Shown here: positions 1 to 64,000 of the stretch, piece after piece
Position numbering within the stretch: the stretch's first letter is position 1
Layout: each line of letters opens with the position of its first letter
Assembly (NCBI RefSeq): GCF_963506605.1
Contig: NC_083288.1
Span: 40,424,001 to 40,488,000 of the forward strand
Length of the DNA stretch: 64,000 nucleotides
Source of the DNA: Zootoca vivipara
Taxonomy: Eukaryota
Reading direction: 5' to 3'
The notes under the pieces: generated by a model
The model's database searches: none
What the model was told of the DNA's origin: nothing
What the model saw: only the letters and a program-made list of their open reading frames with translations
Translations under genes and position numbers: made by a program

Positions 1-43
1 AACGCTGCAAGAGCAGAGCGCCCAGAAATTTCCGGAAATCTCT
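1..43 (+). CDS. TRIM gene, 3' end of an internal coiled-coil exon (partial, runs off the window)
   Basis: Open frame TLQEQSAQKFPEIS ends at a phase-0 donor GTGAGT at 44, matching the phase-0 acceptor at 527. Confidence 0.7.
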
Positions 44-526
44 GTGAGTCCAAGCCTCTTTGATGTTTCCGCCCTTGTTTCATGGAGCCAAGCTGCATGT
101 TACTTTCAGCACACACACTTTTGCTTTTGAATGTGCATTTAATGCCTGGTTTGAAGTGTGAGGAAACGGCAGAATCTATTAAGAAACATGTCCGAGAGGA
201 TGACATTAGATAAGACGGAACCTTAAAGCGCAATGGCATGTAATTTGGCTTATAAACATTGATATCGGGTGAGCGGGAAGTCACTAGTTTTGTTGAATTG
301 GGATATAACTGTTGAGTAACTATTTTCTATATGGAAAAAAGAATACAATATTATTATTAAAAAGTGCATCTAATGCTGCTTCTAAATGAAGGAAAAAATA
401 GCATTGCGCATCCCAGTTCAGCCTGAGAGGGTCCCTTTTTTATAAGCCCACTGGGGCTGCCAGATCAGAGTCGGTGTCCATCGCTCACATGTCCTCCTTT
501 TCCCTCCATTGCTGTTCCTTCCCAAG

Positions 527-763
527 GCCCAGCGCCTCCGCCTGGAGCAGCATCTCTCCGCCCAGTTCACGGAGCTCCACCAGTGGCTTCAGGAGAAGGA
601 GGCAGCGATGAGGAGGGAGATCCGGCGCGAGGAAGAGCTCCTCCTCAGCGAGCTGGAAAGGAACCAGCGCAACGGGCAGGAGCAAGTCCGCGCGGCTGAG
701 GAACAAGTGGCGAAGATCCAGGCCCGCCTGGAGGAGCAGCTGGACCCCGAAGCCTTCCTTAAG
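527..763 (+). CDS. TRIM gene coiled-coil exon (237 nt)
   Basis: Pyrimidine tract plus AG at 525-526; AQRLRLEQHLSAQFTELHQWLQEKE...PEAFLK is a typical TRIM coiled coil; donor AAG|GTCAGT. Confidence 0.9.
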
Positions 764-1132
764 GTCAGTGCGCCTCCGAACAAATATATGGGGAGGGCAT
801 CATTTCTGGATTGCAGGCAGGTGTGGTCTCCCAGAGGCACTCCAGATCCTGCACTAATCATGTAAATGAAATATGCTTGTGTCTCTTTGCTTATTATGAT
901 CGAGCAGAAAGTATGGCAAATCTGTACCTGTGTAGAAAGGGGACGTAGGGGGCCTGCCACCTGCAAAGGATGCAGGTTAATAGGTGGAAAGTGGAGCCAA
1001 TGAAATCTGCCCGTCAGGCACGCCGAGTTCCACCCAGCATTGTGGGTGCCTGGCACGTGTGTGTGATGTCACACATGTGCGTGATGTCATATGTTGCCGC
1101 CGAAGCAGAAGGGCCCGATGGAGCCCCCTGTC

Positions 1133-1470
1133 CATAGCTGCCAAGTTTCCCGTATTCCCCGGGAAACCCCCGTTTTTCCAGCTGTCCCCAGCCGAAAAAA
1201 CAGGTTCCCCCCCCGGTTTATTCTGGCGTGGCGGCCATTTTGGAACTGGGCGGAGCATGCTCAGAAGCGACTTTTGATGCTGCTCTGCCCAGTTCCAAAA
1301 TGGCTGCAGCGCGACTTCTGGTGCGGCGGCCATTTTGGAACTGGGCAAAGCAGCATCAAAAGTCACTTCTGAGCATGCTCCGCCCAGTTCCCAAATGGCG
1401 GCAGCATTACTTCCGGTCTGCTACTTCGGGTCCAGTCTCTTAGTTTTCAAGATGGAACTTGGCAGGTATG
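1133..1470. mobile_element. Non-autonomous hAT element (CATAGCTGCCAAG termini) with internal nested inverted repeats
   Basis: TIRs catagctgccaagtt / aacttggcaggtatg; 8-bp TSD cccctgtc/accctgtc. A partial inverted copy lies at about 23975-24200. Confidence 0.8.
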
Positions 1471-2515
1471 ACCCTGTCACAGCGGAAGGGCCCGACTGAG
1501 TGCCCCACCACAGCACCTTCTCGGTAGTGGTGCCCGCCCTGTGGAATGCCCTCCCATTGCCACTGAAGCCAGCAAGAGGGTTTCCTTTGCTGAGCAAGCC
1601 CTAGGCGACAGAAAGTCACCATGACTGCCTCAGTTAATATAATCCGGCTGGAACACACAAATCCAGTCATCATTTGGCATGATGTCATGAGAAGCCTCGT
1701 GTGAGAGGCAATTGCATTGCTCGCTTCCGTTTGACCAAGGGTGGAGGGCCTTTTTCTTATCAAGGACTGCATTTCCTTCTGGGCAGCCTCCTGGGGTGGG
1801 TGTGGCCAGGGGGGCAAAAGTGGGCAGAGCAACAAATATGACTCTTTGCCTTTGTACAGCTGGCTTCACACCCAAAAAAAGCTTGGAGAGCTACTTTTGG
1901 CCCCTTGCCCCTGAGGCCTGAGGTCCCCCACCCCTGCTTTAGACCTTGGCTGGGATATTACAACCAGTTTTGTGATGGCTTGGGGCCCAAGATGGCCTTT
2001 CTCAATTTGGGCTGACCCATTTTCTGTGGCCCAGCACATCGAGAGGTATGGCCCATGGGATGGTGTCATGAGGCAGGGCCTGCTCGATGGTGGCTCTCCT
2101 GCTCATGGAACTCCCAGCCCTGGGGAAATTTGGCTGTCCTCGTCGTTGACAACTGTTAAGCCTAACTTGAAGATGCATTTAGCCATTCATTCAAACCTTT
2201 GGTACTTAGACGCAGGGAGGAGTCCATTAGCTTAAGTGTTACTGTATTTACGGTGCCTGTAGCATCACACTTTTGAGTTTTGATATAGGTTTTAGCTACT
2301 ATTTTAGCAATGGGTGTTATCGTGATTGTCAATAGCAGTTGCTGCACGACACTCTGGGCTCCTGTGGGAGGAAGGCACGAAACCCATAACAATGATGAAA
2401 AATAAGTTAAGACGCCCTGTTTTAAGTAGCTTCTGTGATATCCAGGACAGGAAACAATATTCTAAATGGTCGGAACATTTCTGCAGATTTCCTTTCCCCT
2501 TTTTCTTTTTTGCAG

Positions 2516-2538
2516 GACATTAAAGCCTTCACAGAAAA
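2516..2538 (+). CDS. TRIM gene 23-nt micro-exon (DIKAFTEK)
   Basis: ttttctttttTGCAG|GACATTAAAGCCTTCACAGAAAA|GTGAGT. A 23-nt exon after the coiled-coil exon is characteristic of TRIM-B30.2 genes, and the phases fit both neighbours. Confidence 0.88.
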
Positions 2539-3025
2539 GTGAGTAGACCGTACGACTGAACCTCCTGCTTCTGTTCTTAACCCTCTCAGCAAACATGCAT
2601 TTACTTGACTTCATCTGGGGATGCAACTGGAGCTGTGTCAGCAGTATTGTTAGAGGGTGGGCCAGGGTCTTGGATCTTCTGCCTCTCCCCATCACTTTTT
2701 AAAATGATTTTTTAAAAAAAGAAAAACTCTGCTTCCAGCTTTCTTTGTCTGCTGTTTGTTTTCTGCTCATGATCTGTGATCCACAACTAGAGCTCATTCC
2801 CTGCTAGATCAGGAATATAACACCAGTGCCTTTTGCATCGATTAATCCACACTAGCAAATACTCCCGTGTTTGAATAATGTGATATGACTCATATTTAGG
2901 GGCTAAATGAGCATTAGTACAAAGAGCAGCACTTTCAGATCTGGCCACTAGGTGGAGATAAAGAGCAGCTTGTGACACGCATAATCATGTATTCAACTTT
3001 ATACGATTTCCCCCTGTTCTTGCAG

Positions 3026-3150
3026 ATATTGCCCTAGTGATGACAAAGGATCCACACTGCCTGTGGTCGCCCGTGAGTTCAGCCTGGGCCAGTTTAAGGG
3101 CCCCATTCAGTACATGGTGTGGAAGGAGATGCTGCCAGCTCTGAGACCTT
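3026..3150 (+). CDS. TRIM gene linker exon (125 nt)
   Basis: ttcttgCAG| ... |GTAAGT. Encodes YCPSDDKGSTLPVVAREFSLGQFKGPIQYMVWKEMLPALRP; the GQ(F/Y)KGPIQYMVW motif is recalled from TRIM69/xnf7/A33 proteins. Confidence 0.9.
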
Positions 3151-3253
3151 GTAAGTATCGGAGCGATGAGGATTTATTGCCACAACAGCTTGGCATAAAC
3201 TGTTTCTGTGATGCTGTGGCAAAATCTGCCACTTGAGGCCAGAGCTGCTCTGC

Positions 3254-3304
<51 letters not shown>
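3254..3304. repeat. (AAT)n microsatellite
   Basis: Seen directly. Confidence 0.95.
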
Positions 3305-3305
<1 letters not shown>

Positions 3306-3651
3306 GTAAAGGGACCCCTGACCATTAGGTCCAGTCGTGACCGACTCTGGGGTTGCGCGCTCATTTCGCATTATTGGCCGAGGGAGCCGGCGTATAGCTT
3401 CCAGGTCATGTGGCCAGCATGACAAAGCCGCTTCTGGCAAACCAGAGCAGCACATGGAAACGCCGTTTACCTTCCCGCTGTAGCGGTTCCTATTTATCTA
3501 CTTGCATTTTGACGTGCTTTCGAACTGCTAGGTTGGCAAGAGCTGGGACTGAACAATGGGAGCTCACCCCGTCACAGGGATTTGAACCGCCGACCTTCTG
3601 ATCAGCAAGCCCTAGGCTCAGTGGTTTAACCCACAGCGCCACCTGGGTCCC
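3305..3651 (-). mobile_element. Sauria SINE, full length
   Basis: Reverse complement starts gggacccaggtggcgctgtgggttaaacc, has B-box ggttcaaatccc and ends in the ccctttacc tail. Confidence 0.9.
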
Positions 3652-4045
3652 TATATATTTATTTATACCCCACCTATTTGGCTGGGTTTCTCCAGCCACT
3701 CTGGGCAGCTCCCAACCAAATATTAAAAACATAATACAGCATTAAACTTTAAAAACTTCCCTAAACAGGGCTGCCTTCAGATGTCTTTTAAAAGTAAGAT
3801 AGTTGCTTATTGCCTTGACATCTGCTGGGAGGGCGTTCCACAGGGCGGGCACCACTACCGAGAAAGCCCTCTGCCTAGCTCTCTGTAACCTCACTTCCCG
3901 CAGTTAGGGAACCACCAGAAGGCCCTCGGAGCATAGCTGTCAAGTTCTCCCTTTTTAAAGGGAAATTCCCTCATTCCAAATAGGATTCGTTGTGAGAAAA
4001 GGGAAAACTTGACAGCTGTGCCTCGGAGCTGGACCTCAGTGTCTT
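3652..4045 (-). mobile_element. L2 LINE 3' fragment
   Basis: Matches the 3' end of the L2 copies at 13417 and 17183. Confidence 0.8.
3932..4020. mobile_element. 89-bp hAT MITE nested in L2
   Basis: TIRs catagctgtcaagtt / aacttgacagctgtg; perfect 8-bp TSD cctcggag (3924-3931 and 4021-4028). Confidence 0.9.
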
Positions 4046-4279
4046 AGTTTAACTGTTCTTTCATGCAGAGGAGCCAGTGTGGCATAGTAACTAGAGCAGC
4101 CCCTCCCCAAGCTGATGCCCCTAGACTTTTTTGACTACAAGTCCCATCAACCCCAGGTAGAATGGTCAAAGGTCAGGGATGATGAGAGATGTAGATCAAC
4201 ACTGTCTGGAGAGCTTCAGCTGGGGAAGGTTGGGTTTGGTATTGGATTGGGACCAGGGATGCCCAGCTTCAAATTTATA

Positions 4280-4725
4280 CAGTCATACCTCGGTTTAAGT
4301 ACGCTTCGGTTTGAGTACTTTCAGTTTATGTCAGGGGTCCCCAAACTAAGGCCCAGGGGCCAGATGTGGCCCAATCACCTTCTCAATCCGGCCTGCGGAT
4401 GGTCCGGGAATCAACATGTTTTTACATGAGTAGAATGTGTCCTTTTATTTGAAATGCATCTCTGGGTTATTTGTGGGGCATAGGAATTCGTTCATATTTT
4501 CCCCCAAAATATAGTCCGGCCCCCCACAAGGTCTGAGGGACAGTGGACCGGCCCCCTGCTGAAAAAGTTTGCTGACCCCTGGTTTAAGTACTCCACGGAC
4601 TCGTCTGGAACAGATTAATCCACTTTCCATTACTTTCAATGGGAAAGTTCGTTTCAAGTTAAGTACACTTCAGGTTAAGTACAGACTTCCGGAACCAATT
4701 GTGTACTTAAACCGAGGTACCACTG
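4280..4725. mobile_element. Tc1/mariner (Tigger-type) MITE, interrupted by a hAT element
   Basis: TA-flanked cagtcatacctcggtttaagtac...gtacttaaaccgaggtaccactg. Uninterrupted copies lie at 32040-32232 and 39382-39569. Confidence 0.88.
4332..4581. mobile_element. hAT-Charlie-type non-autonomous element
   Basis: caggggtccccaaact ... agtttgctgacccctg; 8-bp TSD gtttatgt/gtttaagt. Confidence 0.88.
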
Positions 4726-4811
4726 TATTTGGTCCCGAAACATACTAAGCAGACTTCAGCCAGGTTCTGTTTCTGAGCATAACCTACCTCACAAGGTTGT
4801 GAAGACAAACA

Positions 4812-6362
4812 ACAATAACAATAATTTATTACTTATACCCCACTCATCTGGCTGGGTTTCCCCAGCCACTCTGGGCGGCTTCCAACAAAATATTAAAAAC
4901 TTCCCTAAACAGGGCTGCCTTCAGGTGTCTTCTAAAAGTCAGATAGTTGTTTATCTCCTTGACATCTGATGGGAGGGCGTTCCACAGGGCAGGTGCCACT
5001 ACCGAGAAGGCCCTCTGCCTGGTTCCCTGTAACCTCACTTCTCTCACTGAGGGAACCGCCAGAAGGCCCTCAGCGCTGGGCCTCAGTGTCTGGGCTGAAC
5101 GATGGGGGTGGAGATGCTTCTTCAGGTATACAGGACCGAGGCCATTTAGGGCTTTAAAGCTCAGCACCAACACTCTGTACAGTGGAACCTCGGTTTACGA
5201 ACACAATTGGTTCCAGAAGTCTGTTCATAAACCGAAGTGTTCATAAACCGAAGCGAACTTTCCCATTGAAAGTAATGGGAAGTTGATTAATCCGTTCTAG
5301 ACGAGGAAAAACACCCCCTAAAGCAGCAGGGCCTTCGCTCCGATGCCTTCGCGGAGGCCGGGGAGCGCTCCCTGGCCTCCGCGAAGGCATCAGAGCGAAG
5401 GCCCTGCTGCTTTAGGGGGTGTTTTTCCTCGACTAGAACGGATTAACTGCTTTGCTCCGATGCCTTCGCGGAGGCTGGGGAGCGTTTCCGCGACTGGGCT
5501 GCAGCCGCGAAAGTGCTCCCCGGCCTCTGGGAGGCATCGGAACAAAGTCCCGGCTCCGATGCCTTCTGGAGGCCGGGACTTTGTTCCAATGCCTTTGCGG
5601 AGGCAGGGGAGCACTTTCGCGGCTGCAGCCCAGTGCGGAAATGCTCCCCAGCCCCCGGAAGGCATTGGAACGAAGGCTCAGCCTCCCCGAAGGTATCGGA
5701 CGCTCTGATGCCTTCGGGGAGGTTTGGCCTTTGCTCCGATGCCTTCGGGGAACCCGGGCCTTCGCTCCGGGCCTCCAGGAGGCATCGGAGCGAAGGCCCG
5801 GCCTCCCCGAAGGCATCGGACGCTCAGCAGGCCTCGGGCACCTCTGTTTACTAACTTCCGGGTTAGGATAGTTCGTAAACCGAAAGTTCGTAAACCGAGG
5901 TGTTCGTAAACCAAGGTTCCACTGTATTGTGAAACGTACTGGGAACCAATGTCTTTCAGGACTGGTGTCACCAGTCTGACTGCCACATTCTGGATTAGTT
6001 GTAGTTTCTGGGTCACCTTCAAAGGTAGCCACACGTAGAGCGCATTGCAGTAGTCTAAGCAGGAGATGACTAGCGCATGCACCACTCTGGCAAGACAGTC
6101 TGTAGGTAGGTAGGGTGTCAGCCTGTATTCCAGATGGAGCTGGTAGACAGCCACCCTGGACACAGAATTAACCTGTGCCTCTATGGACAGCTGTGAGTCC
6201 AAAATGACTCCCAGGCTGCACACCAGGACCTTCAGTGGGCTTCAGTTACCCCATTCAGGACCAGGGAGTCCTCCACACCCACCCGCCCTCTGTCTCCCAA
6301 GAACAGTACTTCTGTCTTGTAAGGATACGACCTCAATCTGTTAGCCGCCATCCATCCAAAAG
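4812..6362 (-). mobile_element. L2 LINE 3' portion (degenerate), split by a MITE
   Basis: ORFs 4844..5173 and 5678..6223 carry L2 ORF2 C-terminal motifs (LDYCNALY, LWNALP). Confidence 0.88.
5180..5924. mobile_element. Tigger-type MITE with an internal palindrome/hairpin array
   Basis: TA TSD; TIR cagtggaacctcggtttacgaacac / gtgttcgtaaaccaaggttccactg. Confidence 0.88.
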
Positions 6363-6427
6363 TGAGTGTGTGTGTGTGTGTAATCTTGCATCTCTTTTGA
6401 TCCCTGCCCCATCTGAAGCAAACTGGG

Positions 6428-6564
6428 ATACCTGAGCTGGTAGAGCATAAGACCCTTAATTTCAGGATTGTGGATTTGAGCCCCAAAAGATTCCTGCATT
6501 GCAGGGGGCTGGACTAGATGACCCTTGGGGTCCCTTCCAATTTTACAGTTTTAGGATTCTATGA
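6428..6564 (+). mobile_element. tRNA(Lys)-derived SINE with CR1-like 3' tail
   Basis: Degenerate tRNA-Lys-like head (agctggtagagcataagacccttaat...gagcccc) followed by the CR1 tail ggactagatgacc...ccttccaa...gattctatga. Confidence 0.6.
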
Positions 6565-6864
6565 AGTGCCATGCCTGCTCTTGTACCGAGTGCCAGCTGA
6601 TGAAATATCTCCAGTTAACACAATTGGGTTGCCATTTGTGAAACTTGAGTTCTTTGTGTGGTTTTGGGTGGGCATTAGAGAAGAGCAGGGCTTTATCTGA
6701 GGAGATAAAGAAATAAAAAGAACTACGTAACTTTTAGAAGATATCTGAAGGCAGCCCTACACCGGGAAGTTTTTAAATGTTTGACACTTTAAAATGTTTT
6801 TATATGTGTCGGAAGCCACCCAGAGTGTCTGGGGCAACTCAGCCGGATGGGCAGGGTATAAATA

Positions 6865-7001
6865 NNNNNNNNNNNNNNNNNNNNNNNNNNNNNNNNNNNN
6901 NNNNNNNNNNNNNNNNNNNNNNNNNNNNNNNNNNNNNNNNNNNNNNNNNNNNNNNNNNNNNNNNNNNNNNNNNNNNNNNNNNNNNNNNNNNNNNNNNNNN
7001 N
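6865..7001. other. Assembly gap (N run) at an L2 microsatellite tail
   Basis: Run of N directly after an L2 3' end (about 6718-6864). Confidence 0.98.
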
Positions 7002-7011
7002 GCCTTTAACC

Positions 7012-7132
7012 CAGGCTTCCTCAACCTCGGCTCTCCAGATGTTTTTGGCCTACAACTCCCATGGACCAGTGGTCAGGGATGATGGGAATTGTAGTATCAA
7101 AACATCTGGAGAGCCGAGGTTGAGGAAGCCTG
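7012..7132. mobile_element. 121-bp palindromic hAT MITE
   Basis: Long TIRs caggcttcctcaacctcggctctccagatgtttt; perfect TSD ctttaacc. Confidence 0.9.
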
Positions 7133-7693
7133 CTTTAACCACTATGCGGCAGGCAGGAATTTAACAGGTTATGCCTTTTCAAGAATGGAACTATAATTAC
7201 AGGAAAAGTTTATCCTGTTGACATTGTGACTAGATCGACACAGCTATAAAAAAATGCTATGAAAACACACTGAGAAACCATTGTAAATCTCACAAATGAT
7301 AATATCACTGAGTTGCGATTTTAGGTCTACAGTCCCATCCGGTGTCACAGGGTTATAACGCATTTATAACGCTGCATTTTGACTAATGTAGCTGACTCCT
7401 CTGTCTGTCTTCTTGTGTGTGGGCCCTGATTTATCACTGGGCCCTCTACCCTACTTGCCAAAGACAATACAAATTTGTATGTGAAACAAAGGATATGCAG
7501 ATCCATGCCCTCTTTGTGTGAGAAGGGTGGCGGGCCTGATGCACGTGCAGTGTGCTGGGCCCAGAAAATCCTTTTGGCACCTCTGAGGTAAAAACTGGAC
7601 AGTCTGTTTAGTGTAGTAGATCTATCCTGTATCCAACATTTCTGAATGTAATGTAAGGTGTCGGTAACCATTACGTTGGTCGTATCCCAACAG

Positions 7694-8244
7694 CTCCCTG
7701 TCAAATCACCTTGGATCCTGCCACCAACCACCCCAACCTTGTGCTCTCCAAGGACCTTGATAGCGTTCGTCTTGAAGACAACCCTGAGGACGAGGTCCCT
7801 GATGGGCCTGAGAGGTTCAGCAAGTGTGTGTGTGTGCTGGGCGCTCAGGGATTTACCTCAGGACGCCATTACTGGGAAGTAGAGGTGAGGAATAAAACCA
7901 GCTGGGACATTGGCGTGGCCAAGGAGTCCGTCAACAGGAAGGAAGCCAAAGTGAAAGTCAAGCCCAGCAATGGATTCTGGGCCATCTGGCTGAGGAACGG
8001 TAGTGAATACAAGGCCCTCGAGTCTCCCCCCAAGTTGCTGTCCCTCAAGGCCAAGCCCCAGAAAGTCGGGGTCTACCTGGACTACGAAGCGGGGCAGGTC
8101 TCCTTCTACGATGCCGACACCATGCTCCACATCTACACCTTTTCGGACATCTTCTCCGAGCGCCTCTACCCCATGTTCAGCCCTGGAGTCAACAAAGACG
8201 GGCTCAACGGCGAAGCCCTCCACCTCCTGTCCCCGCGGGCATAG
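7694..8244 (+). CDS. TRIM69/nuclear factor 7/A33-like E3 ligase, terminal PRY-SPRY (B30.2) exon
   Basis: CAG acceptor at 7691-7693 is phase-compatible; motifs [52 protein letters not shown]; stop TAG at 8242-8244. Confidence 0.93.
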
Positions 8245-8417
8245 CAAGGGCCGTACCTGGAAGTCCCATCAAGCCCCACCAGGACCCTGTTTCGTTTGCA
8301 AATGGTCTTAATTTATGTCGAGTTGCTGGATTAGAGTGGTCTTAAACCAGGTGGTGCCTGGCTGGGAAACCATTGGCACCCCATGCAAAGTTGCTCTGAG
8401 CTTCCCAATGAAAGAAT

Positions 8418-8718
8418 GAGCACAGTTCAAAGTGTTGGTGCTGACCTTTAAAGCCCTAAACAGCCTCAGCCCAGTATACCTGAAGGAGTGTCTCCACCCC
8501 CATTGCCCAGACTGGACACTGAGGTCCAGCTCCGCGGCCTTCTGGCGGTTCGCTCACTGCAAAAAGTGAGGTTACAGGGAACCAGGCAGAGAGCCTTCTC
8601 GGTAGTGGAATGCCCTTCCACCAGATGTCAAAGAAATAAACAACCATCTGACTTTTAGAAGACATCTGAAGGCAGCCCTGTTTAGGGAAGTTTTTTAATG
8701 TTTGATGTTTTATTGCTC

Positions 8719-8773
<55 letters not shown>

Positions 8774-8849
8774 TTATGCTGGGAGCTGCCCAGAGTGGCT
8801 GGGGAAACCCAGCCAGATGGGTGGGGTATAAATAATAAATTATTATTAT
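8418..8849 (+). mobile_element. L2 3' fragment with internal (TTA)n
   Basis: Similar to the L2 copy at 17183-17995. Confidence 0.85.
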
Positions 8850-8928
8850 AAAAGTACAATAGGAACTTGCATTGTTCTGTGGTGCATCAGAACCTGGGGT
8901 TGGCACAGATAAGGATCAGGATAAGGAT

Positions 8929-9067
8929 CAGGGCCAGCTCTAGGTAGCCCCCCGGTGGCGCGGTGCTTCGCCGCGCGGAAACCATGCTGTGCCCTGCAAG
9001 GGCGGGGGCGCTGGAGCGATCTCCGCCCCTCAGCACCAGGGTGCGCGACCTGCTCGAGATGACCCTG
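8929..9067. mobile_element. GC-rich hAT (Tip100-like) MITE
   Basis: cagggcc...gaccctg ends; perfect 8-bp TSD ataaggat. Confidence 0.8.
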
Positions 9068-9584
9068 ATAAGGATAGTTATATAGGAGAAGGGAGGGAGG
9101 GCAGAAAAGAGACTTGAAACTAAATGATGAAGTTTTGGACAATGTAAAATGACAACTGACCTACAGACATGTTTTAGAAGCCATACATCCGCAATTTTGA
9201 CTGAAGGGGTAGAGCAGCCAGAAGCTAAATGTTTCGGTTCTGAAATGGGAACAACAGACTGTCAGATTTAGAGACGCCAACTCCTACTTTAGGAGACACA
9301 GACTCCTACTTTAGCAAAGAGGGGGAACTTCTGAATGTACATGCAGGACACATTAAAGCCACATGACCTCAGCCTGCAGAGGGCAGCACCAACATCCCGT
9401 AGCTTCAGCGAACGATGCCTTTCTGAACATCTCCATAACTGCCACATTGACAACAGCAACATTTCATTTTTATTGGAGCAACAGAGGAAGGCAGAAGTTG
9501 AAACATTTTGCCATGGGAATAAAAGGTTTCCTGTTAATCACAGTGAGTGCTGTGTGTGTGTGTGTGTTTGTGCAAAAGCAGATA

Positions 9585-9830
9585 CAGTCATACCTCAACA
9601 TCCGAAGGCTTCGGCTTCCGAAGGTTTCGACTTCCGAAGTCGAAGCCTCCGGAAGTCCTCCCGGTGTGCACGTTCTACACCTGCGCAGAGCGGTGCACGC
9701 AGTTGGCGCATGCGCAGAAGCACGAAATCACGCTTCGCGCATGCGCCGTAGCGGCGCTTCAACAACCAAAAACCTCGACTTACAAAGACGACCGCGGAAT
9801 GGATCGTCTTCGTAAGTCGAGGTACCACTG
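9585..9830. mobile_element. Tigger-type MITE
   Basis: TA-flanked cagtcatacctc ... gaggtaccactg. Confidence 0.82.
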
Positions 9831-10784
9831 TACCCGCAAAGCCAGGATTAGTCTCCCTAGCTTACTCTCTGCCAAAGATATCGGCAACTCTGGAGCAGCA
9901 GTGGCTAACCTGCGGCCCATCCAGGTGTTTGAACTACAGCTCCCATCCTCCCCGACTTTTGGCTTGTGCTGGCTGGGGCTGATGGGAGATGGAGTCCAAG
10001 AACTTCCGGAGGTAGAGAGGCGACCCTCCTTTCTGGGCTGCTAAGATTCTCTTCTTGTAAACAGGACAAAGCGAAATTGTGTCCTCAGACAATTGCCAAC
10101 AGCACAGCGGTGCCTGACAAGCATCTAAGGGAGTGGGGGGGGGCAGATCCCTGCAGAAGCTGTGCCCAAAGAGACATGTTATACCTGGATGCTTCTGGGA
10201 AAGGGAGGGTCCTGATGACGCCCCAGGGGAGGATGAGGTGATGGTAGAAAGGTATCAGTCGGATCAGCCTGGAGGTTTCTCCGCAGATGATGGGTTGGGT
10301 CATGTTTTCAGAGGTGAGTGCAGGTTGCCTGTGTGTCTGAACAGGGAGGGTGTTTAAATTTTAACATCAGTGCACCTTTCTAAAGGCATTTGTGGCTCAG
10401 TTCTTCCTTGATCTGTTATATTTACATCTGCTCTTGGGAGCCATCCGTTTGAGTGTTGCTTGTTTGGATGCTTGGTAGACGTAAGAGCCGTTTTACTCCT
10501 TCCAGATTTCTGGAATAATTACGATGCATTCTGAAACAACACACATATAGCGTCCACCACAGTGCGATAGTCATTCACACAGAATTTTACAGGGAACCAA
10601 CTCAAAATAAGAGAATAATGCTATATGCATGGTATCTGAGTGCAATAGCGTGCAGCTTAAAAATCTTGCTTGAGGCAACCGGCTGCTGGGCAGATGTTGC
10701 TGGACTTCAGTTCTCAGTACTTCCAGCTAGCATGGCCAGCCATCAGGGATGACGGGATTTAAACACAAATTTAAACACAAATCC

Positions 10785-11820
10785 GACACATAGCTGTGAG
10801 GCATTTGCGAGCTTTTTTGCAGAGAAAGTCCTGCTGCTCCGCCATGACCTCCCTGCCAATTTGGATACAGTAATGGAACTGGAGGCCCCTCGACTGTCTT
10901 CAGGTCCAGTGTTGGACCATTTTGATCGGATACTCTCTGTTGATGTGGACAGATTCCTCCGAGCCGGTAGGCCCACCACTTGCCTCCTCGACCCATGGCC
11001 GCCTTGGCTGATTAGAGCGTGTCCAGACATCGTGCGGGTCCCCCTGGTTGAAATCATCAATTTGTCCCTTGGCACGGGGACATTCCTAGAGGAGCTGAAG
11101 GAAGCAGTGGTGTGTCCACTCTTAAAGAAAACTTCATTAGATCCTTTAGATCTAGCCAATGACCCCCCAGTTTTAAATCTTCCATATCTGGGTAAGGTAA
11201 TTGAGAGAGCGGTTGCTGAACACCTTGGTAGGTTTCTGGAGGAAACATCAGCTCTAGATCCATTCCAGTTCAGTTTCTGTCCTGGTTTTGGGACCGAGAC
11301 GGCTCTGGTCGCCTTAACAGATGACCTCCGTAGACAACTGGACTGAAGTGGGTCGGGATTGCTGATTCTTTTAGATTTGTCAGCAGCCTTTGACATGGTC
11401 AATCACGATCTTCTGGACCACTGCCTTGCCAACGGGATTCAGGGCACAGCCCAACATCTCTGGTCGGGGACAGAGGGTGGCGCTAGGGAGGGAGATGTTG
11501 TCACGTCACTCCTTAGTGTGTGGAGTGCCGCAGGGCGCAATCCTTTCCCCGATGCTTTTCAACATCTTTATGCGCCCCCTTGCCCAGATTGTCCAGAGAT
11601 TTGGGCTGGGTTGTCACCAATATGTTGACAACACTCAGCTCTATCTGCTGATGTACGGCCACCCCGACTCGGCCCCGGACACACTGACCAGATGCTTGGA
11701 GGCTGTGGCTAGATAGCTTCATGGGAGCCGACTGAAATTAAATCCTTCGAAGACAGAGGTCCTCTGGCTGAGTTGGGATGGTATAGGGTTGGGGGACCAA
11801 CCTCCTTCTCTTGCGGGAGC
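10785..11820 (+). mobile_element. L2-clade reverse transcriptase fragment (stop codon plus frameshift)
   Basis: PTTCLLDP, AVVCPLLKK, GTETAL, LDLSAAFD, GVPQGAILSP, YVDNTQ. Confidence 0.88.
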
Positions 11821-11894
11821 TCTAAAAAATGACCCTGAATTTTTAAATTTTTATTGACATGGGTGCTACATTTGTGTTGTCTTTTATGCTGTTT

Positions 11895-11942
<48 letters not shown>

Positions 11943-12968
11943 TATTAATCCAACAACACCTGGAGAGCAATAGCCCCAAATGGCTTCCTTCAGCAGAACT
12001 TGCATTCTATAGTGCATTTGGAGATTAGTGTTTTCCCACGAATTGGTTTGGCATTGCAGCCAGCCTTGGCAAATGCTCCACTGAGTCACTCCCCTAAGGC
12101 TGTAAAGTATGCATTGACTGATCAGTCAAAACTTGATTTCAAAACTTCATTTTGAGTTTTAAAAATTGCCTCGGAGTAATTCCAGTGTAGCAAGATCACC
12201 ATGTCATAGTTCAAATATTAGGCAAATTAACAGAAGCTGAGTTTATCCACAGCTGTTAGTCTTGGTTGCAAAACATGACCTTCACGTTTAGATGCAGTCT
12301 ACTTCTGGAGAAGATCAGGTACTGGGGACAAACAATGCAGCTGGAAGCTCCTGTCTTTGTGTCCTCCCTGCCAGCTTTCCAGAAGTATCAGCCAGCTCAT
12401 TTTTGTAAACAGAAAAACTCAGCCTTCCCCACCCTGAAAACACCGACTGTCACATTGGATGATCAGAGGTCTTCCATGGGTCGGTTTTTCTGGGAAAGAA
12501 ACGTGTTAGATGCCTATTTCTTTCCAGATTAAATGCCTGGTTAGTGAACAGTTTTGTTTTCCAAGGTGCTGGGTTTTCCTTTGAGCAGCGGCAAAACGTG
12601 TTCCTTGCAGGGGGAAGATCCGCAGCATATTCAATTCATGGGATCCTTCGAAGTCCCCTCTGTTGTGCATTCATCTTTATTTGTGCTCATCGGGGTATTG
12701 CTGTGGTTATATGTGATGCCGCTCTCAATACTATTTGCTCCCACAAAAGTTTTGAAGAGGACATGCTGCTTCATTCCCAACCTCGTAACTTCCTGCTGAA
12801 ATCCTCTGTGTGTATATTTTCTTCACCTTAGCTCTACACCACAACCCCATACACCTGATGCTAAAAGGGGGAACTTCCAAGTCGGAGTATGTGTGTCAGA
12901 TAAGTCGAAATTAAGTCCTGAAACCTCTGCCAGGGCTTATCTACCTATCCTCTGCTCTTTCCAGGCAT

Positions 12969-13331
12969 CAGGGCCGTCTCTAGGCCCAGGTCCGGTGGCG
13001 CAGGGCACCAGGGCGCCAGGCCACCAGGGGCGCCGCCACGCCTGCTGAGAGGCGCGGCAGAGGCCACCCCAGGTGCGCCGGACGCAGCCCTAGGCGCGCC
13101 TCTCAGCTGTTCAGGCCACTCTCTGGAGGCGCGCGGGCCTGGGGCCACCTCCGCCGCGCGCAGGGGCGTCACAACAGGGGGCGGCCAGGCTGGATGGCGC
13201 AGGGCGCCAGCCCTCCAGGAGGTAGCTGCGCTGCGCGCTGTGCCCACCCGCCGCACTGGGAAATGGGGCGGGGGGGGGGTGCCAGAGGGATCCATCGCGC
13301 CAGGGCGCCAGGCATGCTTAAGACGGCCCTG
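12969..13331. mobile_element. GC-rich hAT (Tip100-like) non-autonomous element
   Basis: TIR cagggccgtct / agacggccctg; TSD ccaggcat/ccaggcaa. Confidence 0.85.
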
Positions 13332-13416
13332 CCAGGCAAGGCCCACACTTTAAAGCACAGCGTCTAAGCACCCTTTCCCTGCCACTCTGGTGCTTTCCCC
13401 ACAAAAACACACTCTT

Positions 13417-13964
13417 TATCTCTCGCTTGGACTACTGCAATGCGCTCTATGTGGTGCTACTTTTGAAGGTGACCCGGAAACTACAATTAATCCAGAATGT
13501 GGCAGCTAGACTGGTGACTGGGAGCAGCTGCCGAGACCACATAACACCGGTCTTGAAACACCTACATTGGCTCCCAGTACGTTTCCGAGCACAATTCAAA
13601 GTGTTGGTGCTGACCTTTAAAGCCCTAAATGGCCTCGGTCCAGTATACCTGAAGGAGCGTCTCCACCTCCATCGTTCTGCCCGGACACTGAGGTCCAGTG
13701 CCAAGGGCCTTCTGGCGGTTCCCTCGCTGCGAGAAGCCAAGTTACAGGGAACCAGGCAGAGGGCCTTCTCGGTAGTGGCACCTGCCCTGTGGAACGCCCT
13801 CCCACCAGATGTCAAAGAGAAAAACAACCACCAGACTTTTAGAGGACATCTGAAGGCAGCTCTGTTTAGGGAAGCTTTTAATGTTTAATAAATTATTGTA
13901 TTTTAGTATTTCTGTTGGAAGCCGCCCAGAGTGGCTGGGGAAGCCCAGCCAGATGGGTGCGGTA

Positions 13965-14004
<40 letters not shown>

Positions 14005-14005
14005 A

Positions 14006-14048
<43 letters not shown>
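13417..14048 (+). mobile_element. L2 3' fragment with (AAAT)n(TTA)n tail
   Basis: ORF 13427..13888 is the L2 ORF2 C-terminus. Confidence 0.9.
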
Positions 14049-14332
14049 TAAAATTCAATCAGCGCAAACAGCAACCGGCAGATAACCTGAATTGACATTT
14101 GCTCTGACTGAGTGCTGAAGAGCAGGGTTTTTTTTTTTTTGAGGGAAAAGCTCTGGAGCAAAAAAACCCCACACTTAGTCACAGAACTTTGCTTGGACAG
14201 AGAGGCAAAGGTGAGTGTGGGTAAGCCCTGTGCTAAGCAACGGGAAGAGAACTGTAGATCATTTGCGACTGGCTAGCTTTCACCATCTGTGTCTCTGATC
14301 TTCTACAGCTGAGTCATTCTCTGTTGCGGGCC

Positions 14333-15280
14333 ATGGCCAATCATTCTTCCCTGGTGAGCGAGTTCATCTTTGTCGGTTTCTCTGGGCTGCCGCAGTTCCG
14401 AATGCTCCTTTTTGTGCTGGTCCTTTCCATGTACACCGTGTCGCTTGCAGGGAATTCCATCATCACCACCGTGATCAAGTTAAACCCGGCCCTCCACACG
14501 CCCATGTACTTCTTCCTGACGAACCTGTCGCTGTTGGAGATATGCTACACGACAGCCATTGTCCCCAAGATGCTGGCCAACCTGTTGTCGGAGAATGGGA
14601 GGATCTCTCTCTGGGGCTGCGCTACCCAGATGTACTTTTTCACCCTCTTTGGCATCACGGAATGCTGTCTCCTTGCTGCCATGGCTTATGACCGCTATGT
14701 GGCCATTTGCAACCCACTGCGATACAGTGTTGTCATGAACCGAGGAATCTGTGCCCAGCTGTCGGTGGCCTCGTGGTCGGTGGGAGTGATGGTCGGACTG
14801 GGTCAAACTAACTATGTCTTTAGCCTGACCTACTGTGGGCCCAATAGGATCAACCACTTCTTCTGTGACATCCCTCCCCTCCTGACGCTAGCATGTGGAG
14901 ATACTTCAATGAACGTCATTGCAGTCTATATGGTGGCTGTTCTTTTCATCACGGCCCCTTTCCTTCTGATCCTCACGTCCTATGTATACATCATCACCTC
15001 TATTTTGAGGATGACATCAGCTGAGGGCAGGCGTAAGGCCTTCTCCACTTGCTCGTCCCATCTCATCGTCGTCTCCCTGTTCTACGGTTCAGGCATCATT
15101 ACGTACCTTAGGCCCAAATCCAGCTACTCGGCGTCGAGCGACAAGCTGCTGGCCCTGTTCTACACAGTTGTGACCTCCATGTTGAACCCCATAATCTACA
15201 GTCTGAGGAACAAGGAGGTCAAAGTGGCCTTGATGAAAACCATGGGTAGGAAACTATGCTGTGTGGAATGTAAAAAGTGA
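14333..15280 (+). CDS. Olfactory receptor, OR10 family-like (OR10C1/OR10A-like), 315 aa
   Basis: ATG at 14333 (MANHS sequon); [47 protein letters not shown]; splice acceptor at 14307-14308. Confidence 0.93.
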   Translation: MANHSSLVSEFIFVGFSGLPQFRMLLFVLVLSMYTVSLAGNSIITTVIKLNPALHTPMYFFLTNLSLLEICYTTAIVPKMLANLLSENGRISLWGCATQMYFFTLFGITECCLLAAMAYDRYVAICNPLRYSVVMNRGICAQLSVASWSVGVMVGLGQTNYVFSLTYCGPNRINHFFCDIPPLLTLACGDTSMNVIAVYMVAVLFITAPFLLILTSYVYIITSILRMTSAEGRRKAFSTCSSHLIVVSLFYGSGIITYLRPKSSYSASSDKLLALFYTVVTSMLNPIIYSLRNKEVKVALMKTMGRKLCCVECKK

Positions 15281-16059
15281 TCGTTGCTGGGATGGTGCCT
15301 CAGGGCACCACCCATATAATAAACCTTTAAATAAAACGTTTCTGACAGAAAACCTGCTTTCATCTAAATTCTTACCACACTTGCTGGGGACTTGTGCCTC
15401 TAAACAGCTCCAAGCTGCTTCCCTGTGTTCAGGAAATGATGGGTTAAGGCAGGGGAAGGGCAATCCAGATGTTGTGGGATTATAAATCCTAACCTTCAGC
15501 TATACTGGCTGAGGTTGATCTGAGTTGGAAGTCTAACAACATCTGGAGAGCTACAGGTTTCCATCCCTATGCTAGGGGAACTGCCTCCCACAGAGATTCT
15601 GGCTCTGTATTACTTGAGAAGAAATTATGGTTGGTTTGGTAGAGACAACCCAACCAGCACACTAACAAGAATACCAAAAGGAGGTAAGTGTAGGTCATGC
15701 TCTGATCATTTAATCTGCACCACAGAATGCCCCTGTTAGGTACTTTGGGGAGCAATGGAGATGGATCATGGTTTTTCAGATAATCAAGGTTCATTGGGAG
15801 AAACATGACAAAGTAGACAAATTATTAACTATAATTCTTGCCAGGCACAGAGGGGCAGGAGAGGGGTCATGCTGCAATTGTGTATTGCATACCTCCAGCA
15901 CCTTGCTGATCAAAATCAGGACCCTCATTTTCTGGTTCTGAGCACACCAGAGCACGAGACCAAAACACAAGCATCCTTTGCTTGGACATGGACTGGGAAC
16001 GTGCGGACCTGTTGCCTAGAAAGTGCGAGACAAAAGGTAAGTGTGGATAAGCCCTAAGT

Positions 16060-16705
16060 AGAGGAGCTGGAGATGGCTTCTTCTTTCTTTGGCGATCACT
16101 TGTAGCCGAGTAAGATCGTCTTCCATAATTCTGGATCCACATGTCCTTCCACAGTGGGGACATAGGTTTCCGGGCAGAAGTTGATCATGGTGAGGGTTTG
16201 CCAAGTGTGCCTTCCTCTTAGCAAGTTTCTCCCTTTCGTCATGAGTTAGAACGTCTTCAAAGTTCATTACACCTTTGGTAAAGGCTGTTCTCCAATTGGA
16301 GTGCTTGCAGACTAGTGTTTCCCAGTTGTGAGTGTTTATACTATATATTGTTTACATTTGCCTTGAGACAGTCTTTAAACTTCTTTTGTTGACCACCAGC
16401 ATCACGCTTTCCATTTTAAAGTTCGGAATAGAGTAGTTGCTTTGGAAGATGATAAACAGGCATCTGCACAACATGACCAGTCCAACGAAGTTGATGTTGA
16501 AGAATCATGGCTTTGACACTGGTGATCTTTGCTTCGCCTATCTTCCCAAGTGATGTGTAAATTTTTTTTGGATACGTTCATTACCCTTAGCAATGACCTT
16601 CCATAACTGTTTCCATAACTGCTTCGACATAATCTCCTCACAGTTTTATAACTGCTCTGGGGTTCATTCAGAAGTTGACTGAGCTGCATCTGTAGACACT
16701 TGTTT
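16060..16705 (-). mobile_element. RTE-clade LINE 3' fragment (degenerate)
   Basis: Translated remnants include ITWEDRR and LCPHCGRTCGSRI. Confidence 0.65.
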
Positions 16706-17182
16706 GTAAGGACTCAAAATACATAGACTGGGCTTGGTCTCAGGCTCCCTAGGTGTGGCCTTTTAAGCTCGTGAGGGAAGTAGCTGAACTGTGGGGAGCG
16801 TAAGATGCACTCTTTACAGGAGGGATGCTGGCCAAACTACTTTATTTAGAACAAACTCAAACACACACGCAGGGGTGCACCTAGGAGTTGGTCAGGTCAG
16901 CCTCCCTACCAAGGCCCAGGGGGAGCACAAAAACCGTGACTCTCCACTCTGCTCGGAGTGGCTAGGGGCCTGCCTGCCTGCTCAGAAAATGGACCGATGG
17001 AGGAGGAGGAGGAGGGGAAGCAGCCCAGACCGTGATTACCATGGAGAAAGTCACTGGTGGGGCATGAAAGGTAATGAAAAGAAACCTTTCTGAGTTTCTG
17101 GTCTCCGGACTATTCTGGCTTCAGAGGCCCCAATATAGCTCCTTGTGAAGGGTGCAAGGGAGCCTAGGTACACCTCTGCACA

Positions 17183-17943
17183 CAAGACATTCCCTGGTTC
17201 TGAATGGGGTAACTGTGCCCCTGAAGGACCAGGTGCGCAGCCTGGGAGTCATTCTGGACTCACAGCTGTCCATGGAGGCGCAGGTCAATTCTGTGTCCAG
17301 GGCAGCTGTCTATCAGCTCCATCTGGTACGCAGGCTGAGACCCTACCTGCCTGCAGACTGTCTTGCCAGAGTGGTGCATGCTCTAGTTATCTCCCGCTTG
17401 GACTACTGCAATGCGCTCTACGTGGGGCTACCTTTGAAGGTGACTCGGAAACTACAACTAATCCAGAATGCAGCAGCTAGACTGGTGACTGGGAGCGGCC
17501 GCCGAGACCACATAACACCGGTCTTGAAAGATCTACACTGGCTCCCAGTACATTTCCGAGCACAATTCAAGGTGTTGGTGCTGACCTTTAAAGCCCTAAA
17601 TGGCCTTGGTCCAGTATACCTGAAGGAGCGTCTCCACCTCCATCATTCTGCCCGGACACTGAGGTCCAGCACCAAGGGCCTTCTGGCAGTTCCCTCGTTG
17701 CGAGAAGCCAAATTGCAGGGAACTAGGCAGAGGGCCTTCTCGGTGGTGGCGCCCGCCCTGTGGAACGCCCTCCCAACAGATGTCAAAGAGGAAAACAACT
17801 ACCAGACTTTTAGAAGACATCTGAAGGGAGCCCTGTTCAGGGAGGCTTTTAATGTTTAATAGATTACTGTGTTTTATTTTTCTGTTGGAAGCCGCCCAGA
17901 GTGGCTGGGGAAACCCAGCCAGATGGGCAGGGTATAAATAATA

Positions 17944-17995
<52 letters not shown>
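17183..17995 (+). mobile_element. L2 3' portion with an intact ORF2 C-terminal frame
   Basis: ORF 17152..17859 (VRSLGVILDSQL, LDYCNALY, HITPVLKDLHWLP, LWNALP) plus (TTA)n tail. Confidence 0.92.
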
Positions 17996-18404
17996 CATGA
18001 TAAAAGCCCACCCCAAAAAATCTCTCTTCAACAACCAATCTCTACAGCTCCTGAACTTTTTTCTTTTTTTGGGGGGTGGGAACGTGGACCAGAACTGCTT
18101 CAGACTTTGGTGAACTTGACTGCATAAAACACAGACTGCATTCCCTTAACATTATGGGAGCAGCTTTTGGAATGAATAATTTCCACAGGGCTTCAACTTA
18201 TTGTGCTGGGAAATCAAGGACACCTTTTTGTCTTATCATTGGTCATTGGAGACATAAAGAGATGTTTGCTGGCACTGAGGCAGAGCTCTGGCGCATGTTA
18301 TTCCCTTGTGTGCTGGGACTTAAAGGGAAAGACTGGGCTGCCAGAGGAACAGACAGACTCTTCCTTGATCTCAAGGCAGATGAGAGGCATTCTTAAGTGT
18401 GAAT

Positions 18405-18422
18405 ATGCACCAGTCATTGCAA
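18405..18422 (+). CDS. Predicted upstream coding mini-exon of OR5V1-like copy 1 (MHQSLQ)
   Basis: AAT ATG CAC CAG TCA TTG CAA|GTGTGT within the block conserved upstream of all five paralogs; phase 0. Confidence 0.68.
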
Positions 18423-18507
18423 GTGTGTATTAGCAATTGGTTTAATGGGGGTAGTGTTATGACTAAGGTCAAGGATGAAGGAAGCTGGGAACACGTAATG
18501 TTTATAA

Positions 18508-18713
18508 GGGTTAATTACACTCATCTTTTGCCCCACTCTTTCCAGGTACAGGCCCACACTTAAAAGCTCTATGTCCTTTTTTGCCTCGAAGTTTTCCCGC
18601 GGAAATATGCTCTTTAGTACTCAATCAGAGCAAATGTCAATTCGGGTTCTCCACAGATTGCTGTTTGTTCCTACTGAGTTTTAGAGAGTGGCTTTTCACA
18701 GGCAAAGCTCTGG

Positions 18714-18762
<49 letters not shown>

Positions 18763-18838
18763 CGGTGCTTGGACATGGAGATTTAGAATGCAGACTGTGC
18801 TTGGAAAGAGAGGAGGAAAGGTAAGTGTAGATAAGCCC
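18508..18838. mobile_element. PIF/Harbinger-like MITE containing (CAA)n
   Basis: TAA/TTA flanks; right end ggtaagtgtagataagccc. Confidence 0.55.
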
Positions 18839-19149
18839 TTAGCTAGTACAGATAGAAGGAGCAAGGCGCCTCAACAGAAAGGATCTATGGAATGGGAGTG
18901 ATACATAGAATGTTCTGGAAAGGATGTTCAGGTGAATAGGAATATGTCTTAGATGAGCGTTCTCACAGAAAAATTCAAAAATCCACATTCGAGTAAAGAC
19001 TGTATTAGGCCCAACAAAATATTAGGAAATGGTGAGCAAATGTTTGAGTTCTCCAGAAGGCTTCAGCTGGCTAGGTGGCAAACACTCTTGCGGATTAGGA
19101 ATTGATTATGTTAGAAGGAAGCAGAGGAATAAAGGGAGACTTCTCCAAC

Positions 19150-19705
19150 TGAAGAGATTTAGAAAGTGGAGTCCCCCAAGGATCGGGAACCTGTGCTTTT
19201 AATCTTCTTCCTAAGTGATGAGGAGTCAGGTGGCCAGGTTAGTTGATGATACAAGATGTTCAGGGCCATTAAAACAAAGAGATTGCAAAGTCCTCCAAAA
19301 GGACCTCCTCAAACCGAGTGAACGTAAAATGGGAAATACAATTAAAAGCAAACAAGTGTAAAGTGATGCATGTTGGTGCAAAGAAGTATCTTGATTTCAC
19401 ATATTTGCACATGGGGGTCTGAACTGGCAATGGTCGACCAGGAACAACATCTCAGGGTTGTAAATGGATAGCTCAGTAAAGATGTCCACCCATTGTGCAG
19501 CAGTTGTGAGAAAGGTAAATCCCATGCTAGGGATCATTAGAAAAGAAACTGGAAATAAAAAATGCCAGTATAATAATGCAATTATACAAATGTATGGTAT
19601 GGCTGCCTTTGGAATACAGTACTGTGTACCGTTCTGGTTGCCTCACCTGAAAAAGGATGTTATAGAGTGGGAAAAGGTTCAGAATAGGGCCACCAAAATG
19701 ACCAT
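19150..19705 (+). mobile_element. CR1 LINE ORF2 fragment (old)
   Basis: SGVPQGS-like segment, KCKVMH, EKVQNRATKM. Confidence 0.8.
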
Positions 19706-19947
19706 GTCTTGAGTCTGGTGGACGTGCAATGGAGGGGATGGTGTGATGCAGAGGAAGAGTGGGAGCAGCTGGGGAGATGGGTTGAAGCTGAACTACCTGG
19801 GGGGAAGAGTCCCAGCAGGCTGCGGGAGGTGAAACTGGGCTGCTAAAAAGTATTAGAACCCGAGGAGGGAAGCAATGAGCTAGAGCTGGACCCAGGAGAG
19901 GGATGAAGTGGTCTGTCAAAATTGTTCTGCCCCTGTAATTTAGAATA

Positions 19948-20148
19948 CAGTGATTCCTCAACTTACGAATTTAATCCGTTCCGAAGGCACCTCCGTAGGT
20001 TGAAAAATTCGTAAGTCGAAAAATCCCTATCTAAAACCACTGCGGTTGCCTTTCAGATGTCGAGACATTCGTAAGGGTGCGGCCATTACCCCCGTTCGTA
20101 AGTCGAAAAATCCGGTTGTTGAGTCGTCCGTAAGTCGAGGTACCACTG
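19948..20148. mobile_element. Tigger-type MITE
   Basis: TA-flanked cagtgattcctcaacttacg / cgtaagtcgaggtaccactg. Confidence 0.82.
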
Positions 20149-20149
20149 T

Positions 20150-20930
20150 AGATATATCTAACCCTCGTTTTAAACTACCCAAGCTGTTGGCCATCACTAC
20201 ATCATGTGGGAGTGAATTATAGGGTTTAAATATGCACTGTGTGAAGAAGTCCTTTTTAATTTTTTTCCCCTTGACTCTACCAGCACTCAGCTTTATGGGA
20301 TGGATCCAGGTTTTAGTACTATGTAAGGGAGAGAAAAACCTCTCCAAACCCACTCTCTGAGCACCATGCATTATTGTGTACACCTCTATCATGTCCCCAC
20401 AGTACTTGACCTCCCCCCACCCCAACTAAGAAGTCCTAGTTGTAACCTTACTCCACATAGGAAACCGCTTACTAATTTTGGTTGCCCCTTTTCTGAACAT
20501 TTTCCATTTCTACAGTATCCTTCTTAGAATCATAGGATTATAGTGTTGAAAGGGACCTCAAGGGTCCAACCCCTTGCAATGGAGGGATCCTGTCCACAGT
20601 CAACCCTTGGTGGGCTCAATTGCGCCACCTTGAGGCTGAGGCCAGCTGACCAGATCCAAGTGTGAGGTCAACACAGGTTTCTATAATGGCATTATAATGG
20701 CAGGTTTATTCTTCCTAATCGGGTGTCTGTCTTTTCTTCAGCTGCTGCATGCTGAGTTAACATTTTCATTGAACTGTCCACTTAGGCCCCTAAGGCCCTG
20801 CTCCTTGATCAGGCCCTGCCAGTCCAAACCATGTCAGGATAAGTGTGAACATTGGATTGTTTGCCCCAAGGTACATCCATTCACATTTCCTTACACTGAA
20901 TTGTATTTGCCCATTTAACTTCTCACAAAC
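20150..20930 (-). mobile_element. CR1 LINE fragments (old)
   Basis: GDMIEVY, ERFFS and WNSLP-like remnants on the - strand. Confidence 0.7.
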
Positions 20931-21029
20931 CCAATTTGGAGAGCTCCTCTTAGAGCTCCTCTCAATCCCTACCATGTATGCAGCCTTCAACATGCCTATT
21001 GTGTCTCTTATGCTTTCAAACTCTTCCAG

Positions 21030-22031
21030 GAAAGCTCTTTTCTGAACGGAGAAATTGGGAACGGCACCCAAGTGACAGAATTCATCTTAATGGGGATTTC
21101 TAATCTCCCTGTGGTTCGCTTCTCCCTGTTTGCTGCCATTTTGCTCATCTACCTGATCACGCTGGTAGGAAATGGCACCATTCTTCTTGCCATAGCAATG
21201 AGCTCTCACCTGCACAGCCCCATGTATTTCTTCCTCAGCCACCTTTCCTTGCTGGACATCTGCTTCCCGACAGCTACGGTGCCCAAGATGCTGGAGAACT
21301 TCTTGTTAGAGATCAATACCATTTCCTTTGCTGGCTGTGTGCTACAACTCTACTTCCTGGTGGCACTGGTAGGGACAGAGGTCTACCTCTTGTCTGCCAT
21401 GGCCTATGACCGCTATGTGGCCATATGCAACCCTCTACGATACACAGTTATCATGAGCAAGAAGCTTTGTCTTCAGCTGGCAGCGGTTACCTGGGTCACA
21501 GGGTTCCTCAACTCCTTGCTCCACACAGTCATGACGTTCACTCTAACTTTCTGCAGATCCAACAGAGTCAATCAATACTACTGTGACATCGCGCCAGTGC
21601 AGGCATTATCGTGTGCTTCTACTTACGCAGCTGAAATGTTGGTCCTTACTGTTGGTGGATTTTTGGGTGTGGGGGCTTTCTTTGTGACACTGGTCTCTTA
21701 CATCTACATCATCTCCACCATCCTCAGGATCCGTTCTGCTGAGGGGAAGCGCAAGGCCTTCTCCACTTGCGCCTCCCATCTAATTGTCGTGCTCCTCTTC
21801 TATGGTACCATGATATTCACTTACATAAGGCCTCTCAACAGTCGCCATCCGGACCGGGACAGGATGGTGAGCATGCTCTCTGGGGTGGTTACCTCCATGG
21901 TGAATCCCTTGATCTACAGCCTTAGGAATAAGGAAGTCAAGGTGACCTTGAAGAGGGTGATAGTTCATATGTGCTCAAAGAGGGAAGGTGTGACAGGTGT
22001 GTTATCTGTACAGTATTTCTCCGTTAGATGA
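21030..22031 (+). CDS. OR5V1-like olfactory receptor copy 1, main exon (internal ATG replaced by ATT; about 339 aa with the upstream exon)
   Basis: Acceptor ttcCAG at 21027-21029; open frame ESSFLNGEIGNGTQVTEF...; all OR motifs intact. Confidence 0.88.
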   Translation, partial: ESSFLNGEIGNGTQVTEFILMGISNLPVVRFSLFAAILLIYLITLVGNGTILLAIAMSSHLHSPMYFFLSHLSLLDICFPTATVPKMLENFLLEINTISFAGCVLQLYFLVALVGTEVYLLSAMAYDRYVAICNPLRYTVIMSKKLCLQLAAVTWVTGFLNSLLHTVMTFTLTFCRSNRVNQYYCDIAPVQALSCASTYAAEMLVLTVGGFLGVGAFFVTLVSYIYIISTILRIRSAEGKRKAFSTCASHLIVVLLFYGTMIFTYIRPLNSRHPDRDRMVSMLSGVVTSMVNPLIYSLRNKEVKVTLKRVIVHMCSKREGVTGVLSVQYFSVR

Positions 22032-22283
22032 AAATGGACACATAAGTAATTCTGAGCCAATGAAATATAGTATACCCATTTTTTGAAAGGGGAAACAAAG
22101 GTAACATTTTGTCTCAGTTTTGTGGGATTTTATTGAATACATAAAATAAAAATACGTAACTAGCTCTGTTTCTATACCTTCTTTTAAAAAATACTCTTCA
22201 ACATATTTCCATTCTGCTGATGATGACATATTTCCACTAGCTAGAAATGGAGCTAGTGATTTGTTTTGATTAAGAAAACACAT

Positions 22284-22338
<55 letters not shown>

Positions 22339-22339
22339 G

Positions 22340-22575
22340 TAAAGCTCCTGCCCACCTAGCAGTTCGAAAGCACATCAAAGTGCAAGTAGATAAATAGGGA
22401 CCGCTCTGGCAGGAAGGTAAACGGCGTTTCTGTGCGCTGCTCTGGTTCGCCAGAAGCAGCTTTGTCATGATGGCCGAAGCAGTCTGCGGACAAACTCCGG
22501 CTCCCTCGGCCTATAGAGCGAGATGAGCACTGCAACCCCAGAGTTGGACACGACTGGACCTGATGGTCAGGTGCG
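22340..22575 (+). mobile_element. 5'-truncated Sauria SINE between two (TA)n tracts
   Basis: Matches the 3' two-thirds of the other Sauria copies. Confidence 0.85.
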
Positions 22576-22612
<37 letters not shown>

Positions 22613-23974
22613 ATGAAATAACTAAATAATAAGCCTAGGACTCTAAATCAATAAGAGGTAAAGCAAGTTATGTGATTATAGTAAGGGAAACGATACATTG
22701 GCGATTGGAAGTCAATTTTAAATTACAATGAATAGATTTTATGTTTACATGTTTATATTTTATAAATTTGTTTGGGGATATGTTATGTTTCGTTTAATTT
22801 GATATTGTTTACTATTTACTGTTTAAATGATTTAATTTGCCCAACAAGTTTCAATTATTTTTGGTTGAATTTGTTTATTAATTTATGTTTGTTAATTTAT
22901 GTTGGGTGGCTTAAGTGTGTATTTATGTTATTATAGTTATTCCCTTGTGTGTGTGTTTGTGTAATTTTCTAATTTTTTTGAATAAAGATTGAATTTTAAA
23001 TTAAAAATAAATAAATAAGAATACGTAAAAAAGAAAATGTAAAACTCTCTCCAGACATTTGGGATAAGTAACTTCTAATTGGTTGAACCAATTGGCGTGC
23101 TCTGGTCCATGGGGTCATGAAGAGTCGGACACAACTAAATGACTAAACAACAAAATTGGTTGAACATTTTGCTTGATGTAATATGGAGACTTCTTTTCTT
23201 GGTTCTCCTTGTGGCTCTGGTCGTTTCAGTTATAGGTTTATTTTTCCGTTTCACTTATAGATCCCCCCCCCCCGCAAGATAGATTGTTTTCTCTACAGGG
23301 GCTTTCCTTTCAAGTGTTGAAATTTGATGTGGCAGAGTCCACACACAGAGTAACCACTTCTGTGAGCAGAAAGTACTAGGGATGATGCGGAGAGGTGTTC
23401 TCGCTTGGCCCCATGTGTTCTCGGGACATCAAAGCCATGGACTTTGGACGAAACCATAATTATTTTTATACTTCTTCTGAGGACCTTTTCGGAGGGAGCT
23501 CTGTGGTAGCAGATGAGATGGAGACTGAACCATTACTGTGAACAAGGACCTGTGGGACTCACGAGGAAGGTGAAAACACTTGCATGGTCCCATTTTGGGA
23601 CGAGAGAAATGTGTATGTCCATCACCATATTTCAACTTCAATACCTACAGGGAGCACAATCTCCCTGTGGTTTAATAACTTCTATGGGCTTTGTCTTGGA
23701 GGTCACCAAGTACCATGAATTATAGACATTTTAATGGTAAGCCTTCCAACATGTAGGCCCAGCTCCACATGTGTGATTCCTCAATCTTGTTCTTAATGCT
23801 TGGACTCAGTGATGACTTATGTTGGGATACAATAAAGTTGTTTCTGAGCATATCCAAAGTGTCTCCTGTGATGAACCCCCTTGCCGACGTTGCCAATAGA
23901 TTATGAGACGAAAGGGTACAGGGGTAAAGCAATCCCCACTCAATTCCTTATGTCTCAAAATAAACCCCTCAATT

Positions 23975-24200
23975 CTTTGCCCAGTTCCAAAATGGCCACC
24001 GTGCCAGAAGTCGCACTGCAGCCATTTTGGAACTGGGCAGAACAGTATCAAAAGTCACTTCTGAGCATGCTCCGCCCAGTTCCAAAATGGCCACCGCGCC
24101 AGAATAAACCGGGAAGAAACAAAAAAAATCCGTTTTTTCAGCTAGGAGCAGCTGGAAAAACGGGGATTTCCCGGGGAAAACGGGAGACTTGGCAGCTATG
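23975..24200. mobile_element. Partial copy of the 1133-1470 hAT element (inverted)
   Basis: Ends gacttggcagctatg; shares the gcccagttccaaaatggc repeats. Confidence 0.8.
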
Positions 24201-25028
24201 ATGCTCTGTGGGACTCATTTAGGAGGGAAAAACATTTGAATGGCCATATTTGGGAGGAGAGGAACATAGCTTCATTTTTATATCAATATCTGCAGGGAGC
24301 GTGATGTCCACCTAGTTTTCTACCCTTTCTGGGGGTTTTCATTGTGAAAATCAACTACAGACATTTAATGAAAACTCTCCTAGCTTCTTAGGTGTGTGCC
24401 TTCAAGCTTGATCATAATGCCCAGACTTTCATGAAGTCTGGTAGGGTATTAGAAAGATCATTGCTCTTGGCAATGGTCTTCTGCCAGTGTTTAATTACTG
24501 CTGACACCCCCATATAACTCAGGGGTCCCAAGCAGCAGGTACAGAAATTAAGCCATTTCCACAGGCCTTGATTATTTTCAGTTATATGGAAACAATTCAC
24601 CAAGCATTCTCCTGTAAGAAAACGAAGGCAAATTAAATATATGTATAGTACATATGATCTTGCAGCTATAAGGATAACTGGGCTTATGAGGGCACCAGGA
24701 TGCTTCAGCTAAGAAGAATAGATGAAATGTGGTAGTCAGGTAGCACTACTAGCTTGAAGGCAGGCAGGCAGGCAGGCAGGCAGGTACAGAGAACAAGAAA
24801 ACGAAAGCCCCCAAATCAGACATGCAAGGGAGGTTCAAATAAATTGTTGTGCAGAACAGACAATGGTCTAAAGGACGTGTTGCACTTCTGCCATTTTTAT
24901 CTCGAAACCAAAAGGCATAGGAAGGGCCTGCAACCCAGCACTGCACTCACAATTTGGATTGGTCCTCTGCTCCCGTTTTCTGCCTAAAATACTATGCCAA
25001 TGACTATTTGACCCTGAACATGCTGGTA

Positions 25029-25773
25029 CATCACCGTGCTAACAAAGGTCCGTATAGTTAAAGCTATAGTTTTCCCAGTAGTGATGTATGGAAGTGAGAG
25101 CTGGACCATAAAGAAGGCTGATCGCATGTTGTGAGAGCTGGACCATAAAGAAGGCTGGTGAGCATGTTGTATGGGGTGATAACCCCCATGTTGAACCCCT
25201 TGATCTACAGTCTCAGGAACAAGGAGGTTAAAGGGGCTTTGAGGAGGGTCATCGTTCATAAACGCCAATAAAGTTGGAAGGGGGGGGAGATATATGGCTA
25301 AGATACAATTATTCTATCCTATATCTTTGCCAACAAAGGTCCGCATAGTTAAAGCTATGGTTTTCCCAGTAGTGATGTATGGAGAGAGCTGGACCATAAA
25401 GAAGGCTGATCGCCGAAGAATTGATGCTTTTGAATTAAGGTGTTGGAGGAGACTCTTGAGAGTCCCATGGACTGCAAGAAGATCAAACTTACCCATTCTG
25501 AAGGAAATCAGCCCCGAGTGCTCACTGGAAGGACAGATCCTGAAGCTGAGGCTACAATACTTTGGCCACCTCATGAGAGAGAAGACTCTCTGGAAAAGAC
25601 CCTGATGTTGGGAGAAGGGGATGACAGAGGACGAGATGGCTGGACAGTGTTCTTGAAGCTACGAACATGAGTCTGACCAAACTGCGGGAGGCAGTGGAAG
25701 ACAGGAGTGCCTGGCATGCTCTGGTCCATGGGGTCACGAAGAGTCGGACATGACTAAACAACTAAACAACAAC
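25029..25773 (+). mobile_element. BovB/RTE 3' fragment, rearranged and containing an OR fragment
   Basis: TKVRIVKAMVFPVVMYG...LQYFGHLMR; (CAA) tail; TSD acatgctggta at 25018-25028 and 25772-25782. Confidence 0.85.
25152..25271 (+). pseudogene. OR5V1-like TM7/C-terminal fragment
   Basis: [39 protein letters not shown], near-identical to the paralogs' 3' ends. Confidence 0.92.
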
Positions 25774-26350
25774 ATGCTGGTATGTAAGATGCTATTTCAT
25801 CATCATCATCATTCCAAAGCAGTTTATAGCAATTGTATATACACACATTTTTTTTTAAAAAAAAGGATCACTAGCTATTATGGATAATGTTTTTCTTAAT
25901 TGCTTGCATAAGCCTGAGAGCAAAGAGAAGTTTTCAGGAAACATATAAAGTTTGGCCCATAGGGTCTATAAACAGGTGTCGCCATCTGGCAGTCCCTTTC
26001 TCCAATGCTGCTCAGATACTGTGGCCAATATATTCAGGATGGGTTGAGGCATGCTTTCTGCTACTTTTCTCTTTGTGTCTGATACTTGCTCTTGGGAGAA
26101 ATAAGCCAAACTCTGGGGGATTACCATCTAGAATGCAGATCATTAATGGTGCTAGGAAATCATGCATTGACATTGGCCAATTGGGATATATTTGCTGGCA
26201 TTGCTGAATAAGCTCTGCAGCCTGGTATTCCCTTGTGCTCCTTATGTTGAGATTTAAAGGAGGGTGTTGGGTTTGCCAGAGGAACAGACAATCCTTCCTT
26301 GATCTCAAGGCATAGGAGAGAGGAGTTCTTCACTGTGACTGTTTGGAAAA

Positions 26351-26374
26351 ATGGATGCACACCAGTCATTGCCA
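26351..26374 (+). CDS. Predicted upstream coding mini-exon of OR5V1-like copy 2 (MDAHQSLP)
   Basis: AAA ATG GAT GCA CAC CAG TCA TTG CCA|GTGAGT; phase 0. Confidence 0.72.
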
Positions 26375-28590
26375 GTGAGTATGTATTGGGGCCATAGCTA
26401 GGACTAGGATTAAGGAATATGGGAAAAGCTAAATTCCGTGCTATTTTTCTAGAAAAAGAAGTGCCAGAACTCACTATGAACACCTCCTCGTTCTCTTAGA
26501 ATGGCAATGACACCCACCTGAGAGGTGCCGGAACTGAGTTCCTGTGAGTTCCCCCTGGAAAAAAGCCCAGGTTCAGTTTCTAAGTTAGTATGGTGGGAAG
26601 AAATGAGGCTCATAAATAGAAGTAAGTACACCTGGAAAGGGAGTGGTACAAGGGATGCTCAGGTGAATAGAAATATGACTTCAATAAACCGTCTTGCAGA
26701 AATATTCAAAAATCTGTAATTAGCGCACTGTTTTATTAGGCCAACCCAAATGCCATGAAATGGTGTGCCAGTTTTTGAGTTCTTCAAAACTCTTTATCCG
26801 GCTAGGAGGTAACAAAGCGAAGTCAATGAAGAAGGAAGAAGGAAGAAGCAGGCTGAAACTGGAGCCCCAGTGTCTGCATCAGGTCACAATCTCAAGATGG
26901 GAGGTGAGCCAGGAGGAGAGAGCAGACATGCAAAGGAGCCTCTGTTAAGTGTGTTGCAGGGTGCACCAAAAGCCCCTGGGCTGGGAGGCTAAATTCGATG
27001 TTACTGTACGACGTAGTATCTCCAGAAAAATTGCCAAGAAAGAAGTTGACTGAGGGCGAACTCAACTTCCAAGTTGTTGTTGTTTTAAAAAAATTGGAAG
27101 ACTTGGGAAGATAGCAACTGTCATTCTAGAAGAAATGTATATATAACACTGTGAAAGAAATAGTTGATGCTTGTAATCCAGTACTAGAATCCAGAAACAC
27201 CCAAAGAAATTGATTGGCTGTAATCAGTTCAGGAGAATAGAAAGTACTTCAAACAATAATGTGTATTTAATTAATGGAATTTTCCATTAATTACTGAAGT
27301 TGCAGTAAGAGCTGCTGGTTTAGATGGTTTTAAGGAAAGAATAGGCAAATTCATGAAGCATGATCTCTCAGGGGCTGCTAGCTATAACAGCTAAGTGGAA
27401 GATTAGGTTAAAGCCAGGTTAAAGAGGCTTGCTGGTTCAGCAGGGACTGAGTGTAAATAAACTAGGATCGCTGTTCTCTTCATTCTCTGTTTGTGGGTTT
27501 TCCAGAAACATCTGGCTGGATATGAATAGGAAGATGGATGAAATGACCCTTTCATGAGATCCAGCAGAGTTCTATTTTTTCTTTTTAGCTCTACATAGCT
27601 GTTACAAGTTATGTACAAGCTGGTACAATTAACGTTTCAAAATGGGAAAAAACTCAGAGGAAATTTTTTTGTTTTAGTAAACCTTATGGTATATCTTTAA
27701 TAAACCCACCATGGAAGGATGGAAGAGTGGATGGGTGTGAGAGAGATAAATAATGGCGGGAGGGATGACAGAAAGGTCATTTTAAAAACAATGCTAATTT
27801 GTTGAGGTGTATGGGATAGCTCAAGTTATAAATGGGCATAAATAAGGGAGAGTCGGGAAAAAGAAACCACAGTATTAGGAAAGATTTATTTCCAAAAAAT
27901 TCTATACTGCTGACATTGAGGAGGACTGGGGTGGTGGGGTGGTGGGATATAACAGCAGTGAACAGCATAAAACCAACAATAAATTCACCTTCATAAACAA
28001 GTACAAAACACACCATATGTCAGCAGACCAAATGAATGAGCTTATTGAACATAGGAAGATGCATTATACTGAGTTACCCCATACCCCACCTGCCCACCGG
28101 GAGGTGCTTGGGATTGGACTTGGACAAAGCATGTCTTCTGCCAGTAAGCTACATTGCCCCTGCTAGAGTCTCCCCAAAGAAGACTCGCATGTTACATACA
28201 AGCTGGGAAAGCCCTGTTAGAATCCTGGGATGGGGGAGAATATCCAGCTGTCCACTGTGACCAAGCAAATGACCAGGAAGGGGAAGAGCTGTAGTATCAG
28301 AACCTAAGAATTACCCTGCTGAGTTAGAGGAAAGATCCTGCTAATTGAGCATTGTGTTTGAAACACAAGAGTTCTCCAATTTCAGAAGTTGTGCTTGAAG
28401 GTGATAGGGAGACTCAGTAGCTGGTAAGAGAGGCACTAAGCTTCTGAACAAGGATGTTCCATTCTTACCTAGTCAAATACCCTTAAAACTATTTGTCAAA
28501 TACCTTTACAAGCAAAGGCGGCCTTCAATTATCTATGAGTGCAGACTTCAACATTCTTAATATATCTCTGATGCTTTCCACATCTTGCAG

Positions 28591-29541
28591 GATACCTTAT
28601 CTCTGAGCAGAGATATGGAGAATGGCACCCTAGTGACAGAATTTATCCTCACCGGACTTTCTGATCTCCCAGCTGTCCGCTTCTCCCTCTTTGCTGCCTT
28701 TTTTCTCATCTACCTGGTCACCCTGGTGGGGAACGGCACCATTCTTCTTGCCATAGGAGCTGACTCTCACCTGCACAACCCCATGTATTTCTTCCTGACT
28801 AACCTTTCCCTGCTGGACATCTTCTGCCCCACAGCTACGGTGCCCAAGATGCTGGAGAACCTCTTGTCAGAGAGACATACCATTTCCTTTGTTGGCTGTG
28901 TGCTGCAGCTCTACTTCCTGGTAGCCTTGGCAGGGACGGAGGTCTTCCTCTTAGCTGTCATGGCTTATGACCGCTATGTGGCCATATGCAACCCTCTGCG
29001 ATACACGGTCGTCATGAGCAAGAAGCTTTGTCTTCAGATGGCTGCTGGTACATGGGTCACAGGGTTCCTCAACTCCTTGCTGCACACAGTGATGACCTTT
29101 ACTCTACCTTATTGCAAATTGAACAGGGTCAATCAATATTATTGTGACATCCCTCCAGTCTTGGCCTTATCATGTGCTTCTACTTATGCAGCTGAGATGG
29201 TTGTACTTATTTTTGGTGGCATCTTTGGTGTGGGGGCTTTTATGGTGACGCTGGTCTCCTACATCTACATCATCTCCACCATCCTTAGGATCCGTTCTGC
29301 CGAGGGGAAGCGCAAGGCATTTTCCACTTGTGCCTCCCATCTAATTGTGGTGTGCCTCTTTTATGGGACAACCATCTTCACTTATGCAAGGCCTACCTCC
29401 AGCCACCATCCAGATCAGGACAGGATGGTGAGCATGTTGTATGGGGTCATAACCCCAATGTTGAACCCCTTGATCTACAGCCTCAGGAACAAGGAGGTGA
29501 AAGGGGCCTTGGAAAGAGTAATTGCTCATAAACGCTATTGA
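28591..29541 (+). CDS. OR5V1-like olfactory receptor copy 2, main exon (internal ATG 28615)
   Basis: Acceptor cttgCAG; intact 7TM OR motifs; [13 protein letters not shown] and [23 protein letters not shown] resemble OR5V1. Confidence 0.93.
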   Translation, partial: DTLSLSRDMENGTLVTEFILTGLSDLPAVRFSLFAAFFLIYLVTLVGNGTILLAIGADSHLHNPMYFFLTNLSLLDIFCPTATVPKMLENLLSERHTISFVGCVLQLYFLVALAGTEVFLLAVMAYDRYVAICNPLRYTVVMSKKLCLQMAAGTWVTGFLNSLLHTVMTFTLPYCKLNRVNQYYCDIPPVLALSCASTYAAEMVVLIFGGIFGVGAFMVTLVSYIYIISTILRIRSAEGKRKAFSTCASHLIVVCLFYGTTIFTYARPTSSHHPDQDRMVSMLYGVITPMLNPLIYSLRNKEVKGALERVIAHKRY

Positions 29542-30035
29542 AGTTGGGAAGGGAAAGGGTGGCTTAGCTATGTAGTCTATTTCTCAACAATATGAAATGG
29601 GCACCCATGTAACCCTGATTCTGAACCAAGGAAAAGCAGCATTTGTAAATACCCCTTCAAAGCCATCTGCTCCCTGAAAACTTTTGCTTAAACTCTCACT
29701 CCTCATCTGAAACGAAAACCTAAATATACATGTTTTTTTCTTGCTCGCACTCCTCCTTTTGTAACTGATTTTCCCTCCTCTCTTTTACCTGATTTCTCAC
29801 TCGCTGTCAAAATGTATATTGTAAGTAACTTGGGGTGGGATCCTCTTTCTTTCTTTTGCTCATGTACTCAGTATATTAAGAACAACAACAATAAGTGGGA
29901 CCACACAAGAATCTTTTATTTTATCCAGACAAACAGTCATCAGAAGAAAACTCCATTGACTTCAGCAGGGATTACTAGCAGTGAAGTAAGGTTAAGATTG
30001 CAGCCAGAAGTAGCTGCAATTAATTCTCATTTATT

Positions 30036-30399
30036 AACGTGGGTGGCGCTGTGGGTTAAACCATTGAGCCTAGGGCTTGCCGATCGTAAGGTTGGCGGTT
30101 TGAATCCCTGCGACAGGGTGAGCTCCCGTTGTTCGGTCCCAGCTCCTGCTAACCTAGCAGTTCGAAAGCACATCAAAGTGCAAGTACATAAATAGGTACT
30201 GCTCCGGTGGGAAGGTAAATGGCGTTTCCGTGCGCTGCTCTGGTTCACCAGAAGTGGCTTAGTCATGTTGACCACATGACCTGGAAGCTGTCTGCAGACA
30301 AACGCTGGCTCCCTCAGCCTATAGAGCAAGATGAGTGCCGCAACTTCAGAGTCATCCGTGACTGGACCTAATGGTCAGGGGTACCTTTACCTTTACCTT
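30036..30399 (+). mobile_element. Sauria SINE with a 49-bp flanking direct repeat
   Basis: Near-full SINE with (acctttt)-type tail; flanks 29987-30035 and 30400-30448. Confidence 0.9.
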
Positions 30400-30612
30400 T
30401 AAGGTTAAGATTGCAGCCAGAAGTAGCTGCAACTAATTCTCATTTATTTCAATGGTAATTAAGTGCAGATAACATATACAATATCTCCTGATTCTTTTTG
30501 CACCTATCTTTTGTTTGTTTGTTATACCCCCTTGAAGTTAAATAAAACTTTAACTTACATCTAAATAGATCATTTAAAATTTTATATGTTAGGCTATCAT
30601 AAACAGTTCTTT

Positions 30613-30693
30613 GTTGTTGTTGTTGTTTAGTCGTTTAGTCGTGTCCGACTCTTCGTGACCCCATGGACCAGAGCACGGCAGGCACTCCTGTCT
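30613..30693 (-). mobile_element. BovB 3' terminal fragment
   Basis: Reverse complement of the BovB end at 45230-45300, with (CAA)n. Confidence 0.8.
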
Positions 30694-32039
30694 TTAGGTC
30701 ATATTAATTAAAATATAAGCACAGTGCAGGGATAATCAACTTGTTGCTGTCCGCTCCAGATGTTTTGGACTCCAATTCCCATCATCCTCTACCACTGGCC
30801 AGGCTGAGTGGGACTGATGGGAGTTGTAGTCCAAAACCATGTGGCGGGCATCACATTGGCTACCCTGATGTAGTAGGGTCCCCCTCCCTGTATTTATTTG
30901 GCTGTTGCTAATAGGTTCAATAGAACTTTCATGGAGTGAATTTTTAGATATCCCAGAAGGAGCATCTTAGGGTTGAGATGGATACAATATCCCATAATTT
31001 TGGTGAAAATACGATGGATTGTACCCCAGAACGTCTGAATGACAGGACATTCACAATTTATGTACATAATATGGTATATGCCTAGGTTACGGTATCCAGT
31101 GCTGCTACATATCCCCCCCTCTACAGTTAAATGCAATCTTAACATAATGTTAACATACTGTTGTGAGTTTGGGGTGGGGTGGGGGTGGGATACCATTTTT
31201 GAAGGAGCCAGACAAATTTCTTGGTGAGTTAATGGGCCCTAAGCATGTGTGTGTGTGTGTGTTTTGTTTTGTACATACCTTGAGGTGGAGTAAAAATGCT
31301 TATATAGATTCCACTATCAATTATCTGTTTGGGCTTTTCTTCTAACATGTAGAGAGATGTGTTGTTTAATCCAGTATCACTGTCAATAAACTCTTGTCAC
31401 ACCATTGTGGTTGTTTTTTTTTTTAAAAAGAATGTGTTTCTTACTTCTATGAACATGAATGCCTCTTCAAGTTTCCACTCTTCATTAACCACTTTTCAGC
31501 ATCTAGAGGGGAAACCCACTCACTTCATTTTCATTTTCAAACTCACTTCATTTTCAAACCCAAGAAATGCAAGTTTCACACAAGTCTTTCTATGGAAATT
31601 ACCAGAGTTTTCAAATATCACCTCCCCACTCTGGTATATTGCATGTCCACTCCACACACTGAAAAACAAGTATTTGCAAGATGACAAATGATCCACAGAG
31701 AGTAGATTAGGAGGAGGAAACTTCACAAAGCAGTGTGCTACTGCCAAACAGCATGACAATCTGAAACTAGCAAGATGCTCTTATCTCCCTTTCCCTGCTG
31801 GTATGATTCCCTCCATACAACGATTTCTAAAACTCCTGTGGAAAACACACGTCGGTAGCAGGGATAATTAATAAAGCATTCAATATCCACTAGCTCTGGC
31901 AACACTATTTTTTTTAATGTAGACAGGCCTGCGTAACTGTTTAATGCAGTCACTCTAATGAGAATTATTTCTTGCTTTTATTAAGGTTTAGGTTTTATCG
32001 TATACATTTTTGTACACAGCCATGTTACGTTGTACAATA

Positions 32040-32232
32040 CAGTCATACCTCGGTTTAAGTACGCTTCGGTTTGAGTACTTTCAGTTTAAGTACTCCGCGG
32101 ACCCGCCTGGAACGGATTAATCCACTTTCCATTACTTTCAATGGGAAAGTTCGCTTCAGGTTAAGTACGCTTCAGGTTAAGTACTGTACAGACTTCCAGA
32201 ACCAATTGTGTACTTAAACTGAGGTACCACTG
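32040..32232. mobile_element. Tigger-type MITE (paralog at 39382-39569)
   Basis: TA-flanked TIRs; same family as 4280-4725. Confidence 0.88.
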
Positions 32233-33653
32233 TATATAAACACTTTTCTAAATAAACAAAACAAACAATCCCCTGGTATTTGAGACCTAATTTGGGCCAA
32301 GTTATAAATCCACATCACTGGAAATTATCATTTTTTTATCACAGGTGGGAGAGCGAGCGAGCGTCCGAGTCCTATAGGGATGATTCCTGCCATTTCAGAT
32401 GGAAGACAAAACAGCTGTTCTCCCTTGGCATCTACTTTTCTATATGGAGGAAATTGTCTTCTATAGAGGAAAGTTCCTTCTAGAGTTGAAATCTGGCATG
32501 GTGGAGCTCCCCTCCCCAAGGTAACCACATGATTGATCAGGAAGCACTAGGGATGGTGCATAGCACCTTCCAAATTGGCCTTATGTGAGAGTCCTGGAGG
32601 CTTCAAATCCATACACTTCGGATGACATCATATTACTCTTGGTGACATTATTTTTACATCACCATGCATGCAGAGCATTTATCTTTCTGGAAGGAGCTCT
32701 GTGGTAGCAGATGAGATGGAGACTGCACCATAAATGTTAACAATGCTCTTTGGGACTCATTAAGGAGTAAGAAAGAATTGCATGGTCCCATTTTCGGAGG
32801 AGAGAAGTGTGTATGGCTATAGTTAAATTTCAATATCAATATTTGCAGGCACCACATTCTCCCTGTGGTTTTAGGATCACTATAGGGCTTGGGCTTCATC
32901 CTGGAGGTCACTGAGTACCATCAGTTATAGACATTTTTATGGACAGTCTTCAAACACATAGGGCCAGCTTGCTCGGTTTGAGTCTTCATGCTTGCTCTTA
33001 GTGCCTGGACTCAGCCGTGACTTATTCTGGGATGTGAGAAAGAAAGTGGCTCTGAGCATATACAAAGTGCCTAACCCTGTTGAATACTACCCCATTGAAT
33101 ACTGCTGCCACCCCCACATGACTAAGGGATTCTAGGCAGGAGGTTCAGAAACTGATCTCTCTACTCAGGCCCCACTTATTTTCTGTTTCATGGAATTTGT
33201 TCCTTCGCCATTGAAAGCTAAGGACACTTAAGCAAAGTCACAGTTCCTGCCTGGCTGCTATTTTCCTGAGTTTTGTGTAAAACCTGGAGAAGATCTGTTC
33301 CATCCTCTGGTGAAATGGAGCACATAAAACATGGGCTGGACTTCCTTAACATTCTAGGGAGTCATGTATTCAAAAAATCATAATAATGGAAATGTAGAGT
33401 TGGACAATTATTCACAGGACTGGAGCTTAAGGGTGCTGGAAAATCACCCATCACTTTGTCTTGACATTGGCAATGGTCATGGGAGGCAAACAGGTGCTTC
33501 CTGGCACTGCTGGTGTGCTCTGAGGCCTGCTATTCCCTTGAGCTCCTCATGTCGATACTTAAAAGAGAAGGCTGAGCTGTCGGAGGAACAGGCAATCCTT
33601 CCTTGATCTCAAGGCAGATGGAGAGGCATTCTTAAGAGTGACTGTTTGACGAA

Positions 33654-33677
33654 ATGGAAACGCACAAATCATTGACC
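33654..33677 (+). CDS. Predicted upstream coding mini-exon of OR5V1-like copy 3 (METHKSLT)
   Basis: GAA ATG GAA ACG CAC AAA TCA TTG ACC|GTGAGT; phase 0. Confidence 0.72.
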
Positions 33678-33711
33678 GTGAGTATTAGAAGATACAAGCT
33701 TAAAGGGGCCA

Positions 33712-33965
33712 TCCTTGTGGTTTAAAGGCTTAACCTAGCAGTTTGAAAGCACGTCAAATTGCAAGTAGATGAATAGGTACCGCTACAGTGGGAAGGTAAA
33801 CGGCATTTCCGTGTGCTGCTCTGGTTTGCCAGAAGTGGCTTTGTCATGCTGGCCACATGACCTGGAAGCTGTACGCCGGCTCCCTCAGCCAATAAGGCGA
33901 GATGAGTGCTGCAACCCCAGAGTCGGTCACAACTGGACCTAATGGTCAGGGGTCCCTTTACCTTT
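33712..33965 (+). mobile_element. Deleted Sauria SINE (paralog about 42200-42451)
   Basis: 3' portion of Sauria SINE, shared by both duplication units. Confidence 0.85.
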
Positions 33966-34029
33966 TAAGACAGGAAAAGATATGTTTGGTAATTTTATAA
34001 GTTTGACGAAATGAGACTCGTATATCAAG

Positions 34030-34119
34030 CATAGCTGCCAAGTTTTCCCTTTTCTCGCGAGGAAGCCTATTCAGCATAATGGAAAATCCCTTAAAAAAAG
34101 GGATAACTTGGCAGCTATG
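34030..34119. mobile_element. 90-bp hAT MITE
   Basis: TIR catagctgccaagtt; perfect TSD atatcaag; empty paralogous site at 42508-42515. Confidence 0.92.
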
Positions 34120-34928
34120 ATATCAAGGCAGGTATACATGTAATGGGGGCCGTACACAGAATGTTGTAGAAGGGATGCTCAGATGAATAAAAATATGGTT
34201 TAGATGAGATGAAAATCCATATAAGGGCAATACTACGATCAGGCCAACCAAAATGTCATGAAATGGTGTGGAGGCCTTTGAGTTCTTCAGAGCTTTTCAT
34301 CAGGTAATAACAACAGCAGGGATAGGACAAATAAATCAGGTTCATGGTCGAACAATAAAGTCTTCATGTGGTGACAGGCGCACAAGAGAGAATGTGAATC
34401 CAGTTGTAAATAATGACCCAGCAGTTGACCAGGAGGAAGAGGATCTGGCAGTGAGTATATAAAACTATCAGTCTCCATGTTCCCCGCAGTTAATTAACAA
34501 CTCCCTGTCAAGCCCTGTAGCTTCAGTACACGTGTTCCAGCTTCCACACCGGGTGTTGGCCATTGACAATATCACCACTTATATGTGATGCACAAAGAGG
34601 TTCTGACGGGTCTCAGTAATTTAAAGATCTAAAAATAACTTTGTCAGATGATTTGATCTAAGAACCATCTTATTAAGCATTGTGTTTCTCACACAGGCCA
34701 AACATTGGTCTCTGAGAAATTCAGGTACAGGGTATGAATGTGATCACGAGGAAGTAATCTTTGCTTCTCAGAGTTATAAAGTGTCTGGGCAGGGACCTTC
34801 TATTCCTGCTTAGCATGACTAAAGGCTATATGCCTAACACCTTGAAAGCAAAGAATGCCTTAACTTGTGTATGCCTGTAGCCTCCAACATGTTTATTATC
34901 TCACATTTTTGCTTTCAAATGCTTGCAG

Positions 34929-35897
34929 GAAAGTTCCTCTCACAGAGGAGAAATGGAGAACATCACCGTGGTGACAGAATTCATCCTAATGGGCCTTTCT
35001 GATCTCCCAGCTGTCCGCTTCTCCCTCTTTGCTGCCTTTTTGCTCATTTACCTGGTCACCCTGGTGGGGAATGGCACCATTCTTCTTGCCATAGGAGCTG
35101 ACTCCCACTTGCACAACCCCATGTATTTCTTCCTGACTAACCTTTCCCTGCTGGACATCTTCTGCCCCACAGCTACGGTACCCAAGATGCTGGAGAACCT
35201 CTTGTCAGAGAGAAATACCATTTCCTTTGTTGGTTGTGTGCTGCAGCTCTACTTCCTGGTAGCCTTGGCAGGGACAGAGGTCTTCCTCTTAGCTGCCATG
35301 GCTTATGACCGCTATGTGGCCATATGCAACCCTCTGCGATACACGGTCGTCATGAGCAAGAAGCTTTGTCTTCAGATGGCTGCTGGTACATGGCTCACAG
35401 GGTTCCTCAACTCCTTGCTGCACACAGTCATGACCTTTACTCTACCTTATTGCAAATTGAACAGGGTCAATCAATATTATTGTGACATCCCTCCAGTCTT
35501 GGCCTTATCATGTGCTTCCTCCTATGCAGCTGAGATGGTTGTACTCATTGTTGGTGGGATTTTTGGTGTGGGGGCTTTTCTGGTGACGCTGGTCTCCTAC
35601 ATCTACATCATCTCCACCATCCTTCGGATCCGTTCTTCCGAGGGGAAGCGCAAGGCCTTCTCCACTTGCGCCTCCCATCTTACGGTGGTGTGCCTCTTCT
35701 ATGGGACGACCATCTTCACTTACATAAGGCCTTCCTCCAGCCACCATCCAGATCAGGACAGGCTGGTGAGCATGTTGTATGGGGTGATAACCCCCATGTT
35801 GAACCCCTTGATCTACAGCCTCAGGAACAAGGAGGTTAAAGGGGCTTTGAGGAGGGTCATTGTTCATAGCCGGCTCGTTGGTCTAAGACAGGCATAG
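34929..35897 (+). CDS. OR5V1-like olfactory receptor copy 3, main exon (internal ATG 34953); C-terminus derived from an insertion
   Basis: Intact OR motifs; ends VIVHSRLVGLRQA* instead of VIVHKRQ*. Confidence 0.92.
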   Translation, partial: ESSSHRGEMENITVVTEFILMGLSDLPAVRFSLFAAFLLIYLVTLVGNGTILLAIGADSHLHNPMYFFLTNLSLLDIFCPTATVPKMLENLLSERNTISFVGCVLQLYFLVALAGTEVFLLAAMAYDRYVAICNPLRYTVVMSKKLCLQMAAGTWLTGFLNSLLHTVMTFTLPYCKLNRVNQYYCDIPPVLALSCASSYAAEMVVLIVGGIFGVGAFLVTLVSYIYIISTILRIRSSEGKRKAFSTCASHLTVVCLFYGTTIFTYIRPSSSHHPDQDRLVSMLYGVITPMLNPLIYSLRNKEVKGALRRVIVHSRLVGLRQA

Positions 35898-36087
35898 GCA
35901 ACCTTGGCTCTCCAGATGTTTTGGAACTACAACTCCCATGATCCCTGACCACCGGCCCTGTTAGCTAGGAATCATGGGAGTTGTAGTTCCAAAACATCTG
36001 GAGAGACAAGGTTGCCTATGCATGGTCTAGGGGTATGATTCTCGCTTTGGGTGTGAGAGGTCCCGGGTTCAAATCCCAGACGAGCCC
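35872..36087 (+). pseudogene. tRNA-Pro(TGG) retrocopy split by a hAT MITE
   Basis: GGCTCGTTG (35872-35880) plus GTCTAGGGGTATGATTCTCGCTTTGGGTGtGAGAGGTCCCGGGTTCAAATCCCaGACGAGCCC (36025-36087) equals the vertebrate tRNA-Pro-TGG as recalled, with two CpG transitions. Confidence 0.92.
35889..36024. mobile_element. 136-bp palindromic hAT MITE
   Basis: TIR caggcataggcaaccttg / caaggttgcctatgcatg; degenerate TSD gtctaaga/gtctaggg; related to 7012-7132. Confidence 0.88.
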
Positions 36088-36103
36088 GAACACAAACTAT
36101 TTT

Positions 36104-36462
36104 GCGACCCAGGTGGTGCTGTGGGTTAAACCACAGAGTCTAGGGCTTGCTGATCAGAAGGTCGGCGGTTCGAATCCCTGTGATGGGGTGAGCTCCTGTT
36201 GCTCGGTCCCAACTCCTGCCCACCTAGCAGTTTGAAAGCACATCAAAGTGCAAGTAGATAAATAGGGACTGCTCCGTCAGGAAGGTAAACGGCGTTTCCA
36301 TGCACTGCTCTGGTTTGCCAGAAGCAGCTTTGTCATGCTGGCCACATGACCCGGAAGCTGTCTGCGGGCAAACGCCGGCTCCCTCGGCCTATAGAGCGAG
36401 ATGAGCGCTGCAACCCCAGAGTCGGACACGACTGGACCTGATGGTCAGGGGCCCCTTTACCT
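36104..36462 (+). mobile_element. Sauria SINE, full length (3' half of the chimeric insertion)
   Basis: gcgacccaggtggtgctgtgggttaaacc...ggcccctttacct, followed by TSD attgttcata. Confidence 0.92.
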
Positions 36463-36699
36463 ATTGTTCATAAACGCCAATAAAGTTGGAAGGGGGTGGG
36501 GAAAATATATGGCTAAGATACAATTATCCTATCCTATATGATTACCTACTAAAATAACCCAATCTCTGAAAAAGAAGAACAGAATTTAATCTGTTTCAAA
36601 TTATGATTGATCAACTGACAATGACCTGCTTTGAAGTTGTACCTGCTCCATCTTCTATGTTGTCAGCCCTTTAGATATTTGAAGATATCCTCTCCATCT

Positions 36700-37110
36700 C
36701 CTATGTTTAGCCTGGAAAAGAGAAGACTGAGGAGACATGATAGCTATATTTTATTTATCTGAAGGGCAGTCACATGGAAGATGCAGGAAGATTGATTCCT
36801 CCTGCTCCAGATGGTAGGACCGAAACAAATGGATTCAAATTACAAGATAGGACTGTCAAACTAATTGTCAAGAAGATCTTCCTGATGGTAAGAGCTGTTC
36901 AACAGTGGAGGGGGGTGGACACTCCTTCACTGGAGTGTTTAAAGGAGAGGCTGAAGGGACGACAGAGGATGAGATGGTTGGACAATATTCTCGAAGCTAC
37001 TAACATGAGTTTGACCAAAGTGCAGGAGGCAGTGGAAGACAGGAGTGTCTGGCGTGCTCTGGTCCATGGGGTCACAAAAGTCAGACATGATTAAGTGACT
37101 AAAGAACAAC
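36700..37110 (+). mobile_element. CR1 3' fragment plus BovB 3' end (paralog about 45960-46376)
   Basis: LRRHD/GDM, NGFKLQ, then GRQRMRWLDNILEATNMSLTK. Confidence 0.8.
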
Positions 37111-37114
37111 AGGG

Positions 37115-37585
37115 TGTCACGGTCCGGTCGGTGGGCGAGTGAAGCCCTGACTGAGGACGTCAGGACCAGAGGCAAGATGGTGATGTAGAAGCAGGAACAG
37201 GTCAGGGCTGAGGGTCCAGCAGCAGGCAGTCGCAGGGTCAAGGAGCAAGGAGTCGGCAAGGCAAGGGTCCAAGGGTCGAGGATCAAGGCGTCGGCAAGGC
37301 GAGGGTCCAAGGAGCAAGAGGCCAGAGGCAACCAGGCAGGGATAGCGTTGCTGTGGCAAAGAGCTGAAGGGAAATGCTGAGCTTTTATCCCTCCCAGCTC
37401 CTGCCACCAGGTGCAGTGAGGTATCAAGTGGCCTCACCTGTGCGGCCACTCCTTGCCTCTCCAGCACAAGCTGAGGTCTTCACCTGTGTGGCCACTCCTT
37501 GCTTCTCCAGCACAAGCTGAGGCAGGCCCCAGTCCTGCAAAGCACTACAGGCCCCGGTGCCTGACTCCTGCCCATACTCCTGACA
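37115..37585 (-). mobile_element. Solo LTR (471 bp, probably Gypsy-type)
   Basis: TGTCA...TGACA termini; 5-bp TSD caggg; empty paralogous site at about 46375-46379; TATA-like gggataaaag on the - strand. Confidence 0.88.
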
Positions 37586-38053
37586 CAGGGTGACCATGTG
37601 CCATGGATGCTTTGAGATTCCTGAATTACCGGGGAGGGTGCTGAATTAGATGACCCTCAGGCTACTGTCCAACCCTGCTATATCTAAGCATGATATCACA
37701 GTTTGAGTTTCAGATGAGGTCCAGGAAAATCCACTTTCAAAGTCCCCACTCAGCCAATCACACAATTCAACTTACCTCACAGGATTATTGTGGGGGTAAA
37801 GTGTGTCTGTGTGGTTTTGTGTAAATTGCCTTAAGATTGAAGAGTGCAATAAAAATGAAGTAAATAAATCATAGAAACATGGAATCATATATGTAATGTT
37901 ATTTCTTCACACTGAAATGTTAGCGGAATGACAAGCATAAATAGATGCCACTATTAATTACCTGTTTGGACTTTTGTTCTAACATGTTGAGATGTGTTGT
38001 GTAATCCAGTTTCACTCTCAATAAAATCTGCCACACCACTGGTTTTTTTAATA

Positions 38054-38212
38054 CCGTGTTTCTCCAAAAAAATAAGCCATACCCCGAAAATAAGCCACAC
38101 CCTGAAAATAAGCCATACCCCGAAAATAAGCCATAGTGATAGGCAGTTTAACCTTGTAGGTTTTTGAGGAAAAATAAATATAAGACGGTGTCTTATTTTT
38201 GGAGAAACACGG
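38054..38212. mobile_element. Pogo/Tigger-type MITE (relative at about 48231-48475)
   Basis: TA-flanked ccgtgtttctccaaaaaataag / cttatttttggagaaacacgg; internal tandem aaaataagccatacccc; absent in unit B. Confidence 0.85.
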
Positions 38213-40762
38213 TAGTTGTGTTTCTTACTTCTGATCTGTGAACATCTGTCTCTTCAACTTTCCCCTCTCCATTTATCACTTTTCCACTTCTAGGGGGGAA
38301 AACCCACTCCATTTCCAACCCCAGAAAATGCAAGTTGCACACAAGTTTTCTGATGTAAATTACTATAGTTTTTAATCACTTCCCGACTCCAGTGTGGGAC
38401 GCGGGTGGCAATGTGGTTTTTGTTTTTGTTCTGCTGTATTTCTTTAGCTGTTGCTAATGGGTTCAATAGAACTTCCATGGAGTGAATTTTTAGATATCCC
38501 AGAAGGAGCATTTTAGGATTGGAATGGATACAATATCCCCTAATTTTGGTGAAAATACTATGGAATGTACCCCAGGAGGTCTCAATGACAGGACATTCAC
38601 AATCTATGGACATAATATATGCCTAGGTTACGATATCCAATGCTGTTATATATCCCCCCCTATACAGTTAAATGCAATCTTAACATAATGTTAACATACT
38701 GTTGTGAGTTGGGGATGTGTTGTGTAATCCAGTCTCACTGTCAATAAACTCTTGTCACACCATTGTGGGTTTTTTTAATACAGTAGTAGTGTTTCTTACT
38801 TCTATGAACATGAATGCCTCTTCAAGTTTCCACTCTTCATTAACCACTTTTCAGCATCTAGAGGGGAAACCCACTCACTTCATTTTCAAACCCAAGAAAT
38901 GCAAGTTTCACACAAGTCTTTCTATGCAAATTACCAGCGTTTTCAAATATCACCTCCCCACTCTGGTATATTGCATGTCCACTCCACACACTGAAAAACA
39001 AGTATTTGCAAGATGACAAATGATCCACAGAGAGTAGATTAGGAGGAGGAAACTTCACAAAGCAGTGTGCTACTGCCAAACAGCATGACAATCTGAAACT
39101 AGCAGGATGCTCTTAGCTCCCTTTCCCTGCGGGTGTCACTCAGAACTGATTCCCTCCATACAACGATTTCTAAAACTCCTGTGGAAAACACACGTCGGTA
39201 GCAGGGATAATTAATAAAGCATTCAATATCCACTAACTCTGGCAACACTTTTTTTTTAATGTCGACAGGCCTGCGTAACTGTTTAATGCAGTCACTCTAA
39301 TGAGAATTATTTCTTGCTTTTATGATGTTTTAGATTTTATCGTATACATTGTTATACACAGCCATGTTACGTTGTACAATACAGTCGCACCTCGGTTTAA
39401 GTACGCTTCGGTTTGAGTACTTTCAGTTTAAGTACTCCGCAGACCCGCCTGGAACGGATTAATCCACTTTGCATTACTTTCAATGGGAAAGTTCGCTTCA
39501 GGTTAAGTACGCTTCAGGTTAAGTACAGACTTCCGGAACCAATTGTGTACTTAAACCGAGGAACCATTGTATATAAACGCTTTTCTAAATAAACGAAACA
39601 AACAATCCCCTGGTATTTCAGACCTAATTTGGGCCAAGTTTTAAATCCACATCACTGGAATTTATCCTTCTTTTATCACAGGTGGGAGAACGAGCGAGCG
39701 TCCGATTCCTGCCATTTCAGATGGAAGACAAAACATCTGTTCTCCCTTGGCATCTACTTTTCTATATGGAGGAAATTGTCTTCTATAGAGGAGAGTTCCT
39801 TCTAGAGTTGAAATCTGACATGGTAGAGCCCCTCCCCCCCGGGTAACCACATAATTGAGCAGGAAGCACTAGGGATGGTGCATAGCGCCTTCCAAATTGG
39901 CCTTATGTGTGCTAATCCCTATGAGAGTCCTGGGGACTTCAAATCCATACACTTTGGATGACATCTTATTACTCTTGGTGGCATTATTTTTACATCACCA
40001 TGCACGCAGAGATAAATGTTAACAATGCTCTTTGGGACTCATTAAGGAGTAAGAAAGAATTACATGGTCCCATTTTTGGAGGAGAGAAGTGTGTACGGCT
40101 ATAGTTAAATTTCAATATCAATATTTGCAGGCACCACAATCTCCCTGTGGTTTTAGGATCACTATGGGGCTTGGGCATCATCCTGGAGGTCGCTGAGTAC
40201 CATCAGTTATAGACATTTTTATGGACAGTCTTCAAACACATGGGGCCAGCTTCCTCGGGTTGAGTCTTCATGCTTGCCCTTAGTCCCTGGACTCAGCCGT
40301 GACTTATGCTGGGATGGGAGAAAGAAGGTGGCTCTGAGCATATAGAAAGTGCCTACCCCCGTTGAATACTACCCCATTGAATACTGTTGCCACCCCCACA
40401 TGACTAAGGGATTCTAGGCAGGAGGTTCAGAAACTGACCTCTCTACTCAGGCCCCACTTATTTTCTGTTACATGGAATTTGTTCTTTCGCCATTGAAAGC
40501 TAAGGCCACTTAAGCATAGTCACAGCTCCTGCCTGGCTGCTATTCTCCTGGGTTTTGTGTAAAACCTGGAGAAAATCCGTTCCATCCTCTGGTGAAATGG
40601 AGCACATAAAACATGGGCTGGACTTCCTTGACATTCTAGGGAGTCATGTATTCAAAAAGTCATAATAATGGAAGTGTAGAGTTGGACAATTATTCACAGG
40701 ACTGGAGCTTATGGGTGCTGGAAAATCACCTATCACTTTGTCTTGACATTGGTCATGGGAGG

Positions 40763-41953
40763 ACTTCCGGTTTCGCTCGTCGGGAGAATGGCTGACCTTT
40801 ACCATCTCTCCGACCCCCATGGGGGAATCTGGCGGCTGCTAGGGGAGTAAAGCAGCCTCCCCACCCTCCTGGGATGACGGGAGGGGCCGCAGGCCCGCAG
40901 ATGCCCCTTAACCCACCCCAATCTTTCGAGGGGTAGGGGCCCTGGGCCAAGCACCCATGGGGGCTGGAACTCTTGGAGGCCACCCTGTTCGAGCGCGATC
41001 TCCATAATTTAAGAGGAATAATTGGATTTAAATTTATGGACATGCTTCAAAAGACGGGGGAGAAGATACTGCCAGAAATTCCAGCTGCTGAGTGATAAGA
41101 GGGACTGAACAAAAAGGGAAGTGAATTTTTCTTTTTCTTTTTTCAAGATGTACTCACCACCTTCCTTTGACGGACGGTCCGTAGACTTTAGAACAAACGA
41201 GAAGTTAGGAAACAAACTGTGTGGATATTGGAGTTTATATAATAGAGGATTGTGATTTTGTATGTTTCTGGAAGTTATTTTGTTAAGTCTGTAAGAGCAA
41301 AGGCTCCCCAAGTGGATTCACGATCTCTGACACACTTTAAATTCGAACAAGATAAGAGCCGTGGAAGGAGGCAGAGGAGCAGTTAAAGGGCGGGGGAGCC
41401 ATAAATTTGTTATGAGAAGATCGTTAATATTTGTTTTGGGCTGATCTCCGTCTGGAAAAACTGTGACCCTGCAAATGGTGGATTTATGGAGCAGAAGCCG
41501 GAATACAACATTTGAGATCTGCAAGATGGCGCCTGCTCCTGTTTGAATGTCGGAGCAGCTGGGGAAACATTCCAGTTTGCAAAATAAGGATTTATGGGGA
41601 GGCTGGACTGGTCTGGACAAAAAATCCACACAGGAAAAGTGTCTTTGTGTTTAATCTTGTTTGATATTTATCTCAGAAGCTGTGATAAAGAGGAAGATTA
41701 AAACAAGAAAGAACTGTTGGAAAAGATCGGGAATATAATGGACTATAATGATAAGATTTTGAAATTTGGACTAGGATGGCAGCAGGTACCGTTATCCAGA
41801 ATCCCCAGAATTTGAAGCATGGGAAGTCAATTTTTTTAATGATTTGGCATAATATTTGGTTTAATTAATATGCATTTGTATAATTTGGAATAATTGATAT
41901 GATATAATTGGTTTGTAATTGAAAAATTTAATAAAAACTGTTTTCATAAAAAA
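40763..41953 (+). mobile_element. About 1.2-kb non-autonomous L1-type retroelement inserted in an OR promoter block
   Basis: TSD gacattggtcat(gggagg) at 40745-40762 and 41954-41971; GC-rich 5' head acttccgg...aatggc; AATAAA plus A-rich tail; absent from unit A. Confidence 0.75.
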
Positions 41954-42139
41954 GACATTGGTCATGGGAGGGAAACAGGTGCTTCCTGGCACTGCTGGTG
42001 TGCTCTGGGGCCTGCTATTCCCTTGAGCTCCTCACGTCGAGACTTAAAAGAGAAGGTTGAAGCTGTCGGAGGAACAGGCAATCCTTCCTTGATCTCAAGG
42101 CAGATGGAGAGGCATTCTTAAGAGTGACTGTTTGATGAA

Positions 42140-42163
42140 ATGGAAACGCACAAATCATTGACC
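42140..42163 (+). CDS. Predicted upstream mini-exon of OR5V1-like copy 4 (METHKSLT)
   Basis: Coding part identical to 33654-33677; GTGAGT donor at 42164. Confidence 0.6.
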
Positions 42164-42983
42164 GTGAGTATTAGAAGATACAAGCTTAAAGGGGCCATCC
42201 TTGTGGCTTAAAGGCTTAACCTAGCAGTTCGAAAGCACGTCAAAGTGCAAGTAGATAAATAGGTACAGTTCCAGCGGGGAGGTAAACAGCGTTTCCGTGC
42301 GCTGCTCTGGTTCGCCAGAAGTGGCTTAGTCATGCTGGCCACATGACCTGGAAGCTGTACGCCAGCTCCCTCGGCCAATAACACGAGATGAGTGCCGCAA
42401 CCCCAGAGTTGGTCACAACTGGACCTAATGGTCAGGGGTCCCTTTACCTTTTAAGAGAGGAAGATATATGTTTGGTAATTTTATAAGTTTGACGAAATGA
42501 GACTCATATATCAAGGCAGGTGTACATGGAATGGGGGCCGTACACAGAATGTTGTAGAAGGGATGCTCAGCTGAATAAAAATATGGTTTAGATGAGGTGA
42601 AAATCCATATAAGGGCAATACTATGATCAGGCCAACCAAAATGCAATGAAATGGTGTGGAGGCCTTTGAGTTCTTCAGAACTTTTCATCAGGTAATAATA
42701 ACGGCAGGGATAGGACAAATAAATCAGGTTCATGGTCGAACAATAAAGTCTTCATGTGGTGACAGGCGCACAAGAGAGAATGTGAATCCAGTTGTAAATA
42801 ATGACCCAGCAGTTGACCAGGAGGAAGAGGATCTGGCAGTGAGTATATAAAACTATCAGTCTCCATGTTCCCCGCAGTTAGTTAACAACTCCCTGCCAAG
42901 CCCTGTAGCTTGAGTACACGTGTTCCAGCTTCCACACCGGGTGTTGGCCATTGACAATATCACCACTTACAGGTAATGCACAA

Positions 42984-43495
42984 TGATCCCCAAAAAGGAC
43001 ACTACATTCTTTCTGCATGCCACAACTGCTGCGAGGCTACTACTTGCGAAGAATTGGAAGAGTCAAGACATACCAACTATAGATGACTGACAAATGAAGA
43101 TGATAGACTTTATGGAACTTGCCGAACTGACTGGGAGACTCCGCGACCGGGAAGAAGAGGAGGTGGAGGAAGATTGGAAGAAATTTAAGTTATATCTTGG
43201 AAAATATTGTAATATTCAATATCCTTTAGTGAAAGTGTTAGAGGCTGTCGGTGTAAATATAGATAATAGCTTAAGTTTAAAGAATCCTTTTTTACAGGTA
43301 GATTTTGATGAGGTATTGAATTCTGGAACTGCCAAAGATGATTTGATATGAAATTCAGATGGAGGGGATTAGGGGGAGTCACACACCACTGTCCAAGAAA
43401 AATTATGAATTTATTAGTAATATTTGTGTTTGTTTGTTTTTATGTTTGTTTCTTTGTTTTTGCTTGTAAAATGAATAAATATTATTATTAAAAAA
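42984..43495 (+). mobile_element. 5'-truncated L1 LINE
   Basis: ORF2 C-terminus (AARLLLAKNWKSQDIPT..W..W); A-rich tail; 16-bp TSD tacaggtaatgcacaa/tacatgtaatgcacaa. Confidence 0.85.
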
Positions 43496-43850
43496 TACAT
43501 GTAATGCACAAAGAGGTTCTGACGGGTCTCAGCAATTTAAGGACCTAAAAATGACTTTGTCAGATGATCTGATCTAAGAACCATCTAATTAAGCATTGTG
43601 TTTTCTCACACAGGCCAAACATTGGTCTCTGTGAAATTCAGGTACAGGGTATGAATGTGATCACTAGGAAGTCATCTTTGCTTCTCAGAGTTATAAAGTG
43701 TCTGGGCAGGGACCTTCTATTCCTGCTTAGTATGACTAAAGGCTAAATGCCTAACACCTTGAAAGCAAAGAATGCCTTAACTTGTGTATGCCTGTAGCCT
43801 CCAACATGTTTATTATCTCACATTTTTGCTTTCAAATACTTGCAGGAAAG

Positions 43851-44777
43851 ATGGAGAACATCACCGTGGGGACAGAATTCATCTTAATTGGCCTTTCTGA
43901 TCTCCCAGCTGTCCGCTTCTCCCTCTTTGCTGCCTTTTCGCTCATCTACCTGGTCACCCTGGTGGGGAACGGCACCATTCTTCTTGCCATAGGAGCTGAC
44001 TCTCACCTGCACAACCCCATGTATTTCTTCCTGACTAACCTTTCCCTGCTGGACATCTTCTGCCCCACAGCTACAGTGCCCAAGATGCTGGAGAACCTCT
44101 TGTCAGAGAAAAATACCATTTCCTTTGTTGGCTGTGTGCTGCAGCTCTACTTCCTGGTAGCCTTGGCAGGGACGGAGGTCTTCCTCTTAGCTGCCATGGC
44201 TTATGACCGCTATGTGGCCATATGCAACCCTCTGCGATACACGGTCATCATGAGCAAGAAGCTGTGTCTTCAGATGGCTGCTGGTACATGGGTCACAGGG
44301 TTCCTCAACTCCTTGCTGCACACAGTCATGACTTTCACTCTACCTTATTGTAAATCTAATAGAGTCAATCAATACTACTGTGACATCCCTCCAGTCTTGG
44401 CCTTATCATGTGCTTCCACCTATGCAGCTGAGATGGTTGTCTTCATTGTTGGTGGGATTTTGGGTGTGGGGGCTTTTCTGGTGACATCAGTCTCCTACAT
44501 CCACATCATCTCCACCATCCTTCGGATCCGTTCTTCTGAAGGGAAACGCAAGGCCTTCTCCACTTGCGCCTCCCATCTTACGGTGGTGTGCCTCTTCTAT
44601 GGGACAATCTTCTTCACTTACTTAAGGCCTTCCTCCAGCCACCATTCAGATCAGGACAGGCTGGTGAGCATGTTGTATGGGGTGATAACCCCCATGTTGA
44701 ACCCCTTGATCTACAGTCTCAGGAACAAGGAGGTTAAAGGGGCTTTGATGAGGGTCATCGTTCATAAATGCCAATAA
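43851..44777 (+). CDS. OR5V1-like olfactory receptor copy 4 (308 aa from ATG 43851)
   Basis: Intact OR motifs; leader shortened by 19 nt relative to paralogs. Confidence 0.92.
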   Translation: MENITVGTEFILIGLSDLPAVRFSLFAAFSLIYLVTLVGNGTILLAIGADSHLHNPMYFFLTNLSLLDIFCPTATVPKMLENLLSEKNTISFVGCVLQLYFLVALAGTEVFLLAAMAYDRYVAICNPLRYTVIMSKKLCLQMAAGTWVTGFLNSLLHTVMTFTLPYCKSNRVNQYYCDIPPVLALSCASTYAAEMVVFIVGGILGVGAFLVTSVSYIHIISTILRIRSSEGKRKAFSTCASHLTVVCLFYGTIFFTYLRPSSSHHSDQDRLVSMLYGVITPMLNPLIYSLRNKEVKGALMRVIVHKCQ

Positions 44778-44828
44778 AGTTGGAAGGGGGTGAGATATAT
44801 GGCTAAGATACAATTATCCTATCCTATA

Positions 44829-45300
44829 TCCTTGCCAACAAAGGTCCGTATAGTAAAACTATGGTTTTCCCAGTAGTGATGTATGGAAATGAGAGCTGGA
44901 CCATAAAGAAGGCTGATCGCCGAAGAATTGATGCTTTTGAATTATGGTGCTGGAGGAGACTCTTGAGAGTCCTATGGACTGCAAGAAGATCAAACCTATC
45001 CATTCTGAAGGAAATCAGCCCTGAGTGCTCACTGGAAGGACAGATCCTGAAGCTGAGGCTGCAATACTTTGGCCACCTCATGAGGAGAGAAGACTCTCTG
45101 GAAAAGACCCTGATGTCGGGAAAGATGGAGGACACAAGGAGAAGGGGACGACAGAGGATGAGATGGTTGGACAGTGTCCTCGAAGCTACGAACATGAGTT
45201 TGACCAAACTGCGGGAGGCAGTGGAAGACAGGAGTGCCTGCCGTGCTATGGTCCATGGGGTCACGAAGAGTCGGACACGACTAAACGACTAAACAACAAC
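44829..45300 (+). mobile_element. BovB/RTE LINE 3' fragment
   Basis: ORF 44861..45292 is a BovB-like RT C-terminus ([29 protein letters not shown]). Confidence 0.92.
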
Positions 45301-45322
45301 ATGCTGGTATGTAAGATGCTAT

Positions 45323-45368
<46 letters not shown>

Positions 45369-47028
45369 CAAAGCAGTTTATAGCAATTGTATACACACAA
45401 TTTTTTTAAAAAAGGATTACTAGCTATTATGGAAAATGTTTTTCTTAATTGCTTCCATAAGCCTGAGAGCAAAGAGACGTTTTCAGGAAACATATACAGG
45501 TAAATATGGAAGACACTTGCTAGAAGCTTTCCCTTTCAATGGACAAGAGGTGGTGTTGGTCATGTTTTTTCTTTTAAGGTGATTGATGTAACATGCAGTT
45601 TGGCCCATAGGGTCTATAAACAGGTGTCGCCATCTGGCAGTCCCTTTCTCCAATGCTGCTCAGATACTGTGGCCAATATATTCAGGATGGGTTGAGGCAT
45701 GCTTTCTGCTACTTTTCTCTTTGTGTCTGATACTTGCTCTTGGGAGAAATAAATGACTAAACAACTAAACAACAACAACAATATCATTATCTACTAAACT
45801 AACCCAATCTCTGAAAAAGAAGAACAGAATTTAATCTGTTTTAAATTATGAGTGATCAACTGACAATGACCTGCTTTGAAGTTGTCACCTGACATGAGTT
45901 TGCTCCATCTTCTATGTTGTCAGTGCTTTAGATATTTGAAGATAGATATCCTCTCCGTCTCCTATGTTTAGCCTATCTTCAGCCAGAGAAGACTGAGGAG
46001 ACATGACAGCTATCTTTAATTATCTAAAGGGCTGTCACATGGAAGATGCAGGAAGATTGATTCCTCCTGCTCCAGATGGTAGGACTGAAACAAATGGATT
46101 CAAATTACAAGACAGGACTGTCAAACTAATTGTCAAGAAGATCTTCCTGATGGTAAGAGCTGTTCAACAGTGGAGGGGGGTGGACCCTCCTTCACTGGAG
46201 TGTTTAAAGGAGAGGCTGAAGGGACGACAGAGGATGAGATGGTTGGACAATATTCTCGAAGCTACTAACATGAGTTTGACCAAACTGCAGGAGGCAGTGG
46301 AAGACAGGAGCGCCTGGCGTGCTATGGTCCATGGGGTCACAAAAGTCAGACATGACTAAACGACTAAACAACAACAGGGTGACAAATTGCCATGGATGCT
46401 TTGAGATTCCTGAATTACAGGAGAGGGTGTTGAATTAGATGACCCTCAGGCTACCGTCCAACTCTGCTGTATCCAAGCATGATATCACAGTTTGAGTTTC
46501 AGATGAAGTCCAGGAAAATCCACTTTCAAAGCCCCACTCACCCAATCACACAATTCAACTTACCTCACAGGATTATTGTGGGGGTAAAGTGTGTCTGTGT
46601 GGTTTTGTGTAAATTGCCTTAAGATTGAAGGGTGCCATAAAAATGAAGTAAATAAATCATAGAAACATGAAATCATATATGTAATCTTAATTCTTCACAC
46701 TGAAATGTTAGCGGAATGACAAACATAAATAGATGCCACTATTAATTATCTGTTTGGACTTTTGTTCTAACATGTTGAGATGTGTTGTGTAATCCAGTTT
46801 CACTTTCAATAAAATCTGCCACACCACTGTTTTTTTTTATATATAGTTGTGTTTCTTACTTCTGATCTGTGAACATGAACGTCTCTTCAACTTTCCCCTC
46901 TTCATTTATCACTTTTCAACTTCTAGCGGGGAAAACCCACTCCATTTCCAACCCCAGAAAATGCGAGTTGCACACAAGTTTTCTGATGTAAATTACTATA
47001 GTTTTTAATCACTTCCCCACTCCAGTGT

Positions 47029-47606
47029 GGGACGCGGGTGGCACTGTGGTCTAAACCACAGAGCCTAGGGCTTGCCAATCAGAAGGTCGGCGGTTCGAAT
47101 CCCTGCGATGGGTTGAGTTCCTGCTGCTTGGTCCCTGCTCCTGCCAACCTAGAAGTTCTAACGGACGTCAAAGTGCAAGTAGATAAATAGGTACCACTCC
47201 GGCGGGAAGGTAAATGGCATTTCTGTGCGCTGCTCTGGTTCACCAGAAGTGGCTTAGTCATGCTGGCCGCATGACCCGGAAGCTGTACGCCGGCTCCCTC
47301 GGCCAGTAAAGTGAGATGAGCGCCGCGACCCCAGAGTCGTTCACAACTGGACCTAATGGTCAGGGCGGAGTTTCATGCAATGCTAGTGGCGGAGTTTCAT
47401 GCTCCGGCACCAGGGGCGGGCGTGCCTCCTGGAGGGCCTGGGCACGTGTTCCAGGGCCGTGGCGTGCCTCCGGGGGGCATGGCACGCCTCCCGGAGGGGC
47501 GTGGCACACGTTCCCAGGGTGGGCGCCCGCAATGGCGCCCCTTGGAGCCCGCCGCTTGGGGCGGCCCACCCCCACTGCCCCTATCTTCCTATGCCCCTGC
47601 CTTTTA
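47029..47606 (+). mobile_element. Sauria SINE with a GC-rich hAT-like insertion (about 47361-47599) in its tail
   Basis: 12-bp TSD ccactccagtgt at 47017-47028 and 47607-47618. Confidence 0.85.
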
Positions 47607-47618
47607 CCACTCCAGTGT

Positions 47619-47808
47619 ATAGAATCATGGAATTATAGGGTTGGAAGGTGCCCCGAGGGTCATCTAGTCCAACCCCCTTCAATACAGAAATCTCAGCTAA
47701 AGCATCCACCATGACAGATGGCCACCCAACATCTGCTTGAAAACCTCCAAGGAACGAGAGTTCACAACCTCCCGTGGGCGACCGCTCCGTGGTTGAACTC
47801 TCTTACTA
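47619..47808 (-). mobile_element. CR1 3' end
   Basis: Reverse complement ends ggttggactagatgacc...ccttccaac...gattctat. Confidence 0.75.
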
Positions 47809-48836
47809 TTTCCGTTCCACTCACAGAAAAAGTGTGACCTGCTCTGGCACTGTAGCATTCGCAAGATTACAAATGATCCACAGTGAATAGATAAGGAGGA
47901 AACTTTACTTAGCAGCGTTGCTACCAAACTATATGCAAAACTGAAACAAACCAGATCTTCTTAGCTCCCGTTCCCTGCTGGCGTCACTCAGAACTGATCC
48001 ACTCACCCACCCCATTTTTAAAACATTTTAAATACTGCTCACATTGCAAGTATCTTGGAATGGAAGTCACCTTGGAGGTTGGTGACAAGATCACAGTAAC
48101 AAAAATGGCCACCGTGGTCTCGCGATAACTAACAGGAAGATGGTGTCTGGGAAGATGGTATCCTGGATTTTGTCTTCAAGGTGTTGGAGGGTATGCATGA
48201 GGTATGAGCAAAGCCCACCAAAAAGGACCTACCCTGTTTCCCCGAAAATAAGACATACCCATAAAATAAGCCGTAGCAAGATTTCTAAGCAGTTGTGCAA
48301 TATAAGCCATACCCCGAAAATAAGACATAGTGATAGGCGCAGTTCTGGAGGGCACCAAGGAAGAGGCGAGGCTGGACGCATAATAAAATTAAGACATCCC
48401 CTGAAAATAAGCCATGGTGTGTCTTCTTGAGGAAAAATAAATATAAGACAGTGTCTTATTTTCGGGAAAACACGGTCGTCCCTAAAGCTTCTGAGCTTTG
48501 TGTAAACACTGGACTAAAACAGTTCCTTACTCTGGTGAGCTGGAGTACATAAAACATTGACCTGATTTCCTTAACCTCTAGGGAGTGATATCTTGAATTA
48601 TTCACAGCACTGTAGTTTATTGTGGTGGCAAATCACCCATCACTCTTGGTCTTGACATTGGCCATAGGTGGTGAGCAGAGATGTTTCCTGACATTGCTTA
48701 GGAGCTTTGAGGCCTTCTATTCCCTTGAGCTGCTGTTGAGGTTGAAAGGAGCGTTTTGAGCTGCCGGAGGAACAGACAATCCTTCCTTGATCTCAAGGCA
48801 GATGAGAGGCATTCTTAAGAGTGACTGTTTGGAGAA

Positions 48837-48860
48837 ATGGAAACACGCCAGTCATTGACA
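48837..48860 (+). CDS. Predicted upstream coding mini-exon of OR5V1-like copy 5 (METRQSLT)
   Basis: GAA ATG GAA ACA CGC CAG TCA TTG ACA|GTGAGT; phase 0. Confidence 0.72.
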
Positions 48861-49900
48861 GTGAGTATTATTAGATACTAGCTTAATGGGGCTATCCTTG
48901 TGACAAAGATCAAGGCTTAGGGAAAACGGGAAGAGTGATGTTTCTATTGAAGTTCGAAGAAATGAGACTCATAAACTGAAGCAAGTGTACATGGAATGAG
49001 AGTGGTACATTGAATGTTCTAGAAGCAGTGCTCTTTTCTAGGGGTACTCAAGGGTACTGGGTACTGGGGCCTTCCTCCCCCCTCCCAATGTTGAAAGTGT
49101 GGCATTTACAGTAACAACTTCATAGTGAGTACTGGCACATTTCTTCCTTAAAATGAAAGGAGCGCTATCTAGAAGGGATGCTCAGATGAACAGAAAAATG
49201 GTTTAGATGAGAGTGGTATAAAAACATTTGTAAATCCATATGAGGGCAATATTTTATCAAGACAACCACAATGTAATGAGCTTTTCAGAGCTTTTAATCA
49301 GGCTGAATAGAAAACAAAGGGAGGGAAGGGGAGGATGAATAAAGCCGGCTGAGGGTGAAGCCACAAAGTCTTCATCTAGTGAGAGGCACCAGATAGAATG
49401 AGGGAGGACATTCACATGAACTGACAGATGTGGACAGGATTTTCTGAGACAATATTACTGCATGCAGATTGGTCCTCCTGCAGTAAAAAGAAGGCACAAA
49501 TTTGCTCAGCTAGGGATTTTGTCCCCTCTCACTTTTCTTGATCACCCCCTTGCCATTCCCCTTGCTTCCCCTTCCCACCCCATGGAAATCTGCTTACCCT
49601 GATAGGTGGAGTGGCATTGTGGCAGCGTCCATGAGACCCTCAGTTAGTTAACAACCCTCCATCAAGCCCCGTAGCTACAGTACTGTACACGTGTTCCAGC
49701 TTCCACACTGGGTGCTCACCATTGACAATATCACCACTTACCGTACATGTAATGTACAAAGAAGCTCTGACGAGTCTCAGCAATTTAAGGACCCAAAAAT
49801 GACTTTGTCAGATGATCTGATCTAAGAACCATCTAATTAAGCATTGTGTTTCTCACACGGGCCCAACATTGGTCTCTGAGAAATTCAGCTACAGGGTATG

Positions 49901-50373
49901 TGTCCAAGTACATGTCCAGGTACGTCCAGGTACGTGTCCAGAGGAGGGCAACCAAATGGTCAAAGGCCTGGAAACGATGCCTTATGAGGAACGGCTTAGG
50001 GAGCTGGGTATGTTTAGCCTGGAGAAGAGAAGGTTAAGGGGTGATATGATAGCCATGTTCAAATATATGAAAGGATGTCATATAGAGGAGGGAGAAAGGT
50101 TGTTTTCTGGTGCTCCAGAGAAGTGGACACGGAGCAATGGATTCAAACTACAAGAAAGAAGATTCCACCTAAACATTAGGAAGAACTCCCTGACAGTAAG
50201 AGCTGTTTGGCAGTGGAATTTGCTACCAAGGAGTGTGGTGGAATCGTCTCCTTTGGAGGTGTTTAAGCAGAGGCTTGACAGGCATATGTCAAGAATGCTT
50301 TGGTGGTGTTTCCTGCTTGGCAGGGGGTTGGACTGGATGGCCCTTGTGGTCTCTTCCAACTCTATGATTCTAT
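49901..50373 (+). mobile_element. Young 5'-truncated CR1 LINE in an OR intron
   Basis: YEERLRELGMFSLEKRRLRGDMI...WNLLP; tctatgattctat tail; TSD gtatg; absent in the paralogous introns. Confidence 0.92.
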
Positions 50374-50563
50374 GTATGAATGTGATCGCTAGGAACTAAT
50401 ATTTGTTTCTCAGAATTCTAAAGCAGGGACCTTCTATTCCTGCTTAGCATGACTAAAGGCTATATGCCTAACACCTTGAAAAGCAAAGAATGCCTTAACT
50501 TGTGTATGCCTGTAGCCTCCAACATGCTTACTATCTCACACTTTTGCTTTCAAATGCTTGCAG

Positions 50564-51514
50564 GAAAGTTCCTCTCACAGAGGAGAAATGGAGAACATCA
50601 CCGTGGTGACAGAATTTATCCTAATGGGCCTTTCTGATCTCCCAGCTGTCCGCTTCTCCCTCTTTGCTGCCTTTTTGCTCATCTACCTGGTCACCCTGGT
50701 GGGGAATGGCACCATTCTCCTTGCCATAGGAGCTGACTCTCACCTGCACAACCCCATGTATTTCTTCCTGACTAACCTTTCCCTGCTGGACATCTTCTGC
50801 CCCACAGCTACGGTGCCCAAGATGCTGGAGAACCTCTTGTCGGAGAGACATACCATTTCCTTTGTTGGCTGTGTGCTGCAGCTCTACTTCCTGGTAGCCT
50901 TGGCAGGGACAGAGGTCTTCCTCTTAGCTGCCATGGCTTATGACCGCTATGTGGCCATATGCAACCCTCTGCGATACACGGTCATCATGAGCAAGAAGCT
51001 GTGTCTTCAGATGGCTGCTGGTACATGGGTCACAGGGTTCCTCCACTCCTTGCTGCACACAGTCATGACCTTTACTCTACCTTATTGTAAATCTAATAGA
51101 GTCAATCAATATTATTGTGACATCCCTCCAGTCTTGGCCTTATCATGTGCTTCCACCTATGCAGCTGAGATGGCTGTCTTCATTGTTGGTGGGATTTTGG
51201 GTGTGGGGGCTTTTCTGGTGACGCTGGTCTCCTACATCCACATCATCTCCACCATCCTTCGGATCCGTTCTTCTGAAGGGAAACGCAAGGCCTTCTCCAC
51301 TTGCGCCTCCCATCTTACGGTGGTGTGCCTCTTCTATGGGACAATCCTCTTCACTTACTTAAGGCCTTCCTCCAGCCACCATTCAGATCAGGACAGGCTG
51401 GTGAGCATGTTGTATGGGGTGATAACCCCCATGTTGAACCCCTTGATCTACAGTCTCAGGAACAAGGAGGTTAAAGGGGCTTTGATGAGGGTCATCGTTC
51501 CTAAACACCACTAA
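50564..51514 (+). CDS. OR5V1-like olfactory receptor copy 5, main exon (internal ATG 50588)
   Basis: Acceptor cttgCAG; intact OR motifs. Confidence 0.93.
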   Translation, partial: ESSSHRGEMENITVVTEFILMGLSDLPAVRFSLFAAFLLIYLVTLVGNGTILLAIGADSHLHNPMYFFLTNLSLLDIFCPTATVPKMLENLLSERHTISFVGCVLQLYFLVALAGTEVFLLAAMAYDRYVAICNPLRYTVIMSKKLCLQMAAGTWVTGFLHSLLHTVMTFTLPYCKSNRVNQYYCDIPPVLALSCASTYAAEMAVFIVGGILGVGAFLVTLVSYIHIISTILRIRSSEGKRKAFSTCASHLTVVCLFYGTILFTYLRPSSSHHSDQDRLVSMLYGVITPMLNPLIYSLRNKEVKGALMRVIVPKHH

Positions 51515-52516
51515 AGCTGGAAGGGTGGTGGGGGTGGGGAGATGTGGCTAAGATACAATGATCCTATCCTACACCATTCTCTACTAAAGTTACCTAAACT
51601 CTGAAAAAGAATAGAATTTGACAATCTATTTTAAATTACGATCAATCAGCACTGACCATGAGCCCCTTTGATGCTGTCACCTGACATTACAGTATAATGA
51701 CCCATACACCATTGGGTAGTTCTCCATCCAGTCCTTGGGCTGAAAACAGTTCCCCATACTTGAATTATGTGAATCAATTGCACTGCAAGTTTCCCCTTTA
51801 CCATGCAAGCATTGTCCCTCCCCCCCCCCCAGCAACACTGAATGGAGTCTTATGTCCTGAGCACTCCAAATGGTGTCTAAGATACATGTCACAGTCCAGA
51901 GGTCAGGTACTTGGCGACTTTTGTTAGGACCTATTCTATGGCTCTGGAACGCTTTCCCCAGGGAAGCCAACCTTGATGCCTTTTGACTCCCTTTTTTATT
52001 CTGCCAGCCATTTTAGATCCCTTTTTAATTTTTATTTGGTGGTCATTCTCTCCCTGCTCCGTTCCGCTTGTATATGATTAATTATTTTATATTGCTTATT
52101 TTTTATTTTGGCTACCCTTGGAGGCTGCTACATGAGGAGCAGGGTATGAATCCCTAGAATCACGTACAAGTAATTAGAGAACTTTTATTTCATGTCAGGC
52201 TAGAATAAATCGCACACTAAGCTTTGCAAACAAGTGTAGATTTTACTAACGTTACGTCAAACAAGTCTCCATCTGTTATTCGTAGAATGAAGAAGAAAAT
52301 GTACCAAATGATTAATAAAGAAAGAACTTGGCTTCCTTACAAAAGAATCATGCAATCTTTGCATTTGCAAAGATTCAGGCTGTAAAAATCTCCTTTTAGA
52401 GAGGCATTTCATTCACGTGCAGCATTTGCTGTGCTGGGAGCCAAAACCACATGGTTCCTTTTTCGAGGCAACAGTAGAAACTGACAAAGGGGTGGGTGGG
52501 TGGGGAGGATGCAAAT

Positions 52517-52743
52517 ACACTGGTACCTCAGGTTAAGAACTTAATTAGTTCTGGAGGTCTGTTCTTCACTTGAAACTGTTCTTAACCTGAGGTACCACTT
52601 TAGCTAATAGGGCTTCCCGCTGCCGCCGCACTGCCGCCACATGATTTCTGTTTTCATCCTGAAGCAAAGTTCTTAACCTGAGGTACTATTTCTGGTTCAG
52701 CGGAGTCTGTAACCTGAAGCGTCTGTAACCCGAGGTACCACTG
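52517..52743. mobile_element. Tigger-type MITE (duplicate about 59683-59924)
   Basis: TA-flanked cactggtacctcaggtta / taacccgaggtaccactg. Confidence 0.8.
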
Positions 52744-53104
52744 TACTGCTGGGAGCCTGTTAAACTCCACCCACTGGCGACCTGAGCTCAGGGCTTAGGT
52801 TAACCCTTTCATGCATACAAGCATGAGTCGGTTACTATATATTACAACAAAGAGATCTATATTTCAGTGTTGGAAAGTTAAATCCTCATTGTCTATTTTA
52901 CTCAGTGGTCTGAATATTTTACTGCCCTTTCCACATTTGAACATGTATCTCATTACCAACAATCCCATTTGGATATCTATTTGGACAAATGGATGACTCC
53001 TGTTCACACGTCTGTCAAAACACTCCTTTATTCATACAAGAACTGGATTACACAGGGGAGCCTAGTCACTGTGAAGCTTGCTGCAAATGGTAACCAGTTA
53101 TGTA

Positions 53105-53357
53105 CAGTCACACCTTGGGTTACAGTCGCTTCAGGTTGCGTCTTTTCGGGTTGCGCTCTGCGGTGAACCCAGAAGTACCGGAATGGGTTACTTCCGGGTT
53201 TCGGCATGCGTGCATGCGCAGAAGCACTAAATAGCACTTTGCGCATGCGCAGAAGCGCTGAATTGCAACCCACATGTGCGCAGATGTGGGTTGCGAACGC
53301 TGCGGGTTGCGAACGTGCCTCCCGCACGGATCACGTTCGCAACCCAAGTGTCCACTG
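53105..53357. mobile_element. Tigger-type MITE (duplicate about 60285-60538)
   Basis: TA-flanked cagtcacaccttgggtt / aacccaagtgtccactg. Confidence 0.8.
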
Positions 53358-53715
53358 TATTTAACTTTTCATCTTCTAGGAGCCAAGCCACTGCAACGGA
53401 AAGAAATACCTTAATACTGGATTAGGAGCTGTTGGGATCTGTGGATACTGCCTCATGTGGTGAGCCACTGAGCTGCAGGTAACAGCTTCTCAGTGATGCA
53501 CCCTGAGGTCCTAGACTCACTCCTTATTTCCAGGCCACTGGATCCCGCATGGCAGGAAGACTGGCTTCTTATTTCAACAGAAATAACAAAAATAACTGGC
53601 TTCTTATTTCAACAGAACTTTGCTCAAGCAACATGGTCTTCTGGAATATTCTAGTAGCCTTAGTTGTGCTATTATACTATCCCCATGACTTTCCTCCAGG
53701 CCACAGTTTTGGTTG

Positions 53716-54045
53716 GCTCTCGGTCCAGTATACCTGAAGGAGTATACTGGACCCCCATCGTTCTGCCCTGACACTGAGGTCCAGTGCCAAGGGCCTTCTG
53801 GCAGTTTCCTCGCTGCGAGAAGCCAAGTTACAGGGAACCAGGCAGAGGGCCATTTTGGTAGTGGTGCCTGCCCTGTGGAACACCCTCCCACCAGATGTCA
53901 AAGAGAAAAACAACTACCAGACTTTTAGAATACATCTGAAGGCAGCCCTGTTTAGGGAAGCTTTTAATGTTTAACAGTCTATTGTATTTTAATATTTTGT
54001 TGGAAGCCACCCAGAGTGGCTGGGGAAACCCAGCCAGATGGGCGG

Positions 54046-54097
<52 letters not shown>
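53716..54097 (+). mobile_element. L2 3' fragment with (AAT)n tail
   Basis: Similar to the other L2 3' ends. Confidence 0.85.
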
Positions 54098-55151
54098 TGC
54101 TCTGCATCCGCTTTGAATGCTTTTTCCAGACTCAAGTTTGTTCTTGAACAGTGATAATCTCTGTTGTTTGCCTGCATGGACGTGTCTGTATTTGAAACCT
54201 TTGATGATTGAATTGCTGGAAAGTTCAAAGTCCCATCAGATGCTCTGCTTATTTTTCGCCTCTCGCCACTGCAGTCATGGGAAGGTTTCCCACAAGGGGG
54301 AATAGTCCTTGTGCAAAAAGAAGTTATTGTCTCCTTGTGTTCTAGAAATGCCCTTAAAGTGTGCTTTCATTTCCCCTGTGGAATGCAAGGGGAATAATGA
54401 GTCGGAAGGAAGAATTGCTTGAGGGGAAGAAATACAAGCAATTTCCCTTTCTTGAGACCATTAAGGAGATTGAAGCCTAAAGAAGATTGGGGACGCTTGG
54501 AGAAGTCCTTTTGCAGTAAGCGAGAGCCGCACTTCTAAGACCAGGAGGATGAAAATTGCACCCTGGAGGATATAGTAGCAGACAAAAAGATCGGGCTGGT
54601 GAAGGATCTGGAAATTAGGGACAGAACTGGGAAAGAAAGGAAGTTGTTGAAGGAAGATATAGCTAATGGCTCCATAAGGAGATAATGTCACAGGAACCCA
54701 TGGCAAAAGCAGGCAGGAATGGATATTTACAGATTGTGAGTGAATCATTTGGAGGGCTTTGAAAAATGCACAGCCTTGTTTTGTCACCGCCTGTGCCTCT
54801 CATCCCATTTGCATCTGTCTAAGGCATTTGTGCTTTTTTTGACTTCTGGTGAAATTTATCTTCAATCTTCTCCACAAAGTACATCTGAGCAGGAAAGGAC
54901 AACTAAGAACCTCTATCCCCCCCCCACATGCTTTTCATTTCCTTGTGTAATGGTTAAGATCTTGAGATATGAGCTGAAGTCAAGCACATCAGGCAAAGAC
55001 ATGGGAAAAGAACTCTGATGTGGGTGAGTTTCTCCCCCTACATTCCAAGATCCAATCATCGACCATATTATGATGCAGAAAGTCTTACCATCCTCCTTTC
55101 AGAAATGACAGTTGTTGAATAAGCAATATGCTCTCTCTCTCTATATGAGTC

Positions 55152-55500
55152 GGACACATGTGGCGCTGTGGGTTAAACCACAGAGTCTAGGGCTTGCTGA
55201 TAAGAAGGTCGGCGGTTCGAATCCCCGCGATGGGGTGAGCTCCCATTGCTCGGTCCCAGCTCCTGCCAACCTAGTAGTTCGAAAGCACATAAAAGTGCAA
55301 GTAGACAAATAGGTACCGCTACAGCGGGAAGGTAAACGGCGTTTCCATGTGCTGCTCTGGTTTGCCAGAAGTGGCTTTGTCATGCTGGCCACATGACCTG
55401 GAAGCTGTACGCCGGCTCCCTCGGCCAATAACGCGAGATGAGCGCCGTAACCCCAGAGTCGGTCACAACTGAACCTAATGGTCAGGGGTCCCTTTACCTT
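55152..55500 (+). mobile_element. Sauria SINE, full length
   Basis: Same head, B-box and tail as the other copies. Confidence 0.9.
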
Positions 55501-55521
55501 ATATATATGTGAAAATATATA

Positions 55522-55715
55522 TCCCACCTGTCCTCCAAGGAGCTCAAGGTGGTGTGCATGGCTCTTCCTCGCTCCATATTATCCTGACAACAATTCTGTG
55601 CAGTAGGTTAGACCGAGAGTTGGTGACTGGCCTAAGGTCACCAGTGAGTTTAATAGCTGAATGGGGAATTGAACCCTGGGCTCTCAGGTCCTAGCCCAAC
55701 ACTACACCACTGGCT
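55522..55715 (-). mobile_element. Old MIR/Squam3-like tRNA-derived SINE
   Basis: On the - strand: A-box-like agtggtgtagtg, B-box ggttcaattcccc, gtgaccttaggccagtcac core. Confidence 0.55.
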
Positions 55716-56752
55716 CCATATGTGTGACTCAGAATGCTGTGAGAACGGTGTTTGTTTGGCTTGAGAAGGGAATGCAGAAATAGTTGGAATCCAGGACTGG
55801 GAAGGACTCAGCTGTAGACTTTCCCTGAAAGGAAGGACATATATGATGAATGAAGAGTCAAGGGTGAAAGAGGATCCTGATGAAATGGAACAAACTAGCA
55901 TAGAGCAGACCGCATTATGTGATCTGACATTTGGGTGGTCCTGACTTCCAAGTTAAGGGTTCTTTTGCTTCCAATCTTGTGATCAGGGCTGGACATTCTT
56001 CCACAGCAAGTAAGGTTGAATTCTGCAGCCTCTGTTAATCAAGTACATTTGTGGCTGCTTGATAATTTTTGGGTAGGTTATTTAACTACTGCTAGAGTGT
56101 CTCAGTTAGGTACGGAGCAAACCAGGTGGGTTGGCCAAAGGAATGATTCTGAACATAAGCTCATTTTGTTTGTCTTCTAGGACACCGACCTTGAATAATT
56201 CTACATTATGTCAACCCACTTACTCATTCTTTTGATATGCAGTCAGAGCCTATGCAACGCAAGTGTTGAACCATGACACAGTCCTATGTATAGCTGAAGA
56301 GGCTTGCAAGAGACAGCTTCATTCATTCTCTCTTCTCCAGCCCCACACTCATTCTTTTAAAGGTGTCATGTATTTGATAGGCAAGGACCACCGTTTTGTG
56401 TGCCTAATCCTTGCAGAATCCATGCATTGCATACAGAAGGCTACGGGTTCAATAACTGGTATCGCCAGTTACAAATGACTGCTTGTAAGATAGTTGGAAA
56501 GGCATGTACCTGAGACCTTAGAGTTCCACTGTCAGTCAATAATACCGGGCTAGATGGACTGATGGTCTAAGGCTGGCGAGTCTGCCACCTTTTAGGTGCT
56601 GTTGGACTCCAACTCCCATCATCCCCAAACAACTTGGCCAATTGTCAGGGCTGATAAAAGTTGTAGTTCAGGAGTATTTGGAGAGTTACAGGTTCTTTGC
56701 CCCTGGTCTAGGTCATATGTTCACATGATCTTCCTAGGTTCAAGCTACTACC

Positions 56753-57712
56753 ATGAACCCAACAGACTTCGGAAACCATACAACCCTTACTGAATTTATC
56801 TTGCTGGGATTTGGGAATCTGGGCCATCTGGATCTCCTCTTCTTCTTTGTCTTCCTAGTGATCTACATTGCAACCATGCTTGGCAACATCCTCCTCATTG
56901 TGCTGGTGGTATCAGACCACAACCTTCACACACCCATGTACTTCTTCTTGGGAAATCTGTCTTGCTTAGAGATCTGCTACAGTTCCAACATTATGCCCAA
57001 GATGCTTGCTGGCCTCATCCTCTACCAGGGCAAAGTCATTTCTGTGGCAGGCTGCATGATGCAGTTTTATTTTTTTGGTTTCCTGGCAGTTGCAGAGTGT
57101 TATCTCTTGGCTGCCATGTCTTACGATAGGTATGTGGCAATATGCAAGCCGTTGCTCTATGTGATTGTTATGGATGGCAAAACTTGCGTTCAGCTAGTGG
57201 CAGGGGCTTGGGTAATCAGTTTGCTGGTTATTAACCTAATAATATGTTTAACCCAGCAATTAACCTTCTGCGGTCCCAACACAATAGACCATTTCTTTTG
57301 CGACTACAGCCCATTGTTAAAACTGTCTTGCAGTGACACCCACATGATGGAGCTGGTAACTACTCTTCTGTCGGGAGTGTGTTCCCTGCCACCCTTTGTT
57401 TTAACTCTGGCTTCCTACAGTTCTATCATACGAGCCATTCTGAGAATCCCGTCCACTGTTGGAAAGCAAAAGGCCTTCTCTACCTGCTCCTCTCACCTCA
57501 TGGTAGTGTCCATCTTCTATGGCACGATCATTATTGTCTACCTGTTACCAAGAACGGACGCAATGCGAGATTGGAACAAGGTCTTTTCTCTCTTCTACAT
57601 AGTCCTGACTCCATTGCTCAATCCCCTCATATATAGCCTGAGAAACAGGGAGGTGCAGAACGCTTTGAGTAAAGTGCTTCTTAAATTATCCACTTACAGA
57701 ACTGTAGCTTAA
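56753..57712 (+). CDS. Olfactory receptor, OR11A1/OR6-like, 319 aa
   Basis: GNHT sequon, [55 protein letters not shown]. Confidence 0.93.
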   Translation: MNPTDFGNHTTLTEFILLGFGNLGHLDLLFFFVFLVIYIATMLGNILLIVLVVSDHNLHTPMYFFLGNLSCLEICYSSNIMPKMLAGLILYQGKVISVAGCMMQFYFFGFLAVAECYLLAAMSYDRYVAICKPLLYVIVMDGKTCVQLVAGAWVISLLVINLIICLTQQLTFCGPNTIDHFFCDYSPLLKLSCSDTHMMELVTTLLSGVCSLPPFVLTLASYSSIIRAILRIPSTVGKQKAFSTCSSHLMVVSIFYGTIIIVYLLPRTDAMRDWNKVFSLFYIVLTPLLNPLIYSLRNREVQNALSKVLLKLSTYRTVA

Positions 57713-58212
57713 GACGTCTGGCTACTTAGGACTGTGGCCACCTAAGTCCTACTCAGAGCAGACCCATTGAAATGAAGGAACCAAAGTCTGTCATGTCCAC
57801 TGGCCACAATGGCTCTGCTTTGAGTCGGACCAGCACTAGATACAACCCTTATATTTGTCTTGAAGAGAGGAGTGTGGAATCTCAGGCATCTCTATATACA
57901 GGACATCCATCCCTCCCCAGGCCACTTGGCTCAGGTTCCCATGTTTGTACCCTCTCAAGCACTTTTGCCTGGCCAGAATGTGACCTTGAAGTGTAATGAT
58001 AATGCTGGCTGGAATGTTGTGTGTATGTGTGGAGAAGAAACCTTTATGTCTTGTGTGACTAGAATGCCACTTACTGTGCAAAGATAAGATTCATATCCAT
58101 TACGCAGATCACTTTCATCTCTTGACCTGCCTATCACTTGCACCTGCCCCCTGGAAGATTGCCCACAATGAAATGTGGCCCTTTGGCTGAAAAAAGTTTT
58201 CTCTGACCTCTC

Positions 58213-58807
58213 CTTCCTCTTAGCTGCCATGGCTTATGACCGCTATGTGGCCATATGCAACCCTCTGCGATACACGATCATGAGCAAGAAGCTTTGTCTT
58301 CAGATGGTTGGTGGTACATGGGTCACAGGGTTCCTCAACTCCTTGCTGCACACAGTCATGACCTTTACTCTACCTTATTGTAAATCTAATAGAGTCAATC
58401 AATATTATTGTGACATCCCTCCAGTCTTGGCCTTATCATGTGCTTCCACCTATGCGGCTGAGATGGTTGTCTTCATTGTTGGTGTGATTTTTGGTGTGAG
58501 GGCTTTTCTGGTGACGCTAGTCTCCTACATCCACATCATCTCCACCATCCTTCAGATCCGTTCTTCCGAGGGGAAGCGCAAGGCCTTCTCCACTTGCGCC
58601 TCCCATCTTACGGTGGTGTGCCTCTTCTATGGGACAACCCTCTTCACTTACTTAAGGCCTTCCTCCAGCCACCATTCAGATCAGGACAGGCTGGTGAGCA
58701 TGTTGTATGGGGTGATAACCCCCATGTTGAACCCCTTGATCTACAGTCTCAGGAACAAGGAGGTTAAAGGGGCTTTGATGAGGGTCATCATTCCTAAACG
58801 CCACTAA
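58213..58807 (+). pseudogene. 5'-truncated OR5V1-like copy (TM3-TM7 only)
   Basis: Homology to copy 5 begins abruptly at [11 protein letters not shown]; one codon is deleted (RYT-IMSKK); no TM1-2 upstream. Confidence 0.9.
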
Positions 58808-60710
58808 AGCTGGAAGGGTGGGGGGTGGGGTTTGGAGATGTGGCTAAGATACAATGATCCTATCCTACACCATTCTCTACTAAAGTAACCCATACTCTGA
58901 AAAAGAACAGAATTTGACAATCTATTTTAAATTACGATCAATCAGCACTGACCATGAGCCCCTTTGATGCTGTCACCTGACATTACAGTACAATGACCCA
59001 TACACCATTGGGTAGTTCTCCATCCAGTTCCCCATACTTGAATTATGTGAATCAATTGCACTGCAAGTTTCCCCTTTACCATGCAAGCATTGTCCCTCCA
59101 CCCCCCAGCAACACTGCATGGAGTCTTATGTCCTGAGCCCTCCAAGTGGAGTCTAAGATACGTGTCACAGACCAGAGGTCAGGTACTTGGCGACTTTTGC
59201 TAGGACCTATTCTATGGCTCTGGAACGCTTTCCCAATTATGTTATATTACTTATTTTTCTTTTTTCTTTTGGCTACCCTTGGAGGCTGCTACATGAGGAG
59301 CAGGGTATGAATCCCTAGAATCACGTACAAGTAATTAGAGAACTTTATGTCATGTCAGGCTAGAATAAATTGCAGACACTAAGCTTTGCAAACAAGTGTA
59401 GATTTTACTCACAGATTTTGAAAAGTTACATCAAACAAGTCTCCATCTGTTAGCAGTAGAATGAAGAAGAAAATGTACCAAATGATTAAAAAAGAAAGAA
59501 AGTGGCTTCCTTACAAAATCCTTTCCTTTGCATTAGCAAAGATTCAGGTTGTAAAAATGCCCTTTTAGAGAGACATTTCATTCACGTGTAGCATTTGCTG
59601 TGCTGGGAGCCCAAACCACATGGCTCCTTTTTCGAGGCAACAGTAGAAAGTGACAAAGGGGTGGGCGGGGAGGAAGCAAATACACTGGTACCTCAGGTTA
59701 AGAACTTAATTAGTTCTGGAGGTCTGTTCTTAACTTGAAACTGTTCTTAACCTGGGGTACCACTTTAGCTAATAGGGCTTCCCGCTGCCGCCGCACTGCC
59801 GCCACATGATTTCTGTTTTCATCCTGAAGCAAAGTTCTTAACCCGAGGTACTATTTCCGGTTCACTGGAGTCTGTAACCTGAAGCCTCTGTAACCTGAAG
59901 CGTCTGTAACCCGAGGTACCACTGTACTGCTGGGAGCCTGTTAAACTCCACCCACTGGCGACCTGAGCTCAGGGCTTAGGTTAACCCTTTCATGCATACA
60001 AGCATGAGTTGGTTACTATATATTACAACAAAGAGATCTATATTTCAGTGTTGGAAAGTTAAATCCTCATTGTCTATTTTACTCAGTGGTCTGAATATTT
60101 TACTGCCCTTTCCACATTTGAACATGTATCTCATCACCAACAGTCCCATTTGGATATCTATTTGGACAAATGGATGACTCCTGTTCACACGTCTGTCAAA
60201 ACACTCCTTTATTCATACAAGAACTGGATTACACAGGGGAGCCTAGTCACCGTGAAACTTGCTGCAAATGGTAACCAGTTATGTACAGTCACACCTCGGG
60301 TTACAGTCGCTTCAGGTTGCGTCTTTTCGGGTTGCGCTCTGCGGTGAACCGAGAAGTACCGGAATGGGTTACTTCTGGGTTTCGGCATGCGTGCATGCGC
60401 AGAAGCACTAAATAGCACTTTGCGCATGCGCAGAAGCGCTGAATTGCGACCCGCGTGTGCACAGATGTGGATTGCGAATGCTGCGGGTTGCGAACGTGCT
60501 TCCCGCACGGATCACGTTCGAAACCCGAGTGTCCACTGTATTTAACTTTTCATCTTTTAGGAGCCAGGCCACTGCAACGGGAAGAAATACCTTAATACTG
60601 GGTTAGGAGCTGTTGGGATCTGTGGTGAGCCACTGAGCTGCAGGTAACAGCTTCTCAGTGATGCACCCTGAGGTCCTAGACTCACTCCTTATTTCCAGGC
60701 CACTGGATCC
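58213..60710 (+). repeat. Duplicate of 50917-53545
   Basis: Collinear near-identity including both MITEs, up to ccactggatcc where the copia element begins. Confidence 0.9.
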
Positions 60711-60818
60711 TGTTAGGGTTAAAAGCAAAATCAGCAGAAACTGGTTGAGAAACTTACACATAGAGACCAAGACTTAAACAAATGCTTGGTTTAATGGAGA
60801 AAGTAAAAATAACAAAAA

Positions 60819-63800
60819 TTATTTTGTTATCTGTGTATATTCATGTTTAGTTTTTGTAGAAATTAGTATATCATCTACAAACACACATAATTTGGTCACA
60901 GAATTTCCATTTTCTTTTGTAAATACACAGTTATCTGCCTTGCCTTGTGTAAAGCCAAAATTCAGCAATTCCTTCACTAAAGTCTGATGCCAGTTTTTAC
61001 CACTCTGATGCAAACCATAAAGTTTGCACACTACTCCTTTAGTGGCGATTACGCCATCAGGGACACGCATAAAAATTTGTTCTTCTAAATCTGCAAACAA
61101 ATAGGCAGTTTTTATATCTACATGATAGACAGAATGTCCACGCTGGGATGCATCTTTTAACAAAAGTTTAACAGTTTCATACTTTATGCTTGGTGAGTAA
61201 CACAAATCATAGTCTTCACCTGGGATTTGCTGGAAACCTCTGGCTACTAACCTAGCCTTGTACCTTACAACTTCGTTTTTATCATTCATTTTCACTTTAT
61301 AAACCCATTTTGAATCAATAACTCTCATGTCTGGGGTTTGTGGTACAAGAGACCAAGTGTTATGCTCTTTTAAAGAAGCTATTTCAGCATCCATAGCTTT
61401 GTACCAATTTACAGCTTCATGCAAAGGTAATTTTTGAACATCGTTTTAGCATTTTGGCTCAAAAACTGCTTTATTGGCATACACAGTATATAACTGCTCT
61501 TTTGAAAACCGTCTTGGTTCCTGTCTCTTTCTGTCTGAACGTGTTAGTCCTGAAGAAGAGCTAGGCCCTTCAGAATCAGTAGAACTATTTGGACTTCTAG
61601 CTTCAGACTGTAAATTGCTATCATCAGACTGATGAGACTCTTGTGGGCTTTTCTTACTTTTAGAAAACTCAGAAGAACTTAACCTTTCTTTAGGTGTCTG
61701 TGTCTTTAAATTTTCAAACAAATCACCAGACACAACAGGCTTTTCGTCTTCAGATTCACTAGTATCCCCTGCTCCAGCTTCTCCCTCTTCTACTTCTACT
61801 TCCTCCTCATCAGCATTTTCTAAACCATCACTATCTTGAAAAATAGCAACTCTATTCCAATTTACAGTTTCAATCATGCTTCTGGTAATATGAAATTTAC
61901 CAGTTGCTGGTACATAAACTCTGTATGCCCCCTGCTGGTAGCCCATAAACTTTCCTTGAACACTACGCTCATCCAACTTGTGTCTAGCAGGGTAGTGAAT
62001 AATAACGTCTGAACCCCAAATTCGCAGGTATTTTAAATTAGGGCGTTTTTTAAACAACATTTCATAGGGTGTAACATTTAAACTAGAATGATAGGATCTG
62101 TTTTTAACAAAAAGATAGGCATGAAAAGATTCCGCCCAATATTCTTTCCCCAAATTAGCATCATGCAAGTAAGTTTTAACACCTGCCTGCAAATCACGTT
62201 GCACTACTTCTACAATCCCATTCTGCCAAGGACTTCTAGGGCAGGACAACTCGTGAACAGCCCCCTGCGCTTCCAGGAAATGTGAAAATTCCTCAGAAAC
62301 AAATTCTCCCCCCCTGTCAGAAAACAAATGCTTTATAGGTTTGTTAAAGTGGGTTTTTACCCAGTTGCAAAAAATCTTGTACTTCTCAAGTGCTTGTGAC
62401 TTTTCAGCAATGGTGTAAACAAAACAATATCTGCTGTACTGATCAATAAGAGTAAGCCAATATTTTGAATTTCCTAAGGAAGGAGGGAGTGGCCCTACTA
62501 AATCACAATGCACACGTTCAAATGGCTCTCTGTCTTTATCACATCTGTGAAATTTAAATGTCCCAAAAGTCTATGCGCCTCATGAATGCATCCGGAGTGA
62601 GGCTTTACATTTCTCAGCCCCTGACTTGGCTGGGTTACTCTACAGTTCACAGGTGGCTGTGAATGCTTTTTAAAATATAGTCTATATAAACCTTCAGACT
62701 CTCTGGCATACAATACATGCTTTCCCCCTTTGTAGAACTCACATAGTGATTTTGTGAAGCACACAGTTACTCCTTGGCGTGCAAAGCAACTTACTGATAA
62801 TAAATTGTCCACTGATGGGCAGTAAGTGCAATTTGCTATTGTGATGTTTAAGGAGTCAAGTTTCACAGTACCTCTGCCAAGCGACTGTAGAACGTCGGAG
62901 TTGGCCAGATGAATGGTGCCAATTTCCTCTTCGAAAGAAACAAACAGACTTCAGTCGTTACAAAGATGAATTGACGCCCCGGAATCTACTATAAACGATT
63001 TCCACGTGTCATCTTTAATTACTTTACGACCTAATTCACGAACATGGAACGCTCGCGGCTCACGTCCATCTTTACGATGTGCTGCCGACTGCTGGGTTGC
63101 TGTCTGTGATTTACGAAATGGAACGGACCCTGAAGCATTTTGCTTTTTAAATCTGCAGTCCCTCGCAAGGTGCCCCTGCTTTTTACAAAACCAGCAATGT
63201 TTGGAAGTTTTGAAAGCAGATAAATCACCACAGACTTGCATGCGGCGTTCCTCATTTTTAGAAATAGGAGTGCTAATCCCACAAGCCTCCCTTCTGTCCA
63301 GCTCGCCCATCAATCTTGCTGTTACCCCTTCCACAGTTAATTTTGCTGGAGGTACAGCAGATATCTGACTAGCTATGGCATCATAGTCTTCACCAAGAGA
63401 ACAAAGAATAATAAACACATATTGAATGTCAGTTATATCTACGTCTCTTTGAATTAGTTCGCCGCGTATCGCCTCCAGACGTCTTAAATGTGCTGCCAGG
63501 TCGCCTCCAGGCTGCAGCCTTGTCTGGTACAGGCGTTTAAAAAATGTTAGAGCAGACGCTGACTCCTTTCTAATGTGCACTGCCGTAAGACTGTCCCACA
63601 TTTCTTTGGCAGTTTTCTTGTTTCTTATATACACAACTTGCTGATCACTAACAGACAAGTTAATTAATGCCCTTGCTTTAGCATCACCTTTCGACCAGGC
63701 ATCGGTCATAGGAGCAGGAGGGTCCTCGGTCACGTACTTCCACACATCACGGGAAGTTAGAAGTGCTTCCATGCGAAAGGACCATAAACTGTAGTTCTCG

Positions 63801-63856
63801 GCCGTTAGCTGCGGGAATGTTAAAGCCTTTTCAGCCTCAGCAACACGGTCTGCCAT
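60819..63856 (-). pseudogene. Copia gag-pol polyprotein, disrupted
   Basis: ATG 63856; CCHC knuckle CWFCKKQGHLARDC; protease IVDSGAS; integrase HCDLVGP/SDRGGEF/QNGIVE; RT KARLVARGF, DIKTAYL, FVDD. Stops at 62951 and 61446, frameshift near 62530, truncated after FVDD. Confidence 0.92.
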
Positions 63857-63965
63857 GCTGGAACTTTTCAACCACCAGCCCACAAAACCGTTGCAGCAGA
63901 AAAGAGGAAAAAACCTTTCTAAACCTTTCTCCAAAAACTAACATGTGCAGTTCCACACTCAACCA

Positions 63966-63979
63966 CTGGGCCCATAACC
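63966..63979 (-). promoter_or_regulatory. Primer-binding site GGTTATGGGCCCAG (internal tRNAiMet, copia/hemivirus type)
   Basis: Reverse complement of ctgggcccataacc, 4 nt inside the LTR end ...CCCTAACA. Confidence 0.9.
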
Positions 63980-64000
63980 AAGATGTTAGGGTTAAAAGCA

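What the first reader, a model, noticed from the sequence alone, without database searches (positions are those of the whole stretch)
18405..51514. A family of split-CDS olfactory receptors: conserved upstream ATG mini-exon spliced in frame to each OR5V1-like gene
Seen in sequence: 1.2-2.6 kb upstream of each of the five full-length paralogs, a conserved block ends in ATG plus whole codons plus a GT donor. These are 18405-18422 MHQSLQ|GTGTGT, 26351-26374 MDAHQSLP|GTGAGT, 33654-33677 and 42140-42163 METHKSLT|GTGAGT, and 48837-48860 METRQSLT|GTGAGT. All are phase 0 with a purine at -3. Four main exons have a CAG acceptor exactly 24 stop-free nt before the conventional start position (exons begin at 21030, 28591, 34929, 50564). 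Copy 1 has a shorter exon with a differently placed ATG yet keeps the phase. Established knowledge: vertebrate OR coding regions are classically intronless, and split-CDS ORs are a reported minority. Inference: these receptors carry a 14-16 aa N-terminal extension that single-ORF annotation misses, which could affect trafficking or allow two start sites.
Basis: partly seen in the sequence, partly recalled or inferred. Interest (0 to 1): 0.85.

Follow-up and report, generated by a model that had tools for sequence, protein, structure and literature searches.

The report
Lizard smell-receptor genes with upstream start exon
Five neighbouring lizard smell-receptor genes each have a short upstream first exon with its own start codon, readable in frame with the receptor in four of them, as already known for a minority of mouse and human receptors and already modelled in other lizards and snakes.

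Summary
The sequence observation is exact.

Each mini-exon ends a roughly 200-base conserved island, while the intron beyond it is barely alignable between old paralogs. The donor GTGAGTAT is identical in copies 2-5.

Public gene models from at least eight other squamate families carry the homologous extension (M-D/E-x-x-Q-S-L-x | E-S-S-x-L...). Most of them lack the inner Met, as copy 1 does here (ATT).

Three corrections:
- Copy 4 has a 19-base deletion after its acceptor, so its upstream ATG opens an out-of-frame 21-codon uORF.
- For copy 1, the public model of this species (Zootoca vivipara) uses a different first coding exon (18788-18820).
- No RNA evidence was obtained.

This is the known kind of "split OR gene" (Barnes et al. 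2020). OR5V1 is not on their mammalian list, and I found no paper describing split ORs in squamates. I did not send any joined (spliced) protein to a search tool.

The parts
18180..18404 (+). Copy 1 conserved upstream island (promoter-like block plus likely 5' UTR)
   Evidence: Aligns with the islands of copies 2-5. Holds TATTCCCTTGTG and the invariant 19-mer.
18405..18422 (+). Copy 1 mini-exon coding part MHQSLQ, donor CAA|gtgtgt. Its ATG is not positionally homologous to the ATG of the other copies.
   Evidence: It is the only phase-0 open ATG in the island.
18788..18820 (+). Rival first coding exon of copy 1 used by the public Zootoca model (MQTVLGKRGGK, donor AAG|gtaagt). It lies in a local repeat.
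21030..22031 (+). Copy 1 main exon. ATT replaces the usual ATG, and the reading frame is open from the acceptor.
   Evidence: 100% identical to P0044.
26120..26350 (+). Copy 2 upstream island
26351..26374 (+). Copy 2 mini-exon coding part MDAHQSLP, donor gtgagtat
28591..29541 (+). Copy 2 main exon (24 open bases, then ATG)
33420..33653 (+). Copy 3 upstream island
33654..33677 (+). Copy 3 mini-exon coding part METHKSLT, donor gtgagtat
34929..35897 (+). Copy 3 main exon (24 open bases, then ATG).
41900..42139 (+). Copy 4 upstream island
42140..42163 (+). Copy 4 mini-exon, identical to that of copy 3. Here it opens an out-of-frame uORF.
43846..44777 (+). Copy 4 main exon. A 19-base deletion leaves 5 bases before the ATG at 43851. 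The ORF from that ATG is intact (308 aa).
48600..48836 (+). Copy 5 upstream island
48837..48860 (+). Copy 5 mini-exon coding part METRQSLT, donor gtgagtat
50564..51514 (+). Copy 5 main exon (24 open bases, then ATG)

Best explanation
These are five tandem OR5V1-like olfactory receptor genes of Zootoca vivipara with the usual two-exon layout of OR genes:
- a proximal promoter;
- a short first exon (inferred, about 90 bases);
- a 1.25-2.6 kb intron;
- the main exon.

The special feature is that the first exon carries an ATG in good context, placed in phase 0 before the donor. The main exon is open for 24 bases from its acceptor. A scanning ribosome would therefore start in exon 1 and make a receptor with 14-16 extra N-terminal residues.

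This arrangement is old in squamates. The inner ATG is a second, dispensable start that has been lost in copy 1 and in many other lineages, making the coding region obligately split there.

- Copies 2, 3 and 5 can use both starts.
- Copy 4 has lost the frame through a 19-base deletion. It must rely on leaky scanning, or on the AG five bases further on, or it is decaying.

Shown: the sequence anatomy, the paralog conservation, and the homologous extensions in other species' models. Inferred: the splicing itself, the transcription start, and use of the upstream ATG.
For: - The anatomy is exact.
- Conservation profile among old paralogs: the block -80..-1 is 81-95% identical; donor +1..+8 is 8/8 in copies 2-5 and 7/8 with copy 1; the intron beyond is about 50-70% identical with many gaps.
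- Homology resumes about 50 bases before each acceptor.
- Extension-bearing public models: Podarcis lilfordi MQTHQSLT|ESSSHRGEMENIT; Elgaria MEKCQSLP|ESFSLSNNVGNGT; Tiliqua MATLQSFQ|ERSSLRREIENST; Hemicordylus MDIHQSLP|ESSSLSIEIENST; snakes MDKQQLLTG|ECSSLSKGTENRT and relatives.
- In those models the stretch between the junction and the inner-Met position is always 8 residues. The only length change is one whole codon, in snakes.
- Inner Met is absent (I, V, T or P) in most of them. On the tree its state changes at least 11 times.
- The copy 1 clade (Zootoca, Lacerta agilis, two Podarcis; support 100) keeps I at that place with intact receptors. Copy 1 is 96% identical to its L. agilis ortholog, compared with 97% for copy 2 and its ortholog.
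- Upstream ATG context is G/A at -3, and G at +4 in copies 2-5.
Against:
- Orthologous DNA could not be fetched, so cross-species support rests on gene models. Those models are selected for open frames and may seed each other.
- The peptide-coding 24 bases are less conserved (65-83%) than the adjacent non-coding block.
- Copy 4 tolerates a frame break with an otherwise intact ORF.
- A further upstream ATG lies 35 bases (25 in copy 1) before the mini-exon ATG in copies 1, 3, 4 and 5. If transcribed, it adds a small uORF.
- For copy 1 the public model uses another exon.
Confidence: 0.65

Rival explanations
1. Exon 1 is spliced as proposed but is functionally a non-coding leader. The in-frame ATG is an inherited accident, of the kind seen in roughly a fifth of mammalian ORs. 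Most protein in copies 2-5 starts at the inner ATG, and the extension has no role.
For: - Barnes et al. report in-frame upstream ATGs in 13.6% of human and 21.5% of mouse ORs.
- The mini-exon coding bases are less conserved than the neighbouring 5' block.
- Copy 4 keeps an intact ORF despite the frame break.
- The public annotation of this species starts copies 2-5 at the inner Met.
Against: - The inner Met has been lost in copy 1 and its orthologs, and in Elgaria, Tiliqua, Hemicordylus and many snakes, all with intact receptors.
- The extension has constant length, and its only indel is a whole codon.
- The upstream ATG has a strong context.
Confidence: 0.2
2. For copy 1 only: the true first coding exon is 18788-18820 (MQTVLGKRGGK), as in the public Zootoca model, not 18405-18422.
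For: - Perfect donor AAG|gtaagt.
- The same peptide, with three substitutions, appears in the Podarcis raffonei and P. muralis models of the copy 1 ortholog.
- The copy 1 donor at 18422 is weaker (CAA|gtgtgt).
Against: - The exon lies in a roughly 70-base element present three times locally (14208, 16034, 18818), directly after a (CAA)n run.
- It is absent from the introns of copies 2-5.
- No good acceptor or promoter island precedes it.
- The Lacerta agilis model of the same ortholog, and the three models of the sister Podarcis clade, all use different first exons. That looks like model guessing.
Confidence: 0.25
3. The mini-exons are not exons at all. The island is only a promoter or enhancer, and the ATG...GT arrangement is a chance feature copied by gene duplication.
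For: - Chance candidates are common, at 2-7 per 3 kb.
- The five copies are not independent.
Against: - The donor octamer is perfectly conserved, while the flanking intron decays.
- Homologous peptides begin independent gene models in eight other squamate families.
- Genes without an inner Met stay intact.
Confidence: 0.05

Closest known systems
Split OR genes of mouse and human (Barnes et al. 2020, BMC Genomics 21:196, PMC7055050)
   Same: - A first coding exon of a few residues (1-13 aa in most listed genes) holds the start codon.
- The intron, of about 0.5-8 kb in nearly all listed genes (up to 22.6 kb), lies in the extracellular N-terminus.
- Both classes occur here. Class 1 has no inner ATG, so the gene looks like a pseudogene unless exon 1 is counted (copy 1). 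Class 2 has both starts available (copies 2, 3, 5).
- Split genes occur as small clusters of paralogs.
   Different: - OR5V1 and its mouse orthologs are not in their list.
- This case is in squamates and seems to span most of the order.
- Their genes have RNA-seq junction support, which is lacking here.
ORs with an in-frame upstream ATG in the 5' UTR (same paper, Table 1 text)
   Same: Copies 2, 3 and 5 keep the inner ATG, so formally they are ORs with an in-frame upstream ATG in a leader exon.
   Different: Here the upstream ATG and its phase are kept across paralogs and squamate families, and they outlive the inner ATG.
Multi-exon OR genes of cichlid fishes (Azzouzi et al. 2014, PMC4122780)
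   Same: They are another vertebrate exception to the single-coding-exon rule (title and abstract only).
   Different: A different OR group and lineage. I did not read the paper's details.

Membership tests
Vertebrate odorant receptor (Pfam 7tm_4, PF13853) | 7tm_4 domain and OR signature motifs ([25 protein letters not shown], PxLNPxIYSLRN) | tested here: met
   Precomputed Pfam PF13853 and PF00001 on the window's own proteins P0001 and P0007. The motifs are visible in all five translations.
OR5V1-like subfamily | Closest named relatives are OR5V1 or OR5V1-like | tested here: met
   The top hits are OR5V1-like proteins: squamates at 81-97% identity and mammals at 70-76%. Orthology by synteny was not tested.
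Split OR gene sensu Barnes et al. 2020 | Transcript evidence for the exon-exon junction | not testable with these tools
No listed holder run is on record as RNA.
Split OR gene sensu Barnes et al. 2020 | Start Met and splice junction conserved in orthologs or closest paralogs | tested here: met
   The ATG and donor are present in all five paralogs, and the frame is kept in four. Homologous extensions appear in models of eight other squamate families. The orthologs were compared at protein-model level only, not as DNA.
Split OR gene sensu Barnes et al. 2020 | Intact full-length ORF (about 300-345 aa) only or also when two exons are read together | tested here: met
   Read exon by exon, the total is 339 aa for copy 1, 324 for copies 2 and 5, and 330 for copy 3. 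This is not met for copy 4, where the phase-0 reading stops after 13 codons.
Split OR gene sensu Barnes et al. 2020 | Intron in the extracellular N-terminus or TM1 | tested here: met
   The junction comes after residue 8 (residue 6 in copy 1), upstream of the N-glycosylation site NxT.

The most novel reading that the evidence does not exclude
An OR5V1-like lineage has had a split coding region since before the divergence of skinks, cordylids, lacertids, anguids and snakes. From my own knowledge of published timetrees, that is on the order of 150-200 million years. Translation starts in exon 1, and the inner ATG is a dispensable back-up that has been lost repeatedly. This would be the first documented conserved split-CDS OR family outside mammals and teleosts. 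Its short, length-constant N-terminal peptide (M-D/E-x-x-Q-S-L-x-E-S-S-x-L) would have a role of its own, for instance in receptor export.
Probability: 0.45. Interest if true: 0.45.

Novelty: new member of a known kind. Interest (0 to 1): 0.38.

Why it matters
OR repertoires of non-mammals are still mined as single-exon ORFs (for example Policarpo et al. 2024). Genes like copy 1 and its relatives, which have no ATG in the main exon, risk being counted as pseudogenes or given arbitrary first exons. The five different first exons in public lacertid models of the same gene type show this.

A conserved two-exon coding structure in squamates would:
- correct those counts;
- give the right N-termini for expression studies;
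- show that the 'split OR' class found in mouse and human is older and wider than mammals.

It does not change how ORs are understood to work.

Tried and rejected
- **RNA reads.** The later cluster look-up did include P0004, a public Zootoca protein about 98% identical to copy 3.
- **Metagenome scan.** The invariant 19-mer gave 18 loci, all chance matches of 19-29 bases with no island or OR nearby.
- **N-terminal search.** A third protein search limited to the N-terminal 40 residues of P0003 found only the two Podarcis lilfordi proteins.
- **Earlier notes.** A word search of the scan's earlier notes found nothing.
- **Sixth island.** The sixth match of TATTCCCTTGTG at 22938 is an isolated 12-mer in AT-rich sequence.
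- **Second island upstream of copy 1.** Nothing was found in 15281-18179.
- **Joined protein.** I did not search or fold a joined (spliced) protein. The only joined reading was an in-script count of codons before the first stop.
Full report
**What is in the window.** The plus strand carries five full-length OR5V1-like olfactory receptor genes in tandem. Their main exons end at 22031, 29541, 35897, 44777 and 51514. A truncated sixth copy and two ORs of other subfamilies are also present.

The window is Zootoca vivipara. The main exon of copy 1 is 100% identical to XP_034992676.1 of that species (P0044).

**The observation.**
- Copies 2-5 have ATG plus seven codons and then GTGAGTAT.
- Copy 1 has ATG plus five codons and then GTGTGTAT.
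- Four main exons begin with cag|G exactly 24 stop-free bases before the usual start position.
- In copy 1 that position reads ATT. The next in-frame ATG lies after the N-glycosylation site, at the edge of TM1.

Its main exon starts at 43846 and has only GAAAG before its ATG at 43851, a 19-base deletion relative to copies 3 and 5. The phase-0 reading from the mini-exon stops after 13 codons. In copy 4 the upstream ATG therefore opens a 21-codon uORF that overlaps the receptor's start. Use of the AG at 43849-43850 as the acceptor would restore the frame, but a cag five bases upstream should normally win. That last point is inference.

**Is it more than chance?** A single 'ATG, open codons, GT' arrangement is not. 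Each 3 kb upstream region holds 2-7 such phase-0 candidates with a donor matching at least 7 of 9 consensus positions.

The five mini-exons are different because they are homologous and end a conserved island.
- Between copy 1 and the other copies (83% identical in the main exon), the only alignable upstream sequence is this island of 70-200 bases, plus one weak block. Homology then resumes about 50 bases before the acceptor.
- Within the island, the 80 bases before the ATG are 81-95% identical between old paralogs.
- The eight bases after the donor are identical in copies 2-5 and 7/8 with copy 1.
- The next 60 intron bases fall to about 50-70% identity with many gaps.
- The 19-mer CTTCCTTGATCTCAAGGCA occurs exactly five times, once per island.
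- TATTCCCTTGWG occurs once per island, plus one stray copy.

This is the pattern expected of a promoter plus first exon with a used donor. Reading the TCCCTTG motif as an O/E-like site and TTAAAG as TATA-like is my inference only.

The 24 coding bases are the least conserved part of the exon, at 65-83%. They have no indels among copies 2-5. So the frame is constrained more clearly than the peptide sequence.

**Copy 1.** Its ATG is not the ATG of the other copies. The alignment shows a 16-base gap that removes the ancestral ATG region, and a different ATG two codons further on, again in phase 0. Together with the loss of the inner ATG, this is what one expects if an upstream start is required.

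On a tree of the receptor cores (N-termini and copy 3 left out), copy 1 groups with one gene each from Lacerta agilis, Podarcis raffonei and P. muralis (support 100). All four have I at the inner-Met place and intact receptors. Copy 1 is 96% identical to its L. agilis ortholog, much as copy 2 is to its own ortholog at 97%. A gene without any usable start would not be expected to stay this intact.

**Other squamates.** Public protein models were available instead.

| Species or group | N-terminus of the model | Inner Met position |
|---|---|---|
| Podarcis lilfordi (an ENA annotation) | MQTHQSLT\|ESSSHRGEMENIT | M |
| Elgaria | MEKCQSLP\|ESFSLSNNVGNGT | V |
| Tiliqua | MATLQSFQ\|ERSSLRREIENST | I |
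| Hemicordylus | MDIHQSLP\|ESSSLSIEIENST | I |
| Candoia, Liasis, Protobothrops, Crotalus, Thamnophis | MDKQQLLTG\|ECSSLSKGTENRT and close variants | T or P |

These first exons are plainly homologous to the window's METHKSLT, METRQSLT and MDAHQSLP. The stretch between the junction and the inner-Met place is always eight residues. The only length change is one whole codon, in snakes.

On the tree the inner-Met state changes at least 11 times. Some of those changes are annotation choices.

Caveat: gene models are chosen to have open frames and can seed each other across species. Even so, chance would not give homologous peptides of constant length.

**The rival exon of copy 1.** The public Zootoca model starts copy 1 with MQTVLGKRGGK, encoded at 18788-18820 with a perfect donor. 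Two Podarcis models have the same peptide with three substitutions.

That exon lies in a roughly 70-base element found three times within 5 kb, at 14208, 16034 and 18818 against 0 expected. It sits directly after a (CAA)n run, and it has no counterpart in the introns of copies 2-5. The L. agilis model of the same ortholog, and the three models of a sister Podarcis clade with the same ESSFLNGEIGNGT start, all use yet other first exons. I read this as model guessing. Only RNA can settle it.

**RNA.** One search found no holder run on record as RNA. It did find three deep raw RNA runs of the same species, of unknown tissue. There is therefore no transcript evidence in this report.

**How it most likely works.** Transcription starts in the island, perhaps 60-70 bases before the mini-exon ATG. 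Exon 1 is spliced at the conserved donor to the cag acceptor. The ribosome meets the exon 1 ATG first, with G or A at -3, and G at +4 in copies 2-5. It then makes a receptor with 16 extra hydrophilic residues (14 in copy 1) ahead of the NxT site.

A further ATG lies 35 bases upstream of the mini-exon ATG (25 in copy 1) in copies 1, 3, 4 and 5. Its context is weak, and it gives a 5-codon uORF in copies 3 and 4 or an overlapping uORF in copies 1 and 5. If transcribed, it would dampen translation. All steps in this section are inferred.

**Comparison with what is known.** This is the 'split OR gene' of Barnes et al. 2020 (PMC7055050).
- They list 41 mouse and 13 human genes, mostly with first coding exons of 1-13 residues and introns of 0.55-22.6 kb.
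- They describe two classes: no inner ATG, or both starts available.
- The genes occur as small paralog clusters.
- OR5V1 is not on their list.

The same paper notes in-frame upstream ATGs in 13.6% of human and 21.5% of mouse ORs. Copies 2, 3 and 5 also fit that plainer description. A paper search found no account of split ORs in squamates. A recent vertebrate-wide survey mines ORs as single-exon genes.

**Verdict.** The feature is real and conserved. It is a new member of a known kind, and it is already implicit in several public gene models. It is of moderate interest for annotation and for the age of split ORs. I did not send any joined spliced protein to a search or fold tool; all searches were made exon by exon or with public proteins.

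Noticed in passing
14208-14229, 16034-16055, 18818-18839 (+): There are three copies of a roughly 70-base element ending in a consensus splice donor (AAG|GTRAGTGTRGRTAAGCCCT; 0 expected by chance). The copies at 14208 and 18818 directly follow a low-complexity run (a T run and (CAA)n). The third copy supplies the first coding exon of the public Zootoca model of copy 1. It could be a transposon fragment or a duplicated leader exon; this is not resolved.
   Followed up: partly
14300-15280 (+): The neighbouring OR (the Python 'OR10AG1-like' protein P0183 has a very similar N-terminus; ATG at 14333) also has a ctacag acceptor-like site exactly 24 stop-free, in-frame bases before its ATG. The mammalian OR10AG1/Olfr1123 is on Barnes et al.'s list of split ORs. 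The third OR (ATG at 56753) has a cctag site 15 in-frame open bases before its ATG. I did not look for an upstream start exon for either gene.
   Followed up: no
58175-58807 (+) and 25152-25295 (+): There is a truncated sixth OR5V1-like copy, with only the last 210 codons (annotated publicly as a 192-aa protein, P0161). There is also a 109-144-base fragment of an OR 3' end, 96-98% identical to the ends of copies 3-5, lying about 1 kb upstream of the copy 2 island. Both look like relics of the tandem duplications.
   Followed up: partly
33942, 42428, 30371, 36441, 55478 (+): A repeated element carries ATGGTCAGGGGTCCCTTTACC, an ATG followed by a GT. Two copies lie inside the introns of copies 3 and 4. 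An older public Zootoca isoform (P0163, MVRA|NITVV...) may take its start from such an element.
   Followed up: no
17152-17859 (+); 60711-64000 (-): A reverse-transcriptase-like ORF fragment lies just upstream of the copy 1 island.
   Followed up: no
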